From: an uncultured Ignavibacteria bacterium | Lineage (GTDB): Bacteria; Zixibacteria; MSB-5A5; WJJR01 | Length of the DNA stretch: 64,000 nucleotides | Assembly: GCA_964371625.1 (NCBI GenBank) | Contig: CAYJMP010000001.1 | Location: 1,492,601-1,556,600, forward strand | Reading direction: 5' to 3' | In this document: one piece after another, positions 1-64,000 of the stretch | Layout: each line of letters starts with the position of its first letter | How positions within the stretch are numbered: the first letter of the stretch is position 1 | Position numbers and translations under genes: made by a program | The notes under the pieces: generated by a model | Database searches by the model: none | What the model saw: only the letters and a program-made list of their open reading frames with translations | What the model was told of the DNA's origin: nothing

Positions 1-552
1 GCCGAAGCCCTGAGCCGGGAGCTGGACATTCCGGCGCGCTTCTTCTGCTGCGACATCTATGATCTACCCGATCACCTCGCGGAACAATTCGATGTCGTGT
101 TCACCTCCTATGGAGTACTCTGCTGGCTGCCCGACATTCCCCGCTGGGGACAGATTGTCGCGCGCTATCTCAAGCCGGGCGGCCGATTCCACATTGTCGA
201 GTTTCATCCCATGACCAATCCCTTCGATCCAAACAATCGGGAAGGCACCATGGAACTTGCGCTCCCGTACTTTCACCGGGTTCAACCGTTGCGCTGGGTC
301 GAGAAGGGATCCTACGCAGATCCCGATGCTGATTTTGTCCACGAATCGTACGAGTGGCCATACAGCATTGCCGACGTGATCAACTCCCTTATCGCTGCCG
401 GCTTACGCATCGAATATTTCAACGAATTCCCCGACAGCATCTCTGAATGCTTCCCCGGACGCATGCGCGAGGACGCCGACGGGATGTGGCGCCTGATCGA
501 ACATCCAGACTCGCTGCCACTGATGTTCTCTATCAAAGCCGTGAAGCACTGA
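1..552 (+). CDS. Class I SAM-dependent methyltransferase, 5'-truncated at window edge
   Basis: Frame 1 is open from nt 1 into ORF 97..552. Translation AEALSRELDIPARFFCCDIYDLP...DVVFTSYGVLCWLPD...LKPGGRFHIVEFHP resembles the C-terminal half of a Rossmann-fold methyltransferase (motif II/III region). The gene converges on the cytochrome cluster. Confidence 0.45.
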   Translation, partial: AEALSRELDIPARFFCCDIYDLPDHLAEQFDVVFTSYGVLCWLPDIPRWGQIVARYLKPGGRFHIVEFHPMTNPFDPNNREGTMELALPYFHRVQPLRWVEKGSYADPDADFVHESYEWPYSIADVINSLIAAGLRIEYFNEFPDSISECFPGRMREDADGMWRLIEHPDSLPLMFSIKAVKH

Positions 553-574
553 GGGCGTTCTGGCACCGAAAAAT

Positions 575-640
575 GCAGGCTCGCGAGTACGCTCGCCCTC
601 CACATCCTGATTTGGAGGACGAGCGTACTCGCGAGCCTGC
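575..640. terminator. Long near-perfect inverted repeat (about 21-bp stem) between convergent genes; likely bidirectional terminator
   Basis: GCAGGCTCGCGAGTACGCTCG ... CGAGCGTACTCGCGAGCCTGC with an inner CCTCCA/TGGAGG pairing. On the minus strand the hairpin is followed by GCATTTTTCGG. It lies 6 nt after the stop of the 646..3432 gene. Confidence 0.45.
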
Positions 641-645
641 TCTTC

Positions 646-3432
646 TCAGCGGTACCCGAAGACTTCGGCCCAGATAATGAGAAGGATCAGCCCCAACCCA
701 AGCGAGAGCGCGATCCAGCCAAAGACTTTCATACCCTTGACCACCATAGGCGGCAGAGGCTCGGCCAAGTGCTTCTTGAGTTGACCGGTGCGAACCAACT
801 CCTCGAATTCCCGAGGCCGATCAAGGCGGAATTCCTGAATCGGCACGCGTCCCGTGAAGATGACCGTGTCCATCGGGAATTTGTCCGGACGGAAGTGTGT
901 ATTGAAAAAGTGTACGGTGAAGATGAAACCCACCGCCAATAGCGCTTCATCCGAGTGGATGATGGTCGCCACGTTGATGAACCACCCCGGCAGCAACTTT
1001 GTGAAGAATTCCGGGAACCACAACATCAGCCCGGTCGAGCCGATGATCAGCACGCCCCAGAAGACCGCGAAGTAGTCAAATTTCTCCCAGTACGTCCATC
1101 GCCCATAGCGCGGACGCGGCCCGGCGCCGACAAACCACTTGAGCGTTGCTTTCAAGTCCAGCCAGTCGTTTCGGTTCGGCAGCATCGAATCTTTGTCGAG
1201 CAGGAACTTGAACCACGACTTCCGGCTTTCTTTGCGCCGCTTCCAGACGTCGTGCAGATGCATCGCGAAGTACCCAAAAGTAATCACGGCACACACCCGA
1301 TGCACAAATGACGCCGCCTCAAATCCACCGAACATGCGTGAGAGGAACTGCGCCCAACCCAGGTATGAAAACTTGAGCGTCATCCCCGTCAATGCCAACC
1401 CGAGGAAGCTGATGACCACGAGAATGTGCATTTGCCGCTGACGGCGCGTGAACCGCTTGAACTCCAGTCGATGCGGTTTGGCTTCGATCTTCTGGTGCTG
1501 CCGCATCGCCTGGAACGATCGCGGCATCCACATCAGGGTATGCGTCCCTGCGAGAGTCAACGTGCCAATCAAGAGCGTGCTCATGAACCAAAACGTGTAG
1601 TACAGAATCGGGTACTTGTTCTTGTCGTGATGGGTCGCGTGCGTCAAGTATCCAGCAAAACGCCGGTTCGAGCCGGGGTGGCATTGCGCGCAAGTCTGCA
1701 CGATGTTGGCACGTGATAGGTGCGACGCGGGCTCACTGGGCGGGAGAATGTCGTGCGAGCCGTGGCAATCGTAGCACTTGGCGGCCATGGTGTATCCGAG
1801 CTTGGAGACTTTACCGTGGAACGTCTCGAAATACGACTCGGTCACATCCTTGTGGCACTCGCCGCATTGCGCCGTGATCGCCAGCTTGAACCCCTCGTCG
1901 CCGGTTCGTGTGATCGTGTGCGATGAGTGGCAGTCGATACAGACCGGGAGCTTTTTGTCGCTGGTCGAGACCGCCGTTGAGTGAATGCTCTTCGAGAACT
2001 TCTCAAAGATCCCATTGTGGCACCGCGCGCATGTTTCCGGGACGTTTGTGTGGTTGACGCTCGACTCGGGGTTGTCTTTCGGCAGGACATGATGCGCCGT
2101 GTGGCAATCGGTGCACATGGCGGTCACCACCAGGCCGCTCTCCAAGAGTCCCTTGCCGTGGATGCTCTCTGTGTAGTGCTCGATGATGTCGTGCTGCGTT
2201 CCTGTGTAGCGGACCGCGGCCTTCTTACCCTCTCGGTGGCATTGCGCGCAGAGCTTCGGAACATTGATTGGGAATGTCGCGGACTTCTGATCGCGTCGAT
2301 CCCGGATCCCATGATCGCCGTGGCAGTCTGTGCATGTCGGCGCATTCGGATCGCCGCGATCGACCAGTTGTCCGTGCGTGCTCGTCGCGTACACCGAATC
2401 GACACCGGCATGACACACGCCGCAATCGACACGCGCCGCTACCGTCGCGCAGGGACGCTCGTGTCCCTGGCGCGATGCCCCCGTGTGGCATTGGGCGCAG
2501 GCAACTTTGGATCGGTGATGTATCGACGGCCCGAACTCGGCTGAGTCAACAAACAGCGAGACCGTGTCGGCGCCCCTCACGGTCTGCAAATCCGGCCGGA
2601 CATGACAAGTCATGCATTCATCGTCGGAGATGCTCTCCTCGTACACCAGGCGGCGGGTCCGATGCGGTTCATGGCAATCTATACAGACCGGGATTTTGTG
2701 CGGTTCTTTCTCCCACAACTCACCGCGGATGACCTTGGAATGCACATCCTCGATACGCCCATGACACTTCTGGCAGGTGTTTGGAATATTGCTCGCATGG
2801 ATGCTTGAGGCCGGGTCGGTGTGCGGCAGCACATTGTGCGCCGTGTGGCAGTCGGTGCACACTGCGACGACTGTCAGTCCTTTCTTGTAAAGCCCCTCAC
2901 CATGCGCGCCAAATGAATAGTGCGAGAGAATCGAATCCTGAGGAATGTCGTACGTCTGATGAACTGGAGTTCCTTCCTTATGGCAACGCCCGCACATGAA
3001 CGGAATCTGGAACTTCGTGACTCGCGAATTCGGCGACGTCGGGCCCATGATGTCATGCGAACCGTGGCAATCCCAGCATCGCGGCGCCAGCGGGGCGCCA
3101 GAGTTAACCATCCGGCCGTGCATGCTATTGTTGTAGACTCCGGCGATATCATCATGACAGAGGCCACAATCGACCGGAGCGAGTGGAGCGTCATGGGGAA
3201 ATTCGGCGCCCGCCAGATCGCCGTGGCAGTCTATACACGTGAGTGAACCATGCACCGATGCCTGAAAGCCGGGGAGTAGGAGATTGACCCGCTGACCTGT
3301 TCGCTCTGAGACGAGCGACGGATCCTCATGGCACATCATGCAATCTTCGAGCGACTGCGCCAAGCTGGCTGGCGACATGCAAACCGCCAGTGTCAACACA
3401 CCCAGCGCCACAATCGACAGCCGACGACGCAC
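646..3432 (-). CDS. Giant multiheme c-type cytochrome (19 CXXCH) fused to a C-terminal multi-TM cytochrome b-like domain (CbcL-like architecture)
   Basis: Signal peptide MRRRLSIVALGVLTLAVCMSPASLAQS. The 19 CXXCH motifs are CMMCH, CIDCH, CGLCH, CWDCH, CGRCH, CTDCH, CQKCH, CIDCH, CMTCH, CAQCH, CGVCH, CTDCH, CAQCH, CTDCH, CARCH, CIDCH, CGECH, CYDCH and CAQCH. The C-terminal ~330 aa is hydrophobic with paired His in TM segments (HTLMWMP, MHILVV, HRVCAVITFGYFAMHLHD, IIHSD...FTVHFFNTHF), typical of Ni/Fe-hydrogenase-type diheme cytochrome b. The start overlaps the stop of the upstream gene by 1 nt. Confidence 0.8.
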   Translation of the reverse strand: MRRRLSIVALGVLTLAVCMSPASLAQSLEDCMMCHEDPSLVSERTGQRVNLLLPGFQASVHGSLTCIDCHGDLAGAEFPHDAPLAPVDCGLCHDDIAGVYNNSMHGRMVNSGAPLAPRCWDCHGSHDIMGPTSPNSRVTKFQIPFMCGRCHKEGTPVHQTYDIPQDSILSHYSFGAHGEGLYKKGLTVVAVCTDCHTAHNVLPHTDPASSIHASNIPNTCQKCHGRIEDVHSKVIRGELWEKEPHKIPVCIDCHEPHRTRRLVYEESISDDECMTCHVRPDLQTVRGADTVSLFVDSAEFGPSIHHRSKVACAQCHTGASRQGHERPCATVAARVDCGVCHAGVDSVYATSTHGQLVDRGDPNAPTCTDCHGDHGIRDRRDQKSATFPINVPKLCAQCHREGKKAAVRYTGTQHDIIEHYTESIHGKGLLESGLVVTAMCTDCHTAHHVLPKDNPESSVNHTNVPETCARCHNGIFEKFSKSIHSTAVSTSDKKLPVCIDCHSSHTITRTGDEGFKLAITAQCGECHKDVTESYFETFHGKVSKLGYTMAAKCYDCHGSHDILPPSEPASHLSRANIVQTCAQCHPGSNRRFAGYLTHATHHDKNKYPILYYTFWFMSTLLIGTLTLAGTHTLMWMPRSFQAMRQHQKIEAKPHRLEFKRFTRRQRQMHILVVISFLGLALTGMTLKFSYLGWAQFLSRMFGGFEAASFVHRVCAVITFGYFAMHLHDVWKRRKESRKSWFKFLLDKDSMLPNRNDWLDLKATLKWFVGAGPRPRYGRWTYWEKFDYFAVFWGVLIIGSTGLMLWFPEFFTKLLPGWFINVATIIHSDEALLAVGFIFTVHFFNTHFRPDKFPMDTVIFTGRVPIQEFRLDRPREFEELVRTGQLKKHLAEPLPPMVVKGMKVFGWIALSLGLGLILLIIWAEVFGYR

Positions 3433-5465
3433 TAATGATCTCCGCTCTGTTTGCCGCTCTTGCCGCTGCCGCCCTCGTCGCCTTCATTACTCGGAGTCCG
3501 CCGGTCGGAGAGGTGCTCGGCTTCGTTCGTCGAAGTGGGCGGCAATGCCGGATCGCCGGGATGTTCATGGCGATACACGTCCTCCGGCATCTTCCCCGTG
3601 TACCAGGAGGGATTCATCGGATAAACCGCCGGGCTGAACACGGTTGAATACATGTGCCAGATCAGAATGGCAAGAGTCGCCAGCCAGGCTTCGTAGTAGT
3701 GGATCACCAACATCACATCCAGGAAACCTTTGGGGAAAAACTTGACGGCCAATGACTCTTCCCACATGAAGAGACCCGTGATGGCCATGATTACTGTGCC
3801 CCAGACCAAGGCCCAGTACTCCGCCTTTTCCACGTAACTGAACCGGCCGAATGATGGACGGGAAGCGCTGCGGCCAAGATTGTAGTAAATCATCTGCTTG
3901 AATTCCGAGATATCCGATTTCCCGGGCATCATGTCGATGATGAATTGCCGACCGCGCGGGCGTAACAGGTACCCGACATGCCACATCGCCGTCAGAATGA
4001 AGAGAATGGCGGAGACACGGTGGATCGTGCCGCGAAGCGGGAAACCGCCCTCGCGCCCGAACAATAACTGCACCCACCACGCGTCCGAAAAACGCAGCGC
4101 GAATCCCGTGACTACGAGAACGATAAACGTGACCATGAGAAACGTGTGCTGCCAGACCTCATTGAACGTCATGCGGACAAACTGCTTCCTGAGGTTTACC
4201 AAATGAATCTGTTTGCGCAGATCGATGAGCCAATGCAGGACCATCCCGCCGATCACGACAAAGATGATGACGATGTAGATGTTCTTAATGATCCCGGCGA
4301 TCGGTGTCCGGCTCACTCCGGGCGATCCGTGGATTGGCGCTGTTGCCGCGGCGACGGAGATCCCCGGATGACAATGGCCGCAGGTCTTCTGCAGGTTGCC
4401 TTGATTGATCGAAGACGCCGAGTCGGTTGACGGAAGAATGCGATGGCCGCCGTGACACGAGGCGCAGTTCGCCACTGTCACGTCCCCGGTCTTGCTCTTC
4501 AGGCCATGATAGCTGTCGACAAAAGTCTTCAAACGGCCGGTGGGTATCCCGTATTTCTCATTCAGGCGGGCCGACTCATGACAAGGTGAACAAGTGGCCT
4601 CAGCCACACGGCTGGGGCTCACCGGGGATCGCGGATCCCGCAGCGGCAGAATGCCGTGCTCGCCATGGCAATTGGTGCATACCGGCGAGTCCGTCTCGCC
4701 GCGCTCGGTCAGCTGCCCGTGGATTCCCTCCCAATAGTCCTGCTCGACGTTGCGATGGCATTTTCCACAAGTCTTCGGGATGTTGAAGTGGTTGATCGAG
4801 GACTCAGTGTTCCCAGCGGGCAGTATCCGATGTGCTGTCCCCGCAGTCGAATGGCAATCATTGCAGGTCGCGGCAAGGTGCACGCCCGCAGTCGAGGCAC
4901 GGCCATGGACGCTGCTCTCGAACACTTCTATGGGCCGCTCGAGCGGAATCTTGTGTTTCTTGACCAGATCGAGATTCTCGTGACAGCTAGCGCAGGTGCG
5001 CGGGAGATTGATGGGATTGACCTTCGAGTGACGGTCCGTCGAGGGCAGGATATCATGCGTCCCGTGGCAATCAGCGCAGTTGGGAATATCCTCGCCGACA
5101 CCGACTCGCAGCCGCCCGTGCCATTGGTAAATCGAAGTCTCCTCCTCGTGGCACGACCCGCAGTTGACCTTCGCAAGCTTCTCGGCATGTGGGAAATCAG
5201 AGACGCCAGCGAGGTCAGCATGGCAGCTTGAGCACTCAAAGGTCGCGTGCGCGGATTGACCGACCTGTTCCGCGGTAACGACCAATGAGTCGGCACGTGG
5301 CCCATAGTCCTCAAACATGTCGCGCGTGCCGTGGCACTCAAGACACGTGCTGTTGTCGGCGACCGCGGTTGCGAAGGAACACAGGCTGAACGCGAGGACG
5401 ATTACCAGCCAGATAGCAATGGTCGACCTCGAACTCTGATAACGTGGTAGGACGGCGTTGGACAT
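3432..5465 (-). CDS. Multiheme c-type cytochrome (11 CXXCH) fused to a C-terminal cytochrome b-like membrane domain (second CbcL-like protein)
   Basis: The 11 CXXCH motifs are CLECH, CSSCH, CGSCH, CADCH, CASCH, CNDCH, CGKCH, CTNCH, CSPCH, CASCH and CGHCH. The C-terminus is multi-TM with conserved His (MVLHWLIDL, HTFLMVTF, HRVSAILFILTAMWHVGY, VIHYYEAW...IWHMY). I chose the start at MSNAVLPRYQSS (5465), preceded by GAGAGGGG; the ORF extends to 5525. Confidence 0.75.
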   Translation of the reverse strand: MSNAVLPRYQSSRSTIAIWLVIVLAFSLCSFATAVADNSTCLECHGTRDMFEDYGPRADSLVVTAEQVGQSAHATFECSSCHADLAGVSDFPHAEKLAKVNCGSCHEEETSIYQWHGRLRVGVGEDIPNCADCHGTHDILPSTDRHSKVNPINLPRTCASCHENLDLVKKHKIPLERPIEVFESSVHGRASTAGVHLAATCNDCHSTAGTAHRILPAGNTESSINHFNIPKTCGKCHRNVEQDYWEGIHGQLTERGETDSPVCTNCHGEHGILPLRDPRSPVSPSRVAEATCSPCHESARLNEKYGIPTGRLKTFVDSYHGLKSKTGDVTVANCASCHGGHRILPSTDSASSINQGNLQKTCGHCHPGISVAAATAPIHGSPGVSRTPIAGIIKNIYIVIIFVVIGGMVLHWLIDLRKQIHLVNLRKQFVRMTFNEVWQHTFLMVTFIVLVVTGFALRFSDAWWVQLLFGREGGFPLRGTIHRVSAILFILTAMWHVGYLLRPRGRQFIIDMMPGKSDISEFKQMIYYNLGRSASRPSFGRFSYVEKAEYWALVWGTVIMAITGLFMWEESLAVKFFPKGFLDVMLVIHYYEAWLATLAILIWHMYSTVFSPAVYPMNPSWYTGKMPEDVYRHEHPGDPALPPTSTNEAEHLSDRRTPSNEGDEGGSGKSGKQSGDH

Positions 5466-5539
5466 AGACCCCTCTCGCCTTCGGCTCGCCTGCGGCGCGC
5501 CTGCGGGGAGATCGTCCCCCCACACTCAAATCCTACGTA

Positions 5540-5585
5540 TCAATGTCCGGATTGTCAACGAACCCTCGCCAAGGAATGACAGAGA
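5540..5585 (-). promoter_or_regulatory. Sigma70-like promoter candidate upstream of the 11-heme fusion gene
   Basis: The minus strand reads CGTTGACAATCCGGA-N-TTGA...TAGGAT: TTGACA, a 17-nt spacer, then TAGGAT, about 80 nt upstream of the start. The 15-mer CGTTGACAATCCGGA is identical to the element at 7125..7170. Confidence 0.35.
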
Positions 5586-5632
5586 GCCCGCAAGTCTCGA
5601 TGAATTTTGTCAACTTCTATAGGTCAGAATTG

Positions 5633-7054
5633 TCAACGTTTTGGCAGATCTTCCAGGACCGGAGTCGGATTCTCTTCCTCGTACGCCAACAACTGATGGC
5701 AGGCGCCGCAGTCCTGAGAAATGGTCAGACCCTCCGGCGAAACGTGATTCTCGTCGTGACAGCGGAAACACCCATTCGAGAATGTGTGCCCGATGAAATT
5801 GCGGTACGTCCCCCACACGATTCCCATTTCCGGGAAAATGTTGCGCGACCAGATGCCTGCGAGCACGTCCGCCGCCTGTTCTACCATTTCGCCCTTACTG
5901 CTCGCCAAATCCGGGTACTCAGTGCGATAATAAGTCCGCACTGCAACGCGGATGTCGCGGGCAGCGTCTTCGCGCGAGCCGTACGGCTGCTTCAGAATTC
6001 GGACTCCCTCCCGCTTGATAAACGGCAATTCGGCGGGCAGATCGCCCGTGACCAACGCTTCGTCGACGGCCACCTCGGGCACTTCAAAGGTGTGCGCCGG
6101 GCGATTGTGGCAGTCCATACAATCCATGACGCGACGCGGCATCGTCCGCAGTTCTTCGATAGGGTAAGGGGAATCGCTCGAGACGTACTCGGTCTGGCGT
6201 CCGTCAAGATCAGTCATTTTGATGTACGCAATGGTGTCACGGACTTCATCGAGAGCGACATACTCGACCTTGTTCTTGATGTTCATGTGCCAGTGAATAC
6301 CTGCGGTCCCGCCGAGTTTCGGGCTGCCTCCCCCGGTCTTCATCAGCAGGATGTTCTTGAGCGCCGTGTTGGCCGAGTCTTCCTGGTATCGCGTCTTCAC
6401 AACAAGCTTGAAGCTGTGAAACTTCTCCGGCCAATGACATTGCTCGCAGGTCTCTCGCGCCGGGCGCAGGTTGCGGACTGGCGAAGGGATGGGCTTTTCG
6501 TAGGTATCGAAGGTGACGGCGATCACCTGTCCCAAGCCCGACAGTTTGGATTTCACATACCAGTCCGCGCCCTCGCCAATGTGACACTCAACGCACGCGA
6601 CTCGCGCATGCGGGCCGTTCCGGTACGACGTGAGTTCCGGCTCCATAACCGAGTGGCATACCTCGCCGCAGAAGGTCGTCGTGTCCATGAAGACCACGCT
6701 CTCGTACGCGGTCGCCGCCATGAGCGAGACCACAAGCGCGGCGGTGATCGTCATCACGATGATTCGCCGACGGGTCCGCGTGTCATCGAGGTTGACTTCT
6801 ACACGAATCAGCCCCTTAGGCAATCCTGCCGCGTGGGCGAGCCGGCGTCGTTCCCAGCTCATCCCCACGGGAATCAATACAATGCCCAACAATATGAAGC
6901 CGGGAAGCACGAGAAAGGCGATGACGCCGATATATGGGTTCGATTCGAAACCCAGCCAGGCAGCCACAAGGATGAACAGTATGAACACCGCTGACACGCA
7001 AACGGTCAGCAGACCCGCGAAACTGATCCAGTTGCTTGTCAGTCGTTTAAGCAC
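5633..7054 (-). CDS. Membrane-anchored multiheme c-type cytochrome (6 heme motifs), possible NapC/NirT- or ImcH-like quinol-oxidising inner-membrane cytochrome
   Basis: Two N-terminal TM helices (FAGLLTVCVSAVFILFILVAAWLGF; IGVIAFLVLPGFILLGIVLIPV). Heme motifs are CGEVCH (CX3CH), CVECH, CEQCH, CMDCH, CFRCH and CGACH. The antisense ORF 5543..6994 is judged spurious. Confidence 0.6.
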   Translation of the reverse strand: MLKRLTSNWISFAGLLTVCVSAVFILFILVAAWLGFESNPYIGVIAFLVLPGFILLGIVLIPVGMSWERRRLAHAAGLPKGLIRVEVNLDDTRTRRRIIVMTITAALVVSLMAATAYESVVFMDTTTFCGEVCHSVMEPELTSYRNGPHARVACVECHIGEGADWYVKSKLSGLGQVIAVTFDTYEKPIPSPVRNLRPARETCEQCHWPEKFHSFKLVVKTRYQEDSANTALKNILLMKTGGGSPKLGGTAGIHWHMNIKNKVEYVALDEVRDTIAYIKMTDLDGRQTEYVSSDSPYPIEELRTMPRRVMDCMDCHNRPAHTFEVPEVAVDEALVTGDLPAELPFIKREGVRILKQPYGSREDAARDIRVAVRTYYRTEYPDLASSKGEMVEQAADVLAGIWSRNIFPEMGIVWGTYRNFIGHTFSNGCFRCHDENHVSPEGLTISQDCGACHQLLAYEEENPTPVLEDLPKR

Positions 7055-7124
7055 CTTACTCTCCCTTGCCCTTCATGCATGATGGCCAAGCCGGCCGAAC
7101 CATGTCAGAGGGCTCTAAACCTAT

Positions 7125-7170
7125 CCTCAATCATCCGGATTGTCAACGCCGTCAGTTCAATCACTGACAG
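7125..7170 (-). promoter_or_regulatory. Sigma70-like promoter candidate upstream of the 6-heme membrane cytochrome gene
   Basis: The minus strand reads GGCGTTGACAATCCGGATGATTGAGGATAGGTT: TTGACA, a 17-nt spacer, then TAGGTT, about 80 nt upstream of the start at 7054. Confidence 0.3.
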
Positions 7171-7244
7171 TCAACTGGCATATATGACAAAGCGGGCCGC
7201 CGAAAATCCGGCGGCCCGCTGCGACAGAAGAGTGGTCCGAATCG

Positions 7245-8306
7245 CTATTTCGCAGCCGACTGGGCCAGGTAGTCTAAACTCGCCGCGATGACATCCTCCG
7301 CATAGCGGGGATTGTGCACTCCATCACTCAGATCGTAATGCAAGAGCTTGTAATTCCACACCACGCCTCGATCATTGGCATTCAGTGGCGCGGCGGCACC
7401 TGTCCTGACCGAATCGCCGTTTTCACTCACCCAGCCACGAGCAAAGAGCGCATCACGGAGTTCATCGAGATGCTCATTAAAGGCGTCTTGAACGGCATTG
7501 ACATCGGTCCTCGCCATCTGATCCGCCGAGGATCCCGTCCAGTTTAGGTGGCAACCGGCCTCGCGGCAACCGCTCGAGTTAATTCTGGTGCCCGACGAGT
7601 AATTGATGGCAAAACTGTGGCCACCGGAGATCGCATTGTCCGGAAGATTCGCCATGTGGCAGGTCACGCAGCCGTTGGCGATGGCGTTGTGAGTGGCGTT
7701 GGTCCGATAAACTGCGCCGGGCAGCACCCAAGCGCCCTGCCCAGACAAGACATTTGACTGTGGGCCGTAATGTGTACCCCACCGGTAGCTGGTGATCAGT
7801 GTCGCTTCGTCATCTATCGCGGGCTCCGGGGCACGTGCCTGATGACAAACCGCGCATGTATTACTCTCAGCTTTGTCATAAGACGTACCCACAGTCATCG
7901 CTGTCGCCCCCTCCTTGCGTAGACCGAAATCCCCGAAAGTGTGAGGGGCGTGGCAAGCAAAACAGCCAATGTGAGACGACTCCTCCAACGGGGCGGACTC
8001 ACCCGTTGCGATGTAGGTCTGGTACCCTTCCGTACTGTGGCAGCGGGAGCATGCGGCGCTGCTCTCCGCGGTGCCCCGGACATATGTGTCGCTCAAGTTG
8101 TGCCGTGAGAGGGCAAACTGCGTTTGGATCGTCCGCAGATAGTACACCGAGTCGTCAACAAGTTCGTATTCGTCCGTGTGGCAATTCATACACGTTGCCA
8201 CCCCTGGCGGACCCTGCGGGCCCACGTCGCCCTCGCAACTGGCCAACCCCAAGAGCATCAGCCCGACAGCCAATGGCATGGCCGCCTTCAACCATTGTTT
8301 CATCCC
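7245..8306 (-). CDS. Multiheme c-type cytochrome lipoprotein (5 CXXCH plus one CX4CH), candidate outer-membrane/extracellular component
   Basis: Lipoprotein signal MKQWLKAAMPLAVGLMLLGLASC (lipobox LASC). Motifs are CMNCH, CSRCH, CFACH, CAVCH, CVTCH and CREAGCH. A short collagen-like GPQGPPG stretch follows the lipobox. The ORF extends to 8330; MKQW is the preferred start. Confidence 0.65.
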   Translation of the reverse strand, partial: GMKQWLKAAMPLAVGLMLLGLASCEGDVGPQGPPGVATCMNCHTDEYELVDDSVYYLRTIQTQFALSRHNLSDTYVRGTAESSAACSRCHSTEGYQTYIATGESAPLEESSHIGCFACHAPHTFGDFGLRKEGATAMTVGTSYDKAESNTCAVCHQARAPEPAIDDEATLITSYRWGTHYGPQSNVLSGQGAWVLPGAVYRTNATHNAIANGCVTCHMANLPDNAISGGHSFAINYSSGTRINSSGCREAGCHLNWTGSSADQMARTDVNAVQDAFNEHLDELRDALFARGWVSENGDSVRTGAAAPLNANDRGVVWNYKLLHYDLSDGVHNPRYAEDVIAASLDYLAQSAAK

Positions 8307-8351
8307 GCGCTCCTTTCGATCACTATTCAAAATCCTCGTCTTTCATGACCA

Positions 8352-9470
8352 TCATTCCGGATCCCGTCCGTGACAACGCTCGCAGAAACCGACGCCTGGC
8401 CGACGCGCCCCGCCCTCGTGACAGACATAGCAAACAGCGTTTTCATCGTCGTGCCATGAGCCCTTAACATCGCGCATGAATCCCTCGGGATGTGGCGAGA
8501 TGGTGTTGCGATGGCATCGCAGGCATGTCGGCTCGGCAGCACTCTCTTCGTGGCAGGCCGCGCAAACCTCAATATCGGTGCGCGCAAACTCGGCGTGCCT
8601 GTGGTATTCGAAATCGGCCAAGTCATGCCACACTGGCTTCAGCCGCGAACCATCATTCTCGGGGTTATGGCAGGCATTGCAGAATGTCTGCGGTTCGTGG
8701 CAAACTGCGCAGTCCAAGGTCTTCGCGCGCACGTCACTACCGTGCGTCCAACGGTAGTTCAGATCATGCGCCCGCTGCAGAATCAAAAGGTCGTTTCCCT
8801 CATGGGCTGAAGCCATCGGACCAATTCGATCGACCGGCGCGTCCGCCTTATTCAAGATCGCCAGTCCCAGCGCCGCCCCTTCGTGGCACTCCGAGCAGTA
8901 ACTCTCACGATGACATGTCTCGCACGATTTGGCGTCGCCCCGCGCCTTGATTGAGTGATCCGACACCCAGTCGGCCACGTGATCCTTGGGGCGGAGCAAC
9001 TGTACCTGCGAATGGCACACGTTGCAGTTGTCGTTCATCTCACGTTCGCCGTGGCAATCAGTGCAAATCGACATCGACGGCAGGGCATGACTCGGAGCCT
9101 TCGTCGATTTCTCGACCCCTGCATGACAGCTCGCGCATTCCATCCCCATCGACACGTGCTTGGCGTGGTCGAAGATGAGTTCACGCGCCGGTGTCGGCCA
9201 CGGCGATGAGCCATCGGCCGGGACCGTCCAGTTCATGTCGGCTTGCTCGTGACAGCCGTAGCAGTCTGCAAGAGTGGGCAGCAGTATCGTCACCGAGGTC
9301 GTGGCAGAACTGGCCGCTTTGTGGCAATCGAGGCAGGCGGCGCCAACGTCTTCAATATGCTTTTTATGATCGAAGGGGATCGTGGGAGTCTTCGTGCCCG
9401 AGGCGTATGCCGAAAAGAAGATTGCTCCCGCCGCCATCACCAAACCCACTATGGTTGCGCGCCGCTTCAT
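8352..9470 (-). CDS. Periplasmic multiheme c-type cytochrome (13 CXXCH), MtrA/OmaB-like candidate
   Basis: Signal peptide MKRRATIVGLVMAAGAIFFSAYASG. The 13 motifs are CLDCH, CYGCH, CASCH, CTDCH, CNVCH, CETCH, CSECH, CAVCH, CNACH, CAACH, CLRCH, CYVCH and CERCH. The ATG overlaps the stop of the upstream beta-barrel gene (ATGA-type coupling at 9470). Confidence 0.75.
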   Translation of the reverse strand: MKRRATIVGLVMAAGAIFFSAYASGTKTPTIPFDHKKHIEDVGAACLDCHKAASSATTSVTILLPTLADCYGCHEQADMNWTVPADGSSPWPTPARELIFDHAKHVSMGMECASCHAGVEKSTKAPSHALPSMSICTDCHGEREMNDNCNVCHSQVQLLRPKDHVADWVSDHSIKARGDAKSCETCHRESYCSECHEGAALGLAILNKADAPVDRIGPMASAHEGNDLLILQRAHDLNYRWTHGSDVRAKTLDCAVCHEPQTFCNACHNPENDGSRLKPVWHDLADFEYHRHAEFARTDIEVCAACHEESAAEPTCLRCHRNTISPHPEGFMRDVKGSWHDDENAVCYVCHEGGARRPGVGFCERCHGRDPE

Positions 9471-10771
9471 TATTGCCCACCCCCCTCGGTCGATCCCTGC
9501 CCACCCAAGCGGTTGAAGAACCACCAGGAGAATCGCGCGATCACGCGGAAATCCGATTCGTCTCCGGCGAACGACGCCATGGTCTTCAGGTCTTGAGTCA
9601 GATATTGCAGCTCCAGATCCCACGATGCTTGCGGCATCCACTGCCACCGCACCCCGGCCCACGCCGAGGCTTCGGTATTGGATTCTTCCTGATCCTCGAA
9701 GAGTTCGTAAGTCGAATAGTGCGAGCCGCCGCGCAATGTCCAGCGTGGGTTGAGCGGATACATGGCTTCCCCGGACAACGACACGGTCGATCCGGAGGCT
9801 CCCGCCTTGGTGTGGAGCATGAGTGAGAAATACTTGTGTGAGGCCCCGAGATCAAAACGTTGGGCACTTTCATCAGCGATGTCCACCAAGGCCCCGCCGA
9901 CTGTCAATGTCCAGGTCTCGTTCACGCGGTAGTGCAGTCGCAATCGTCCTTCGCGGAACTCGGTATCACCAAACACCCAAAAGATCGAATTGTAAGCGAG
10001 GCCGGGACGACGATAGCGAAATTGCCCTTGCACGCTGAGCTTCGAAGTCGCATCCCAGCGCGCCGAAATATGCGCCCGCTGGATCCGTGAGCGCGGTTGA
10101 TCATAGAGGAGATTTCCATAGAGAGAACCGAACGCCGGGAACGACCTGCGCCAATCGAGTCCGAAATTACGGGACGCGAGATCATCCACCTCCGTCGACC
10201 CATAACTGCGCTGAATTCGGCGCTCGGCAAAGGTCAGAAACATGGTTCCCATCATCGGGCATCGTCTGCCGACTCGTAGACCGAACGCATGCCCCTCATC
10301 GAAATCTCTCGGCTTGAATCGTCCGTCTTCCGGAGCGAGTGATCCGATGTATCCGCCAAGCTCAAATTCTTTCCAGAAGCGCAAATCGGCAGAGCCGCCG
10401 TCAATAGCTAACGAGCCATTCGGCCAACTCATCCGGTGGCGTCCAACAGTCAGATCGAGGACGTTCGCCAGCTTCTTCCAGCGCGCATAGAGGTCGTAGA
10501 CACGGTAATCGTCGACATTGTCTCCCTGACTGCGCGAGTCCAAACGGCCGCGCATGGTCGTCGCGATTTCCAAGTCCTGGCCGCCGATCCGGCCGAGACG
10601 CAAGCCCAATGTCCCGGAGTTCTGCCAATGCCGTGTGTCGGTGCTGTCGAGCTCACTGCGCTCCCACAAATAGCTGGAAACACCGACTCGACCCGTGAGC
10701 ACAGCCGCGTTGGCTGATATCGAAATCCCGAGGAGAATGACCAGAGCAAGACTAACAGGTATACGGTTCAT
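9470..10771 (-). CDS. Predicted outer-membrane beta-barrel protein, candidate porin of a porin-cytochrome conduit
   Basis: Signal peptide MNRIPVSLALVILLGISISANA, then ~410 aa rich in alternating aromatic/Gly beta-strand-like segments (YRVYDLYARW, FGLRVG, LYGNLLYD, WTLTVGGALV, RVIARFSWWFF). It is first in the operon, immediately upstream of and coupled to the 13-heme cytochrome. No homology search was possible; the call rests on position and composition. Confidence 0.45.
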   Translation of the reverse strand: MNRIPVSLALVILLGISISANAAVLTGRVGVSSYLWERSELDSTDTRHWQNSGTLGLRLGRIGGQDLEIATTMRGRLDSRSQGDNVDDYRVYDLYARWKKLANVLDLTVGRHRMSWPNGSLAIDGGSADLRFWKEFELGGYIGSLAPEDGRFKPRDFDEGHAFGLRVGRRCPMMGTMFLTFAERRIQRSYGSTEVDDLASRNFGLDWRRSFPAFGSLYGNLLYDQPRSRIQRAHISARWDATSKLSVQGQFRYRRPGLAYNSIFWVFGDTEFREGRLRLHYRVNETWTLTVGGALVDIADESAQRFDLGASHKYFSLMLHTKAGASGSTVSLSGEAMYPLNPRWTLRGGSHYSTYELFEDQEESNTEASAWAGVRWQWMPQASWDLELQYLTQDLKTMASFAGDESDFRVIARFSWWFFNRLGGQGSTEGGGQ

Positions 10772-11202
10772 CGGGCTCCCCCACGATTTGACGACCCTTC
10801 CATCCACCGATAGTATCGGCGGGTCATTTCGATCCGAGAACCATGACCGCGATCACGGTACATTTGTTGACATCCGCTGGCAAGGAAGAACGCCACAAAC
10901 GTCAACTGTTTTTGACAACATAAGCCGAAAGATTGCCGTGCGCTGGGCCCCTACGAGGCGAGTGGCCACTCACTTGCGCGTGCCCCTAAATACGACAGAC
11001 TAAGTAGTATTTGCAACATCGGACTCACGACGCCCCGCATCGGCATCTCGAGAAAGCCGGCTGACCAATGCTCAGCGGCACGAGGACAATCCGCACATCT
11101 TAGTCCATGTGACTCAACAAATTCGCCGCCGCGCCGATACTGAATAATGGACCTCAGGCGCCCCGGGCGCAGTCCCCGTTACGCCTGAATCGAGCGAGCG
11201 TC

Positions 11203-12747
11203 ATGACACTTACTGACACCGGACACATCGTCTTGAAAGCCGTCGAAGTCTTCGGCGGTCTGCCCGATGACATCCTCGACGTGATTCGTTCCTACATGGA
11301 AGAGCGCACGACTCCGGCGGGAATGGTGCTGTTCGAAGAAGGCCAGAAGGCCGAGGATGTCTTCTTCCTCCGCAAGGGCACGGTCCAAATCATCAAGACG
11401 CAGGATGGGAGGGCCGAGGTCTTGGCGCGTCGCGGACGGGGTGAGGTCATTGGCGAGATGGCGCTCTTAGACGCCTCACCACGGTTTGCCACCGCCATCT
11501 GTGAAACCGAGTGCGACCTGTTCGTCCTCTCACGCAGTCGTTTCTATGATCTCCTCCCCCAGCATCCGAGCATAGCGGAACGCATCATGCGAGTCATGAG
11601 TCAGCGTGTGCGCGAAGCCGATGTCAAACGCCTTGAGGGACTGGAAGCCAAGACACGTGAGTTGGAAGCGGCACGGTCGCGGCTGGAAGCTTCTTTGACA
11701 TACCGCGATCGCGTTCTCGCGAACGCGCCATATCCGATTATCGTCACCGACGTCGTCAATCGGGTCCAACTTGCCAACAACGCTGCGCAGCGTACATTCG
11801 GCAATCCGAAGAAGCGCATCCTGTGGGAATGGATCATTCCGAAAAACCCCGATCTCAAAGCCGAATTGGAATCACGGCTCCAACGCTCCTCCAGCTGGAA
11901 GACCGAGCTGGAATTGACGGGCCCCGAAGACGCGCAACTGTTCTGCAAACTCGTGGTGGTACCCATTGCCGACACCGGGGATGGCCGGTCGGCGCGTTTA
12001 TGGATCTTCGAGGACCTGACGGAGATTCGCGCGCTGCAATCCCGGGCGCTGGACCGCGAGCGGCTGGCGCTCAAAGGCGAAATGGCCGGTGAAATCGCCC
12101 ACGAACTCAACAACTACCTCGCGGTGCTGTTGGGAAATGTTGAACTCCTCCCCATGTTCCTGGGGAATTCACTGCCGCCGGCCGCGCAAAAGTCGCTGAG
12201 CAGCATTCAACACGCCCTCGGGCAAGTCACGCTATTCACCGACAGCCTGTTGCGCTCGCGCCATCCCGCAGGACAACTCACAGAAATCAACTTGAATGAG
12301 TTCCTTGAAAATCAGATCGCCTTTCTGCGTCCGCAAAAGCGGCTAAAGAAAGCTGTGATCGAAACGCGTTGGGGCGAGAATATCCCGGCGTTCGAATGCG
12401 ATGCTTCGGGACTTCAACAAGTCTTCTACAATCTCCTCCTGAATGCTGCGGACTCTCTGGCCGCTGCGGGCCCGGACTGCCATTCCATTTTCGTCACCAC
12501 GAACTTCGACAACGCCACCCATCACGTTGAGTTGATCGTCGAAGACAATGGGCCCGGCATCCCGCCGGAAGTGCAATCGCGGATGTTCAGAGAGCGTATC
12601 TCAACCAAACCGACCGGGCATGGCTTCGGCTTAATGACCATTGCACGGATCATCCAGGAACACGGTGGCACGATTACGCCCGGTTCGCGTGAAGGCGGCG
12701 GCGCCCGATTCATTATTCGTCTTCCGCTTAAACCAGCCCACTCTTAA
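11203..12747 (+). CDS. Sensor histidine kinase with N-terminal cyclic-nucleotide-binding (CAP/Crp-type cNMP) domain
   Basis: The N-terminus (LFEEGQKAEDVFFLRKGTVQII...GRGEVIGEMALLDASPRFATAICETECDLFVL) matches the cNMP-binding beta-roll signature (GE..ALL....R.A.A). A coiled-coil follows. The HisKA box is EMAGEIAHELNNYLAVLLGNVELL. The HATPase_c region is IVEDNGPGIP...GHGFGLMTIARIIQEHGGTI. Confidence 0.8.
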   Translation: MTLTDTGHIVLKAVEVFGGLPDDILDVIRSYMEERTTPAGMVLFEEGQKAEDVFFLRKGTVQIIKTQDGRAEVLARRGRGEVIGEMALLDASPRFATAICETECDLFVLSRSRFYDLLPQHPSIAERIMRVMSQRVREADVKRLEGLEAKTRELEAARSRLEASLTYRDRVLANAPYPIIVTDVVNRVQLANNAAQRTFGNPKKRILWEWIIPKNPDLKAELESRLQRSSSWKTELELTGPEDAQLFCKLVVVPIADTGDGRSARLWIFEDLTEIRALQSRALDRERLALKGEMAGEIAHELNNYLAVLLGNVELLPMFLGNSLPPAAQKSLSSIQHALGQVTLFTDSLLRSRHPAGQLTEINLNEFLENQIAFLRPQKRLKKAVIETRWGENIPAFECDASGLQQVFYNLLLNAADSLAAAGPDCHSIFVTTNFDNATHHVELIVEDNGPGIPPEVQSRMFRERISTKPTGHGFGLMTIARIIQEHGGTITPGSREGGGARFIIRLPLKPAHS

Positions 12748-12762
12748 GAGGATGATGGCCAC

Positions 12763-13107
12763 ATGGACCTGATGTGGTTCCTCTTTCTCGCGCATCTGAC
12801 CGGGGACTATGCGCTCCAGTCTGACCGCATGGCGGCAGAAAAGGGTCGCAGACTGTCGCAACTGACTCGGCATGTGGTGATCTATACACTCTGTATTGGC
12901 GCCACGTTGTGGCTCTACGCTGCGGCAACTTCACAGTTCAAATTCTATTCCTGGCACGCGGCCGGAATGCTGGCCCCACTTCTGGCGTTGCACTGGATTC
13001 AGGATTACATCAAGGGCCACTACCTCGCCCACAGCAAGCAAGCGTACTACGCCGACCAAGTCTTGCACTTGGCCCAACTGTACATCATCCGGCTGCTTCT
13101 GATATGA
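12763..13107 (+). CDS. Small hydrophobic membrane protein (DUF3307-like), translationally coupled to the downstream cyclase
   Basis: 114 aa with 3-4 predicted TM segments (MDLMWFLFLAHLTGDYALQ..., VVIYTLCIGATLWLYAAA, LAPLLALHWIQDYI). Its stop TGA at 13105..13107 overlaps the ATG at 13104 of the next gene. Confidence 0.4.
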   Translation: MDLMWFLFLAHLTGDYALQSDRMAAEKGRRLSQLTRHVVIYTLCIGATLWLYAAATSQFKFYSWHAAGMLAPLLALHWIQDYIKGHYLAHSKQAYYADQVLHLAQLYIIRLLLI

Positions 13108-16100
13108 CCGAATCGGGGAGACCAGACGAAGCGGTCGTGGCGCTGGTCTCGCGCCGACTCTGGACTACTCAACAGAGCCGCGAGTCCCGCATCTGCAACG
13201 GCTCAGTCCTTTTCGCCGACATTGCGGGGTTCACCCACCTGACCGAGACCGCGAAGCTGCGCGCCGGTACTCGCGGCATCGAGGAACTGACCGCCCGCAT
13301 CAATGCCGTCTTTGATGACTTGGTCGTGGCGGCGCACTCAACCGGCGGCGACATCCTGAAATTCGGAGGGGACGCGATCCTCGTCGCCTTCGATGCCAAT
13401 GGCGATGATCAAGATGCCGTCGCCCGCGCGATTCGCTGCGCCGGACGGATGCAAACAGCAATCGCGCGCCATCGTCGCGCCACGCTGCGATCACTTTCGC
13501 TGCATCTCGGCATTGCTCAAGGGCCGTGGTGGGAATATGTGGCGGGAATCACGGGCGCAAGGCGTGAGCACTTTGTCTGGGGAGAAACCATCGCACGGGC
13601 CATGGATGCCGCGGACTCTGTCAGTCGTAACGTGCGCATTGACTGCCCTGCCCGCCTTCTGCCACGCGATGGCGTGAGTCGATTCGATCGAGTCGGCGCT
13701 CACCAATTCGACCTCAAATCGTCCGCCCCGGGAATCGCCTCCATCTCCCGGCACGTCTTTGAAACTCCGAATGATACCCAAGCGATCTGGGATTTCGTAC
13801 CCGAGGTCCTCCGCGATCCCGACCGAATTGCGGCGTTCGACGCCGCCCATTCCGCCGAGCATCGGCGTGTCTCAACGGTCTTCGCGTTTTGGAAGTGTCC
13901 GCAGGGCATGAAAAATCCTGTTCAGAGCGCGGAGCTATTCAATTCCGTTTTCCAATGCGCCCATGCCGCATCTTCTTCCGAGAACGGCGTGTGGGCTCGC
14001 AGTGATCCCTCCGGTGACAAGCAGAAGATTCTGGTTCTCTTTGGAGCAACGCAAAGCTCGACGGACGATGTGAATCGCGCGGTGTCGTTTGCCAATACCC
14101 TGCGGGATGACTTTGCCAAACTGCGAAAGAAGTTTCCGTCTCTCAAGCTGGGAATCGGTGTCGCCACGGCGACTGTGTTTACCGGATTTGTCGGCAACAA
14201 GGAGCGTCGCGAGTTTACCGCGATGGGGGACGGTGTCAACCTTGCGGCCCGCCTAGCCGCAAAAGCGAAAAACGGCAGCATTCTCGTGGACGCAACGACG
14301 CGAGACGAGTCGACGCGTTATCAATTCCGGCCCGCGGGAGTGTTGGCGCTCAAGAATGTCCGCAAGCCAACGGCCGTGTTTCGGCCTGCCGGAGTGATCT
14401 CGGTCGATGCCAGGAAGACGGCAGACCATATTGTCGAGCACCCGACGGCCCTGCGTCGTTGTCTGATGCTTTGGGAGGATGGGGCACACAGTGTCCATAT
14501 TGCCGTCGAGCCCGGCACCGATGCGCGCAAATTCCTCGCTCAGCTGACTTCACGCTTGCGCGATTTTGGCAGCAACCACCTCGCAGTGACATTTGACCCG
14601 GGTGATGCCTCGCGTCCACTGGCAGGCCTTCGGCGGTTGTGCGCGATCTTGTTGCCGAGCGCGAACGATCCCCTGGCTGAATTGCTGGAGGATTCGGAAA
14701 GACACGTGCCTCGCATGCTTGCCCGTCTTGGGTTGGAAGCGGCAGCCAATGAGATCGCGCGACTAGTACTGCGACAGGTGGCACCGGCGAGCCCTATCGT
14801 TTTGGATCACGTCGAATTCCTCGAAGGATTGGATCGCAAAGCCATCGAAACGCTCATCGAGAAGGCGCCAAACCGATGGCTGGTCATCGAGTTTCAGGAC
14901 GAGCCGCACACGTCTTCGCCAAGTGGTGCAGAGGTTGTTACGCTTGGCGCATTGACGCGCGACGAATTGACACGGGTCATCGGCGACATTTTGGAACCGG
15001 CCCGTCCATCACGATCCTTGATTGACTTCTTGTACGAACGCTCTCATGGGACCGTCCGCCTGGCGCGGTCTTTTCTCTCGCATCTCATTTCCGCGGGCGC
15101 CGTCACCCGTTCGGGGGGGCACCGCGCCGTCTGGCAGTTGCGCGATCCAGACAGTGTGAACATCCCCGATGGTCTGCGCGCGCATTTCCTCCAGCATGTG
15201 GACCGGCTTCCCCATCCTGAACGAATGGTCCTCCGGGCCGTGACCCTCCTCAATGATTCGGCACCGTTTCAGGCAATTGCCCGCCTGTGCAATGATCTCG
15301 ACGAGGCGAAGATTGCAGCCTGCCTGGAAAAGTTGAAAGAGCATGGTCTGATTGAACTGCACAGTGGCGACCGGGAATTGCGTGCATCTGTCTGTGATCT
15401 GACCTGTCGTCAGGCTGTATACGAGACAATGTCATACCGCCTGCGCGAAGCATGGCACCAAGAGGCGGCGTCCTTCTGGCGCGCCGTGACGCGACCCGAC
15501 CCTGCTCGCATTGGGGAGCATCTATTTCGCGCGCGCCGGGTTGAATCGGCCAAGTGGCTGTCTCAGGCGGCGACACGGGCTCAGCGATTGTGGTCGCTGG
15601 ACCGCGCACGCCAATTCAGCCGATGGGCAATTCTCGCCGCACAAGGCAATTGTAAGGTCGATTATGCATCAGTTATTCCCCCTCTCTCCAAGCACCCGGC
15701 GCATACGGAAGTGACACTTTTTGATTCTCTCGCCGAGATCTTTCGATTGCAGGGGCTTCATGTTGAAGCAGGGCGCATCCACCGCTGGCTGGCGCGGATC
15801 GCCAAGGGCTCAAAGAACCTCCGGCTGTCCTGTCATCATCGCCTGGTCGCGGCGCGCATGGATTGGTACAGCGGTCATTACGAGAAATCCGGTCGACAGG
15901 CTCTATCTGTTTTGCGGCAATCACGGCGCCTGAAAGATCAGACTTTGACGGCAGAGTCGGCCTATCTCTTCGGTGAGACGTGCCGACGCACCGGTCGAGT
16001 CAATGCGTCCCTGCGAGCCCTCACCGAAGCCGAGGCGCTCCTTCGGGATTCGGACAAACGAGATGTTTATGCTGATGTGCTCAATGCCCTTGGGCTTCTG

Positions 16101-17093
16101 CATTGGAACTGCGGCCGGCTCGAAGATGCGCACGCGTGTTTCGAGAGATCACTGCGGGCTCTTGCCCGCAGTGGTGACCCGGCCCGCCGCGGCCAGGTCG
16201 CGAATAATCTCGGGATTCTCCATGAAGAGCAAGGCCATCTCCGTCGGGCCGAACACTACTACGCCAAATCGTTTACGGTCTTCGACCGCACCGGCGTACG
16301 ACGCCACCGCGCCTACAGCCTGGGCAACCTGGCCAATTTGCATCGTCACGGCGCGCGGTATGAACGTGCCCGTGCCGCCTACGAAGAGGTTGATACCGAA
16401 CTGCGCGCGATGGGTGAGGCGCATGCCGCGGCGTACACGGTCGGAAATCTCGGAGATCTCGCGCGTGACTTTGGCGACTGGGATGTCGCGCACGAACGCT
16501 ACGATTCCACACTCAAATTCGCCATCAAAGCCGGCGATGAGGAGTTGAAAGCCGAATGCTTCGGCCGCCTGGCGCACCTGCACCTGTTGGCCGGGCGCTA
16601 TAACTGCATGCCGAGACTCCTGCGTAAGTCAAAGGAAGCCGCCAAGTGCGCCGATTCACGCGAATTCGCTCTCTATGAGCAAATGCTGCGGGCCGAACTC
16701 GAGATGGTTCAGTCCAACAAATCAGTCGCCGAGAATCGATTCGTCGAGGCGCACAGGGCCGCAACCGAAGTCGGACTCGTCTATTATCAATTGTGGGCGC
16801 AGCATGGACTCGCGCGACTGGCCCACAAACCGGGCCGGATCATCATGTCTGGGATGACGAAAGCACGAAGGAGCGGCTACCGCTGGTGGGAACTGCGCTT
16901 TGCCGAATTGGGCGCGCGGGATGACATGCCGAAGCACGTTCGGGAGCGTTGCCTCACTCAATGCACCACATTGGCGCGCGAAATCGAAGCTGGCATTGGC
17001 GACCCGAGGACGAGGAGCCGTTTCCTTGAATTGCTGCTGAGTCGCAAATTGAGTCTTGTCGCGTCTAATTCCCCGGTCTTGCCTCAGGAGTAA
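13104..17093 (+). CDS. Tandem class III adenylate/guanylate cyclase domains followed by a long TPR-repeat region (signal-transduction protein)
   Basis: First CHD: VLFADIAGFTHLTE...KFGGDAILVAF...GIAQGPWWEYVAGITGARREHFVWGETIARAMD. Second CHD: KILVLFGATQSS...GIGVATATVFTGFVGNKERREFTAMGDGVNLAARLAAKA. Multiple TPR-like repeats lie in the C-terminal half (NALGLLHWNCGRLEDAHACFERSL...ANNLGILHEEQGHLRRAEHYYAKS...YSLGNLANLHRHGARYERA). I did not see a clean Walker A. The start is at MTESGRPDE (13104); the ORF-track extension from 12909 is rejected because it overlaps the previous gene. Confidence 0.75.
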   Translation: MTESGRPDEAVVALVSRRLWTTQQSRESRICNGSVLFADIAGFTHLTETAKLRAGTRGIEELTARINAVFDDLVVAAHSTGGDILKFGGDAILVAFDANGDDQDAVARAIRCAGRMQTAIARHRRATLRSLSLHLGIAQGPWWEYVAGITGARREHFVWGETIARAMDAADSVSRNVRIDCPARLLPRDGVSRFDRVGAHQFDLKSSAPGIASISRHVFETPNDTQAIWDFVPEVLRDPDRIAAFDAAHSAEHRRVSTVFAFWKCPQGMKNPVQSAELFNSVFQCAHAASSSENGVWARSDPSGDKQKILVLFGATQSSTDDVNRAVSFANTLRDDFAKLRKKFPSLKLGIGVATATVFTGFVGNKERREFTAMGDGVNLAARLAAKAKNGSILVDATTRDESTRYQFRPAGVLALKNVRKPTAVFRPAGVISVDARKTADHIVEHPTALRRCLMLWEDGAHSVHIAVEPGTDARKFLAQLTSRLRDFGSNHLAVTFDPGDASRPLAGLRRLCAILLPSANDPLAELLEDSERHVPRMLARLGLEAAANEIARLVLRQVAPASPIVLDHVEFLEGLDRKAIETLIEKAPNRWLVIEFQDEPHTSSPSGAEVVTLGALTRDELTRVIGDILEPARPSRSLIDFLYERSHGTVRLARSFLSHLISAGAVTRSGGHRAVWQLRDPDSVNIPDGLRAHFLQHVDRLPHPERMVLRAVTLLNDSAPFQAIARLCNDLDEAKIAACLEKLKEHGLIELHSGDRELRASVCDLTCRQAVYETMSYRLREAWHQEAASFWRAVTRPDPARIGEHLFRARRVESAKWLSQAATRAQRLWSLDRARQFSRWAILAAQGNCKVDYASVIPPLSKHPAHTEVTLFDSLAEIFRLQGLHVEAGRIHRWLARIAKGSKNLRLSCHHRLVAARMDWYSGHYEKSGRQALSVLRQSRRLKDQTLTAESAYLFGETCRRTGRVNASLRALTEAEALLRDSDKRDVYADVLNALGLLHWNCGRLEDAHACFERSLRALARSGDPARRGQVANNLGILHEEQGHLRRAEHYYAKSFTVFDRTGVRRHRAYSLGNLANLHRHGARYERARAAYEEVDTELRAMGEAHAAAYTVGNLGDLARDFGDWDVAHERYDSTLKFAIKAGDEELKAECFGRLAHLHLLAGRYNCMPRLLRKSKEAAKCADSREFALYEQMLRAELEMVQSNKSVAENRFVEAHRAATEVGLVYYQLWAQHGLARLAHKPGRIIMSGMTKARRSGYRWWELRFAELGARDDMPKHVRERCLTQCTTLAREIEAGIGDPRTRSRFLELLLSRKLSLVASNSPVLPQE

Positions 17094-17544
17094 AGCAGTG
17101 CCAGAGTATGACGCTGGCCATCACAAGAAACCCGCACACCATGAGAACGGAGCTTGGATAAATGACCCAAGCCGCCCACCGCTCCCCGATCGCGATCAGC
17201 CAAAGTGAGCCGAAGGTCGACAGCAGGGAAAGTAAAGTCTCTGTGGCCCAAAGGCTCTTCCATCTTGCCAACACGTCAGTGAACGCAAAGAGCACCGCCA
17301 CTGCAAAGAACAGCATGCCCATCCCCAGAAGATGGGTGTGCACAATCTCGAGCATCTCCCCCGTCGACTTTCCGAACTTCAGTTCTTCTTCATTGCCTTG
17401 GTAGTGATCTGAGATTCCTTCGGATCGCATCCCCGTGTTGTGCGCGATGAACGCGAGGCCCGCGGCGTACCCCAAAAGACTCACGAGGATGAACACTGCG
17501 ATCGGCATGCGCAGGTATGACGGCAGCGTTCGGAGTCGCACCAT
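17065..17544 (-). CDS. Small 4-TM membrane protein with conserved intramembrane His (possible heme-b/electron-transfer membrane partner of the flavinylated protein)
   Basis: MVRLRTLPSYLRMPIAVFILVSLLGYAAGLAFIAHNTG...LEIVHTHLLGMGMLFFAVAVLF...SLLSTFGSLWLIAIGERWAAWVIY...VLMVCGFLVMASVILWHCF. The start M (MVRLRT) overlaps the stop of the upstream FMN-binding gene; the alternative start 17559 (MGEPI) is possible. Confidence 0.4.
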   Translation of the reverse strand: MVRLRTLPSYLRMPIAVFILVSLLGYAAGLAFIAHNTGMRSEGISDHYQGNEEELKFGKSTGEMLEIVHTHLLGMGMLFFAVAVLFAFTDVLARWKSLWATETLLSLLSTFGSLWLIAIGERWAAWVIYPSSVLMVCGFLVMASVILWHCFTPEARPGN

Positions 17545-18134
17545 TATTGGTTCTCCCACTTTTCCGCCCGTACTTGCTCGGCCAGGGCCAGCGCCTTGCG
17601 CACACCCGCATTCAAGGCGTTAACCGAGATCGTGGCGCCGGTGATGTTGATGATATCACGATTGATACGGATCGGGTCGGCCAGAGACTTTCCCCGGTAC
17701 TGCTTGAGGAATCTCGTCTGCCGCACGTCTCCCCCACGGCTCTCACGGTACACCAGCACGCGCACATCGACGATGTGCAATGCCGTATCCACTCCCGCCA
17801 TAAACGTGATCGGTCGATATTTTCCCTGCTCATCGGCGACCACGGCCGTGCCGAGCAACTTTCCTGCGGAAAACACATCGATATAAACGAATGCGCTGTC
17901 GCGCAATTCGCAGCCAAGCCGAGCGCGAAGTTTCGCGCACATGACCGAGTCCACCACGATGACCTGAGATAATGCCGAGTCTGCATCGGGAAAAATCTCG
18001 GCTAGGGCCGCGTCTTCTGAAGTGAGCACCTCGACTGCCCCGATTTCATCTTCCGTCGGGATTTCCTGCGCTCCGCTGGACACCAAATGCCCGAACACGA
18101 GGAATACGGATGAGAACAGGCGCAAGGTAGTCAT
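17544..18134 (-). CDS. Secreted FMN-binding domain protein (FMN_bind-type, substrate for covalent flavinylation)
   Basis: Signal peptide MTTLRLFSSVFLVFGHLVSSGAQE. The C-terminal motif DIINITGATISVNALNAGVRKAL matches the FMN_bind S/TGAT flavinylation motif (NosR/RnfG/PplA-like). ATGA overlap with the upstream ApbE gene. Confidence 0.6.
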   Translation of the reverse strand: MTTLRLFSSVFLVFGHLVSSGAQEIPTEDEIGAVEVLTSEDAALAEIFPDADSALSQVIVVDSVMCAKLRARLGCELRDSAFVYIDVFSAGKLLGTAVVADEQGKYRPITFMAGVDTALHIVDVRVLVYRESRGGDVRQTRFLKQYRGKSLADPIRINRDIINITGATISVNALNAGVRKALALAEQVRAEKWENQ

Positions 18135-19210
18135 GGGTGCAGCGCCTCGAGATCCCCGATCACTGTCACGCCCTCGTCGATGTCGGGCCAACTTGAATCG
18201 ATCATTACCGCCGCAAAATCCTGATTGGACACAAGCCATTCCTTCGCTTTAGCACTCCCCATGACAAACAATCCTGATGACGCTGCGTCGACCGCCAACC
18301 CCTGATGGCCGAACACGGTGATGGATAGCAGGTCGGTTTGTGCCGGCATGCCGGTCCTCGGATCCATCAAATGACCGACGCGTTTTCCTTCCAGCGACAT
18401 GCGGAATGTCTCGATGTTCCCCGACGTCGCCACGGTGGAGAATCGATGGCGAACACGCATAGCGGGATCGAATCGACCACGTAGCGGGTCTCGAATCACG
18501 CACTCCCAAGTGCCGATGCCATTCTTGGCGGCTCGGAAGATGTCACCGCCACAATTGGCCATCGCCGATTCCGCGCCCGCGGCGAGCGCCGCGCAGACCG
18601 CTCGCTCCGCAGCGAGTCCCTTCGCCCATCCCCCCGAATCCAATTCGATCTCGGTTGATTCGCGCAGGAGGCGCCCGCCGTGCAAATCGCACTCGAGCAT
18701 GCGGTAATCCCAATCCCGTGTCGATGGGGATTCCTTCGTGGGCACGGAGCTCTCAAGTGGGCTCCGGAATCCCCAGCGCCGCATCATCGGCTCGACCGTC
18801 GGATCGAACATCCCCTCGAACCGCCCTGCCCAATGGAGACTCGCACCGATGGCTTCGAGCAGGGACTCATCGTCGATGTCGACGGAGAGGGTCTTGTTGG
18901 AATTGAATTGTGAGAGAGACGATCGCATGTCGAACACAGAATACACGCGATCAACCTCGCGAATCGCCTCGACCATCGCGGCAACCGCCAGTCGGGCCAC
19001 CTCCAGCTTTTCACTCTCGGCCTGAAGGGTATTCCAACCTCCCATTGCCCAGAGCTCCCGATGGAGCTTGGGGCGGCCCATTGCCTCAACAGGGCGAAGT
19101 AAGAGTGGAGGCACAAAGAGCGCTCCCGCCAACGTCGCGCCCGCGCCAAGAAAGCGACGACGCGTCCAAGTGGGTTCATCAGAACGTGCGGCCACGAATC
19201 GAGACTTCAT
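18131..19210 (-). CDS. apbE: FAD:protein FMN transferase (ApbE/Ftp family) with Tat signal
   Basis: Twin-arginine motif TRRRFLGAGATLAGALF. The ApbE signature region is ELDSGGWAKGLAAERA, with MDPRTGMP near the C-terminus. Confidence 0.75.
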   Translation of the reverse strand: MKSRFVAARSDEPTWTRRRFLGAGATLAGALFVPPLLLRPVEAMGRPKLHRELWAMGGWNTLQAESEKLEVARLAVAAMVEAIREVDRVYSVFDMRSSLSQFNSNKTLSVDIDDESLLEAIGASLHWAGRFEGMFDPTVEPMMRRWGFRSPLESSVPTKESPSTRDWDYRMLECDLHGGRLLRESTEIELDSGGWAKGLAAERAVCAALAAGAESAMANCGGDIFRAAKNGIGTWECVIRDPLRGRFDPAMRVRHRFSTVATSGNIETFRMSLEGKRVGHLMDPRTGMPAQTDLLSITVFGHQGLAVDAASSGLFVMGSAKAKEWLVSNQDFAAVMIDSSWPDIDEGVTVIGDLEALHP

Positions 19211-19216
19211 CGTCGC

Positions 19217-20380
19217 CTAGAAGTACGTCGCCAGTGAGAAACTGAACAATTTGCTGGGCACTGACCACGTCGTCGCGCCGGTTCCGCGCGTCCATGACCA
19301 ACTGTAGTCGGCTTTGACAACCGTGCCTTCGACCGGACGCATATTGAGACCGAAAGTGGCCGCCTGCTCATCGTCGCCGTCGCGATCGGTGTCGTAGTCG
19401 ACGCGGTCCCACCGCACCACGCCGGTGAACACGCTCTCCGGATAACGCCGGATCGCGCCAAAGCCGAAGTGGTATCCCACCTGGGCATAGAAGCCCATTT
19501 GCGCCTCTGCGGTCGGGGAGGCTGATGGCGCTACATCGGCGGAGACCAACGCCCCCTCCCCGCTGAACTGGTACGGCCCGCGCTGCAGATCCCAGTCCAG
19601 CGCGCCGATTGTGAGATCCTGCTCGCCGAAGTCGTCGTACTTCCCATGATGCCCGGATATCCCGACATCGACACCGAGCATCGGCGAGGCCGACAAACGA
19701 CCAGTGATCGCCTTGTTCTCGTTGTTATCAGTCTTCTGTGAACCGCGACCGCCGCGTACGCGCAGCCGCTGATTGCTGTCTATGATTCTCTGATTGAACC
19801 CGTTTATGATGTAAAGCTCGTACCCGATGACCCAATCCTGCGGATAGAACGACCCAAAGACCCCCATGCCGGCCTCGGACAATGTGGTCGGGAGCAGTTG
19901 ACGCGAGACTGCCGGCCTATTGGTGAGATCGTTGAGCGGCGAATCATGGATGAGGTTAAATTTCCCCAATGGCGTCAGAAGCACACCACCACGGATGTTG
20001 AGCGCATCCGAGAATACCCAGTCCATGAAGGCGTATTCCAATTTGATCTCGCCGTCCGTCTCCTCGTCGCCGGCCACTGCTCCTCCGTGCTCGAACTCGA
20101 TCTCCGTTGCGACGTGGATGTAATCAACCGGTTGCGCGAATATGAACGGGATGAGTCGATGCTGGTCGAACGTGGAATGCTCCCCGGATATTAGAAGTTC
20201 GTGATCCATATATCCACCGATCGCGATGCCGCCCGCGAAGTTTTTCAGATAGGGCTTGTCGGTGATTCCGCCTGGAACGACCGGGCGCGGACCAGTTGCA
20301 ACTTGCGCATGTGACGATTTTGCGGCCAGGATGCCGCAACCAAGGAACGCGGCGGCAAAAACGATCGACTTACGATACAT
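19217..20380 (-). CDS. Predicted outer-membrane beta-barrel protein (porin-like), first gene of the ApbE operon
   Basis: Signal peptide MYRKSIVFAAAFLGCGILAAKSSHAQ. Beta-rich composition and a C-terminal ...FSFSLATYF ending in Phe, typical of OM beta-barrels. A 6-nt gap separates it from apbE. Confidence 0.45.
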   Translation of the reverse strand: MYRKSIVFAAAFLGCGILAAKSSHAQVATGPRPVVPGGITDKPYLKNFAGGIAIGGYMDHELLISGEHSTFDQHRLIPFIFAQPVDYIHVATEIEFEHGGAVAGDEETDGEIKLEYAFMDWVFSDALNIRGGVLLTPLGKFNLIHDSPLNDLTNRPAVSRQLLPTTLSEAGMGVFGSFYPQDWVIGYELYIINGFNQRIIDSNQRLRVRGGRGSQKTDNNENKAITGRLSASPMLGVDVGISGHHGKYDDFGEQDLTIGALDWDLQRGPYQFSGEGALVSADVAPSASPTAEAQMGFYAQVGYHFGFGAIRRYPESVFTGVVRWDRVDYDTDRDGDDEQAATFGLNMRPVEGTVVKADYSWSWTRGTGATTWSVPSKLFSFSLATYF

Positions 20381-20555
20381 GAAACCCTCCAAAAGGTGAC
20401 GCAGCGTCGACGCTGCAACAAGACACACCACAGTCATCCCCACTCAAGATGATTGCAGACATGTGAACGGAGAATAGCTCTCGTAGGTCAGGGGCCCGCT
20501 CTCCGAAGGCCCTGAGCGAAGTCGAAAGGGTTGGGCCCTGACTTGCCGCTGTGAG

Positions 20556-20569
20556 TTAGGCGCACCTAA
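20556..20569. promoter_or_regulatory. Palindrome TTAGGCGCACCTAA (TTAGG-N4-CCTAA), candidate metalloregulator operator upstream of the beta-barrel/ApbE operon
   Basis: Perfect inverted pentamers TTAGG/CCTAA, the same half-sites as DtxR/IdeR iron boxes but with shorter spacing. It lies about 175 nt upstream of the operon start. Confidence 0.3.
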
Positions 20570-20595
20570 CAATAAAGGAAAAAAAGAGAGAACCC

Positions 20596-21096
20596 TCACC
20601 TCTTTGCCTCGATCCGGCATGATTCTTCCAGTTCGCAGTCGCGACAATGCTCCCCGGCCATGCGCAATTCCAGATACTCGTGGAAATGCTCGATCATGGC
20701 GGCAATATCCATCCGGCAGTGTTGCATGTAGTCTAGGAATGCGGTCAGGCGCGCCATCGTCTCGGCTCCCATCACATGTTCGACTTCGCAGGCATCACGC
20801 GCGGCCGTGCGCGGGTTGAGCTGCAGGACCTCGACAAAGAACTTCTGCAGGACTTCATAACGGCTGTTGATCGCCTCGGCCAGCTTCTTCCCCCGCGACG
20901 ATAATTGCACCGTCCCGTACGAGGTATGCAGCACCAACCCTCGCGCCTTCAGCGATCGCAGGGCCTCGGACACCGACGGCATGGTCACCCCCAGCGACTC
21001 GGCGATGGCTTTCACGCGCACCGCTTCCCCGTCAAGCCCCAGACGCAGGATCGTCTTGAGGTACATTTCCATGTTGGACGAAAGTGGCTTGGTCAC
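20596..21096 (-). CDS. DtxR/MntR-family metal-dependent transcriptional repressor
   Basis: N-terminal MEMYLKTILRL...AESLGVTMPSVSEALRSLKARGLV, a winged HTH typical of DtxR/IdeR/MntR, then a metal-binding/dimerisation region with His/Cys/Glu. Confidence 0.8.
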   Translation of the reverse strand: MTKPLSSNMEMYLKTILRLGLDGEAVRVKAIAESLGVTMPSVSEALRSLKARGLVLHTSYGTVQLSSRGKKLAEAINSRYEVLQKFFVEVLQLNPRTAARDACEVEHVMGAETMARLTAFLDYMQHCRMDIAAMIEHFHEYLELRMAGEHCRDCELEESCRIEAKR

Positions 21097-21120
21097 TGGT
21101 TCTCCTCCGCGCGCAGATTA

Positions 21121-21134
21121 TTAGGCCGCCCTAA
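21121..21134. promoter_or_regulatory. Palindrome TTAGGCCGCCCTAA (TTAGG-N4-CCTAA), second candidate operator about 25 nt upstream of the DtxR-like gene (autoregulation candidate)
   Basis: Same TTAGG-N4-CCTAA architecture as the site at 20556..20569. Confidence 0.3.
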
Positions 21135-21538
21135 CTCAGTCAAGTAGATTCCTGCTCGCGCGGCCAGGGTTTGACATTCCTCTGCCCTACATCGGCGACG
21201 CCGTCTCTCCGATTCGAACCCGGCGAACAGGAGAATTTCCAATCGGTATCTGGCTGAATACAATCGACTTAGGGATATACCCACGCGAATTCAATTCGCC
21301 TCCGAAAACTGCCCCACAAGCGGTGAAGCGCCCGGCAGGGTCACTGCCAATGTCGGTGGCACGCAGGAGGGCCGATACAGTGTAAAGCTTGACAAGGCCA
21401 AGCGATGGATATTCGATGAGGGTGACAGTTGAGGCGTTATGCCTGAACTTCCGGCCCCGGCGCGAGAGGCGGCACGTGAGTGTTGGATTCGGATCCGGAC
21501 GAATGAGTTAGAAATGACGGTTCACTTGTTAACGAAGA

Positions 21539-22756
21539 GTGGAAGAGGGTGAGGACTTAGTAATGTTGAAAGAGAAGAATTCAGGACGGCGACATACTTC
21601 TAATGACAGCGCAATCTCGGCGGTGCACGCAATCGCAGCGAGAGACCATCGCCGCTTGTTACCAGCGATCATCAGTATGGCTGCAACAACCGTCGTCGTG
21701 GCAATCTGCCTGGGACTGCATCCTTCAGGCGCCAGAGCGGGAGTCGAATCCTCCGTCGCAAGTCAGCCCGACAGGGTGGCCGTGGATAGTGGCCAATCCT
21801 CTGGCGCTGTCACAGGAGGGCCATCGATCCACTTTCCGGAGCCATCATTTGATTTTGGCACGGTCTCTCAGGGAACCAAAGTCGCCCACACATTCGCCGT
21901 GAAAAACACCGGCGATAAACCGCTGAAATTGATCAGGGCAAAGGCAACGTGAGGGTGCACAGCTGCCGTCTTGACAGTGACGGACATTCCCCCGGGCGGG
22001 GAAGGCAAAATAGAGGTGACCTTCGACAGCACACACAAGAAAGGCAAGCAGCAGAAGTCTATCACCGTAGAATCGAACGATCCTGCTCATCCGGAGTCGA
22101 CCCTACGGATTTCCGTGCTGATCGAGGTTGAGTTTGAATTCGAGTCTTCCATCTTGAGCATCGGTCACATTCGCAAAGGAGCACCCACAACCAAGACTGC
22201 GGTTCTGTTGATCAAGGATCCCTCCAAGAGAAGCCTGATCAATCTCACTTCCCAATCTTCTCAGATCGCTGCCCGGTTGGTTGAATCGGCAGCCGTCGAC
22301 AGTGGCCGAATTGATGTTGAAATCACCGTGAGTCCTGAGACGCCAGCCGGAAAAATGAATCAGTGGGTTATGGCAGAGATATCGGATGGCTCGTATCCGA
22401 CAGCAAGGCTGCAGATCGAAGGAACCGTTGTTGGCAATGTTGAGGTAAGTACTGAGAATGTGCGCTTCACAGTCGATACCTCCCGAGCGGCAACTGCTCC
22501 GACCGAACAAGAGATACAAGTCAGCGGCACACAGAGCGAATTCAAATTCCGGCTGCTGGGTGTTGAAGATTCCAAGGGCCTCTTGGCAATCGACATTGAT
22601 ACTGTGGCTGCTGGAGAGCGGTACGTAATCAGAGCGAAACCTAACGCGAATGCCTTGAAACTGAGGGGCAGTGCTTCGGGCGTAATGCGGATACTGACTG
22701 ACGATTCAGAACAGCCTGTGTTTGCAATCGGTTATGGCATCATTATCAGGCGCTGA
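21539..22756 (+). CDS. DUF1573-family secreted protein interrupted by an in-frame TGA (21950..21952) at the first Cys of the conserved SCGCT motif; selenocysteine candidate or pseudogene
   Basis: ORFs 21539..21952 and 21971..22756 are in the same frame. The joined translation ...FDFGTVSQGTKVAHTFAVKNTGDKPLKLIRAKAT[TGA]GCTAAVLTVTDIPPGGEGKIEVTFDS... matches the DUF1573 consensus ...PL.I..V..SCGCT...PG..G.I.V.F. A hairpin CCGTC-TTGACAGT-GACGG begins 13 nt after the TGA. Confidence 0.5.
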
Positions 22757-23170
22757 CCACAGAATCTGGCAAGCCACTGGGCATCGGCTTGGATGACGGC
22801 CCATACCGTTCCATGACTGACAGGCTTTCAACATGCTGCAGTGATGGGACTACTCGCCAAATGTGAGCAACCGGGGACTTTCGTGGTATTCACAGTCCTG
22901 CCTTGGCACCTATGGGGAGTGCCTCTGTCTGGCCCTCACCGCGGCCGGAGTGTAAGATCAGGCCCGAAGAAACCACATCTCGCGAGACAATCTTACTGCG
23001 GCAGCCACAACACCCCGGAGAACCGAATTTCCTCAATGTGGGTTTTGAGATTTCAGCTCGGAGCGGTGTATTACACTCTGAGCGCCGGCGCTTGCGGGCG
23101 AGTGGTGATGCCCGTTCTCAGGCCTCCGCCAATTCAAGATCGGATGCACTTCCTCCGTCGGAGTCCGATA

Positions 23171-24304
23171 ATGTCGCGAACCATCCCATTGCTTTTGCTG
23201 TTCCTGGCATGCGAGGCCCACGCGGCCTTGCCAAAGGTCCGTCTGACCCCGGTCTATCCGCATCTCCAATTCGATCGCCCGCTCTGCATCACGCATGCGA
23301 ATGATGGGGCGGGGCGGTTGTTCGTGGTCGAACAGGCGGGACGCATCCACGTCATGCCAGACGATCCCGGAACGAAGCAGTCATCGGTCTTCCTGGATAT
23401 CAGCGAGAGAGTCCGCACGGCGCACAACGAAGAGGGCCTGCTCGCTTTGGCGTTTCATCCTGGATACAAGGACAATGGCTTCTTCTATATCTACTACTCC
23501 GCCTCGGATCCTCGCCGCGGCGTACTCTCGCGCTTCCGTGTATCTCCCGACAACGAGAACGCTGCCGATCCGTCCTCAGAACGCGTGGTCCTGGAAGTCG
23601 AGCAACCGTACGGCAACCACAATGGCGCGACGGTGCTCTTTGGTCCCGATGGGTACTTGTACATCAGCCTCGGCGACGGCGGCTCGGCAGGCGATCCGTA
23701 CGGCAACGGGCAGAACCTCGACGCGCTCCTCGGGAAAATCCTCCGTCTTGATGTCAATCGTACCGATTCATCAAAGAACTATGCTATTCCATCGGACAAT
23801 CCCTTTGTTGGTGTTAAAGGCGCGCGCCCGGAAGTATGGGCGTATGGCTTGAGAAATGTCTGGCGAATGAGTTTCGACCGGCAAACCGGAGAACTCTGGG
23901 CCGGTGATGTCGGTCAGAACAAATGGGAAGAAATCGACATCATCGTCCGCGGCGGCAACTACGGCTGGAATATTCGCGAGGGGATGCACCCCTTTGAGGA
24001 TGCCGAACCGATATCTAAATTGATCGATCCCGTGGCTGAGTATGGCCGCGATGATGGTGCCTCGGTCACCGGAGGGTACGTCTATCGCGGGTCGCGTTTC
24101 CCCGCTCTTCAAGGCGTATACATCTACGCCGACTATGTCACCGGCACGATCTGGGGACTGCACCACTCCGATGGTCGGAAACTTGAAAAGGCGACTCTGC
24201 TCGAACAGCCTAACAACATCTCCTCATTCGGCGAGGACGCCGAGGGCGAAGTCCTAGTGACATGCTTCGATGGCCGTGTGTATCGGCTCGAAAGCGCGCC
24301 TTAG
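23171..24304 (+). CDS. PQQ-dependent sugar (aldose/sorbosone) dehydrogenase family, secreted
   Basis: Signal peptide MSRTIPLLLLFLACEAHA. Motifs EGLLALAFHP, YIYYS, SLGDGGSAGDP, YAIPSDNPF, WAYGLRNVWR and GGNYGWNIREG are typical of the soluble glucose dehydrogenase/YliI beta-propeller family. Confidence 0.8.
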   Translation: MSRTIPLLLLFLACEAHAALPKVRLTPVYPHLQFDRPLCITHANDGAGRLFVVEQAGRIHVMPDDPGTKQSSVFLDISERVRTAHNEEGLLALAFHPGYKDNGFFYIYYSASDPRRGVLSRFRVSPDNENAADPSSERVVLEVEQPYGNHNGATVLFGPDGYLYISLGDGGSAGDPYGNGQNLDALLGKILRLDVNRTDSSKNYAIPSDNPFVGVKGARPEVWAYGLRNVWRMSFDRQTGELWAGDVGQNKWEEIDIIVRGGNYGWNIREGMHPFEDAEPISKLIDPVAEYGRDDGASVTGGYVYRGSRFPALQGVYIYADYVTGTIWGLHHSDGRKLEKATLLEQPNNISSFGEDAEGEVLVTCFDGRVYRLESAP

Positions 24305-24460
24305 CCTTCACTATTCCGGGGCGTCCTATAAATCATTGATTGCCAATCCAATACCTTCCGTACGGCTGCTAATCGGCGCCGCCGCCGAAATACACCCAAA
24401 TCGATCCATATTTAACATCTGAGGATACTGCGCCTCCGCCGTAAGTCGCCGATACCTATA

Positions 24461-25120
24461 GTGATGCGAACCGGCGCGATCACCATAGCACTCGGTACTC
24501 TCGGTCTGATTTCGGCTGCCTCATTGGGCACCGCTGGCGAAATCCGCGGTCGCATTCGTGCGAGCGCAAGCGAAGCAGCCCCGCCCGCACGCTATGTCGT
24601 GCGGGGACAGAAAACCACACCCGCCAGCACGAGTGTCGTCGGTACTGTTGCGATTGCCCTCGAACCGCTCGACGCGAAGATTGTCACGCACAGACCCGAC
24701 ACTCCGTTCGTGATGGCTCAGGCGAACACTTCCTTCGTCCCGAACCTGTTGGTGGTGCCGGTCGGAGCACGAGTCACGTTTCCCAACCATGACGCGTTCT
24801 TCCATAACGTGTTCTCATACTCTCCTCCTCGTTCATTCGACCTCGGCCGCTATCCGCAAGGTGAGTCACGCACGGTTCGCTTCGAAGAGCCGGGCATTGT
24901 CCGCATCTTCTGCGAGATTCATGCTTCGATGTACGCCTCGATCCTCGTGGCGCCTTCGGACCTCACCCAGATCATCAGTTCGCAAGATGGATTCTCGTTC
25001 CCCGGCCTATCGGCGGGGCATTATCGCGTGGTGGCCGTCGACGCGGCAGGGCGACGTGCCAAATCCGATATCGATTTGAAAGAAGATCAGGTTAGTGATC
25101 TGATACTGACCCTAGAGTGA
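24461..25120 (+). CDS. Secreted cupredoxin-like (type-1 copper-like) domain protein
   Basis: Signal peptide. The C-terminal fold motif is VPVGARVTFPNHDAFFHNVFS...FCEIHASMYASILV; the His...Cys-x-x-His-x-x-x-x-Met spacing resembles blue-copper ligands. It lies 22 nt upstream of a histidine kinase gene. Confidence 0.4.
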   Translation: MMRTGAITIALGTLGLISAASLGTAGEIRGRIRASASEAAPPARYVVRGQKTTPASTSVVGTVAIALEPLDAKIVTHRPDTPFVMAQANTSFVPNLLVVPVGARVTFPNHDAFFHNVFSYSPPRSFDLGRYPQGESRTVRFEEPGIVRIFCEIHASMYASILVAPSDLTQIISSQDGFSFPGLSAGHYRVVAVDAAGRRAKSDIDLKEDQVSDLILTLE

Positions 25121-25141
25121 TCGAAAGGCGCTCGAGCAATC

Positions 25142-26920
25142 ATGTTTCTGCCTCTGCGGATGAAGTTCCTGTTGGTCGCGGCCGGCGTCGCTGTCGCCGC
25201 GTTGGGCTCTGCCCTCTGGGCTGTGAGCTATCAGCTCGAATCGCGCATGGCCGCGCAGATTGCCGGCATCCTCTCCGGAGCGGAATCGACCTTCATCAAC
25301 TGGAAAGACGAGCACCAGAAGCATCTTCAAGCGGAGGCGCGAATTGTCGCCCACGACCCGCGCTTCTTTGCGGCCGTGGCCGAGGGCGATGAGGCGACCG
25401 CCGCGCCGACGGCACGCGAATTCCAGAAGATGGCGGGCAGCGACCTCTTCCTCGTCTGCGACCGCCGTGGACGTCGTCTGGCGCACTTGGGAGCGGGTGA
25501 GGCGGACGTAGAGCTCGCCTGGCCGGCCTCGATCCCACCGGTCGGCCAGATTGTTCGCGCTGATAATTCGATCTTCCTCCTGCAATCTCAAGCCGTCACC
25601 GTGGGACCGGACACGGTCGGGTACGTCGCCCTGGGACTGCGTGTCAACGAAGATCTGGCTCGCACTATGGCACGGGTGGCCGGCGCCGATGTCATGTTTT
25701 TCGACAACAAGGACATCTTCGGCTCTACACTTTCGAAAGCCCAATCCCTTGAGTACGTGCGCAAGTTCAAGTCGAACGCGACAGTGACGGCAGTGGTCGA
25801 GCCGGAGTTGATCAATGTCGGGGGCGAGCGGGTACTTTGTCGCATCGGCCGCCTGACCAGTGATCAAGGCGCCACTTATGCCGTCATCATGTCACTCGAC
25901 AAACGCCTGAATCCCCAGATCGCCGATTTGCGCAGCACCGTGCTCTGGGTGGGAAGTATCGCGCTCCTTTTTGCCTTCGCCGTGTCATGGAGTGTCGCCC
26001 GCCGCGTCACAGCGCGGGTCCCGAAACTGGTTGCCGCGGTGGAGGCGGTCGCGCGCGGCGACTATGACCGTGTGGTCAGCCACGAGGGGCGGGATGAGTT
26101 GCGTGTGGTCGCCGACGCCGTCGACCGGATGCGCCACGAGCTGGCCGCACAGATCGATGCCATTCGCAAGGCGAATGCCGAGAAACTTGCCGCCGAACGG
26201 CTCGCGGTCATTGGGAACATGTCATCGACGATCATTCATGACTTCAAGACACCTATCCAAGTGATCCGCACCGCCGTTGAATTGTCTTCAGGGCAGAACG
26301 TCCGCCCCGAAAAACGCGAGGAGTACGCCCGCATGATCATGCGTGAATTGGACCGCATGGTGGGGATGGCGCAGGACCTCCTGTCATTCGCCCGGGGTGA
26401 ACGGCGCATGTCGCGCACAGAGATCGATCTTGTGGAATTCCTGAATGTGGCCGTCATCGCCTGGCGGCAGATCTGCGATCCCGAGGGCATTGAGGTGCGG
26501 TGTGAATGCATGGCGCCGCACACGATTGTCGCCATCGATCAGGACAAGATTCGCCGGGCCCTCGACAATATCGTGATCAACGCGACCGAGGTTCTCAAGG
26601 CCGGCGGCACGATCGCGATCGCCTGCCGTCGCGACGGCGACAGTGTGACCATCGGGATTTCGGATACAGGACCGGGTATCCCCGCGAATATTCGCGACGT
26701 GATCTTCGAACCCTTCGCGACATTTGGGAAGGAAAAGGGCTCGGGCCTGGGGTTGGCCATGGCCAAGAAAGCCGTTGAAGATCACGGTGGTGCGATCACG
26801 CTTGAGAGCGCACCCGGCATGGGGACGACATTTACGATAAGACTTCCCATCGGGCCGTTCAGCCGGTTTCCACTGCACACGGAAGTGGGGGAATCCAAGC
26901 ATGCGTCTGTTACGGTCTAG
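25142..26920 (+). CDS. Membrane sensor histidine kinase (periplasmic sensing domain, HAMP, HisKA, HATPase_c)
   Basis: N-terminal TM segment; a second TM at LWVGSIALLFAFAVSWSV; HAMP-like region; H-box AVIGNMSSTIIHDFKTPIQVI; N/G boxes DNIVINATEV, ISDTGPGIP, GSGLGLAMAKKAVEDHGGAI. Confidence 0.8.
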   Translation: MFLPLRMKFLLVAAGVAVAALGSALWAVSYQLESRMAAQIAGILSGAESTFINWKDEHQKHLQAEARIVAHDPRFFAAVAEGDEATAAPTAREFQKMAGSDLFLVCDRRGRRLAHLGAGEADVELAWPASIPPVGQIVRADNSIFLLQSQAVTVGPDTVGYVALGLRVNEDLARTMARVAGADVMFFDNKDIFGSTLSKAQSLEYVRKFKSNATVTAVVEPELINVGGERVLCRIGRLTSDQGATYAVIMSLDKRLNPQIADLRSTVLWVGSIALLFAFAVSWSVARRVTARVPKLVAAVEAVARGDYDRVVSHEGRDELRVVADAVDRMRHELAAQIDAIRKANAEKLAAERLAVIGNMSSTIIHDFKTPIQVIRTAVELSSGQNVRPEKREEYARMIMRELDRMVGMAQDLLSFARGERRMSRTEIDLVEFLNVAVIAWRQICDPEGIEVRCECMAPHTIVAIDQDKIRRALDNIVINATEVLKAGGTIAIACRRDGDSVTIGISDTGPGIPANIRDVIFEPFATFGKEKGSGLGLAMAKKAVEDHGGAITLESAPGMGTTFTIRLPIGPFSRFPLHTEVGESKHASVTV

Positions 26921-28025
26921 CGGCCTCCTGATCACCACACTCGCCGCCATGGCCCCGCCAGTCAGCGCGCAGGTCCATGTCAGCGCCTTGTTGTCCATGG
27001 TTGCCCGCAACAAGGACGCAGCCATCGAGAGCAACAAGACCAACTTCGGCATCACGGCCTATGACGCGGTCTATTCCCGTCTCTTTGTCGACGCCGCCGT
27101 GACCGATCGTCTCTCGGCATTCCTCCAACTCTTCTCTCATGAGTACGACGGCGCGATTTTCTATGGCGCCTATGTTCGGTACGACCACACGCCCAACACC
27201 CATCTTGAAGCCGGTTTGATGCCGCTCCCGGTCGGTTTGTGGCCGCCCCGTACCTACGCCGACAAGAACCCCCTGGTATCGGTCCCGGCGATCTATCAAT
27301 ACAAGACTCCGGTGGATGGATACAAAGAACTGCAGACCTCGCCCGAGCAACTTCTGGATGAGCGTGGCGAATCGGAATATGCGCCGATTCTCTACGAGTT
27401 TTGCTGGAACACAGGCGTTCACGCTTACGCGTCGTACCGCCAATTCGATTTCGGGTTCGCCCTGCTTAACGGCTCACTCGGATCGCCACGCCGCGAAGTC
27501 GTTTACAATCGCCCCGCCGTGGCGGTGCATCTCAACTGGGTCCCAAGTGCGTATGCGACCATTGGCGGGTGGGTCTCAGGAGGTCCGTATCTATCACCCG
27601 GCTTCGAGGCGGGCCTGCCTTCGGGAAAGCAGGTCGAAGATTACAACCAGCTGATGGCCGGCGGGCTGCTCCAAGCCTCCGCCGGGCATGCGGAACTGAA
27701 TGCGGAAGTGATTATCAACCGCTTTGAACATCCCCACCTCGGCGATCTCGACAACGTCGGTGGGTATGCAGACATCAAATACACGTTCGCCACACGATCG
27801 TGGGCGGCTGGCCGGTTCGATGCGCTGACTTTTTCCAGGTTGGACGCTCCGGGAGCCAATTCCCAGAAATGGGAATACCCACTGGTTCGATTCGAATTCG
27901 GTGTGGGAAGACGGCTCTCTGAACGGTCACTCGTGAAAGCCGTCACTCAGATCGTTCGGCGCCAGGACGCGCCGAACTCATTCGATGGGGAAATTTACGC
28001 CATCCAGTTCACGGTTGAACTGTAG
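26901..28025 (+). CDS. Hypothetical secreted/outer-membrane protein
   Basis: Signal peptide MRLLRSSGLLITTLAAMAPPVSAQ, beta-rich composition; overlaps the kinase gene by 20 nt. No recognisable motif. Confidence 0.4.
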   Translation: MRLLRSSGLLITTLAAMAPPVSAQVHVSALLSMVARNKDAAIESNKTNFGITAYDAVYSRLFVDAAVTDRLSAFLQLFSHEYDGAIFYGAYVRYDHTPNTHLEAGLMPLPVGLWPPRTYADKNPLVSVPAIYQYKTPVDGYKELQTSPEQLLDERGESEYAPILYEFCWNTGVHAYASYRQFDFGFALLNGSLGSPRREVVYNRPAVAVHLNWVPSAYATIGGWVSGGPYLSPGFEAGLPSGKQVEDYNQLMAGGLLQASAGHAELNAEVIINRFEHPHLGDLDNVGGYADIKYTFATRSWAAGRFDALTFSRLDAPGANSQKWEYPLVRFEFGVGRRLSERSLVKAVTQIVRRQDAPNSFDGEIYAIQFTVEL

Positions 28026-28056
28026 TTGACAATACTTGTCCTGACAGTATCTTGGG
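28021..28056 (+). promoter_or_regulatory. Sigma70-like promoter candidate upstream of the secreted protease gene
   Basis: TTGACA-ATACTTGTCCTGACAG-TATCTT: -35 box, 16-nt spacer, -10 box, about 60 nt upstream of 28117. Confidence 0.3.
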
Positions 28057-28116
28057 GGTCGTAACATGGTCCTCCCTGCCGTTCCTAAACTCAAGCTTTG
28101 AAAAGGTACCTCGATA

Positions 28117-31100
28117 ATGCCACGCTCGTTTAGTGTCGTAGGTCTTGTGAGGATCCTCGCGGTCCTCTGTTGCCTCTGTTTCTTGGGAATCGATCAGACC
28201 GGATCGGTCAATGTCTCGCTGGCCGAACCGGGAGACAAATCCGATTACACGGTCCCCGACGATTTGGGCGGCCGCAAGTTTCACGCCGACTCTGCATACT
28301 CGCTGACGCGGGGCGAAGGCTCGACAACGGACGGGACGCAATTCGAGGTCATCTACGGCACGGACGATCGCAAGGACATCTACAACGTCATCGATGCCCA
28401 ACAATTACAGGTCGCGCAGGCCACTTGCCTGATCGTCGATGTCAGCGAGTTGACAAACAACGGCAATGGGACGTACTCGCTGGCGACATCCGCTTGGACT
28501 ACCCAGGGCGGAACGACGATCTGCGCCGCTGAACCTTTCCGTGGACAGCTGACAGCAGGATTTTGCACTGGCTTTCTCATCGGCGACAGCTTGTTGGCCA
28601 CAGCGGGGCACTGCATCAGCAACCTTGACTGCGGCGGTACGGCGTTCGTCTTCGGATTCCAGCAGATCGATGCAACAACCCCACCGGTGACCACGATCGC
28701 GGCGGACAACATCTACTTTTGCGATGGTATCGTTACGCGCCAATACTCCGGTGACTTCGATTATTCGCTGGTGCAGCTTGATCGCGCGGTGGTCGGCCGG
28801 GAGCCCTTGCCCATTCGGAGAACCGGCGTGGTCAGCAACAGCGATCCGCTCTTTGTCGTTGGACACGGCATCACACTCCCGATGAAGGCCGCCGACAACG
28901 CGGTGGTCAAGAACGCCAACGGCGCGACCGCCTGGTTCCAGGCCAATCTCGACACCTACGGCGGCAACTCGGGGTCCCCGGTCTTCGGTGTCAATTCGGG
29001 CATGATTGAAGGGATCCTCGTCCGGGGCGCGCCGGACTTCGTCACGGTGGATGGATGCGTTAGATCCAATCAGGTCCCGGATACCGGCAACACCGGGAGC
29101 GGCCTGAAGTTCGAAGAAGTCAGCAAGACGATTACCTTTCAGTCCTTCGTGCCCGAATTGATCTCTGAGGCCGGCACGATCAAACTCAATCGACTTAAGT
29201 ACAACTGCGCCGATCTGGCCCAACTGGAAGTGCGCGATCTCGACCTTCAGGGCGCAGGGATTCTCGGTGTCACCGTCGGGACCAGCTCCGGAGACTCGGA
29301 AACATTAACACTGACGGAGACAGGACTGGCGACGGGGATTTTCCAAGGGGCGATTTCTACCAGCGACGGAGCCGTCAACCCTGGTAATGACAAAGCCGAT
29401 GTAGCCCATGAAGACAGCATCTTCGCGATCTACACCGACGCCGACGACGGCACCGGATCACCGGCCACAGACGCAGACACCGCTTCGATCGATTGCCAGG
29501 GACCGGTCATCTCCAACGTCAACACACCGGAGATTGGCGGATCGTACGCGCTCGTCGCCTTCGATACGGACGAGCAAGCGGTATCGCAAGTCGACTACGG
29601 GGTAACCTGCGGCAACCTCACGGGCACGGCGGCGGGCGGCGCGACAGCTTCGCATCTGGTCAATGTCGCGGGGTTAACACAACTCACAACCTATTACTAC
29701 ACTGTGGAAGCGAGTGACGCCGCCGGCAACACGACCATTGCCGACAACCTCGGAGCCTGCTACAGCTTCACGACCGTCGACCAACCCGATTTTTTCACGG
29801 AGATCTTCACGACCGGCGATAACGATCTTGACAATCAGTCGCTGACGTTTACACCCGATGCCTCAAGCGATTTCTACAGTGTTTGCGTCGGACCAGCCGC
29901 ATCGTTTCCGACTGACCCCAGCACGGGTACCGCCGTCACTCTGGGCGATGATGCAGATTCGTTGGTGAATTTGACCGGAGGCGCGCAGGTTCACTTGTAC
30001 GGTACCGCTTACTCCTCGCTCTACATCAGCTCAAATGGATATCTGACCTTTGTGGCGGGCGACGACGACTATGATGAATCGCTCGCGGACCATTTTGCCA
30101 TCCCTCACGTGTCAATTCTCTATGACGATCTCCATCCCGGTCAGGGATCGGCGTCAATCCGGCGCGAGCAATTTTCCGATCGCTTCGTGGTGACGTATCA
30201 GAACGTCTCAGAGTACAATGCCGGCAATCTGAATAGCTTCCAAGCCGAGCTGTATTTCGATGGCAAGATCGTGATGACTTACCTCGCCATCGCCGCCTCG
30301 GACGGCTTGGCGGGACTATCCCAAGGCGTTGGGATTCCGGTCGGCTTTACTGAGTCGGATCTCTCCGCGTATGGGGGGTGCAGCTGCCCGGACGGGGATG
30401 CCGATGGCGTGTGTGACCTTGACGACAATTGTCCTCTGACGGCTAATCCCCTGCAGGAAGATAGCGATGTCGACTCGGTGGGCGATGTGTGTGATAACTG
30501 CCCAGATACCGCAAACACGACACAGACGAACTCGGATGCGGACGGCATCGGCGATGCCTGCGACAACTGTGCTCTCGTTGCCAATAATGACCAAGTGGAC
30601 ACCGATGGCGATGGACTCGGCGATGCCTGCGACAATTGCCCGCAAATCGCCAATCCACTGCAGGAGGACCTCGACGCCGATTCGGTCGGAGACGTTTGCG
30701 ACAATTGCCCCTCCCTCCCCAACACGGCCCAAGTCAACTCTGATGCCGACTCACTCGGCGACGCTTGTGATAATTGCCCCTTGGTCTCGAACATCGACCA
30801 GACGGATGGCGATGGCGACAATGTCGGCGATTCCTGCGACGGTTGCCCATACATCCCCAATCCCGATCAAGTCGGTTGCTCGCATCACGGTGACCCGGAC
30901 ACAAACGGGGTGACGGATATTATCGATGTGGTGATGATCGTCGAGATCGCTTTCCGCTACGGCGACGCCTTGGTCGATCCGACGTGCCCGCACGCGCCCG
31001 CCGGCCGCACCGATGTAAACTGTGATGGTGTGACGGATATCATCGACGTGACCATGATGGTAAACGTCGCTTTTCGGGCAGGAACCGAGCAGTTCTGCAA

Positions 31101-31140
31101 CCCCTGCAAGTGCAATCCCTATCCGACGAATTGCCCTTAG
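28117..31140 (+). CDS. Large secreted multidomain protein: trypsin-like serine peptidase (S1) domain, beta-rich middle region, about 6 thrombospondin type-3-like calcium-binding repeats, and a C-terminal Cys-containing dockerin-like module
   Basis: Signal/TM at the N-terminus. S1 catalytic motifs are LLATAGHC (His), then Asp, then GGNSGSPVF (Ser). TSP3-like repeats: [96 protein letters not shown]... The C-terminal [25 protein letters not shown]...[25 protein letters not shown]...CNPCKC resembles paired dockerin repeats. Confidence 0.7.
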
Positions 31141-31218
31141 AAACGAGTGGATACCGAATGCAAAAGGAGCCGGTCAAATGACCGGCCCCTTGGTTCTGGA
31201 CTCGGGATTCGAGGAGGG

Positions 31219-32361
31219 TCAACAGCGCCACCGTCGATTCAAATGCGGTGAGAACTCTCCTCCCGCAACAAAGTCCGCGAGTGTCACGGGTTGGCGTTTC
31301 GCGCCCCACTGCCCGGGTTGAGAATCGAAGAGTCCCGCGATCATACTGCCGCATCTTTCGCAGTGCCCCTCCCCGGTCAGATGCCAATCGGTCATCGTGT
31401 ACCAGTCGCGCCCGATCAACTTCTCGCCGCAATTCGGACAGTAGGTCGATTCACCATCTTCATCGTGGACATTGCCTGTGTACGCGTAGTGTAAGCCGTT
31501 CTGAAGTGCGATCCGTCGCGCCCGGGAAAGGGTCGCCGCGGGTGTTTGTGGACGGTCGGTGAGTTTCCAATCCGGGTGGAATGCGGTGAAGTGAATCGGC
31601 ACATCTCTCCCGAGATGTTTCACAATCCAGCGTGTCATCGCGTCGATTTCCGCATCGCTGTCATTCATGCCCGGGATGATTAAGTTGGTAATCTCGAACC
31701 ACACAGACGTTTCATTCTTCAGATAGACCAGGGTGTCAAGTACCGCATCCAGATGGCCGCCGCAGACGTTACGGTAGAACGCCTCGGAGAATGCCTTGAG
31801 ATCGACATTCGCCGCATCCATGTGACGGTAGAATTCCGCTCGTGGATCGGGGGCCATGTATCCCGCCGTCACGGCAACTGTCTTGATGCCGGCTGCACGA
31901 CACGCCGCCGCGACGTCGATCGCGTACTCCATAAAGATCACCGGATCGTTGTAAGTGAACGCAATACTGCGGCAGCCCAATTCGACCGCGGCATGTGCCA
32001 CCAATTCGGGCGATGCCTGATCGGCCAGAGTGTCGGTTTCCCGCGACTTGCTGATGTCCCAGTTCTGACAGAAAAGGCAGGTAAGGTTGCAGCCAGCGGT
32101 ACCGAATGACAGCACCGGTGTGCCCGGCAAGAAATGGTAGAGCGGCTTCTTCTCGATCGGATCCACGCAGAACCCGCTCGAACGGCCGTAAGTTGTCAGC
32201 ACGACGGCGTCATCCTGCCGCATCCGGACAAAGCACAGCCCCCGCTGCCCCTCGTTCAATCTGCAGAATCGCGGGCAGACGTCACACTGAACGCGGCCAT
32301 CGTCCAGACGGTGCCAATATTTCGTTGGCACCACCGCCTCTATCGGCATCAATGCCTTCAC
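31219..32361 (-). CDS. Radical SAM enzyme of the AmmeMemoRadiSam-system type (PFL-activase-like)
   Basis: N-terminal KYWHRLDDGRVQCDVCPRFCRLNEGQRGLCFVR, the radical-SAM cluster GCNLTCLFCQNW, and a C-terminal Cys-rich YCPNCGEKL...CERCG; these match the AmmeMemoRadiSam radical SAM family signature as I recall it. Confidence 0.6.
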   Translation of the reverse strand: MKALMPIEAVVPTKYWHRLDDGRVQCDVCPRFCRLNEGQRGLCFVRMRQDDAVVLTTYGRSSGFCVDPIEKKPLYHFLPGTPVLSFGTAGCNLTCLFCQNWDISKSRETDTLADQASPELVAHAAVELGCRSIAFTYNDPVIFMEYAIDVAAACRAAGIKTVAVTAGYMAPDPRAEFYRHMDAANVDLKAFSEAFYRNVCGGHLDAVLDTLVYLKNETSVWFEITNLIIPGMNDSDAEIDAMTRWIVKHLGRDVPIHFTAFHPDWKLTDRPQTPAATLSRARRIALQNGLHYAYTGNVHDEDGESTYCPNCGEKLIGRDWYTMTDWHLTGEGHCERCGSMIAGLFDSQPGQWGAKRQPVTLADFVAGGEFSPHLNRRWRC

Positions 32362-32422
32362 TCTGATAAGTTATACGCACGCACCGTGAATTTGTAGGCG
32401 GAGGTGACGCTGTGCCAGGTAC

Positions 32423-34606
32423 TTAACAGGATTTGACAATCTCCGCGGGGATGGACTTGAATGCCGGGGTCTTTGATTGGGGGTCGATCCTGCGGGGCAC
32501 CAGGATATTTGCCTCCGGGTAGTACATGGCGATATTGCCGGGCGCGATGTCAATGATCGCCACATGGGCGTGTAACGCCCCCACCTCGGTTCGCACGGTC
32601 ACGCCGTCGCCCTCGCGAAGCAATAAGATTCCGGCATCCCGCGCAGAGATCATCACGACGTCCCGTCGGGTGTTACCGCGGTACAGATCCTCTTCCTCGT
32701 AGACCACGGTATTGAATTGGCCCTCTGACCGAATGGTTGTTAGGCGGAATTCGCCTTTCCCGGCGACCGCGGCCGGCAGGCGTGTGACAAAAAACTGCGC
32801 CCGTCGTTCAGTCGTGCCGAACTCTGGCAGATGAAATGTCCGCCCGCGGATCTGAAATTCGTGCCTGGTCTTGTCGATCTCGGCCAACTCTTCAAGACCC
32901 GGCACGACACGCGCCATTTCCTGGCGCAGGTGCCGGTGCGAGCGCAGCGCCTTCCAATCGAATCGGCCCGATGGCAGAATCCGCTCGGCGAGTTCCGCGA
33001 TCACCTCGACTTCCGAGCGCATCTCACCGGCCACGGCAGGTATACCGCCGTCCGACAGGCGCACGAAATTGAACATCGACTCCTGTGTCGTCGCCTGGAA
33101 TTCTTCATCGCGCGCCAGCACCGGCAGAATGATCGACGTCTGATCACGCCCGTGGATATGCCCCTCGTTCAGTTTGGTCGTGATTGAGAGCGTGAAGGGA
33201 ATTCGCCGGAGCGCGATCCCGGCCCAATCACGATCGGGATTAGAGGAGAAGAGATTGCCCCCGAGCAAGACCGCCGCTTTGATCCGCCCCGCATGTGCCG
33301 CCTCCATCGATGCATATGTGTCCATTCCCGGCGTCCGGGGGACAGTGATTCCATAAACCTCCTCCAGCTTCTCGGCAAACACCCGCTTGACCGCCGGCGA
33401 GACGCCGACAGATCCGACTCCCTGCACATTCGAATGTCCGCGAATCGGTAGAAGCCCACACCCCGGCTTGCCCACCCATCCGCGCGCCAGCGCGAGATTG
33501 GCCAGCGCAATGATATTGTCTACGCCATTCTCGTGGTGCGTTAGCCCCATCGCCCAGAGAAAGATGCCGCGTTGCGCCTTGAGCAAGGCGGACACCGCGC
33601 GACTCAGACTCTCTTGATCCAGGCCGCACGCTTCGAGGAGGTCCCGCCACGACGTCTGCATGACATCGTGGACGACCTCTTCCCAACCCTGCGTGTGTTG
33701 ACTGATAAAGTCGTGGTCGATTCCCCCGCGCTCGAACACGCCCTTGAGCAGCGCTTTGAAGACGGCGACATCGCTGCCCACATGCGGTTGGAGATAGATG
33801 TCGCTGACGGTCGAGCCGAAGAGCATACTACGCCAATCCGACGGCACACGGAATCGTGTCAGCCCCAGTTCCTTGATCGGATTCACCACGATGACAATTC
33901 CGCCGCGACGTCGCAACTGCACCAATTGCGAGATCAGGCGCGGATGATTGCTGGCGGGGTTGGCCCCGGCGACGATCGCGAGATCGGCTTTGGCGAGGTC
34001 ATCCAGTACAATGGTGGAGGTTCCAGTGCCAACCACGCGACTCAATGCCACACCGGATGCCGAATGGCAGTAGAACGAACAATTGTGAATGTGTGCGGTG
34101 CCGAACGCCCGTGCGATCAACTGAAAGAGAAACGCCGCCTCATTGCTCGATCTCCCCGATGAATAGAAGAAGACTTCGTCCGGGGGAACGCCGGAAATCT
34201 TCTCACCAGAAAGCCTGAGCGCTTCATCCCAGGAGACTCGCCGGAAGTGCGTATCGCCGGGGCGGGCGATGATGGGGAATGCGAGCCGTCCGAGACGCTC
34301 AATTGCCGCGGGGCTCAGTCGCCCAAGGTTCTCAATCGACATCTCTGCAAACAGATCTTCACTGATCGCGCCTTGCATATCCCCCGCCTGCGCTTGCACC
34401 GACTTCTTGCACACCTCGGGGAAATGCCCGGCCTCGTTGACCATGCCACCAGCTTGGCCGCCCATTCCCAGCGCGCAGGTCTTGCAGACATTGCGTCCGC
34501 GCAGACGCCGGTAAAGACGAAGGACCCCACCAGCCTCCCGTCCTTTCTTCCAAACATAGAGGAGGGCGGGCATACCTCCGGCGGCGCTGACTTTCGGTTT
34601 GGCCAT
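32423..34606 (-). CDS. FdhF/YdeP-family molybdopterin oxidoreductase (formate-dehydrogenase-like)
   Basis: Start chosen at MAKPKVSAAGGMPALLYVWKKGREAGG, typical of the YdeP-family N-terminus; the ORF extends to 34825. It has a Cys cluster CKTCALGMGGQ and a molybdopterin oxidoreductase-like body. It is divergent from queE. Confidence 0.7.
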   Translation of the reverse strand: MAKPKVSAAGGMPALLYVWKKGREAGGVLRLYRRLRGRNVCKTCALGMGGQAGGMVNEAGHFPEVCKKSVQAQAGDMQGAISEDLFAEMSIENLGRLSPAAIERLGRLAFPIIARPGDTHFRRVSWDEALRLSGEKISGVPPDEVFFYSSGRSSNEAAFLFQLIARAFGTAHIHNCSFYCHSASGVALSRVVGTGTSTIVLDDLAKADLAIVAGANPASNHPRLISQLVQLRRRGGIVIVVNPIKELGLTRFRVPSDWRSMLFGSTVSDIYLQPHVGSDVAVFKALLKGVFERGGIDHDFISQHTQGWEEVVHDVMQTSWRDLLEACGLDQESLSRAVSALLKAQRGIFLWAMGLTHHENGVDNIIALANLALARGWVGKPGCGLLPIRGHSNVQGVGSVGVSPAVKRVFAEKLEEVYGITVPRTPGMDTYASMEAAHAGRIKAAVLLGGNLFSSNPDRDWAGIALRRIPFTLSITTKLNEGHIHGRDQTSIILPVLARDEEFQATTQESMFNFVRLSDGGIPAVAGEMRSEVEVIAELAERILPSGRFDWKALRSHRHLRQEMARVVPGLEELAEIDKTRHEFQIRGRTFHLPEFGTTERRAQFFVTRLPAAVAGKGEFRLTTIRSEGQFNTVVYEEEDLYRGNTRRDVVMISARDAGILLLREGDGVTVRTEVGALHAHVAIIDIAPGNIAMYYPEANILVPRRIDPQSKTPAFKSIPAEIVKSC

Positions 34607-34703
34607 AAAAAGAAGAACCGAATCTGTCGGATTTCCCGCAAGTGGCCCGTTTATTCGGCCCCGCCCCCTTGTACCGATCCGGTTCGCGGGGTATTTTGTG
34701 GGT

Positions 34704-35360
34704 GTGGATAACGACGCGAACACCCTCGTGATCAACGAGATATATCCGAGCATCCAAGGCGAGTCCTCGTATGCGGGCCTTCCCTGCGTTTTTGTACGGC
34801 TCACTGGCTGCAGTCTGCGCTGCACTTATTGCGATACGGAATACGCCTTCTATGACGGCGAGCGGCGTTCAGTGGATGATGTGCTCAATCAAGTTTCAGA
34901 ATACAAGATACGCTTGGTAGAAATTACCGGCGGCGAACCGCTCCTGCAAAAGGGCTGCGCGACTCTGGCCAAAGGGCTGCTCGGTTTAGGAAAACAGGTT
35001 CTGGTTGAGACTTCGGGCGCATTTCCTATCGATGTCCTGCCCGAAGGCGCGATCCGCATCATGGACCTGAAATGCCCATCATCGGGCGAGTGCGATAAGA
35101 ATGACTGGGACAATATCAAGCGGCTCAAACCGTTCGATGAGGTCAAATTCGTCATCGGCGACCGCGAAGATTATGATTGGACCCGGGACGTGATGCAGAA
35201 ATACAACCTCTCGAAACGATGTGCCGTGCTCATTTCAACGGTCTTCGGGAAGATTGATCCCGCCGCCGTGACTGAATGGATGCTGGCCGATAATCTTGAC
35301 GCGCGATTCCAACTGCAGATGCACAAGTACATCTGGGATCCATTACAACGGGGCGTATGA
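34704..35360 (+). CDS. queE: 7-carboxy-7-deazaguanine synthase (radical SAM)
   Basis: INEIYPSIQGESSYAGLPCVFVRLTGCSLRCTYCDTEY is the QueE signature (CX14CX2C-type cluster). The start is uncertain: GTG at 34704 or 34728 is preferred over ATG at 34599, which would overlap the divergent gene start. Confidence 0.7.
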   Translation: MDNDANTLVINEIYPSIQGESSYAGLPCVFVRLTGCSLRCTYCDTEYAFYDGERRSVDDVLNQVSEYKIRLVEITGGEPLLQKGCATLAKGLLGLGKQVLVETSGAFPIDVLPEGAIRIMDLKCPSSGECDKNDWDNIKRLKPFDEVKFVIGDREDYDWTRDVMQKYNLSKRCAVLISTVFGKIDPAAVTEWMLADNLDARFQLQMHKYIWDPLQRGV

Positions 35361-36055
35361 AGAGCCCGCGTCCCGCTGTGGTTTTGCTCTCTGGCGGTCT
35401 TGATTCCGCCGTGGCGTTGGCCATCAGCCGTAGCGCCAGCTTCTCTCCCTATGCTCTGACCATCGACTATGGCCAACGCCATCGGGTTGAATTGGAGTGC
35501 GCCCAGCGTCTGGCCCAGGCGATGGCTGTTGAGCGTCATATCGTCCTGTCCGTCGATCTCACCCAGTGGGGCGGCTCGGCGCTGACCGCCGCTATCGATG
35601 TCCCCGTGAGGCGCAAGACGGAGTCAATCGGTCAGGATGTTCCGATCACGTACGTGCCAGCTCGGAATACGATCTTCCTTTCGTTGGCCATGGGCTGGGC
35701 GGAGACGTTGAATTGCTCCGATGTCTACATCGGCGCGCATGCGCTTGACTACTCCGGCTACCCCGACTGCCGCCCGGAGTACTTCACCGCGTTCACGCAA
35801 ATGGCCGAACTGGCCACCAGGGCCGGCGTCGAGGGCGCCCGTTGGCAGATCCATACACCACTTCTGCACATGACGAAATCGGACATCATTCGCTTGGGAC
35901 TGTCACTGGGGGTGCCTTTTGCCCAGACGGTTAGCTGCTATCAGCCGCAGATCGATGCCGAGGGAATCATCGCCTGCGGCGTCTGTGATGCCTGCATCAT
36001 CCGCCGCAACGCCTTTACAGAACTGAAGGCCACAGATCCGGTGCGATATGCTTAG
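35357..36055 (+). CDS. queC: 7-cyano-7-deazaguanine synthase
   Basis: VVLLSGGLDSAVAL PP-loop and a C-terminal zinc-binding CYQPQ...CGVCDAC; ATGA overlap with the queE stop. Confidence 0.85.
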   Translation: MKSPRPAVVLLSGGLDSAVALAISRSASFSPYALTIDYGQRHRVELECAQRLAQAMAVERHIVLSVDLTQWGGSALTAAIDVPVRRKTESIGQDVPITYVPARNTIFLSLAMGWAETLNCSDVYIGAHALDYSGYPDCRPEYFTAFTQMAELATRAGVEGARWQIHTPLLHMTKSDIIRLGLSLGVPFAQTVSCYQPQIDAEGIIACGVCDACIIRRNAFTELKATDPVRYA

Positions 36056-36067
36056 TAGGAATTCAGC

Positions 36068-36760
36068 GTGATGATCCTCGAGTGCAAACTGACCTTCGAA
36101 GCGGCGCATCGCAACACGTCGGCACAGGCCGATCAGCGGACCCGCCGTCTGCACGGCCATTCCTACGAGGCAACGATCGCCGTGAAAGGGGAACTGGATC
36201 AGACGATCGGCTGGGTCATGGATTTCGCTGAGGTGAAAGATCGTGCCCGGACTGTGATTGACCGACTCGATCACTACACTCTGAACGAAATTGCGGGAAT
36301 GCGTGACACGACACGCAAAGATGTCGAACGCTGGGCTTCCGAGTCATTGCGCCCCATTCTCCCGGCGTTACACGATTGCCGGATTGCCATAATCGGCGAG
36401 CATCAGTGGTCACCGGCCCTCAAACGCATTCCTTCGGGGGGCGAACGTCTAATCTTCGGCTTCGACGCGGCGCATTTTCTTCCGGCCCTGCCGGAGACGC
36501 ATAAGTGCCGACGGATCCATGGCCATAGCTTTCGGGTCGCCGTGTCATCCCCCGATGCCGGCAAACTTGCTGATCCCCTGTTTGATATCTATACGATGCT
36601 GGATCATCGCCTGTTAAATGAAGTCCCCGGCCTGGAAAACCCGACATCGGAGAGGCTCGCTCAGTGGATCGATCAAGAATTGAAAGGTCGCAAGTGTGGT
36701 TACACGGAAATCAGAGTCGCGGAAACGTGTACTTCCTCCTGTCGCTTGAATCGTGAGTAA
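36068..36760 (+). CDS. queD: 6-carboxy-5,6,7,8-tetrahydropterin synthase, duplicated two-domain form
   Basis: Two tandem PTPS-like halves, each with the catalytic triad motifs (CKLTFEAAHR...LHGHSY and FDAAHFLP...CRRIHGHSF). Confidence 0.7.
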   Translation: MMILECKLTFEAAHRNTSAQADQRTRRLHGHSYEATIAVKGELDQTIGWVMDFAEVKDRARTVIDRLDHYTLNEIAGMRDTTRKDVERWASESLRPILPALHDCRIAIIGEHQWSPALKRIPSGGERLIFGFDAAHFLPALPETHKCRRIHGHSFRVAVSSPDAGKLADPLFDIYTMLDHRLLNEVPGLENPTSERLAQWIDQELKGRKCGYTEIRVAETCTSSCRLNRE

Positions 36761-36855
36761 TAACACGGCAAGAGCGTCATTGCGAGGAGGAGTCCGCCGC
36801 GGTGGACGACGACGAAGCAATCCTTGTTGCTCTGTATGATGAATAGGAGAACTCG

Positions 36856-37296
36856 ATGAAGAAACGCAGCTCACCCCGCGCCTCCCTCACCCACCTCGGC
36901 CGCGGCCCGGCCAAACCAATTCGAAAACTCGAGGCCTTCCCCAACTCGTATCCCAAGCGCGACACGGTCATCACGTTCAACTGCGACGAGTTCACATGCC
37001 TCTGCCCAATCACCGGGCAACCCGACTTCGCGACGTTGGAGATTTCCTATATCCCCAACAGGCTCGTCCTCGAAAGCAAGTCGTTGAAGCTGTATCTGTG
37101 GACCTACCGCGATGTCGGCATCTTCCACGAGAATGTCTGCAACGAACTTCTCGACGCCCTTTCCGCATTCCTCAAGCCCCGCTGGATCCGCGTAATCGGC
37201 CGCTTCTACGCCCGCGGCGGAATTGGCATTGATGTGATAGCAGAAGGCGGCAGGCCGCCTAAGCAACTTCCGGCAGGCTCTGCGAACGGTTGGTAG
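36856..37296 (+). CDS. queF: NADPH-dependent 7-cyano-7-deazaguanine reductase (unimodular type)
   Basis: TCLCPITGQPDFATLEISYIP (catalytic Cys) and the QueF motif ESKSLKLYLW. Confidence 0.8.
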   Translation: MKKRSSPRASLTHLGRGPAKPIRKLEAFPNSYPKRDTVITFNCDEFTCLCPITGQPDFATLEISYIPNRLVLESKSLKLYLWTYRDVGIFHENVCNELLDALSAFLKPRWIRVIGRFYARGGIGIDVIAEGGRPPKQLPAGSANGW

Positions 37297-37300
37297 ACTG

Positions 37301-38242
37301 CTACTTCGGTGGGCGAAATATCGGAATCTTGTCCGTATCGGCTTCGACATACTCGGACATCGAGTCCGATCCATCGAAGAGACGGTCGATGAGCGCCTCT
37401 TCGATATTGTTGGTGCTCTCGTCAGTCTCGGGAACAGTCATGGAATCGCTCGCCGCGGCGACACTCCCCGCCGCGTCCCGGACTTCAGCAATCGCGACGG
37501 TGATGTTGTCGTGACCACCGGCGGCATTCGCTGCTTCGATCAGGGCATCGATGGCTGACGTCGGATCGTCCGCGTGGCGCTTGACCACGGCCGCCATCTC
37601 GTCGTCGTCGATCGCGCCGCAAAGACCATCGGAGCAGAGGAGATACCAATCCCCCTGTGCCACCGGCATCACGGTGACATCTACCGAAACCACCGGCCGC
37701 GTCCCCAGCGCCCGCGTGATGATGTTGCGGTCGGGGAAAGTCCGTGCCTGCTCGGCCGTTATCTCGTTTTGCGCCAGAAGTTCGGCAACAAGCGAATGAT
37801 CGACTGTAATCGGTTCGAGTGCGCCGTTGCGGAAGAGATAGGCCCGGGAATCACCGACATGGCAGATCACGGCGCGTCCGGGAACAAACCGAGCGGCCAC
37901 GAGTGTCGTGCCCATCCCACGTGTGTGCTTTTGCGACTGTGCTGTCTGAAATACCCGACGATTCGCCAGACGTACCGCCCAGACCAAGTCTTCGGCCTCG
38001 CGAGGCAAAGACGACTCGTCGCCAGCGAGTGGAGATGGCGGACGTTCGAACTCCCCGACCCGCATCAGGTAAGCGGCGACCGTCTCGACAGCCCGCTGAG
38101 AAGCGACTTCTCCAGCGGCATGGCCCCCCATGCCGTCGCAAACAACCATGGTCTCACGCTCGGGAATGAGGCAGTAGCTGTCCTCATTGATCCGGCGGAC
38201 CCGGCCAATGTCGCTATCTCCGAATAGGGCCACAGTTGTCAT
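37301..38242 (-). CDS. PP2C-family Ser/Thr protein phosphatase
   Basis: LFGDSDIGRVRRINEDS, VVCDGMGGHAAGEVAS and LLCSDGL are conserved PP2C/Stp motifs; start at MTTVALF. Confidence 0.8.
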   Translation of the reverse strand: MTTVALFGDSDIGRVRRINEDSYCLIPERETMVVCDGMGGHAAGEVASQRAVETVAAYLMRVGEFERPPSPLAGDESSLPREAEDLVWAVRLANRRVFQTAQSQKHTRGMGTTLVAARFVPGRAVICHVGDSRAYLFRNGALEPITVDHSLVAELLAQNEITAEQARTFPDRNIITRALGTRPVVSVDVTVMPVAQGDWYLLCSDGLCGAIDDDEMAAVVKRHADDPTSAIDALIEAANAAGGHDNITVAIAEVRDAAGSVAAASDSMTVPETDESTNNIEEALIDRLFDGSDSMSEYVEADTDKIPIFRPPK

Positions 38243-38401
38243 AAGCGAAGGGGGCTTAATAATAGTCGCGGCCCGGTCCCACCTCAGGACCCGGCCGACA
38301 AACCTCCGCATAGATACTAAATCGGCATGCGGGAGGCAACCAATAGCGCCAGATGTATCCCTTTATCAATCAATGGACAACAATGCGATTGACTTGGGGA
38401 A

Positions 38402-39556
38402 TTACAGGGCGATGAGCAGAATAATTACCAGGAGAAGCAGGATTCCCACCCCGGCGACAATCCACCCCCAGCGCGGGATCTTGCCACTGGCACGTGGTTC
38501 ATCCAACGGGACAAAGGGATTCTCAGCCGCGCTGGCCTCACGGCGGCGACGGCGTACCACCGGTGGCTCTTCCGCCGCAAAATCACCCAATGCCGGGACT
38601 TCATGACGCGGCGCGGGCATCGGAGCCGCTGCCGGCTCAATCGGGCGAAGCGGAGGCTGTGGAGACGCTTGTCGAGGCTGCGGCACGGCCATGGCCGGAG
38701 CGGCTTCTCGACCCAGCTCGACTCTCAGCAACGTGCTTTCGCGTGACGAACGTATCTCGATCAGATCCTGCGCCCTCACTTCAACCCGTTGTCGCGGCGG
38801 AGCCGCATTCCCATTGACGAATGTCCCGGCCGCGCTGCCAGTATCCTCAACGTAGACGCGGTCGCCCACAACATGTACCGACGCATGCCGACGGGATACG
38901 CTGTTGTCGACATTCCCCTGTGCATCGAAGCGAATCACGATATCATTCTGACCGGATTCACGTCCGATCCGGGTCTCTCCCGATTTCAGATCCCAGTGCT
39001 GGCCCTTGAGTGGACCTGCGGTCGCAACCAGTCTCCCGACTCGCCGAACAAAGACGGTCCGTTCCATGTCCGCCGGACCAGCCGGCGCTGAGATACTCGG
39101 CGTCGTCGCAACTGCTGGCGCCGATGGTTGACTCGACTCCAATGGCGGCGGCAGATCGGGCTCAAGTGGTGGCGGCAAGGGCGGCTGACTCGCTGGGATC
39201 GCGGATTGTGCCATTGGCTGAACCGGAGCCGCAGATGCGGCCACGCCCAAGACTTCTCCAGGCAGATACTCGATTCTGACCTGATATCCTTCAATGCCGA
39301 GTATCGCCCCCTCGGGAATTTCGACTGGCCCCTCGACGGCGACGCCATTCAGGGTAAATGCCGGTATGCGCGAGATTGGCTCGACTTTATAGCGGTCGGC
39401 TGTTGAAGCGCGCACAAGGGCCGCCTGCTTAAGCGAGATCAGCAGGTCATCGATGACCACCTGCGCGGTGCGGGCAGAACCTAACTCGATGCGATCGCCA
39501 TGAGCATCGATTTGGCTCACCGGCTGGCCGTTGCGTGTGATCGAAAATCTGGGCAT
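38402..39556 (-). CDS. FHA-domain protein with Pro-rich linkers and C-terminal membrane anchor
   Basis: The second FHA-like region is TRIGRESGQNDIVI...VSRRHASVHVVGDRVYVEDTGSAAGTFVNG, with an additional N-terminal FHA-like segment. Pro-rich low-complexity linkers and a C-terminal TM WIVAGVGILLLLVIILLIAL. Confidence 0.65.
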   Translation of the reverse strand: MPRFSITRNGQPVSQIDAHGDRIELGSARTAQVVIDDLLISLKQAALVRASTADRYKVEPISRIPAFTLNGVAVEGPVEIPEGAILGIEGYQVRIEYLPGEVLGVAASAAPVQPMAQSAIPASQPPLPPPLEPDLPPPLESSQPSAPAVATTPSISAPAGPADMERTVFVRRVGRLVATAGPLKGQHWDLKSGETRIGRESGQNDIVIRFDAQGNVDNSVSRRHASVHVVGDRVYVEDTGSAAGTFVNGNAAPPRQRVEVRAQDLIEIRSSRESTLLRVELGREAAPAMAVPQPRQASPQPPLRPIEPAAAPMPAPRHEVPALGDFAAEEPPVVRRRRREASAAENPFVPLDEPRASGKIPRWGWIVAGVGILLLLVIILLIAL

Positions 39557-39589
39557 GGGGTCGATTATTCGTGAAATCCAACAGGTGTC

Positions 39590-40954
39590 TTACATCGGCT
39601 TCATCTTGAGTGTAATCTCTTTTGTCTTCCGGCCCTTCTTGACCCGTTCACCATTCGGCTTGGCGGACTCGAAACCGGTTCTCTCCGCCCACCAGTTATA
39701 ATCTCCGATCGGAACACGGGCCGTCAGGATGCCGTTCTCGTCGGTCGGCCCATAACGTACGGTGCGACCATCGTGTTTATCAACGCCAAACACTTCGGCC
39801 CCCGCCACGCGTTTTTTGCGCCCCTGTTTGACGACAAACCGCACCCAGGCCATCTCCTCGTCTTCCCCTCCCGGTTCCTCTTGACGAATCTTTGGCAGGG
39901 GACGCATCGCCACCGTGATCTCACTGGCAAATGCCGGCAAGAAGACCGTTGTGTCGGCATAGCCCGGGCAGGTCAGGAACATCTCCGAACCCCGCCCCTC
40001 TAGCAGGATATTGCGAGGCGTGGAAATGCCGTCATCCGGATTAATGACGTACTCCTGCCCTTGCCTCACCCAAGAGACACGAGCGTTGAGGTCCGAGAAG
40101 GGATTCTGCGCATCGACGGCGGCCAGCCAAACCGCCCGACTCAACACCGCGAAAATCGTCTCCCTACGGTCCTTGGCCGAGGACACCTCGATTATGGCAT
40201 CATCAAAAGGCGCCAAACGTAGCGTCAGCTTGTGATCCCCATACGGGATGGCCACGCGATCATCTGTTCGTCCGATCGGCACCGGATTGTTGTCGAGATA
40301 GATGTCCGCGCCGGCCGGAATCGAGGTGACACGAATGCGAGCGGCGAACACCCCGGTGAGTTGAGCCGGGGCTTCCGCGCTGGCCGATCGCCATTGCCAA
40401 TGCGTCGTGTCGGTTTCCTCGACAAGACCGACCAGCGGATTGAAACGCACCGGTTCCGAGGCTTCGCCCTCCAACTCGAATGAAACCTCGAGCGTATCGG
40501 TTGCCGGCACCGAGTAGCTCGCGATCTCGTAAGGACGTAAGGCACGACCATTGACGACCGGTTGGGCTCCCGAGGGGAGTGAGGTCAACTCAACTGGGAT
40601 CGAGAACACAAACTCGGGAAACACTGGTATCGGCCCATCCTCCGGCACGATCAAGAGAGTCTCCACAGGGGCCAATTCGGCGTGTTCAAGGCGGATCCTG
40701 AGTATGCCCGGATCGAAGGACTCGTATTTATACGGCGTCGAACCGACCAGAGAATTATTGATGTACACCTCGGCCCGCGAGGGGATGCTGCGGATCACAT
40801 AGGGCGATCCATCATCGACTTCCACCACATCCGCTTCCCCCTCGGCCACATGCGGTCCTGCCGGGCCGAAGTACTTAACCGCAGAGACGATAAGCAAAAT
40901 CACTGCCGCCAGGATGACCGACAACCACACAACCGATTTCGTCTGCTCGCTCAT
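39590..40954 (-). CDS. Membrane-anchored PEGA-domain protein
   Basis: N-terminal TM VVWLSVILAAVILLIVSAV. PEGA-like motifs are IRSIPSRAEVYINNSLVGSTPY and VTSIPAGADIYLDNNPVPIGRTD. Confidence 0.55.
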   Translation of the reverse strand: MSEQTKSVVWLSVILAAVILLIVSAVKYFGPAGPHVAEGEADVVEVDDGSPYVIRSIPSRAEVYINNSLVGSTPYKYESFDPGILRIRLEHAELAPVETLLIVPEDGPIPVFPEFVFSIPVELTSLPSGAQPVVNGRALRPYEIASYSVPATDTLEVSFELEGEASEPVRFNPLVGLVEETDTTHWQWRSASAEAPAQLTGVFAARIRVTSIPAGADIYLDNNPVPIGRTDDRVAIPYGDHKLTLRLAPFDDAIIEVSSAKDRRETIFAVLSRAVWLAAVDAQNPFSDLNARVSWVRQGQEYVINPDDGISTPRNILLEGRGSEMFLTCPGYADTTVFLPAFASEITVAMRPLPKIRQEEPGGEDEEMAWVRFVVKQGRKKRVAGAEVFGVDKHDGRTVRYGPTDENGILTARVPIGDYNWWAERTGFESAKPNGERVKKGRKTKEITLKMKPM

Positions 40955-41270
40955 TTCTCCTAAAGACACGTACAACTCCACCCCTCGGAAGTGCAACACT
41001 ACATCAAGATTCTCATTTCAACCAGTAGTACCCGCGAGGGGTGGTTTTTCGCCATCGCCGGGTCTGGAAATCGTGGGGAGATTTCGCGGGCCCCCGGCCA
41101 AGAATGGGGTTGTGAAGTTATTCACATCAGGCTGGGCTTGACCTTGTGTTTGGCCGAAGTATATTGAGAGTGGGCCAGTTCGGTCACTCACCGGCCCAAG
41201 CTTGCTGGTAAAGTAACTCCAGTTTGGTCCGACCAGAAGGTGGCGTTCCCTCACCCCGCTCTGCCGGAGG

Positions 41271-42992
41271 TTGTCGATGCAACTCCTTGATCCGCATGGA
41301 GGCGGTCGACGATTGATGCGTTCCGCAGTTGTGACGCTCATCGCCGGTTTTGTCACACAGGGCTCGCTTGCCGCTGACCCGGCAACGTCGCTGCTGGTGA
41401 TGGTCAATGAGATCTACTCCAACGGCGACGGCACCAAACAGTTTATCGAACTCATCGCCCTCTCCGAAGGTCAGACCAACTTCGCCCCGACCCACATCGA
41501 GGCGATCAACTCCGATGGCACCGATACAACCATGGTCTATGACTGGACCACGTCCTTCCCACAACTTGGCAACAACGAGACCGTCCTTCTGGCCACAGCC
41601 GCCGTCCAGGCTGAGCTCGGCTTCAACGTCGATCGCATAATTCCGAGCAATTCGATTTACCTCGTCGATGGCAAGATCGTCTTCGATCAGGACATCGGAG
41701 CCGCGATCGATGCCGTGGCCTATGGCGCGTACTCCGGGGACAATACCGGCTTCGGAACGCCGGCGCCGTCCCTGCCGACCAATGGCATTCAGTCCCTCAC
41801 CCGAATTCGCTATAGCTTCGTCACTCCCAATAACTCGACCGATTTCACTCATGCGGTAAACTCCCCGAAGCGCAATGACGGCGCGACCGGCACTCTGCAG
41901 GGAGATCCGTTGCCCCCGGTGTTGGCACCGATTGGGTCGCAAGGCGTGGAGGAGGGCCAACTGCTGAGTTTCGGTGTCAACGCCACCGACGGCAATGGGA
42001 CAACGCCAACCCTCATGGCTTTCGATGTGCCTATGGGGGCCAGCTTCAACGATCACGGGAATGGAAACGGTACCTTCAATTGGACTCCCACTTACTTGCA
42101 GGCGGTGATCGATACCGTGCTGTTCGTCGCGTCCGACGGCCAGTTGGCCGACTCTGAATACATTGAAATCACCGTCATCGAAGTGACCGACCCGCCCTTC
42201 GCCTACGACTCGCTCGCGACCACCACCGAGGACACGCCCTTTGCCGCTCAGCTACAGGCCAGCGATCCCGATGGCGACACTCTCATCTACAGTATTCTCT
42301 CCGGGCCGTATCGGGGGCAGGTGAGTGACTTGGACACATTGACCGGCTCATTCACCTACTCGCCGAGTCTCGACCTGACCGGCCCCGACTCGCTGGCTTT
42401 CCGCGTATTCGACCGTAATGTCTATTCCAACTCGGCCAGGTGGCGTGTCACCGTTACTCCGGTGAACGATCCTCCCGCGGCCGCCGATGTCGAAGCCAGC
42501 ACCGTAAAGAATTTCAGCGTCATGGTTGGCGCGATGCCCGTCTCCGATGTCGACAACAGCTCCTGGACCATCACCCATGTCGTCGGACCATTCAATGGCA
42601 CGGTCTCGAGTTTCAATGCCGCGACCGGATCATTCAATTATTCTCCCAGTTTGGATTATGTCGGCAACGATTCCGTAACGTATCGCGCTTCCGATGGTAC
42701 CGACACATCCGCGCATGCGCTTGTCCGTCTCACGATCTACCCCGAATGCGGCTGTCCGTGCCCCGGAGATCCCGCCTGTGACGGCGTGCGTTCCGATGTC
42801 CTCGACGTCGTCAGCACCATTGGCGTCGCCTTCCGCAATGTCGCAGCCGTCACCGACCCGACCTGCACCAGGGCGCGCACCGATGTCAACTGCACCGGTT
42901 CGACGGACGTCATCGATGTCGTGAAAGTTGTCGGTGTCGCCTTTCGCAATCTCGCCGCCGCCACCGAGTACTGCAATCCCTGCGCGCCGTAG
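41271..42992 (+). CDS. Secreted protein with N-terminal lamin-tail-like domain, tandem cadherin-like/tandem-95-type repeats and C-terminal Cys-containing dockerin-like module
   Basis: LVMVNEIYSNGDGTKQFIELIALS is an LTD-like motif. Repeats end in the ...TVTPVNDPP motif (DxDGDTLIYSI..GP..G.V...TGSFTYSPS). C-terminus: ECGCPCPGDPACDGVRSDVLDVVSTIGVAFRNVAAVTDPTCTRARTDVNCTGSTDVIDVVKVVGVAFRNLAAATEYCNPCAP. Confidence 0.6.
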   Translation: MSMQLLDPHGGGRRLMRSAVVTLIAGFVTQGSLAADPATSLLVMVNEIYSNGDGTKQFIELIALSEGQTNFAPTHIEAINSDGTDTTMVYDWTTSFPQLGNNETVLLATAAVQAELGFNVDRIIPSNSIYLVDGKIVFDQDIGAAIDAVAYGAYSGDNTGFGTPAPSLPTNGIQSLTRIRYSFVTPNNSTDFTHAVNSPKRNDGATGTLQGDPLPPVLAPIGSQGVEEGQLLSFGVNATDGNGTTPTLMAFDVPMGASFNDHGNGNGTFNWTPTYLQAVIDTVLFVASDGQLADSEYIEITVIEVTDPPFAYDSLATTTEDTPFAAQLQASDPDGDTLIYSILSGPYRGQVSDLDTLTGSFTYSPSLDLTGPDSLAFRVFDRNVYSNSARWRVTVTPVNDPPAAADVEASTVKNFSVMVGAMPVSDVDNSSWTITHVVGPFNGTVSSFNAATGSFNYSPSLDYVGNDSVTYRASDGTDTSAHALVRLTIYPECGCPCPGDPACDGVRSDVLDVVSTIGVAFRNVAAVTDPTCTRARTDVNCTGSTDVIDVVKVVGVAFRNLAAATEYCNPCAP

Positions 42993-43102
42993 CGCCCCCA
43001 GAAATTGCCAGGGCGGCCCGACGGGTCGCCCCTACAACCAACGTATGCTGCTATGGGTCTTCAAACCCATATCGTCACGGCGTCAAAGTGCCGCGACGCA
43101 TC

Positions 43103-44200
43103 CTAGTCGTCCAACTTGTAACCTTCGGGCACCTCGAAGGCGCCGGCTGGAACCGCGCTTGTTTCAATCCCGGTGACAGTCGTTGTCATCCAGAACATCG
43201 CACCCGCGGGGGCACCGGCGGGTTTCTCGTTTTTGGCTTCTTCCTTATCCTCGCCCGTATCCTTCTTGCCGAACAGCCCACCCAGCGCTTTAGCGGCCAT
43301 CCCTGATGGATCGCTGGGGCTCTCTTCGTTCTTGTCGGCCTGCTCGCCGTCTTCCTCTTCTTCCTGTTCCTTCTCGGCCTTCTCCGCTTCGGCCTCTGCT
43401 TGCGCCATGGCATCGCCGCCCATGCTGAAGCTCATCACCGTCTTCATCGCAAACCCTTCGAGCTTCTTGGCTTCCTCGGCGAGTTTCTCAGCGTCAACGC
43501 CGTACATCGCCAGCATCTTGGCCATCGACTGCCCGGCCCGGTCCGTCTCGTAACCCATCGCTCGCGCCATCTTGACTCCGAAGGCAGTGACCTCGTCCGA
43601 TCCCGGCACGTTCCTCGCTAGCATCATGTCCATCTTGACGTCGAGCGTGATCGAGTCGCCTGTCTCGCGATTGGTACCTTTGGTGGTCATGGTCATGATC
43701 GCCTGTTCGCATTCATAACCGGCGATCGTCTCTCTCTTCCCGGTCCGCGAGATGTCGAACTCCGGCTCCGAGAAGATGATCTCCGATGTGTCGATCGTGG
43801 GTTTCTGCTGTGCCATCGGGTCGGCGCTGCCGGACATCATCGCGCCCAGAGAATCCATCATCTGCCGCATCTCGGCGAATGTCATCTCCGTGTATTTCTT
43901 GTCCTTGTGGTTGACGTTCCAGATCAACTCTTTGTCGAGGCGCGTGATGGTCGTGGTCTGGATCGGTTTGCCGCCCCCGAACATCTTCATGAGTTTGTTT
44001 TCCATCTTTGTTTCGCTGTCGTTGGCCATCATGTCGCCGGAGTATGACTCGGACGATATCGTCGACGCCTTGAGCAGCCCGCCCATCCCGTCCATGAGCG
44101 AATTGCGCTTGATCGTCACATCGCCGTGCGCGGTCGCCTGCGAAACCGCGACCAATGCGATTCCAAGCAGCGCATGTCGCAGCCAAGTTCTCTTGAACAT
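43103..44200 (-). CDS. Secreted Met-rich protein with an acidic low-complexity segment (function unknown; Met-rich motifs are reminiscent of Cu(I)/Ag-binding periplasmic proteins)
   Basis: Signal peptide MFKRTWLRHALLGIALVAVSQATAHG. Met clusters are MMANDSETKMENKLMKMFGG, EMRQMMDSLGAMMSGSADPM and KMDMMLARN. An EAEAEKAEKEQEEEEDGEQ acidic stretch. Confidence 0.45.
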   Translation of the reverse strand: MFKRTWLRHALLGIALVAVSQATAHGDVTIKRNSLMDGMGGLLKASTISSESYSGDMMANDSETKMENKLMKMFGGGKPIQTTTITRLDKELIWNVNHKDKKYTEMTFAEMRQMMDSLGAMMSGSADPMAQQKPTIDTSEIIFSEPEFDISRTGKRETIAGYECEQAIMTMTTKGTNRETGDSITLDVKMDMMLARNVPGSDEVTAFGVKMARAMGYETDRAGQSMAKMLAMYGVDAEKLAEEAKKLEGFAMKTVMSFSMGGDAMAQAEAEAEKAEKEQEEEEDGEQADKNEESPSDPSGMAAKALGGLFGKKDTGEDKEEAKNEKPAGAPAGAMFWMTTTVTGIETSAVPAGAFEVPEGYKLDD

Positions 44201-44320
44201 CTATCCTCCCTGTGATTGTTGGTGAGCACCGTGGCGAACGGCGCCAAATTGCCCCACAAAGCCGCGCAACGCAAGACCCGTTTGGACCTTCTTGTTTCTG
44301 TCACAACGGAAGACGTCATC

Positions 44321-44462
44321 GCACTCTCCCCCTCTGGGGGAGATGTCGGCAGCGCGGCTCTATGCGCTGATGACAGAGAGGGCATCCCACGCGCCGATTG
44401 CCCTCTCTGTCATCGCGGCAAAAAGCGCCGCGATGACATCTCCCCCAAAGGGGGAGAGAGCG
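44321..44462. repeat. Large imperfect palindrome (about 140 bp) built from two TCTCCCCC-N3-GGGGGAGA hairpins and an inner GATGACAGAGAGGGCA/TGCCCTCTCTGTCATC inverted repeat
   Basis: The first hairpin is CTCTCCCCC-TCT-GGGGGAGAT; the second is CATCTCCCCC-AAA-GGGGGAGAG. It lies immediately 3' of the DUF559 gene. Confidence 0.45.
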
Positions 44463-44476
44463 AGTCTGCAGTCAAT

Positions 44477-44926
44477 CTATTTGAGTTGCTGTTTCCAGAG
44501 AGGTCGACAGACTTCCAGTATCCTCGCCATGACACCATCGAGGTTACTGACCACGTCGCCGTTCGCGAATCTAATGACCCTGTAGCCTTGCGTCATGAGC
44601 CAAGTTTGACGAGCCAAATCGTACTCGAACTGATTCTCATGCGACGAACCATCGAGTTCAATTACCGTCTTTGTCTCGTGATGATAGAAGTCGACAATGT
44701 ACGGGCCAATGGGATGTTGCCTGCGGAACTTAATCCCCTCGAGGCGATGAGCCCGCAGGCGCGACCAGACCAGACGCTCGATCGGGGAGGTCTCCTGCCG
44801 GAGTTCACGCGCTCGTTCCCACATACCAGGGGGAGTCCATGGTCGTTTGAATTTCGTTGGTCGCGGGTCGTCCATCACTCGATTCGTGCAGTTATGTAGG
44901 AACGCTTGCACCTGAGAGGCAATCAC
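44477..44926 (-). CDS. DUF559-family endonuclease-domain protein (Vsr/restriction-endonuclease-like fold)
   Basis: IKFRRQHPIGPYIVDFYHHETKTVIELDGSSHENQ...RQTWLMTQGYRVIRF matches the DUF559 signature. Confidence 0.65.
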   Translation of the reverse strand: MIASQVQAFLHNCTNRVMDDPRPTKFKRPWTPPGMWERARELRQETSPIERLVWSRLRAHRLEGIKFRRQHPIGPYIVDFYHHETKTVIELDGSSHENQFEYDLARQTWLMTQGYRVIRFANGDVVSNLDGVMARILEVCRPLWKQQLK

Positions 44927-44933
44927 TTTGAAG

Positions 44934-44958
44934 CACTCTCCCCCTTTGGGGGAGAGTG
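44934..44958. repeat. Third copy of the TCTCCCCC-N3-GGGGGAGA hairpin, just 5' of the DUF559 gene
   Basis: GCACTCTCCCCC-TTT-GGGGGAGAGTG; together with the 44321..44462 element it brackets the DUF559 gene. Confidence 0.45.
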
Positions 44959-45055
44959 TTCAGCCGCATGTAAGCCTGAAGAGGTATCACCCACATAACA
45001 AAAACCCCCGCCAACTCTCTGGCGGGGGTTCGAAATTTCAGAATCAGATCTCGAG

Positions 45056-46396
45056 TTACTTCAGAAGCACCATCTTCCGGATGTCGGACCGGCCATTCTG
45101 CAAAAGCCGCGAGAAGTAGATCCCCGACGACACCGGATTGCCATTCTCGTCGCGGCCATCCCACGCTTCGGTGTAGATGCCCGCTTCACGATGGCCGTCG
45201 ATCAATGTGCGCACCCGCTGTCCCAGCAGATTGCACACCGAAAGCGAGACCTGCCCGCTCTTATCCAGACCAAACGTGATGTTGGTCCCGGCGTTGAAGG
45301 GATTCGGGTAGTTTTGCGCCAGCGCAAACGAGTTCGGCAAGAGCCCGTGCCCGCCATCACCGATATCGGAAACCGTCTCGACCGTCAAGGTCGTCCAAGC
45401 GCCCGAATTCGCCGGGCCATAAGTGTCGGATGACACCTTGGCGCGCACTTCCACGTCTTGATTCGGCGTGCCTTCAGGGATTTCGATCTCCGCAACGATG
45501 GTCGCCGTTTCAGCAGGTTCGAGATTGAGGCCGAGACCCGCAACCGACTGGATGATGACATTCCACGCCGGATCCAACTCGATACTGACCGTGAAATTGC
45601 CCGCGATATTCCCCGTGTTGGTAATCGAGTACGTGATAAACGCCGAACTGCCGGCGCTGCCATTCTCAGCGGTCGGCCCCGTCAGCGTTATTCCGCTGGC
45701 GCTGGTCGCACCGACAATATCCGCCAACTTGCTGCAGCCAAATGAACCAGAAAATGTCACCGGTGCGTTGACAACCGTGGCCGCGAGACCGTTGATGCGA
45801 AACGCCAGCACTTCACCGGGGTCGGGCCCTTCATCTACCAACGGTGTTGATGGATCGTCCCCATAGGCGTGTCCCAGCCAACTACCCGCAGAGTTTGTGC
45901 GTGTCACCCCGCACAACTCACCTCCGACACTCTCAATTTCGATGACGTCGCCCGGGACAATGAGATCCGTCAGAAACGTCGTGCCGCCATCACTGTAATC
46001 GCAATATGAGAGCGGGTTATAGAAATAATCAGGCACGGCGGTCAGGCGAACAGTCGTGTTCGAGATCGGCTCTGGGAGATTGCGCACCACCACCGGGAAG
46101 TGGCTTGCCTGGAATACCCCGCCACCAAGATCGTCATTCCGCCACACGCGCAAATCGAACGTGGCCGGACCAATCGCACCCAGTGAGAAAGCTCCCTGAG
46201 CATTCGAACTGCCCGAAAGGAGGATGGTCCCGTCCGGGTAACTGTCCCATGCTTCGACGGTCGCCCCGGAGATCGCATTTCCGCTGCCATCTTGCACACG
46301 TCCTGCAATCTGAGACCACACAGCGGAAGGGGCCGCGAGAATCAATCCCGCTGCCAGCGTCGTTGCCAACCATTTCTGCCGCATTGTCTTGCTCAC
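45056..46396 (-). CDS. Secreted protein with type IX secretion C-terminal sorting domain (Por_Secre_tail)
   Basis: Signal peptide MRQKWLATTLAAGLILAAPSAVWSQ. The C-terminus LAQNYPNPFNAGTNITFGLDKSGQVSLSVCNLLGQRVRTLIDGHREAGIYTEAWDGRDENGNPVSSGIYFSRL...KMVLLK is a canonical T9SS type-A CTD. The exact start is uncertain among GTG/ATG candidates at 46384..46405. Confidence 0.7.
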   Translation of the reverse strand: MSKTMRQKWLATTLAAGLILAAPSAVWSQIAGRVQDGSGNAISGATVEAWDSYPDGTILLSGSSNAQGAFSLGAIGPATFDLRVWRNDDLGGGVFQASHFPVVVRNLPEPISNTTVRLTAVPDYFYNPLSYCDYSDGGTTFLTDLIVPGDVIEIESVGGELCGVTRTNSAGSWLGHAYGDDPSTPLVDEGPDPGEVLAFRINGLAATVVNAPVTFSGSFGCSKLADIVGATSASGITLTGPTAENGSAGSSAFITYSITNTGNIAGNFTVSIELDPAWNVIIQSVAGLGLNLEPAETATIVAEIEIPEGTPNQDVEVRAKVSSDTYGPANSGAWTTLTVETVSDIGDGGHGLLPNSFALAQNYPNPFNAGTNITFGLDKSGQVSLSVCNLLGQRVRTLIDGHREAGIYTEAWDGRDENGNPVSSGIYFSRLLQNGRSDIRKMVLLK

Positions 46397-46508
46397 TTCC
46401 ACCACCCCTTTTGAGTTTCGATCCCGCTGGCCCGTATTGGGCCAGCGGGATCGATGTCATACATACGGATTCAGTTCACGATCTACAACCCCGCAGACAA
46501 CGTGCCAA

Positions 46509-49500
46509 TTATTTCAGCAGCGTCATCTTCTTGGTTGCCGACCATTCCGGCGTGGTCACGCGGTAGAAGTACACACCGCTCGGGACCGTGGAGCCGTTCT
46601 GGTCCTGACCGTTCCACGCTACGCGCACTGTGCCGGCCGCATCGAAGCCCTCAAAGGTCTGCACCGTCTGGCCCATGATATTGTAGACCGTCAGGGTCCA
46701 TTGAGAAGCATTCTTGATCACGAACGGCATCACCGTGCCCGCGTTGAACGGGTTCGGATAGTTCTGCAAGAGCGAGTACTCGGTCGGTACGGCGCTCGCC
46801 TCATCAACGGTCAGCGCGATCGCCTGGTTGTCGCGATCGATCCAGCGCACGTCGTTTCCGGCGGACGCTGCCACACCGTTGACCTGGAAGCTCAACTCTT
46901 CACCGTACACCGCACCCTCGATCTCTGATGTCTGCGGCACATCGCCATAGACGTGGACCAGGAACGCGCCATTGGCGCCCACGGTGCCTTCACCGATCAA
47001 GGTGCCGGACGAGTTGCGGACCGAGATCGTCGAGCCCGCATTCAGATTCGACGAGTTCGCGTAGTAGTCGGCGACCATCGGCGTGGCCGTCACACGGCCC
47101 GACGTCGAATTCGCCACCAGCTTCGCCGTGCCTGCGAGACAGCCCTCGGCCTCGGCCGGATAGATCAGCGTATCTTCCGACTTCATCTTGATCCAGTAAC
47201 CGTGGCACGACTCCATACAGACCAGGTCGTTGTTCTGTGGTTCGCGCAGTTCGTTCCACGACGCCACACCATAACCGCAGATCAGGGTAAAGATGTGCGC
47301 GTAGTTGCCGTCCAGCGACTCGAGCGCATGCCCGAGGTTGTCCATCTCCATCGGGAGGTATGGAATGTAGTTCCAGCCCTCACAGAGGTAGATCGGCGTC
47401 GACGGGTCGATAACTTCACCCTCGATGCAGATTGTGTCTTCCTGCAACATATGGATGTCGTAGCCGAACCACGGCGACACGTCAACCAGGTCGTTGATCG
47501 GACGGTTCGCGAACCAGGAGATTGAACCGTAATCGCACAGTCCCGAACGAACCGCGTCATAGTTCAAGTCAATGGTCGCCAACACCGCTTCCCGCGCGTA
47601 ATCGGGGAGTTGTATGTTGTATGACCACATGTTCCAGCCTTCGCACAGAGTGCAGCAGAGTCCGGTCGGACGGCAATCCCACGCCGCGTCGAACCGGTAG
47701 CTGGCGAAGTTGAGCCAGGTATCCGGAGCCACCACCGGGCATTCGCAATTCAGCCACAGCGTGATCGAGTCGCCCGGCAGCGCGCCTTCGTCTTCCGGCG
47801 TCTTGATGTCATCGCCGAGAACGTGGATCAGATACGTGCCGGCGCTATCAAGCTCGACATAGGTGATGCCGCAAATCACGCCATCCGGATCGGTCGCGTA
47901 GATGACATCGCCCGGCTGGATCGGGAAGCCTTCAGAGGTCGCATCCGAAGAATAGTAGTCGGTGAAGTACGGCCAGTTCGGCAGCGGCACGAAGTTGATC
48001 GGGTCAAGATGGATGATCAACTCGCCGTCCTCGCATGACCACGGACCAACGACGTCGGTGCAGTACCCCTTCTTCCACGCGCGGATTTCATACTTCTCGC
48101 CGGGGGTCACGGCGAAGCAGAACTTGCCCCAGTCCGTCGTGGTGGAGGTGATCAGCACGCCATCCGGATACGACGTCCACAGTTCAACCGTCGCGTCGTC
48201 AAGTCCGCAGAGGCTCTTTTGTTCGAAGCAGTCGCTGTTGTACACCCAGCCGCAGATCGAATCGCATTCGACTGTGTCGCGCGGGCAGATACGCAACTCG
48301 ACTCTCACCCACTGCTGGGCATCGATCGCGCACAGCTTGTTGCCGGTGACACAGATCGAGTCGATGATCGTATCGCAGACTTCCGGACACTTGATCGAAT
48401 CCGGGTTCAAGCTGACATAGAACGTGTCGTCCGCGGTGCCGTCGCTCGGCTCAACATTGAACCAGTTGGCATCCCACGTGGCCACCCATTCCAGCACGCC
48501 GCCGTCGGCATTGCTGACGTACACGGGCAGCGGATTGGCCTTCTGATCGCAGAAGATCTCGAAGAGCAGATTCTTCGGCTCAACAACCATGATCGGCTGG
48601 GCCTCGACGACGAGCTTGACCACCAGTTGATCGCAACCGGAGATCACATCGGCGCCCTTTTCGCACGGACAGAACGTTACAGTCTGATAGTATGTGCCGA
48701 CCGCCAGCGTGCACGGATCGACGCAGATTTCGATCTCGCCCGGTGTCGTGCCGGAGGTCGGATCGACCCAAACCCAACCGGTCTCGCCAACCAGCGACCA
48801 GCACGTCTCCTCGCAACCCAGCTTGGCGATATTGACCGGCAAGCAGAGCTTGTCGTTCCAGATGTCGCCGGTGTAGGTGAAGGACAGCGTGTCAGTATCG
48901 AGGACCACACCCGGCGTGTCCTGGTTGGTCTCGAAGATCACGTAGAACGAATCCGAGATCGCGCCCGGGGCGTTGTGCAAGTACACCCAGCCCTCGACGG
49001 TGGCCGCGACGCCCGTGGCGCACGCGATCACATCGACCAAGGCCGGTCCGTTGCCCGGATTCGGCGAAACGCTGATGCCCGGAACCGCGGTCTCGGCCTG
49101 GTAGAAGCACTCCTCACCCTTATTCGGGGAGATACAGAAGATATCGACCTGCTGCGTGTCGCAGCCACAGGTCACCTTGAACGTCAACGTGTCGGTCTCA
49201 TCCGTCACGTGCGGTCCCGGAACCTCTTGCGACGGCGGCAACACTGTGATCGTGAAGCAGCATGAATCGAAGTTCTGCGCCGCATCATACGCGCGACAGC
49301 AGACCGTGTAGGGACCGCCGACCAGGAAGAAAGCCCCGGACGACGAGTCACAATCGTATGTGACGCCCGGGCAGTTGTCTGTGGCACCCGTCGTCCAGTT
49401 CACCACGGCGCCAGTCTGACCAAACGCGGCGTTAATCGTGATGTTGTCAGAGCACGTAATGACCGGAACTTCGGTGTCTTCAACTGTAACGTTGAAGAAG

Positions 49501-52445
49501 CACGTGTCCTTATTCCCCGCGTTGTCAGCCACGATGTGCCTGACCTGCGTGGTTCCGACCGGGAAGAACGATCCGGCCGGTGGGGAATAGACGCTGCTTG
49601 CGACTTCACAATTGTCCGTGGAGCCAACACCGTTGGCCAAGAAGTCAAAGATCGCGCCGCATTGGGCGGGATCGTTGGGTATTGTAAAGTCATCCGGGCA
49701 GAAGGCGACAGGATGTTCCGTATCGCTGACTGTCACCGTCGTCCAGCACGTATCCGAGGCATTGCCGGCATTGTCATAGGCCACGACCGACATGTCCCAG
49801 ATGCCGACAGGAATGTCGTAGCACTCGACGCCCTTGGTCGAGAAGACCGCTTTGACCGGCGTGTAGATCACCACGGTGATCAAATTCAAACCGCAGTTAT
49901 CGTCTCCGCCAACCACGGGGTTAATATCTTCAACGCAGATCTGACCACTGCAGAAACCGGGATCGTTATCGACATTGATCGGGCCGCACGTCACCGTCGG
50001 CGGCGTGTTGTCGACCACCGTCACGAAAGCCGAGCAGGTATCTTCGTCGCCTTCGTCATCGGTCACGGTCAGGAGAACGAGAGTCGATCCCAAGCTGTAC
50101 GGTCCGGGCGGGGCCTGAGACGTTGTCACCGAACCGCCGTCCGGATCATTCGAACCATTGTTGATGTCGGCGTTCGCTTCGCAGTTGGTATCGGCGTCGA
50201 CGATACGGTCGGTGCAGAGTGCCACTGGCGGAACCTTCACATCCGGCAGCTCTTCAACGGTGACGCTGAAGTGGCAGGTATCGGCGTTGCCGCAGTTGTC
50301 TGTGGCAATCACTTCGATATCATAGTTGCCCGGAACCGTGAACGACGTACCCAACGGCGGATTGTAGCTGATGTCCACCGACGGATCGCAATTGTCGCTG
50401 GCCGAAGCCGCACTGTAGGAGACGTTGACCGACGGCGTACCAAACGGCACCTGCACGAGCGTGTCGTTCGGACAGGTCACGACCGGCGCGATCGCGTCGC
50501 GAATCGCAAACACCTGTTCGCAGCCTTGCTCATTACCGGCGGCATCGGATAGGATATAGAAGTATTTGAAATACCCGGTGCATTCATCAGCAGTCGGCTG
50601 TTGTCCGCTCCAGTTCAGGTTGAACGGCCCGGGGCAGTTGTCGGTGATCGTCCCGCCCGCCGTGAGGAAGGCCGCGACGTCCGCAAGGTGCGCCGGAACG
50701 TCGTCGAAACACGCCACCGTCACCGTATCCGGGCAGACAACCACCGGAGCGGTGTTATCCTCGACGGTGACCGTCGCATCGCAGGTATCGGCCAAACCAC
50801 CCTGGTCGGTGACGATCAACTTCACCGGGTTCGCACCAAGAGCGTACGGTCCGGCGGGTTCGAGAGCCAGGATCAGGTTGGTGCCGTCCTCGTTGTCATT
50901 CGAGCCGTTGTTGACCTGGGCCGCAGTCGCGCTGCCCTGGCAATTGCCGTCAGCGTCCACAACGACATTCTGGCAAACCGCGGTCGGCGGCGTGTTCCCC
51001 GGCGGATCTTCAATGATTGTCACATTGAAGAAGCAGGTGTCGGCGTTGCCGCACAGGTCGCTTGCGATCAGACGAACCTGCGTCGTTCCCACATTGAATG
51101 TGGAGTTCGACAACGGCGAATGAATGATGTTGACGTTATTGCAATTGTCCGTGATGTCAGCGTCCGAATAAAGCACAGCTGTGCTCGTCGTCCCGTTCGG
51201 AAGATGGATTGTCGTGTCGTTGGGACAGGCCGTGATCACCGGCGCTTCCGTGTCATCCACCGTGATCAATTGCGCGCAGGTGTCCGCGTTGCCGGCGTCA
51301 TCGGTAAGCACATAAAGGCGCGTGATGACCTCCGGGCAGGACTGCCCATCACTGGTCTGACCCGCGTACGAGAACGTCCAACCCGCACCCGCGCAGTTGT
51401 CGGCGAAGGTTCCGCCAGCGGTGAGGAAAGCCGCCGCGTCGGCATAGGCCGCCGGAATATTGGCCGAACACTGCACCGCGATGTCGCCCGGGCAGGTGAT
51501 GGCCGGGTCCGTATCATCGACAACCGTGATCGTCGCACTGCACGAATCAACATCGCCGTCATCGTCGGTGACAACCAACCAAACAGGATTGGCGCCCAAT
51601 GCATACGGCGGGCCGGGATGCAGGACCATGCTTTGGATCGTGCCATCTGAATCTGTCGAGCCATTATCCACCAAATCGGCGGTCGCGTCCCCTTGGCAAA
51701 GGCCGTTGGCCGCCACTTGGATATTTTGGCAAACGGCATTCGGCGGAACATTCGGAACCTGCACGCACGAACCGGTTCCGACTGTGATGAAGCCGGGAGT
51801 GAAGTCCGGCTGAACTGCCGAGGTAAATTCATCAACGAAGGTTAAATGACTTGCAGGCTTGGTGCACATCGTGTCGATGATGATGCAGCCGTTTGTCGCC
51901 TTGAGGTTGAAGCGGATCAGAAGGGATGCATTTGGTGTGCCCGCTCCGTCCGCACCCGGGGCGAGGAAAATGTCCTCGCCGATATCAGGATCGCCCGTGC
52001 TGACGGATGCGAACAACATGGCATCTGGGCTGTGCCCGTCAAATTGAGCGCCTGCCGCACCCCAGCCATAGTCACCACCGCCGGTGCAGTTTGCACCTGC
52101 GGCCTCCGGCACCGCATATTTGCGGGTGGTTACACTCGCAGCCGGCCCATTGGGGTTTGCGTTGCCAAGCGCGCTGTTGTTCATCCGATTCGCGTTGACA
52201 AGCCCCCAAAACGATGTCGTCGATGTCCCGGAGTCGATCTCGGCGCCGCCGTTGAAGGATCGGATCTCCAGTGGGACGACGATGCCCTGAATGTTTATGT
52301 CATTGGTGATGAAGACACCAACGCTACAGGGTGCCGCGTCGGCCGCGTAAGTCCGCGACTCGACCACGACGGAGTTAACCGCATTCGCGGTTGCCGCCCA
52401 CAAACAGAGAAGCAGACAACACGCGATGAGTGCTACCTTTTTCAT
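46509..52445 (-). CDS. Giant (about 1980 aa) cell-surface protein with repeated HYR-like domains and a T9SS C-terminal sorting domain
   Basis: Start at MKKVALIACCLLLCLWAATANA, preceded by AAAGGAGAG. Repeated HYR-type endings are DLCGNADTCFFNVTIIE, DNCGNADTCHFSVTVEE, DNAGNKDTCFFNVTVED and DNAGNASDTCWTTVTVSD. The C-terminal LLQNYPNPFNAGTVMPF...YFYRVTTPEWSATKKMTLLK is a T9SS CTD. The many antisense ORFs within it are judged spurious. Confidence 0.8.
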   Translation of the reverse strand: MKKVALIACCLLLCLWAATANAVNSVVVESRTYAADAAPCSVGVFITNDINIQGIVVPLEIRSFNGGAEIDSGTSTTSFWGLVNANRMNNSALGNANPNGPAASVTTRKYAVPEAAGANCTGGGDYGWGAAGAQFDGHSPDAMLFASVSTGDPDIGEDIFLAPGADGAGTPNASLLIRFNLKATNGCIIIDTMCTKPASHLTFVDEFTSAVQPDFTPGFITVGTGSCVQVPNVPPNAVCQNIQVAANGLCQGDATADLVDNGSTDSDGTIQSMVLHPGPPYALGANPVWLVVTDDDGDVDSCSATITVVDDTDPAITCPGDIAVQCSANIPAAYADAAAFLTAGGTFADNCAGAGWTFSYAGQTSDGQSCPEVITRLYVLTDDAGNADTCAQLITVDDTEAPVITACPNDTTIHLPNGTTSTAVLYSDADITDNCNNVNIIHSPLSNSTFNVGTTQVRLIASDLCGNADTCFFNVTIIEDPPGNTPPTAVCQNVVVDADGNCQGSATAAQVNNGSNDNEDGTNLILALEPAGPYALGANPVKLIVTDQGGLADTCDATVTVEDNTAPVVVCPDTVTVACFDDVPAHLADVAAFLTAGGTITDNCPGPFNLNWSGQQPTADECTGYFKYFYILSDAAGNEQGCEQVFAIRDAIAPVVTCPNDTLVQVPFGTPSVNVSYSAASASDNCDPSVDISYNPPLGTSFTVPGNYDIEVIATDNCGNADTCHFSVTVEELPDVKVPPVALCTDRIVDADTNCEANADINNGSNDPDGGSVTTSQAPPGPYSLGSTLVLLTVTDDEGDEDTCSAFVTVVDNTPPTVTCGPINVDNDPGFCSGQICVEDINPVVGGDDNCGLNLITVVIYTPVKAVFSTKGVECYDIPVGIWDMSVVAYDNAGNASDTCWTTVTVSDTEHPVAFCPDDFTIPNDPAQCGAIFDFLANGVGSTDNCEVASSVYSPPAGSFFPVGTTQVRHIVADNAGNKDTCFFNVTVEDTEVPVITCSDNITINAAFGQTGAVVNWTTGATDNCPGVTYDCDSSSGAFFLVGGPYTVCCRAYDAAQNFDSCCFTITVLPPSQEVPGPHVTDETDTLTFKVTCGCDTQQVDIFCISPNKGEECFYQAETAVPGISVSPNPGNGPALVDVIACATGVAATVEGWVYLHNAPGAISDSFYVIFETNQDTPGVVLDTDTLSFTYTGDIWNDKLCLPVNIAKLGCEETCWSLVGETGWVWVDPTSGTTPGEIEICVDPCTLAVGTYYQTVTFCPCEKGADVISGCDQLVVKLVVEAQPIMVVEPKNLLFEIFCDQKANPLPVYVSNADGGVLEWVATWDANWFNVEPSDGTADDTFYVSLNPDSIKCPEVCDTIIDSICVTGNKLCAIDAQQWVRVELRICPRDTVECDSICGWVYNSDCFEQKSLCGLDDATVELWTSYPDGVLITSTTTDWGKFCFAVTPGEKYEIRAWKKGYCTDVVGPWSCEDGELIIHLDPINFVPLPNWPYFTDYYSSDATSEGFPIQPGDVIYATDPDGVICGITYVELDSAGTYLIHVLGDDIKTPEDEGALPGDSITLWLNCECPVVAPDTWLNFASYRFDAAWDCRPTGLCCTLCEGWNMWSYNIQLPDYAREAVLATIDLNYDAVRSGLCDYGSISWFANRPINDLVDVSPWFGYDIHMLQEDTICIEGEVIDPSTPIYLCEGWNYIPYLPMEMDNLGHALESLDGNYAHIFTLICGYGVASWNELREPQNNDLVCMESCHGYWIKMKSEDTLIYPAEAEGCLAGTAKLVANSTSGRVTATPMVADYYANSSNLNAGSTISVRNSSGTLIGEGTVGANGAFLVHVYGDVPQTSEIEGAVYGEELSFQVNGVAASAGNDVRWIDRDNQAIALTVDEASAVPTEYSLLQNYPNPFNAGTVMPFVIKNASQWTLTVYNIMGQTVQTFEGFDAAGTVRVAWNGQDQNGSTVPSGVYFYRVTTPEWSATKKMTLLK

Positions 52446-52540
52446 TCGTGCTCTCCTTTTGAGGAAAGTGTTATGATTTGTTCGCATCATTCTATTTGCA
52501 CGTTGGAACTCCGCCAGAGACGCGGAGCGGTCCTTCTTGT

Positions 52541-52918
52541 CTAACGGCTCCCCCCGAAGACAAATGCGCGAAGTTGATCCTGTGTAAATCCGATGAAAAG
52601 TCGCCGCCCGAAGCTGTAAAAACACGCCGAAATTGCCGAGGCCGCCCACTTGAACGGAAGGGCAAAAGATGCATACCGCCTGGTCTTCGGCAACGTGATC
52701 ACGAAACGGCGAAGTTGTGCGTCAGTTAAACGGATGCGCTCACTGAGCGCAACAAACCGGTTGGTAAAGGCGAAGTTGTCCCCGCTGATAAAAGAAAGGT
52801 CAATGACCGCAACGTCCAGCCTAGACCCGGACGGGGTCGCCCGACCGACTTCTATGATAAGCTTTTCAGTCAACTTGTCAATATCCATCCCGGAGATTCC
52901 TAACTCAGTCCATACCAA
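52541..52918 (-). CDS. Hypothetical small protein (weak call)
   Basis: 125-aa ORF immediately upstream of the giant gene; no recognisable motif and no clear RBS. Confidence 0.2.
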   Translation of the reverse strand: MVWTELGISGMDIDKLTEKLIIEVGRATPSGSRLDVAVIDLSFISGDNFAFTNRFVALSERIRLTDAQLRRFVITLPKTRRYASFALPFKWAASAISACFYSFGRRLFIGFTQDQLRAFVFGGSR

Positions 52919-53064
52919 TAGAGAAGTCCCGTAGATATCGCATTCAGTATGCCAACAGCATACCGAAACCGCCGATTACATAACACTCTGTAGTCCAGCG
53001 CCTTACACCATCCGACCCCACGCGGCCCGCCACGGCCCCGCCGCCGCACTCCTGCAACCCTTTG

Positions 53065-53610
53065 CGCACATTTTAGGAGGACAGGCATTCTTGCCTGTCG
53101 TATCGCCACCACGGAGATCACCCCGCGTCCACCGCAAAGAACACCGGCCCACGAATCAGAGACAGGAGGACAGGCATTCTTGCCTGTCGTATCGTCGCAA
53201 ATTGGCGGCGGTTCGTTCGCCGCCGATTGGTGGCGATATCCCCCCTGCGCGGAGATCATCCCGGCGTCCACCGCAAAGAACACCGGCCCTCTCGGGCCGG
53301 TGTGGACAGGCAGGAATGCCTGTCCTCCTGATTAACAATTAGACGTTGGTTCCTCTAATCCCGGATCATCGGTGACGATATCCCCGCGCGGAGATCACCC
53401 CGGCGTCCACCGCAAAGAACACCGGCCCTCCGAACCATGCCCAGGAGGACAGGCATTCTTGCCTGTCGTATCGTCACCAATTGGCGGCGGCTTCTTCGCC
53501 GCCGATTGGTGACGATATCCCGCACGCGGAGATCACCCCGGCGTCCACCGCAAAGAACACCGGCCCTTTCGGGCCGGTGTGGACAGGCAGGAATGCCTGT
53601 CCTCCTGATT
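53065..53610. repeat. Array of nested palindromic REP/REPIN-like repeats (at least 3 units), 5' of a RAYT gene
   Basis: Each unit begins with AGGAGGACAGGCATTCTTGCCTGTCGTATCGTC(A/G)CCAATTGGCGGCGG and ends with ...GGTGTGGACAGGCAGGAATGCCTGTCCTCCTGATTTACAA; the ends are ~24-bp terminal inverted repeats. Each end is itself a hairpin GACAGGCA-TTCT-TGCCTGTC. An inner inverted pair is CAATTGGCGGCGG/CCGCCGATTGG. Spacing is irregular and there are no unique spacers, so this is not a CRISPR array. Confidence 0.6.
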
Positions 53611-53638
53611 TACAAGTGATTGACAACTTCTTATCCAC

Positions 53639-54100
53639 TTGCGATCGATGCGACGCATGGCTGACTTATCGATTTCGCATCGGCATCTGCCGCACTGGTC
53701 GTTGAACGGCGCCTGGTATTATGTGACTTTCTGCTTGGGATCCGGAACACTTACGGACCAAGAGCAGCAATTGGTCCTGGGACACATCAAGAGCGGACAT
53801 CCGAAGTTCTATCGATTGACCGCTCTTTGTGTGATGCCGGACCACGTGCATGTCATTCTGTCACCCAATAACGGCCGCAAGATCTCCGACATCATGAAAG
53901 GCATCAAGGGCGTCTCTTCGAGGGATATCAATCGACTTCGAGGGGTGCGCGGGGCGCTATGGCAGGGCGAGTCCTGGGACCGAATCTTGAGGGACGAAGG
54001 AGAATTCCAGGAGAAACTCAAGTACATGTTGATGAACCCCGTTGAAGAGGGACTGACCGATGATCCTTGGACATATCGAGGTTGGTTCCTCCAATCATGA
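53639..54100 (+). mobile_element. REP-associated tyrosine transposase (RAYT, IS200/IS605 TnpA-like HUH Y1 transposase)
   Basis: The HUH motif is MPDHVHVILSP. The catalytic Tyr region is KLKYMLMNPVEEGL. 153 aa. Flanked on both sides by the REP units. Confidence 0.75.
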
Positions 54101-54145
54101 TTCACATCCTTTCCCGCATCCATCGCAAAAAGCACCTCTGATTCC

Positions 54146-54410
54146 CAGGAGGACAGGCATTCTTGCCTGTCGTATCGTCACCAATTGGCGGCGGCTTTCG
54201 CGAAGCGCCCTGAGCAAAGTCGAAAGGGTGCCGCCGATTGGTGACGATATCCCCGCGCGGAGATCACCCCGGCGTCCACCGCAAAGAACACCGGCCCTCT
54301 CGGGCCGGTGTGCACAGGCAGGAATGCCTGTCCTCCTGATTTACAATTAGACGTTGGTTCCTCTAATCGCGGATCATTGGTGACGATATCCCACACGCGC
54401 GCCATCGTCA
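54146..54410. repeat. Fourth REP/REPIN unit plus partial unit, 3' of the RAYT gene
   Basis: Same AGGAGGACAGGCATTCTTGCCTGTCGTATCGTCACCAATTGGCGGCGG ... GACAGGCAGGAATGCCTGTCCTCC ends as at 53065..53610; the trailing partial copy is TAGACGTTGGTTCCTCTAATCGCGGATCATTGGTGACGATATCCC. Confidence 0.6.
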
Positions 54411-54425
54411 AGCACACAACAAAAA

Positions 54426-54464
54426 CCAAACGGGGTGGAGGATTTCTCCTCCACCCCGTTTTGG
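54426..54464 (-). terminator. Rho-independent terminator candidate for the 54514..57936 gene
   Basis: Perfect 15-bp stem AAACGGGGTGGAGGA-TTTC-TCCTCCACCCCGTTT; on the minus strand it is followed by TTGGTTTTTGTTGTG. Confidence 0.55.
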
Positions 54465-54513
54465 AATTTCGTCGTCAGGATGACCGCTTAGACGGCCACC
54501 TGCCGATTGTCGA

Positions 54514-57500
54514 CTACGGTTTCCACTTCACGCACGGATCGACGAACGAGTTGTTCGCGGTGATCGCCACGTTACGGAACGCCACGCCGACCATCTTCGT
54601 CACGTCGAGAACGTCGATTGCGCCACTGGCGTCGACGTCACGGCTGTCGAAGTTGCAACCGGCCTGGGCAGGCTTGTCGCTCGCCGTGCCCGAAGGATCG
54701 ATCGCAGGATCAACGATCACGTTACGGAAGGCGCCGCCGACGACGTGAGTCACGTCGAGCACGGTCGCGCTGCCATCGCAAGCGGGATCATAACGGCACG
54801 GACAAATCGCGCAGCCGCTGAACGCGCCACCATTCACCAACGCCGCCGCCGCATCGACCTTCGCCTTGAAGGCAACATCATCGAGCGTGTCGGAAACGAG
54901 GATGGCATAGTGGCTTCTCACGGTCGTCGTGCGATACGTTCCGGCAACAGTCTGGAAGGTCTGGCCGTTGTCGAATCCGACCATCACGTACAGATCGGTA
55001 TCCGCGACTTCGCCAACTTCGACGCCGGAAACGGTTTGCAACAACTGGTACAGGTGGCCGTCAGAAGGACCGCCCGCGGTCTGGTTGTCGATGTTGTTTC
55101 CAACATACGCGCCGTTAAAGTCGGAGGCCGACGGTACGGCGATACCGGCGCGGAAACGCTCGGCGGTATTCTGAGGAGTCGGAGTGGTTCCGACCCGGTT
55201 CACGCCACGAACGTACGCGAGGTTGCGTGTCGCGTCGCCCAAGCCGTGGTTCGTCGCGCCGCTCTGCATGGTGTCGATCGGGTTGCGCTGGGCCGGGATC
55301 ATATCCAAGTCAGCCAGCATACCCGTGGTGACGCCGCTCACCGGCAACGTCGCCTCCGGGCCCGGGAAGACCAGATAGTTGACGATGACAACTTCGTCAG
55401 CACTGATATCCTGCGGGAAGTACCAGCTCACGTTGACGCCCATGATCGAGTCGCGGGTGCTCATGTACGCACCGGCTGTGGCGTACGGCTGAGCGCCGAC
55501 GTACCCGAGCGTGTCAACCCACAGCGAACTCTGCGAACGGAAGCCATTCTGGCCGTTCGAGAGACGGTCAAAGAAGCGGAGGAACACGGTGGTGTCTGTT
55601 GGTCCCTGCGTTCCATGCGCCATCAGAAGCGACGCATCAAAGAAGCTCGACGATGAGTCGGAATTACGCCACAGACCGCCCTCGTCTTCTTGTGATCCAA
55701 ATCGACCGCTGCTCTGAACGTCCAGCGCGAGCGAACCCGGGCTCGCCACACCGGTCTTGAGAATCTCCGCTTGCGGACAGAAGAAGATGTCGAAAACGAA
55801 GAATTCAACCGGATAGACGCGCGGGCTGGGGTTTTCGGTCGTGGCCGCGTTGTGCGAAATCGAGATCTGGCCCATGTAGAGACCTTCGGCCGCGTTGTTC
55901 GACGCCATGTTGACCGTCATGTCAATGTCCGGATCGCCGGCGGGAATCGAATAGGCGCCCAGGGCATGACCCGTAATCGACAGAGTCGGAAGTCCGGTGA
56001 AATCCGTCAAAGCAATACCAGCGCCGCCACCCTGATTCAACGTGGCATTACCCAGGTTGAGGATCGACAGCGGAGCCGTCGTTGCTCCCGCGCGCGGGGC
56101 ATTGTATTCGCACAACGGATCGGTGCCCAACGTGGCTTCGAACACCGGAGCGATCAACGGGCACACGCCCGCCGGAGCGATGCCGGAGCCCGAAAGCTGC
56201 AGGTAGTGCACCGGGTTCAACTGCCAGGAGCCTTCACCCTGCGGAATGCCACCAGCATCCATGTCGCTGACGAAGAACAGATCGATGTCTTTCACCACAC
56301 GGCCGATCGTCGACCAGTGCTCGGAACGGCAAACGCTGTCCGGATTGGCCGGCAGACCGGTACCGATGTCGGCGAGACCCGGCTGGCAGCCTGGGGTCTT
56401 GGTGTTGGTCAGGTTGACCGGCGGTGACCAGGTGTTGCCACCCGTGTTCGAAATGGCCAGGTAGATTTCGCCATTCATGTAGCCGCCGTTGCGGCCTTCG
56501 AACGAATACTCGGAAGAGTAATCAGCCAACTGGGCCGGCGTGTTGCCGCCAAACTGCGTGTACGTCACATACACGTAGTTGTTGTTCGAGCCGCCGCCGC
56601 ACGTCGTCGAACCATCGCCAATACCCATCGTGAGCTTGGTCAGGTTCAAGTTGAACACGCCGGTCGAGACCGGGCGGTCCCAGTAGCCGAGGGCCACGGT
56701 GCGGATCGTCGGAACGTTGTTGCTCCAGTGCTTAATCGCGATGTGCTCGCTGTTGGCGTTTTCCTGCTCGTCCCACATGATGTGCAGGTTGCCGGAATTG
56801 TCATAGGTCGTGGTCAGATGCACCCACGAGGTAAACATGTCCGGCAGGCCATAGTTGGTCACCATCGTCGGGGTCGGAACCGGATCGACGTTTGGCACAA
56901 GCGCCAACCAGTCGGTGCCGTTCGTGAGCGACTCGATGTAACCGACGTTGCTGTAGCCACCCTCGGTCTCATGGGTGACGATGGCCACTTTATTGCTGGT
57001 GGCATCGGCGCCCAGCACATAGCTGATGTCCCCGGTCGTACCAACAAACGCCGGGCCCGACCACACGCTGACACCGTCAAAACGCCAGTACCACAACTTG
57101 TGGGTCGGGCAGTCGTTGGTGTTCGTGTGGGCGATTTCGTGAAGAATGGCGTTGGAACGGTCGGCAGTCAGACGCGGCCAGAGAACGCCGCCGGTGCCGC
57201 CGCCGGTGCCGGCGCAGCTATTGTCCTGACCGGTGAGACCATAAATCTGGTAAGTGTCATCACCGAACGGGAGTTGCGCGTGCCACGGCTCGTAGGGCTC
57301 GAGAGTGTAGTCGTTCTCGGCCTGGTGCAGGGCAATCTGCGCGTGATTGAGATTGTCCACGTCGATGCCGCAATAGCCGCCGCGGTTCGTCGCGCCGGTG
57401 ATTTCGATACCGTTGTAGCCGGTGCCGATGGTCATCGACGGATACGCGCCCGGATCGTCGTATCCCGAATACAGCACATACCGGTCAGAGTTTTCCCCTG

Positions 57501-57936
57501 TCGACGGGATGTACTTAAACGACATCCAGGTGAAGTGAAGACGCGAACCAGCCGGTGTGCGGGCAACGTTGTAACCCTGCGAATCGTTGGCCTGATAGTC
57601 GTAGCTGGTGAAGCCGATGTCCTGCCCCGGCGACGGCGGGGGCGGAACAGCGCCGACCGCAGCGAATGCCTCGCGCGACGGCATGCTCTCGTTGATAATC
57701 GAGCTGTTGAAATCGTGACTCACCGGGCCGCGGCCGGCATCCATGATGCGAGTCTGCAACCACTGGCGGTTCACTTCGTTCCGGTACTGCTCGGTCTGCC
57801 GATGTCGGTCGACCCGACGCTGAATTTTGCGCTTGGCGATGGCATCGGGGGTGTTGGCCGCGTTGACCACCACGGTGCTTGCTGCCGCCGCGACGACCAA
57901 GAGGGCCACCCCAATTTTCACAATCTTCCCCGTCAT
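54514..57936 (-). CDS. Large (1140 aa) secreted protein of unknown function with C-terminal Cys-containing dockerin-like module
   Basis: Signal/anchor MTGKIVKIGVALLVVAAAASTVVVNAA. A long Gly/Thr/Asn-rich beta-type body. C-terminus: CAICPCRYDPACDGSATVLDVTHVVGGAFRNVIVDP...SRDVDASGAIDVLDVTKMVGVAFRNVAITANNSFVDPCVKWKP, the same module as in the 28117 and 41271 proteins. Confidence 0.6.
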   Translation of the reverse strand: MTGKIVKIGVALLVVAAAASTVVVNAANTPDAIAKRKIQRRVDRHRQTEQYRNEVNRQWLQTRIMDAGRGPVSHDFNSSIINESMPSREAFAAVGAVPPPPSPGQDIGFTSYDYQANDSQGYNVARTPAGSRLHFTWMSFKYIPSTGENSDRYVLYSGYDDPGAYPSMTIGTGYNGIEITGATNRGGYCGIDVDNLNHAQIALHQAENDYTLEPYEPWHAQLPFGDDTYQIYGLTGQDNSCAGTGGGTGGVLWPRLTADRSNAILHEIAHTNTNDCPTHKLWYWRFDGVSVWSGPAFVGTTGDISYVLGADATSNKVAIVTHETEGGYSNVGYIESLTNGTDWLALVPNVDPVPTPTMVTNYGLPDMFTSWVHLTTTYDNSGNLHIMWDEQENANSEHIAIKHWSNNVPTIRTVALGYWDRPVSTGVFNLNLTKLTMGIGDGSTTCGGGSNNNYVYVTYTQFGGNTPAQLADYSSEYSFEGRNGGYMNGEIYLAISNTGGNTWSPPVNLTNTKTPGCQPGLADIGTGLPANPDSVCRSEHWSTIGRVVKDIDLFFVSDMDAGGIPQGEGSWQLNPVHYLQLSGSGIAPAGVCPLIAPVFEATLGTDPLCEYNAPRAGATTAPLSILNLGNATLNQGGGAGIALTDFTGLPTLSITGHALGAYSIPAGDPDIDMTVNMASNNAAEGLYMGQISISHNAATTENPSPRVYPVEFFVFDIFFCPQAEILKTGVASPGSLALDVQSSGRFGSQEDEGGLWRNSDSSSSFFDASLLMAHGTQGPTDTTVFLRFFDRLSNGQNGFRSQSSLWVDTLGYVGAQPYATAGAYMSTRDSIMGVNVSWYFPQDISADEVVIVNYLVFPGPEATLPVSGVTTGMLADLDMIPAQRNPIDTMQSGATNHGLGDATRNLAYVRGVNRVGTTPTPQNTAERFRAGIAVPSASDFNGAYVGNNIDNQTAGGPSDGHLYQLLQTVSGVEVGEVADTDLYVMVGFDNGQTFQTVAGTYRTTTVRSHYAILVSDTLDDVAFKAKVDAAAALVNGGAFSGCAICPCRYDPACDGSATVLDVTHVVGGAFRNVIVDPAIDPSGTASDKPAQAGCNFDSRDVDASGAIDVLDVTKMVGVAFRNVAITANNSFVDPCVKWKP

Positions 57937-58540
57937 GCGTGTCTCCTTAAAGAACTTGCTTGAAACGTTGTCGTCCCGCTTGCGCGAAACGCCGTTTACT
58001 CTTCCCCGTCTCCACCGCGCCGCTGGGAGCTAACACAGATGGAGCGGAGATGCTTTTCTGAGTGCGTCCGTCCCGAAACTATTGTGTGAGTACCACCTCC
58101 CCGGAACCTCAAGCGCAATGCTTGACGGCCGTTGTTTTCGTTCAACTGGTTAACGTCTTGGCAGATTTTGTAGGCATAAGATCTTCCGTATGCCAGTCGA
58201 TGTCATCACGTTGTCAATCGCGGACACTATGGCCCGTCGGGTTGTCGCTTGTGCCAACTCGGCACGCGCCCGGGGAGAGGACCCGGACTGAAGGGGCAAG
58301 TAAGAGAAAGTAATACGGTTAAGTGCCTACCGCGAAGGTCCTACCAGTCTTTGCTATAATCCGCAACTGCGCGAAGCCACCAAACCCGAATAACACTATA
58401 AAGTGAAGTCAACCTTTGTCAAGCCGATTTTGATTTTTCGCAGTCAAAAGCCAACGCAGATTCTGCGCCGACGGTTCGGCTGCCACAAACAGGTAACGCT
58501 ACGCCGCGTATTCAAAAAGCACGTATATTCGATGGAAACC

Positions 58541-58898
58541 GGGGGCGACTGGATTCGACGGAGTCGCTGATGGGAGGTTTGCCCGCCGAGGTCCCCAAGA
58601 TCCTCGCTAAACCGTTGGGAAACAAAACAAACGCCTACGATAACTCGTACGCGCTGGCTGCCTAACTTAGCTTAGGCGCCCCATAGGCCCGAAGCCCGCC
58701 CTCGGCGTTGGGTCTCTTGGCCGAAAATGAGGGATAGCGCCCGACCGCTCCCGCCGGCCCGACGCGAAACTAAAGACGGGATAGCGCCACCGTAGCCTGT
58801 CGCTCGGCGCCGGTCGCGCGAATAAAAACGACCGACTATGCGGGTAGACGGCCTCTTGTAGGCACTTTCGGACGGGGGTTCGATTCCCCCCGCCTCCA
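58541..58898 (+). ncRNA. ssrA: tmRNA (SsrA)
   Basis: 5' GGGGGCGACTGGATTCGACGG. 3' GGACGGGGGTTCGATTCCCCCCGCCTCCA forms a T-arm plus a 7-bp acceptor stem with a G3-U70 pair (alanine identity). The internal tag reading frame GGA AAC AAA ACA AAC GCC TAC GAT AAC TCG TAC GCG CTG GCT GCC TAA gives (G)NKTNAYDNSYALAA*. ORFs called inside it are spurious. Confidence 0.85.
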
Positions 58899-58913
58899 TT
58901 CTGCTTCGCGAGC

Positions 58914-58931
58914 TTGCGCTGGCGCGCAAGT
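58914..58931 (+). terminator. Hairpin CTTGCGC-TGG-GCGCAAG just 3' of tmRNA, nested in a longer inverted repeat (TTCTGCTTCGC ... GCGAAGCAGAA)
   Basis: Perfect 7-bp stem; no T-tract, so it may be a processing/termination structure or a recombination site rather than a canonical terminator. Confidence 0.3.
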
Positions 58932-59005
58932 TCGCTACGCAGAACAAGTTCTGCATTACGTCGAGTCACATCTCAGAAAGAGCGAAGCAGAATGCCCTTC
59001 GAAGC

Positions 59006-59050
59006 TAATCCGCCGCAGGCGGATTCAGCGAAGTAGGGCCGGTGACGCCC
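59006..59050. repeat. Left copy of an about 45-bp direct repeat flanking the GIY-YIG minigene
   Basis: GCTAATCCGCCGCAGGCGGATTCAGCGAAGTAGGGCCGGTGAC against the right copy GCTAATGCGCCTTTGGCGCATTCAGCGAAGCAGGGTGACATT; each contains a short hairpin. Confidence 0.4.
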
Positions 59051-59095
59051 ACAAAGTGACACCTCACACACCCGCTCTTTCAAATATTCGATCGC

Positions 59096-59338
59096 ATGAA
59101 GTACGTGTATCTCCTCCGCAGTCTCTCCAACCCTCGTCAGACATATGTGGGACTGACCGACGACCTAAAACGCCGACTCGAAGAACACAACAACGGCAAA
59201 TCCCCACACACCTCGAAACACCAACCCTGGGAAATCGAAGTCGCTATCCGTTTCAACGATGACATGAAAGCCGCTCTCTTCGAGCGCTACCTCAAATCCG
59301 GCTCCGGCGACGCCTTTGCAAAACGGCACCTGTGGTGA
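59096..59338 (+). CDS. GIY-YIG nuclease-domain small protein
   Basis: MKYVYLLRSLSNPRQTYVGLTDDLKRRLEEHNNGKS... is a canonical GIY-YIG motif; 80 aa. Confidence 0.75.
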   Translation: MKYVYLLRSLSNPRQTYVGLTDDLKRRLEEHNNGKSPHTSKHQPWEIEVAIRFNDDMKAALFERYLKSGSGDAFAKRHLW

Positions 59339-59357
59339 TAGAGGGCCCGCCCTGCGT

Positions 59358-59401
59358 AGCTAATGCGCCTTTGGCGCATTCAGCGAAGCAGGGTGACATT
59401 A
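59358..59401. repeat. Right copy of the direct repeat flanking the GIY-YIG minigene
   Basis: See the left copy at 59006..59050. Confidence 0.4.
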
Positions 59402-59505
59402 TTTTCAGGTCGCTCGCTTTTCTTCTCAATCCTCAGACATGAACCCCTCATAATTCAGCCTCATCGGTAGTACCGCATCTTCACGAAGAAAGGGCGGATG
59501 ACATC

Positions 59506-61113
59506 ATGAGGCAGTTACTGGCGTCGTGCTCCTGCGTGGCGATTATCACTTTGGCGATGTGCGATCAGGTGGATTCCTGCACAAGCATGCTCGTCACCAA
59601 GGGAGCGTCTCGGGACAGTTCGGTCATGATTACCTACACCTGCGACGGCGAATTCCATCCGCAGCTCAGGTACTCTCCGCCGGCTGACCACAGGACAGGT
59701 GACTCCTTGGCTATCAGCGAGTGGGGTGGCCAAGTGCGTGGCTGGATCAAGCAGGTTCCGCACACCTACGGCGTTGTCGGCGAGATGAACGAACATCAGG
59801 TTGCCATCGGTGAGACAACTTTTGATGGCCGAATGGAGTTGGCGGATACGACCGGGCTGCTCGAGTATTGGGACCTGATGCAGCTGGCGCTTCAGCGCGC
59901 CCGAACCGCCCGCGAAGCCATATCGGTCATGACCGAACTGGCCGCCCAATACGGATACCGATCCACCGGAGAGTCTTTCTCCATAGGCGATCCTTCGGAG
60001 GCCTGGATTATGGAGATGATTGGTCGCGGCCCCGACGGATCAGGGGCGGAATGGGTCGCGGTGAAAATCCCCGATGGTTACATCTCCTGCCATGCCAACA
60101 AAGCGCGCATCGGTGAATTCCCACTGAACGATCCCGAGAACTGCCGCTACTCCGCGAACGTCATCTCGTTCGCGGTGGCCAAGGGATACTATGAACCCAA
60201 CTCCGGAAAGCCGTTTCGTTTCTGCGACGCCTATTGCCCGCCATTACCGAAGGATTATCGGTTTGGTGACACTCGAGTCTGGAGCATCTTCCGGCGTGCC
60301 GCCCCATCGCAGGAATTCTCGACGGATTATCACCGTGCCGTGCCCGGCGCAGAACCCTACCCGCTGTGGATAAAGCCAGACGAGAGACTATCCGTACAGG
60401 ATGTCTTCGGGCTCATGAGGGATCATTACGAAGGGACCCCTTTCGATATGACAAAAGGGATAGATGCCGGCCCCTTCGGTTCACCCGATCGCTGCCGTCC
60501 CCTGACATGGACAGTTGATAGTGTGGATTACGCCTGGGAGCGATCCATATCGACGCCACAGACCGCTTACTCCTTCGTCTCACAATCGCGCGCATCGCTT
60601 CCGGATCCTGTTGGCGGTGTCTACTGGTACGGCCTGGACAACACCTACACCTGCTGCTATGTCCCGCTGTATTGTGGCATTGATGCCGTGCCTCAATCCT
60701 ACACTGTTGGCGCGCTATCGCGATTCTCGTGGGAGTCGGCCTGGTGGGTTTTCAACTTCGTCTCCAATTATGCCAATCTCAAGTACTCGCACATGTTGCC
60801 GGAAATTCAGGCAGTACAGGCCAAGTTGGAGGGGAACTGCTTTGAGCTTCAGCCGGTGATGGAGAAAACCGCCGTCGAGCTCGGCAAGAGCGATCCGGCC
60901 CTGATGACTCGGTATCTGACTGACTACTCAGTGTCTCATGCGGAGATGGTCGTGGCGCAATGGAAAGACCTTGGAGAACATCTCATTACCAAGTACAACG
61001 ATGGATTCGTCAAAAACGACAAGGGAAGCCCTGAAGAAAAAGGATATCCAGAGGGCTGGCAGAGAGAAGTGCTGAAATCGCGGCCGGATCAATTTCGTTT
61101 GCAGCCGAAATGA
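59506..61113 (+). CDS. C69-family dipeptidase (Ntn-hydrolase, secreted)
   Basis: The signal peptide is followed by the nucleophile Cys in CTSMLVTKGASRDSSVMITYTCD, which matches the C69 N-terminal signature. Confidence 0.75.
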   Translation: MRQLLASCSCVAIITLAMCDQVDSCTSMLVTKGASRDSSVMITYTCDGEFHPQLRYSPPADHRTGDSLAISEWGGQVRGWIKQVPHTYGVVGEMNEHQVAIGETTFDGRMELADTTGLLEYWDLMQLALQRARTAREAISVMTELAAQYGYRSTGESFSIGDPSEAWIMEMIGRGPDGSGAEWVAVKIPDGYISCHANKARIGEFPLNDPENCRYSANVISFAVAKGYYEPNSGKPFRFCDAYCPPLPKDYRFGDTRVWSIFRRAAPSQEFSTDYHRAVPGAEPYPLWIKPDERLSVQDVFGLMRDHYEGTPFDMTKGIDAGPFGSPDRCRPLTWTVDSVDYAWERSISTPQTAYSFVSQSRASLPDPVGGVYWYGLDNTYTCCYVPLYCGIDAVPQSYTVGALSRFSWESAWWVFNFVSNYANLKYSHMLPEIQAVQAKLEGNCFELQPVMEKTAVELGKSDPALMTRYLTDYSVSHAEMVVAQWKDLGEHLITKYNDGFVKNDKGSPEEKGYPEGWQREVLKSRPDQFRLQPK

Positions 61114-61140
61114 GCAATGGTGTCGCAATCGAACCGGCCA

Positions 61141-63448
61141 CTATCGACGTTTCAATGCCTCATCAAGAAAGTCTATCATCAGATGATGAACGTGCTTTTG
61201 CATCGCCGGAGTTGACAGGCCATGCTTGCCGCCCGGGTAGGTCATCAGGCGGAACTGTGTCCCCTGCTTTTGAAGTGCGTCCATCAACTCGGTTGAGTTC
61301 ACAAAGAGCACGTTGTCATCAGCCATACCGTGAATCAAAAGCAGTGGTGATGTGAGGCCGGCCAACGCGCTGAACACCGCGCTCGAATCGTATCCGACAG
61401 CATTCTCTTGCGGCGTACCGAGGTAGTGTTCCGTGTAATGTGTGTCATACTCGCGCCAATCGGTCACCGGCGCTCCTGCAACCCCGGCAGCGATTTCGGC
61501 ACCACCTTTGGCAAGCAGCATCACTGCCATGTATCCGCCGTAGCTCCAGCCGTTCACGGCGATCCGCGACCGATCGACAAACGGTTGCTCCTTCAGCCAC
61601 CGGATTCCCACGAGCTGGTCGCGCACTTCGACCTCACCCAGCCGATGGTAGATCGCGTCGGCGAATCTGCGACCTCGTCGCGCCGTGCCACGGTTGTCGA
61701 GCTCGAAGACAATGTACCCCTGTTGCGCCAAATACTGGGTGAACGGATCACTCCAGCCTCTCGAGACTGTTTGGCTGCCGGGCCCGCCGTAGACGCTGAC
61801 AATCACCGGGTATCGTTTGGCCGGATCAAAGTGCGGCGGCTTGCATAAACCGTAGGCGAGCAATTGGCCGTCCTCTGCAGGAATGAATCCGTATTCCTGG
61901 GTCACATGTAAGCCGGCGTGCCGCCAGTATGGGTGATCTTGATTGAGGCGGTTTTCTTCGATCCATGCCAGGAAACGGCCATCCGGTCCGCGCACGCTGG
62001 TCTGCGGCGGCGTAGAGGGATTGGAGAAACGGTCGACATAGAGCGAAACGGTGTCGGCTTCATCGGGGAACGTGGCATCATGCCAGCCCGCGCCGGCACT
62101 GATCCTCACCGGTTCCCCCGGCACCCCATCGATTCTAACAGTGTACACTTGCTTATCGATGATCGTGTCGCGATTGGAGGAGAAGTACACGAGCCCCAGC
62201 GATTCATCAATATCCAGCAACTCATCGACATTCCAATCGCCCGCCGTCAACGGACGCAGAAGATTACCATCCACACCGTAGAGATACAGATGGTTATAAG
62301 AGCTGCGTTCTGATGACCAGACGAGCGCGGGCCGATTCTTAAGGAAGTGCAGGTCATCGGTGACATTGACCCAGGTGCTCGATGTCTCCGTTAAGATGAT
62401 TCGTTGCGCGAGCGTTGCGGCATCGACACTCATCAATTCGAGGCGTTTCTGATCGCGACTCTGACGTTGATAGCTCAATGTCTTGCCATCGGGTAGCCAC
62501 TTCACGCGTGCCAGATAGATGTCGGTGTCGGAGCCCAAATCAATCCAGCGGACCGGGCTCGCTGACGGGCTGACCAGCCCCAACCGGACAACGACGTTGG
62601 GGTCCCCGGCCTTGGGATAGCGCTGTTCGACCATTGCCGTGCTGTCGGCATAGATTTCGAAGCGCTTGATGATCGGAACGGGTGACTCATCGAATTGCTT
62701 GAAGGCGATTTGGCTGTCATCCGGCGCCCACCAGTAGCCGTGATATTGTCCCAACTCTTCCTGTGCGATGAACTCCGCCTCGGCGTTATGGATGTTCCCG
62801 CCGCCATCGAAGGTGAGCTGGCGTTCCTGACCACTGTCCAATTCGATGACGTATAGATTCTGGTCGCGCACGAATGATACGTAACGCCCCTTGGGGGAGA
62901 TCTTTGGGTCCAGGATCCCGGCGCTGGCCAGGAGTCGGCGGGTCTTCGTCGCGGCACGATCGTCGACTTCACAGAGGTACAGTGTGTCGCCCAACGGGAA
63001 AAGCAGCATCTGACCATCCGGCGACCATTGATAACTCAGGATGCCACGAAAGGATGCGGTGCGGGCACGTTCACGACGGGCCTTCTCGACATCGGGCAAT
63101 TGCTCCTTCGGGAGCAGCACCTTTGAATCCACAAGCAAATGTGACTCGTGGTCCTTGGCGTCATACGCCCACAGGTCGAGCTGATACTGATCGTCCTTGC
63201 GTCCGCGTAGATACCCCACGCGTTTTCCGTCGGGAGAAATCTTCACGCCCCGTGGAGTAACTCCGGAAAGCGAAGTGTCGCCGAAGACCCCCTCGATCGT
63301 TAGTGGCGCCGTTCCGGCCAGGTCCAGCGCCCCGGGGACATCAGAGGCATCCGCTTGGACTGAAATTTGTGCGCCTGAATCGTCGATTTGGGCCAAACTC
63401 AGCGCCAAAACGAAGATGCCGTAACGAAGTACAGAGAATTCTACGGTC
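61141..63448 (-). CDS. S9-family serine peptidase, dipeptidyl-peptidase IV-like (beta-propeller plus alpha/beta-hydrolase)
   Basis: Nucleophile motif GWSYGGYM, then Asp (GMADDNV) and His (GGKHGL) in the canonical order. N-terminal DPP-IV-type propeller. The start is proposed at GTG (63448), preceded by GGAGG with a 6-nt spacer and giving the signal peptide VTVEFSVLRYGIFVLALSLAQ; the ORF extends to 63534. Confidence 0.75.
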
Positions 63449-63665
63449 ACGATGAGCCTCCGCGAATGGTCGGGTGTGTCACATATTGAGACAGCGCCAC
63501 CTGACTTAGGCAAGTAACAAATCCCTCTTGGCAAAGTAGTGATTGATGCCGCAAAAAAGGATATCGACTGGGAGGTTTTGACAGCACCGAAAACTGAGCG
63601 CTTCCCCTGAAAGTGCTTTCCACGCTATCCTCTGCTTGGTGTGACCCCTCGGAGGAGACATTCGG

Positions 63666-64000
63666 ATTGCAGAACCACTCATCGATTGACTACCAGGAAC
63701 TCGGCCTGCGGGCCGGACTGGAAGTCCACCAACAACTCTTGACAGACACCAAGATGTTCTGTCATTGCCCCGCCGGTCACTACACTGAGACCCATGACGG
63801 CGAAGTGCTCCGTCACATGCGCCCGACCCTCTCGGAACTCGGCGAGTATGACGGGACGGCGCTGATGGAGTTTCGGACCAAGAAGAACATCATTTACCTG
63901 CTTCATAAAGAAAACGTCTGCACCTACGAAATGGACGACACGCCTCCTTTCCTTGTCAATCAGCAGGCCATCGACATCGCGATAGAGCAGTGCCTCATGC
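63666..64000 (+). CDS. Glu-tRNA(Gln) amidotransferase subunit E-like protein (GatE/GatB family, archaeal-type GatE-like N-terminus), 3'-truncated
   Basis: SSIDYQELGLRAGLEVHQQLLTDTKMFCHCP...RHMRPTLSELGEYD...CTYEMDDTPP resembles the GatE N-terminus (DY.ELGLK.GLEIHQQL...LFC.CP; RYLRPT.SELGE; C..E.DEEPP) more than bacterial GatB, which has IGLEVH...C..C...PN...CPVCLG. The TTG start is preceded by GGAGGAGA. Confidence 0.45.

Follow-up and report, generated by a model that had tools for sequence, protein, structure and literature searches.

A DUF1573 domain-containing protein (PF07610) with the motif UGC, in which U stands for selenocysteine (Sec), is listed among the prokaryotic selenoprotein families in two reviews (PMC9312934; PMC13188914). 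Both reviews cite the same source for this family (Zhang and Gladyshev, 2007), the work in which OS_HP2 was described as a new selenoprotein family from Olavius symbionts (PMC1976440). The consensus for bacterial SECIS elements (bSECIS) comprises a stem of 4–16 bp, a loop of 3–9 nt with a G in its first or second position, a distance of 16–37 nt between the UGA and the apical loop, and an MFE of -7.5 kcal/mol or lower (PMC13188914).

In this work we analyzed a 64-kb stretch of DNA, hereafter the window, which contains a gene of this kind on the forward strand. The reading frame that opens at GTG 21539 or ATG 21563 and runs to a terminal TGA at 22754–22756 is interrupted by a single internal stop codon, the TGA at 21950–21952. 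Public gene callers choose ATG 21563 and not GTG 21539 as the start (the gene call of locus L001 agrees), and direct reading of the sequence reveals a Shine-Dalgarno-like GAGGA at 21551–21555, 7 nt upstream of this ATG. When counted from it, the DUF1573/OS_HP2-like gene (21563–22756) has 397 codons and the internal TGA is codon 130. A basic tail is followed by a signal-anchor or transmembrane segment, RRLLPAIISMAATTVVVAICLGL, located by inspection at approximately 21677–21742. With a Cys put at the TGA, the Pfam DUF1573 model (PF07610) matches residues 89–178 with an E-value of 2.4e-28 (98.5 bits, cutoff 26.1; positions 1–90 of 98 in the profile), and PF22544 matches residues 87–184. The DUF1573/HYDIN-VesB-like Ig domain (21827–22096 by PF07610) thus contains the TGA in its middle. 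As had been claimed from the sequence in the first-pass annotation, the TGA occupies the place of the first Cys in the C-G-C-T motif of the domain, which here reads ...KAT-U-GCT.... The partner residue, Cys132, encoded by TGC at 21956–21958, is at least 90% conserved, and a TGY codon is found at its position in 47 of the 47 aligned Sec forms. The codon that truly ends the gene is again a TGA, here with no pair of hairpins behind it; it follows that in this genome TGA normally means stop and that recoding would be local.

The gene is not represented as a unit in public annotation. Gene calls break it at the TGA into a product of 129 aa and a product of 246–261 aa, and essentially the same split calls were found in 24 contigs carrying the neighboring regulator gene. 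In the protein database, nearly every close homologue is a fragment of about 261 aa whose first residue lies just past the TGA column. These truncated entries mark a conserved stop which is not read through by gene callers.

The best NCBIfam match of the window protein is NF041425, "OS_HP2 family (seleno)protein" (97.8 bits, E-value 3.7e-28, positions 2–97 of 98), 2.2 bits under the cutoff of 100 bits. The Desulfobacterales forms score 114–144 bits with this model and the Myxococcota forms 108 bits; the window clade and the other Sec forms below the cutoff (L006, L047, L038, L056) score 92–98 bits, and the Cys homologue P0014 scores 98.8 bits. Since the window protein and its clade-mates fall under the cutoff and the Desulfobacterales and Myxococcota forms above it, the window gene is, by these profile scores, part of a sister clade within the DUF1573 U-G-C family and not a PGAP-callable OS_HP2 member. 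It shares with OS_HP2 the PF07610 domain, the Sec as first residue of U-G-C aligned to the Cys of homologues, and a hairpin of 17–20 nt that is the same in the window and in the Desulfobacterales members. The window clade (Zixibacteria/Ignavibacteria-type) differs in having one extra codon between the Sec and this hairpin (40 versus 37 nt), in two extra C-terminal Ig-like domains for which there is no Pfam model, and in being split into two ORFs in public gene calls. The suggestion, made from the sequence alone, that DUF1573 is not generally thought of as a Sec-containing family does not hold (PMC1976440; PMC9312934; PMC13188914; NF041425): the window gene is a new, mis-annotated member of a selenoprotein family published since 2007 and not a new kind of selenoprotein.

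Comparison of homologues at the motif column was proposed in the first-pass annotation as a check, and its outcome was clear. By scanning one genome per species we found 75 related loci, the best match being 58% identical. The column held TGA in 53 distinct loci, TGC or TGT in 21 others, and TAA or TAG in none. The loci with TGA belong to Zixibacteria, Ignavibacteria, Gemmatimonadota, Glassbacteria, Myxococcota, Thermodesulfobacteriota, Desulfobacterales and a few other groups; a TGA homologue (L067) is present in Desulfoferrobacter suflitae DRH4. Those with TGC or TGT come mostly from Bacteroidia (Butyricimonas, Odoribacter), and also from Krumholzibacteria/Latescibacterota and one member of Thermodesulfobacteriota. 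The half of the domain that precedes this column (…FPEPxFDFG…H.F.V.N.G..PL.LI.A…) is in frame and conserved in all these loci.

Two consecutive hairpins are located directly downstream of the TGA. The second of them, hairpin 2 (UUCCCC/CGGGC/GGGGAA), lies at 21987–22003 on the forward strand over the codons for I-P-P-G-G-E, with its loop beginning 40 nt past the UGA. It has 6 bp, a 5-nt loop and an MFE of -8.9 kcal/mol, and the form of the family as a whole is UUCCCC-CGGGY-GGGGAA. Pairing of its stem is complete (100%) across the 47 Sec forms, and there is a single compensatory U-A pair, in L009. The synonymous third positions of the stem are nearly frozen in these 47 sequences (0–0.25 bits), as compared with 1.4–2.0 bits in 16 Cys forms encoding the same peptide; the synonymous sites of the loop and of the flanks vary equally in Sec and Cys forms. 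The 17-mer of hairpin 2 occurs once in the window (0.03 occurrences expected by chance). Of 88 loci, 55 contain it, each of them once, and in the Sec forms its offset is constant; exact copies are missing from all Cys-form loci among the 88 and from seven Sec-form loci.

The same association was seen in an unbiased scan of metagenome contigs for the hairpin 2 20-mer, which gave at least 109 distinct sequences. Among the matches listed, 107 of 109 distinct sequences have an in-frame TGA upstream of the 20-mer. In 102 of the 109 listed, TGA-GGN-TGY stands exactly 36 or 33 nt upstream, and five further listed sequences have the in-frame TGA with a variant motif or spacing. A Cys upstream of the 20-mer was found in none of the 109 sequences among the matches listed. 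This tie between hairpin 2 and the TGA is the strongest evidence for RNA-directed recoding of the codon.

Hairpin 1 (21966–21983, forward strand) is the stem-loop that had been noticed at first reading as CCGTC/TTGACAGT/GACGG, starting 13 nt past the TGA. As RNA it reads CCGUC/UUGACAGU/GACGG, with 5 bp, an 8-nt loop that starts 18 nt after the UGA and an MFE of -8.2 kcal/mol. Taken in isolation, the region folds with no greater stability than shuffled sequences (z = +0.66), so that comparative data are needed to judge this hairpin. RNAalifold, applied to the alignment of 47 sequences, recovered hairpin 2 but missed hairpin 1 because the register of the latter shifts between clades, and hairpin 1 was tested instead by counting pairs in a fixed register. 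In the gap-free alignment of the 47 Sec forms it is 83% paired in this register, with compensatory changes in three of its five pairs; for example, pair 21–30 is CG in 27 sequences, GC in 8, UG in 3 and UA in 2. Its covariation score exceeds those of all 500 shuffles and of all slid registers. Lineages that are off-register still form another hairpin at this place (CUUUGGC/GCCAAAG in L038; GGCGCU-GGUC-AGCGCC in L039). The mean MFE of the hairpin 1 zone is -9.4 kcal/mol in Sec forms versus -0.85 kcal/mol in Cys forms, a contrast that is confounded by GC content and clade. The hairpin of the first-pass annotation is real and covarying, but hairpin 2, which had not been noted, has the tighter tie to the TGA. 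Judged by these comparisons, hairpin 2 is the sharper Sec signal of the two and the element most tightly bound to the TGA.

Both hairpins were compared with the bSECIS consensus. The window stem-loops resemble it in lying within the coding sequence, directly downstream of the UGA, and differ from it in that there are two consecutive hairpins. Hairpin 1, with its spacing of 18 nt, agrees with the consensus in everything but the loop G: there is no G in the first two loop positions unless a U.G pair closes a GACA tetraloop, a structure that ViennaRNA draws in several orthologues. Hairpin 2 agrees in everything but the spacing. Its loop, CGGGC, has the required G, and its distance to the UGA is 3 nt past the range in the window and 37 nt in family members with a 9-residue spacing. 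Rfam revealed no SECIS family in the region 21900–22100 (only a spurious lncRNA match at a permissive threshold), and at the gathering threshold it found only a tmRNA in the window. Since each of the two hairpins departs from the consensus in one respect, we infer which of them contacts SelB: hairpin 2 rather than hairpin 1 is likely to be the SelB-binding apical hairpin, because it is invariant in sequence and specific to the TGA forms.

Taken together, the TGA at 21950–21952 is very probably a selenocysteine codon within a single 397-residue DUF1573/OS_HP2 selenoprotein, as had been proposed at first reading; the Sec/Cys column (TGA in 53 loci, Cys in 21), the two assemblies and the closest relatives described below, and the Sec-specific RNA elements all agree with this. 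Insertion of Sec in the organism itself is predicted from sequence comparison. In the proposed mechanism, SelB together with Sec-tRNA(Sec) would decode the UGA as selenocysteine, directed by the mRNA structure just downstream of it. This structure consists of hairpin 1, which varies in sequence and keeps its structure, and of the nearly invariant hairpin 2, which has G-rich loop positions and is the candidate apical hairpin for SelB. One N-terminal helix would anchor the product in the inner membrane, in the predicted topology, and three tandem Ig-like domains would be exposed outside the cytoplasm. U130-G-C132, in a turn of the first domain, would form a vicinal selenol/thiol pair, which may either cycle as a selenylsulfide in a redox reaction or chelate a soft metal or metalloid such as As(III).

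The machinery for Sec insertion was searched for in the window and around it. In the 64 kb, ARAGORN found a tmRNA and nothing else, hence no tRNA-Sec, and there were no sel genes among about 30 larger ORFs of the window annotated with Pfam and NCBIfam. E. coli SelA, SelB and SelD had no tblastn match in the window or in any fetched locus; there were no sel genes in the 7 kb that follow the window on its right, and no selA, selB, selD or tRNA-Sec gene in the fetched loci of the near-orthologue clade. Such findings would suit a programmed read-through of the UGA that does not involve Sec, for example by a near-cognate Trp or Cys tRNA stimulated by the hairpins in an organism without the Sec pathway, and so would the 40-nt spacing of hairpin 2, slightly outside the bSECIS consensus. 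We give this explanation a small chance. The residue found at the column in homologues is always Cys, making a classic Sec/Cys pair, and in ten loci of Myxococcota and deltaproteobacteria a tRNA-SeC gene is located 0.4–5 kb downstream of the DUF1573-Sec gene. Besides, the family is catalogued as a selenoprotein family, and in the members with the 9-residue spacing the hairpin stands at exactly 37 nt, within the consensus.

It should be mentioned that a systematic scan of TGA-joined ORF pairs revealed no further convincing selenoprotein gene in the window. The molybdopterin oxidoreductase gene at 32423–34825 on the reverse strand was considered as an FdhA-type Sec gene and rejected: it encodes Cys and has no in-frame TGA.

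A slightly less probable explanation is that the TGA is a true stop and that the locus encodes two proteins, an anchored half-domain of 129 aa and a C-terminal protein of 246–261 aa. Every public gene call splits the gene in this way, and in-frame GTG and TTG codons are present downstream of the TGA. However, the split would fall in the middle of an Ig-like domain (Pfam residues 89–178, TGA at residue 130), and the Cys-containing homologues (P0014 and the Bacteroidia loci) are continuous proteins. The downstream fragment would have neither a signal nor an anchor, and plain termination leaves unexplained both the exclusive choice of TGA as the stop and its linkage to an RNA hairpin. We therefore consider two separate products improbable, and the single selenoprotein remains the preferred reading.

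The sequence of the gene appears reliable. Two independent assemblies of the same organism, Logan ERR4863024 and ENA ERZ13692951 NODE_15 (82x coverage), are base-for-base identical over the gene including the TGA, and the closest relatives for which DNA is available (81% and 66% amino acid identity) keep a TGA at this codon. On both sides of it dN/dS is below 1: it is 0.33 upstream and 0.17 downstream in the comparison with the 81% relative, and 0.58 and 0.31, respectively, with the 66% relative. This agrees with the initial observation that the frame continues and is conserved on both sides of its sole internal stop. The alternative entertained in the first-pass annotation is that TGC changed to TGA in a recent nonsense mutation or through an error of base calling or assembly. 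This would need only one base change and would suit the failure to find Sec machinery in the window, and an obvious frameshift error does occur nearby in the homologue L028. It can nevertheless be practically dismissed: the assemblies are identical, the closest relatives and over 150 further distinct loci (more than 50 from genomes and more than 100 from metagenomes) have a TGA in this column, dN/dS is below 1 on both sides, and a Sec-specific hairpin with frozen synonymous sites is present.

As for the architecture of the protein, the N-terminal layout of a basic tail followed by one hydrophobic helix is the same in the orthologues. An AlphaFold (AF2) model of the full-length Cys homologue P0014 (pLDDT 87.7) has three tandem Ig-like beta-sandwich domains; in the first of them, C-G-C is in a turn that joins two strands. 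The PDB, searched by sequence, gave only Hydin and generic weak matches, and a Foldseek search of the PDB with the P0014 model gave only generic tandem-Ig proteins (Hydin, cadherins, titin), so the fold offers no functional clue. In the literature almost nothing was found on DUF1573 function.

In the near orthologues (Zixibacteria/Ignavibacteria/Gemmatimonadota clade) the gene nearly always closes one operon, in the order ArsR, a 254-aa protein with weak similarity to Redoxin (E-value 0.002), MacB/FtsX permease, ABC ATPase and DUF1573-Sec. This operon is located within arsenic islands that contain genes for ACR3, LMW-phosphatase-type (LMW-PTPase) ArsC, ArsF-family, thioredoxin-like and DsbD-like proteins. 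In Myxococcota, the DUF1573 gene is followed by a DUF47/PhoU-like gene and a gene for a PiT-family permease. Neither ars, ArsR or MacB genes nor the DUF47/PiT pair were found near the window copy. Its neighbors are a divergent DtxR/MntR-like regulator on one side, followed further out by a porin-like ORF and ApbE/FMN-binding genes, and on the other side a PQQ-type glucose/sorbosone dehydrogenase. The neighbors of the 66%-identical relative (L210) had no Pfam match.

In their placement in an ArsR-headed operon within ars islands, the near orthologues resemble the selenoproteins associated with metals and metalloids (Sao, MerT-like and ArsC-like; PMC13188914). Unlike this group, the window copy lies outside an ars/ArsR/MacB context, and the window protein is unrelated in sequence to the Sao proteins (NCBIfam gave no match). 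By analogy, the CxC/UxC arrangement suits chelation of a soft metalloid. The C-V-C site of ArsR is a precedent for metalloid binding by a CxC motif. It is conceivable, if doubtful, that the three-domain DUF1573 selenoproteins of the window clade serve a MacB-type ABC exporter outside the cytoplasm as a selenol-based partner, for capture or redox chemistry, and that most of the relatives are dedicated to arsenic or other metalloids under ArsR regulation. If this were true, the MacB-partner system would be an arsenic-resistance module that had not been recognized before, its Sec codon would rely on an unusual SECIS made up of two hairpins, with long spacing and an apical hairpin conserved in sequence across phyla, and the window copy would be a paralogue or a transplant working outside the ars context.

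Current knowledge is not overturned by the window gene. It does reveal that annotation is wrong for an entire branch of selenoproteins from Zixibacteria, Ignavibacteria, Gemmatimonadota and their relatives, because all public calls split the gene and NF041425 misses the clade by a few bits. The hairpin of 17–20 nt, frozen across phyla and confined to the TGA forms, offers a clean natural data set on recognition by SelB at long spacing. Finally, the linkage of the near orthologues to ars islands and to a MacB-type transporter provides a testable lead to selenol-based handling of arsenic or other metalloids, which may take place outside the cytoplasm.

In many homologous loci the DUF1573-Sec gene (the DUF1573/OS_HP2-family gene with an in-frame TGA almost certainly read as selenocysteine) belongs to a conserved operon encoding ArsR, a 254-aa protein with a weak match to Redoxin, a MacB/FtsX permease, an ABC ATPase and the DUF1573-Sec protein (e.g., L006, 6336-10789; also L002, L003, L008-L012, L015, L020, L021 and others). 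The operon is embedded in arsenic-resistance islands comprising ACR3, LMW-PTPase ArsC, ArsF-family, Thioredoxin_3 and DsbD_2 genes. No operon of ArsR, 254-aa protein, MacB/FtsX permease and ABC ATPase is present in the window.

Genes of other kinds were revealed in the window. A multihaem cytochrome cluster (646-10807, minus strand) encodes two large proteins, of 928 and 697 aa, in which cytochrome c7/c3 repeats are fused with a cytochrome b561-type membrane domain, as well as MtrC/MtrF-like and QrcA-like proteins, which suggests extracellular or periplasmic electron transfer. Between the genes for a DtxR-like regulator and ApbE/FMN-binding proteins lies a 408-aa ORF (19217-20443, minus strand) with zero matches in Pfam or NCBIfam; its signal-peptide-like N-terminus and C-terminal ...ATYF suggest an outer-membrane beta-barrel. 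Two very large ORFs are located on the minus strand: the 2046-aa one (46509-52649) lies in a region called as an HYR/CHU_C/FlgD_ig protein in the overlapping public contig L211; the 1140-aa one (54514-57936) has no Pfam match. They are adjoined by a gene (45056-46405) whose 449-aa product carries a T9SS sorting domain. The plus strand carries a tmRNA gene (58541-58901; ARAGORN and Rfam RF00023 concordant, 164.5 bits) with the tag peptide AYDNSYALAA and, from ~63667 to 64000 and on into L211 (14162-17522), GatE-like (GatB_N, 660 aa) and GatD-like (GatD_N and asparaginase, 462 aa) genes. The latter form an archaeal-type Glu-tRNA(Gln) amidotransferase pair, yet the setting is otherwise bacterial-looking (tmRNA, T9SS sorting domain).

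Several DUF1573 homologues deviate in motif, hairpin or frame. Among the listed metagenome matches to the 20-nt motif of hairpin 2 (the second hairpin 3' of the window TGA), loci L113, L123, L128 and L199 have the variant motifs U-H-C, U-S-C, U-G-S and U-G-T after the in-frame TGA and retain the hairpin; therefore, the second Cys is not universally required. In L075, two DUF1573 domains or genes ~1 kb apart (1425 and 2488) differ at the motif column, with TGC in one and TGA in the other. A Zixibacteria MAG homologue (L028, 6274-6330) contains the TGA and the hairpin-2 motif, and its frame is shifted by one extra base; the poly-C context points to a probable homopolymer error of long-read sequencing rather than to a pseudogene. 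The sole Bacteroidia homologue with TGA at the motif column (Bacteroidaceae MAG, L060, 1434-1510) has neither hairpin (MFE 0.0 and -1.6), and its TGA may be an error or a true nonsense mutation.

Finally, in ten Myxococcota/deltaproteobacterial loci (L033, L034, L035, L036, L037, L043, L044, L045, L047, L049) the DUF1573-Sec gene is followed 0.4-5 kb downstream by a tRNA-SeC gene (e.g., L033, 7405-7502; L034, 10599-10696), and the interval usually contains genes for a DUF47/PhoU-like protein and a PiT (PHO4) permease. This adjacency could reflect lineage synteny or a functional tie to selenium/oxyanion handling.

Follow-up and report, generated by a model that had tools for sequence, protein, structure and literature searches.

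Our analysis of a 64-kb stretch of DNA (the whole of which is hereafter called the window), probably from a member of the Zixibacteria, revealed three large secreted proteins that end in a common module, which is a divergent, cysteine-stapled member of the dockerin superfamily. Since a neighbouring giant protein with a T9SS CTD starts with a domain, termed X below, that looks cohesin-like, we favour with moderate confidence the reading that the dockerin tails and X constitute a non-cellulosomal cohesin-dockerin display system on T9SS anchors, with X as the presumed binding partner of the tails. The features concerned are as follows:

28117..31140, + strand: gene 1, secreted trypsin-like serine protease with a C-terminal Cys-dockerin (ORF and translation)
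Gene 1, aa 150-291: Trypsin_2 (Pfam 7.5e-14)
Gene 1, aa 755-919: TSP type 3 repeats (Pfam TSP_3 1.2e-19)
30874..31137, + strand: module D1 of gene 1, aa 920-1007 (family HMM E 1.6e-31)
41271..42992, + strand: gene 2, secreted protein with Big_9/cadherin-like repeats and a C-terminal Cys-dockerin (Pfam, NCBIfam)
42744..42989, + strand: module D2 of gene 2, aa 492-573 (family HMM E 5e-37)
45056..46396, - strand: neighbouring T9SS cargo protein, 446 aa, CTD at 45059..45343 (TIGR04183 33.7 bits, cutoff 23, 2.7e-8)
46509..52445, - strand: giant surface protein, 1978 aa, with signal peptide, domain X, HYR repeats, other beta-rich domains and T9SS type A CTD
46512..46787, - strand: T9SS type A CTD of the giant protein (TIGR04183; Pfam Por_Secre_tail, CHU_C, FlgD_ig)
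51777..52379, - strand: domain X, predicted to be cohesin-like, giant protein aa 23-223, about 200 aa (AF2 and Foldseek)
54514..57936, - strand: gene 3, 1140-aa secreted protein with a C-terminal Cys-dockerin (ORF and translation)
54517..54816, - strand: module D3 of gene 3, aa 1041-1140 (family HMM E 2.9e-24)

The tail module and its dockerin affinity

An earlier note had proposed that three large secreted proteins share a tail module: their ORFs are indeed present, and the regular expression D[VIL][VIL]D[VIL]...[AG]F[RK], run over the six frames of the 64 kb, matches only in genes 1-3. The E-values of the family HMM on the three tails place this sharing far beyond chance. The module measures 82-100 aa in these proteins, rather than the previously estimated 75 or so, and comprises two D-x-[DN]-C-x-G-x-T-D-V-I-D-V-V-x-x-V-N-V-A-F-R segments along with eight conserved cysteines. 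Other details of its initial description apply in part. Of the two motif copies expected per tail, five are strict, but the sixth, which is the first repeat of gene 3 (DGSATVLDVTHVVGGAFR), is degenerate. The prefix C-P-C-x-x-D-P-A-C-D-G is found in proteins 2 and 3, but protein 1 has a different 12-residue stretch. All eight family cysteines are present in D2; however, D1 lacks two of them (Cys9 and Cys15) and has an extra 10-residue C-terminal extension, while D3 lacks a different two (Cys52 and Cys79; pattern CCCCC..C) and has a long linker.

The description of the cargo as a protease and adhesin-like repeat proteins stands: gene 1 combines its trypsin-like domain with the TSP type 3 repeats, and the gene 2 product matches Big_9 (1.5e-24) and Cadherin_4 (4e-21) in Pfam and the tandem-95 repeat in NCBIfam. 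The true start of gene 2 is likely the Met at 41316, followed by the signal peptide MRSAVVTLIAGFVTQGSLA. A Pfam search with the gene 3 product returned no family. The middle region of the gene 1 product is beta-rich, and a hydrophobic signal-like segment can be read at its N-terminus.

In a profile-profile comparison using hhalign, the module aligned with Dockerin_1-type domains from the FCB group across 56 columns spanning both repeats with a probability of 97.6% (E 3.9e-12); four domains of the target alignment were scanned, and their Dockerin_1 scores of 28.8-41.4 bits exceed the Pfam gathering cutoff. In the suggested comparison with the Pfam dockerin model itself, D1 scores 15.3 bits (E 0.023), below the cutoff of 22.9, and D2 and D3 have no Dockerin_1 match. 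The module reaches neither the Pfam nor the NCBIfam thresholds, and Dockerin_1 does not occur among the 25 of 31 families listed at E<=1e-3 for 78 full-length members. A profile search of the PDB with the module lists dockerins at marginal E-values of 0.3-4. The AF2 model of the module (pLDDT 78) displays two loop-helix units, with helices at 27-38 and 67-78 following the loops. When this model was compared with the PDB using Foldseek, all 24 of the 24 matches were dockerins, most with a target-normalised TM of 0.66-0.78 and an rmsd of 2.3-3.0 A, the weak E-values (0.04-8) being a consequence of the tiny size of the domain.

Column statistics of the family show that the eight cysteines are conserved at 94-100%. 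Their positions disappear in pairs, with 9 co-lost with 15 and 52 with 79 (7 of the 8-10 losses in each case; Fisher p ~1e-10 and ~1e-9), which suggests that they form disulfide staples, up to four in number. One His is 74% conserved and a C-x-P-C motif lies 0-2 residues from the end. Loop 2 (D49-V-[ND]-C-[DSTN]-G-x-T-[DNT]-V-x-D60) is fully canonical, while loop 1 (D12-P-x-C-D-G-x-x-[DN]-V-x-D23) is variable at position 3, where there is no conserved Ca ligand. The N-V-A-F-R helix face is >90% conserved in both repeats. The module displays the duplicated F-hand arrangement, namely a 12-residue EF-hand-like loop followed by a helix, twice over, and its two loops point to probable Ca2+ binding. 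Profile-profile homology, exclusively dockerin fold matches and pairwise cysteine loss together bear out the idea of a paired dockerin repeat with disulfide-capable cysteines. Being of a known kind, the module is less exotic than the second dedicated sorting tag that it had been thought to be.

Genome- and metagenome-wide recurrence, on which the earlier note had staked its proposal beforehand, was recovered: the family has 2026 cluster representatives (clusters at 50% identity) at E<=1e-3 and 780 at E<=1e-10, with further dockerin-bearing loci in the same genome. The module ends <=2 residues from the C-terminus in 148/170 proteins; several proteins (P0024, P0026, P0028, P0204) also have it immediately behind the signal peptide or at internal positions. 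In the 78 full-length members, the main cargo domains are FG-GAP, TSP_3, beta-propeller, beta-helix, M28/M6/M64 peptidase and cadherin/PKD; among the aforementioned 25 of 31 families there is no glycoside hydrolase family.

The giant T9SS protein and domain X

Both neighbours previously assigned T9SS CTDs carry one of type A, the products of 45056..46396 and 46509..52445 scoring 33.7 and 41.7 bits (8.5e-11 for the latter) against the TIGR04183 cutoff of 23. The former shows no match to the X or dockerin-module profiles. The latter, which contains HYR repeats (Pfam 1.2e-46) and was recovered as an exact match on the 3.33-Mb contig that also carries genes 1 and 3, is a candidate anchoring 'scaffoldin'. 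The search for a cohesin-like partner turned up X, as a candidate, in this very protein. The AF2 model of X (pLDDT 80, pTM 0.81), built from a 16-sequence alignment and including about 60 residues of low-confidence insertions, retrieved cohesins from the PDB as all of its top 17 Foldseek matches (E 6.8e-7 to 4.7e-4, probability 1.0), and the predicted structure has the cohesin beta-sandwich fold. At the sequence level, the giant protein does not match Pfam Cohesin at E<=1, the 16 X domains match no Pfam family at E<=5, and the X profile finds nothing among PDB sequences at E<=10. As there is no sequence similarity to Pfam Cohesin or PDB chains, the cohesin assignment of X rests on one AF2 model.

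X is closely linked to the dockerin module in both domain architectures and gene neighbourhoods. Of 61 X homologues, 53 have the organization signal peptide-X-dockerin and four signal peptide-X-T9SS CTD; the same domain is, in other words, furnished with either tail. The X-dockerin fusions, about 50 in number and also picked up by a local profile search, are small proteins, and this commonest X architecture has essentially zero linker. There are also proteins in which dockerin (D) and X alternate in the order D-X-D-X-D-X-D. In the window, the gene for the giant protein lies between genes 2 and 3. A separate 20-kb locus of the same genome encodes four dockerin-module proteins and two X...T9SS-CTD proteins, and the 3.33-Mb contig as a whole encodes at least eight dockerin-module proteins and four X proteins, three of these four with a T9SS CTD. 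Two other Zixibacteria assemblies (L017 and L018) share a conserved order of adhesin-dockerin, S8 protease-Cys-dockerin and X-T9SS CTD. In sum, X and dockerin-tagged genes lie side by side at four loci in three genomes, and X co-occurs with dockerin proteins and a surface anchor in the same genome, as cohesins do. The dockerin modules show no clear split into specificity types. The presence of a cohesin-like domain in the window, its fusion to the module elsewhere and its synteny in other genomes favour a cohesin-dockerin-like surface assembly, one of the two options raised by the earlier note. However, the tag can no longer be regarded as independent of T9SS, because T9SS-CTD proteins, the giant neighbour among them, bear its candidate receptor.

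Comparison with known systems

Like type I dockerins (PF00404), the module has two tandem loop-helix (F-hand) segments and is usually C-terminal on secreted proteins, its second loop fits the canonical D-x-[ND]-x-[DSTN]-G-x-x-[DN]-x-x-D, and its near-identical repeat helices recall the internal symmetry on which dual binding modes depend. The window tails differ in falling below the Pfam cutoff, in their eight conserved cysteines (predicted to form four disulfides), in the N-V-A-F-R end of the helices and in the absence of a conserved position-3 ligand in loop 1; furthermore, proteases and adhesin-like proteins take the place of CAZymes as cargo and the host is a diderm of the FCB group. The Ruminococcus flavefaciens ScaA dockerin (PMC3821032) has a stabilizing intramolecular clasp, in which the two termini of the dockerin likewise touch; that clasp is non-covalent, whereas the one here would be covalent, joining Cys5/Cys7 with Cys43/Cys82.

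Structural alignment matches the predicted beta-sandwich of X to cohesins (PF00963) of type I, of type II and of the non-cellulosomal kind (Archaeoglobus fulgidus, PDB 2xdh), and, as in anchoring and adaptor scaffoldins, X is paired with either a surface anchor or a dockerin. It differs from cohesins in having no detectable sequence similarity, a length of about 200 aa against about 145, long insertions and conserved cysteines (C-S-G-P, D-T-C-C), and in usually occurring as a single N-terminal copy, not in long tandem arrays. With X mostly single-copy, the system also departs from the cellulosomal assembly of CAZymes on a multi-cohesin scaffoldin.

A parallel exists in the cellulosome-like system, with a T9SS-CTD scaffoldin bearing cohesins and with dockerin-tagged peptidases, that Williams et al. 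(2021, PMC8542988) inferred for 'Ca. Stygibacter' of the Cloacimonadota. Like ours, that model was built in silico for an FCB-group diderm; in both, signal-peptide enzymes, including peptidases, have C-terminal dockerins, and a T9SS CTD attaches a protein with cohesins or cohesin-like domains to the cell. In Ca. Stygibacter, however, the cohesins and dockerins are standard ones detected by InterProScan and the scaffoldin comprises tandem cohesins and CBMs. In the present case Pfam misses both domains, the dockerin is a Cys-stapled one, X forms single N-terminal tips and X-dockerin mini-proteins dominate. What looks new is the cohesin-like start of the window's T9SS giant, for which Cloacimonadota offers an in silico precedent.

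The proposed display system and its alternatives

In the display system that we propose, the Cys-dockerin would use a pair of EF-hand-like Ca2+ loops, with a D-V-V-x-x-V-N-V-A-F-R helix behind each loop, and would be rigidified by up to four disulfides, which would form after Sec export and include a covalent 'clasp' from the N- to the C-terminus. It would act as a non-covalent docking tag on proteases and FG-GAP/cadherin/beta-propeller adhesin-like proteins, allowing them to bind the X beta-sandwich. X, in turn, would be the N-terminal, cell-distal tip of proteins that are secreted and fixed to the outer membrane through a C-terminal T9SS CTD, the 46509..52445 giant being one such anchor. The small X-dockerin proteins may be adaptors or chain extenders, comparable to adaptor scaffoldins in cellulosomes. 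Several points count against docking: if X bound a dockerin of the same type, X-dockerin proteins would polymerise or self-occupy; we know of no route by which dockerin-tagged proteins would cross the outer membrane to reach the surface; and extracellular disulfides are awkward for a probable anaerobe. It is conceivable, if quite unlikely, that the pair is more than a static display system. Since T9SS exports folded proteins, dockerin proteins, whose sole export signal is for Sec, might bind X of CTD-bearing carriers in the periplasm and exit piggy-back through T9SS. Instead or as well, the abundant signal peptide-X-dockerin mini-proteins and the alternating D-X-D-X-D-X-D proteins might join head-to-tail, building on the surface a disulfide-hardened lattice or fibre into which enzymes and adhesins would plug.

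A less probable reading than docking, which we nonetheless take seriously, is that the module is a Ca2+-binding or stabilising appendage of dockerin fold with no dedicated protein receptor. Its target might then be LPS, a glycan or a mineral surface, or it might simply aid folding; X would be a frequent beta-sandwich neighbour whose cohesin-like fold and co-location are incidental. Many non-cellulosomal dockerin-like modules are indeed without a known cohesin partner (Peer et al. 2009, as relayed in PMC8542988), and both the lack of sequence similarity of X to cohesins and the zero-linker fusion, unusual for a receptor-ligand pair, are in keeping with this. Yet, it leaves aside that both halves of one known interacting pair co-occur, fused and syntenic across the above-noted four loci, and that the N-V-A-F-R conservation in both repeats exceeds the usual demands of fold stability.

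The other option of the earlier note, an unrecognised sorting or secretion signal that serves a separate export or attachment pathway parallel to the T9SS CTD, with a machinery of its own to read and perhaps remove it, we deem improbable. Like the type A CTD (TIGR04183/PF18962), the module is a C-terminal tag on diverse secreted cargo in the same genome, and its range of cargo is similar to that of T9SS; it is strictly C-terminal in about 90% of members, X bears either tail, and the terminal C-x-P-C is conserved. This option is disfavoured because the module is also placed internally and right after the signal peptide. Moreover, its helical F-hand fold is unrelated to the Ig-like beta-sandwich of the CTD, and the three tails have no NCBIfam match at E<=10, sorting domains included, and no Por_Secre_tail match. 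As read from the sequences, they end in C-x-P-C plus 0-10 polar residues without the hydrophobic helix of PEP-CTERM/sortase-type signals, and no candidate sorting-machinery genes were seen adjoining any of the module loci. Least credible, and highly improbable in our view, is that the cysteines (C-x-C-x-C-H ... C-x-P-C) make up a metal cluster or Zn site in a metal-dependent or redox-sensing domain distinct from a classical dockerin. Eight cysteines and the conserved His within about 80 residues would suit such a site, as would a probably anaerobic host rich in multihaem cytochromes, where extracellular disulfides are less favoured; but the loss of cysteines in discrete pairs with the other six kept fits independent disulfides and not a site with 3-4 ligands, and Cys-less relatives (L017/L018) retain the V-A-F-R dockerin framework.

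The cohesin-dockerin pair is the classic high-affinity 'plug and socket' of Gram-positive cellulosomes. Two families missed by current domain libraries look like such a pair in a diderm phylum that is uncultured: the Cys-stapled dockerin, for which clustering at 50% identity leaves at least 780 representatives, and a cohesin-like domain without a Pfam match. The system is wired to a T9SS anchor, and its load consists of proteases and adhesin-like proteins instead of cellulases. If the interaction is real, it would provide two new domain models for annotation, and its disulfide-stabilised pairs would be parts for protein engineering. It would also explain the surface retention of a large class of 'hypothetical' secreted proteins of Zixibacteria and would broaden T9SS biology beyond the covalent attachment of cargo, to a modular layer in which display is indirect.

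The shared C-terminal module and its cargo

A six-frame regular-expression search over the 64-kb window confined the repeat core of the Cys-rich C-terminal module to the open reading frames of three genes, here called genes 1 to 3, whose products all have signal-peptide-like starts. These genes, their modules and the adjacent type IX secretion (T9SS) proteins are as follows:

28117..31140 (+): gene 1, 1007 aa, trypsin-like protease with TSP type 3 repeats (Pfam)
41271..42992 (+): gene 2, 573 aa, probable start 41316, Big_9/cadherin-like repeats (Pfam)
54514..57936 (-): gene 3, 1140 aa, no Pfam match
30874..31137 (+): C-terminal module of gene 1
42744..42989 (+): C-terminal module of gene 2
54517..54816 (-): C-terminal module of gene 3
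45056..46396 (-): protein with a T9SS type A C-terminal domain (CTD), TIGR04183 above cutoff, next to the dockerin genes
46509..52445 (-): giant protein with a T9SS type A CTD, TIGR04183 above cutoff, next to the dockerin genes

The family HMM recovers the three tails with E-values of 5e-37, 1.6e-31 and 2.9e-24. The earlier note's account of three large secreted proteins with a common C-terminal module, of a protease and adhesin-like repeat proteins as its carriers, and of two neighbors with T9SS CTDs is thereby borne out. Recurrence beyond the window, which the note had proposed to examine with an HMM of the three C-termini, was likewise observed: a first search with the three-tail profile brought up 23 proteins, some of them named Candidatus Zixiibacteriota, and a widened 20-sequence profile retrieved 2026 proteins at E<=1e-3 from 1.84 billion cluster representatives (780 of them at E<=1e-10, 18 at E<=1e-30). 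The taxonomic assignment to Zixibacteria follows the names of the nearest homologues. A search for related loci with narrow patterns from the three tails, in a collection without the window's own genome, yielded 12 loci. The module ends at most two residues from the C-terminus in 148 of the 170 proteins examined and has the consensus C-x-C-x-C-H-x-D-P-x-C-D-G-V-x-x-V-L-D-V-V-x-x-V-N-V-A-F-R-G ... D-P-x-C-P ... T-D-V-x-C-x-G-x-T-D-V-x-D-V-V-K-x-V-N-V-A-F-R-G ... E-F-C-x-P-C-x.

A Pfam census of 78 full-length members revealed FG-GAP and TSP_3 domains, SBBP beta-propellers, beta-helices and peptidases of the M28, M6 and M64 families, along with Big_9, cadherin, PKD, plastocyanin-like and further extracytoplasmic domains; among the 25 families listed of 31 there is no glycoside hydrolase family. 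The module is a generic tag for secreted proteins and not the mark of a cellulosome. One recurrent secreted family of roughly 180-215 aa (homologues P0002, P0003, P0005, P0007 and P0015, and 12226..12870 of L015, a related locus in the window's own genome) couples the Cys-rich module directly to a small conserved domain with the signature ..Y-x-I-D-W-x-S-x-N-G-G-G..G-Q-S-x-A-G-E..G-I-G-F-W-Y-G, which Pfam does not recognise; the window's genome has at least two copies of the family. At L015, Peptidase_S74 proteins (endosialidase chaperone/intramolecular chaperone; 10704..12215 and 19537..20546) occur among the dockerin and cohesin-like genes.

Affinity of the module to dockerins

Comparison of the tails with known models, as the earlier note had suggested, gave a divided answer. 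The Pfam Dockerin_1 model was matched below threshold by one isolated tail only (best score 15.3 bits, cutoff 22.9), and NCBIfam gave no match to the isolated tails at E<=10. No model for T9SS CTD (including Por_Secre_tail), PEP-CTERM-like, choice-of-anchor or named NCBIfam dockerin-anchor families matched either the whole proteins or the isolated tails of genes 1 to 3 in Pfam and NCBIfam, so the tail is assigned to none of these. Weaker, Cys-less relatives from Gemmatimonadota, Neomarinimicrobiota and an unclassified bin do pass the Dockerin_1 gathering score (28.8-41.4 bits), and hhalign aligned the module profile with these across both repeats with 97.6% probability and an E-value of 3.9e-12. 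A profile search of the PDB listed dockerins with marginal E-values. Structure prediction, also proposed in the note, returned two loop-helix units (AF2; pLDDT 78, pTM 0.73), and all 24 Foldseek PDB matches of this model are dockerins, most with a target-normalised TM of 0.66-0.78. By column statistics loop 2 conforms to the canonical EF-hand-like pattern of dockerins; in loop 1, no ligand is conserved at position 3. The tail is thus very probably a dockerin homologue. The giant TIG/cadherin/Big_9 adhesins of two other Zixibacteria loci, L017 (1718..7132) and L018 (1535..7000), have a C-terminal dockerin that lacks the cysteines but keeps the V-A-F-R helix signature; it seems to stand midway between the ordinary dockerins of the FCB group and the Cys-rich subtype.

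We also considered, and rejected, the idea that the tail is one more TSP type 3 repeat. The best TSP_3 stretch of gene 1 (828-872) lies upstream of the module, the isolated tails have no TSP_3 match at E<=10, and any TSP_3 is present in only 12 of the 78 members. Such Ca-binding repeats often abut the C-x-C-x-C start of the dockerin (window 30379..30873 (+), P0004, P0014, P0209), which suggests either a preferred linker or kinship between the two Cys/Asp-rich Ca motifs.

Eight cysteines of the module (profile positions 5, 7, 9, 15, 43, 52, 79 and 82) are 94-100% conserved. Cys 9 and 15 are jointly absent in seven modules, including that of gene 1 (Fisher p about 9e-11), and Cys 52 and 79 in seven, including that of gene 3 (p about 1e-9), with counts and p-values taken per sequence and not per independent evolutionary event. 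Independent disulfides predict such pairwise loss with the other six cysteines kept, and the pattern speaks against one metal site with several ligands. Judging from these loss patterns, the cysteines probably form disulfides, with 9-15 and 52-79 as pairs, and Cys 5, 7, 43 and 82 would link the N-terminus, linker and C-terminus of the module. These predicted ties would be a covalent counterpart of the dockerin "clasp", which is non-covalent.

The cohesin-like domain X

When all larger open reading frames of the window were scanned with Pfam, neither a cohesin nor another partner emerged. In the multi-module homologues P0024 and P0028, the module alternates with a domain of roughly 190 aa, here called X, which is also found in the window, as confirmed by a local iterative search:

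51777..52379 (-): domain X of the giant T9SS protein, aa 23-223, right behind the signal peptide

None of 16 members of X matched Pfam at E<=5, and no PDB sequence was matched. The AF2 model of X (pLDDT 80, pTM 0.81) has cohesins as all of its 17 best Foldseek PDB matches (E 6.8e-7 to 4.7e-4, probability 1.0), spanning type I, type II, the non-cellulosomal Archaeoglobus form and one from Clostridium perfringens. X is a candidate receptor of the dockerin module, a role that we regard as somewhat probable.

The two domains are frequently fused. Among 61 X homologues, 53 are proteins of roughly 300 aa with the architecture signal peptide-X-dockerin and four are signal peptide-X-T9SS CTD, the remainder being truncated or running on into long proteins like the window's giant. 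P0024 (963 aa) shows, with D for the dockerin module, the architecture signal peptide-D-X-D-X-D-X-D, and in P0204 D lies ahead of X. The module therefore also works N-terminally and internally. Of the two functions offered by the earlier note, a cohesin-dockerin-like surface assembly or an unrecognised sorting signal, these positions speak against the latter in the form of a cleaved C-terminal signal. Alternating proteins from metagenomes also include P0026, P0027, P0028 and P0052; we know of no described scaffoldin with such an architecture, and these proteins could self-assemble. The dockerins of X-D proteins and those of cargo proteins show only partial nearest-neighbor assortativity (42/66), and no diagnostic column separates the two groups.

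Gene neighborhoods also link the two domains. The X-bearing giant gene is flanked by genes 2 and 3, and one contig of 3,330,464 bp carries genes 1 and 3, the giant protein, P0002 and P0203. The 20-kb locus L015 combines four dockerin-tagged genes with two proteins of roughly 980 aa that have an N-terminal X and a C-terminal Por_Secre_tail. In L017 (GCA_036397555.1) and L018 (SRR25822377) the gene order is kept: the giant adhesin with the Cys-less V-A-F-R dockerin, a Peptidase_S8-PKD protein with the Cys-rich dockerin, and signal peptide-X-T9SS CTD. Taken together, these counts imply that the window's genome encodes at least eight dockerin-tagged and at least four X proteins, both being lower bounds.

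Other elements of the window include an IS200-like Y1 transposase frame (53639..54100 (+)) between the giant gene and gene 3, a tmRNA gene just past gene 3 (58541..58898 (+); tag peptide AYDNSYALAA), and a run of PP2C phosphatase, FHA-domain and PEGA-domain genes just upstream of gene 2 (37301..40999 (-)) that may serve Ser/Thr signalling. Large multihaem cytochromes are clustered at 646..10807 (-): two have fused cytochrome b561-like membrane domains, one is NapC/NirT-like and two have MtrC/MtrF-like domains. Together with a weak candidate for an MtrB/PioB-like porin (9470..10807), this cluster resembles a conduit for extracellular electron transfer. Public assemblies (ENA ERZ136929xx series) contain the identical gene 1 protein in 46 blocks, many on contigs >1 Mb; the host has therefore been repeatedly and deeply assembled, and it may be accessible as an enrichment.

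Known systems and a possible surface assembly

Dockerin-like and cohesin-like modules exist outside cellulosomes, according to Peer et al. (2009) as cited in PMC8542988. In the Cloacimonadota 'Ca. Stygibacter', a cohesin scaffoldin anchored by a T9SS CTD and dockerin-tagged peptidases and glycosidases were inferred in silico (PMC8542988). In contrast to that and other known systems, here both domains are missed by current models, the dockerin is predicted to carry Cys staples, an enlarged cohesin-like domain typically forms a single N-terminal tip, X-dockerin mini-proteins predominate, and the 25 of 31 cargo families listed include no glycoside hydrolase. Literature searches for Zixibacteria with dockerins or cellulosomes, and for Gram-negative dockerins that are Cys-rich or contain disulfides, returned nothing relevant.

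We propose that the proteins would be exported by Sec, upon which the dockerin would fold round Ca2+ and be stapled by its disulfides. X would be exposed at the N-terminal tip, facing away from the cell, of proteins secreted and fixed to the outer membrane by T9SS via the CTD. The dockerin-tagged proteases and adhesin-like proteins, having presumably crossed the outer membrane, would bind X, and the X-dockerin mini-proteins may serve as adaptors or extenders of this surface assembly.
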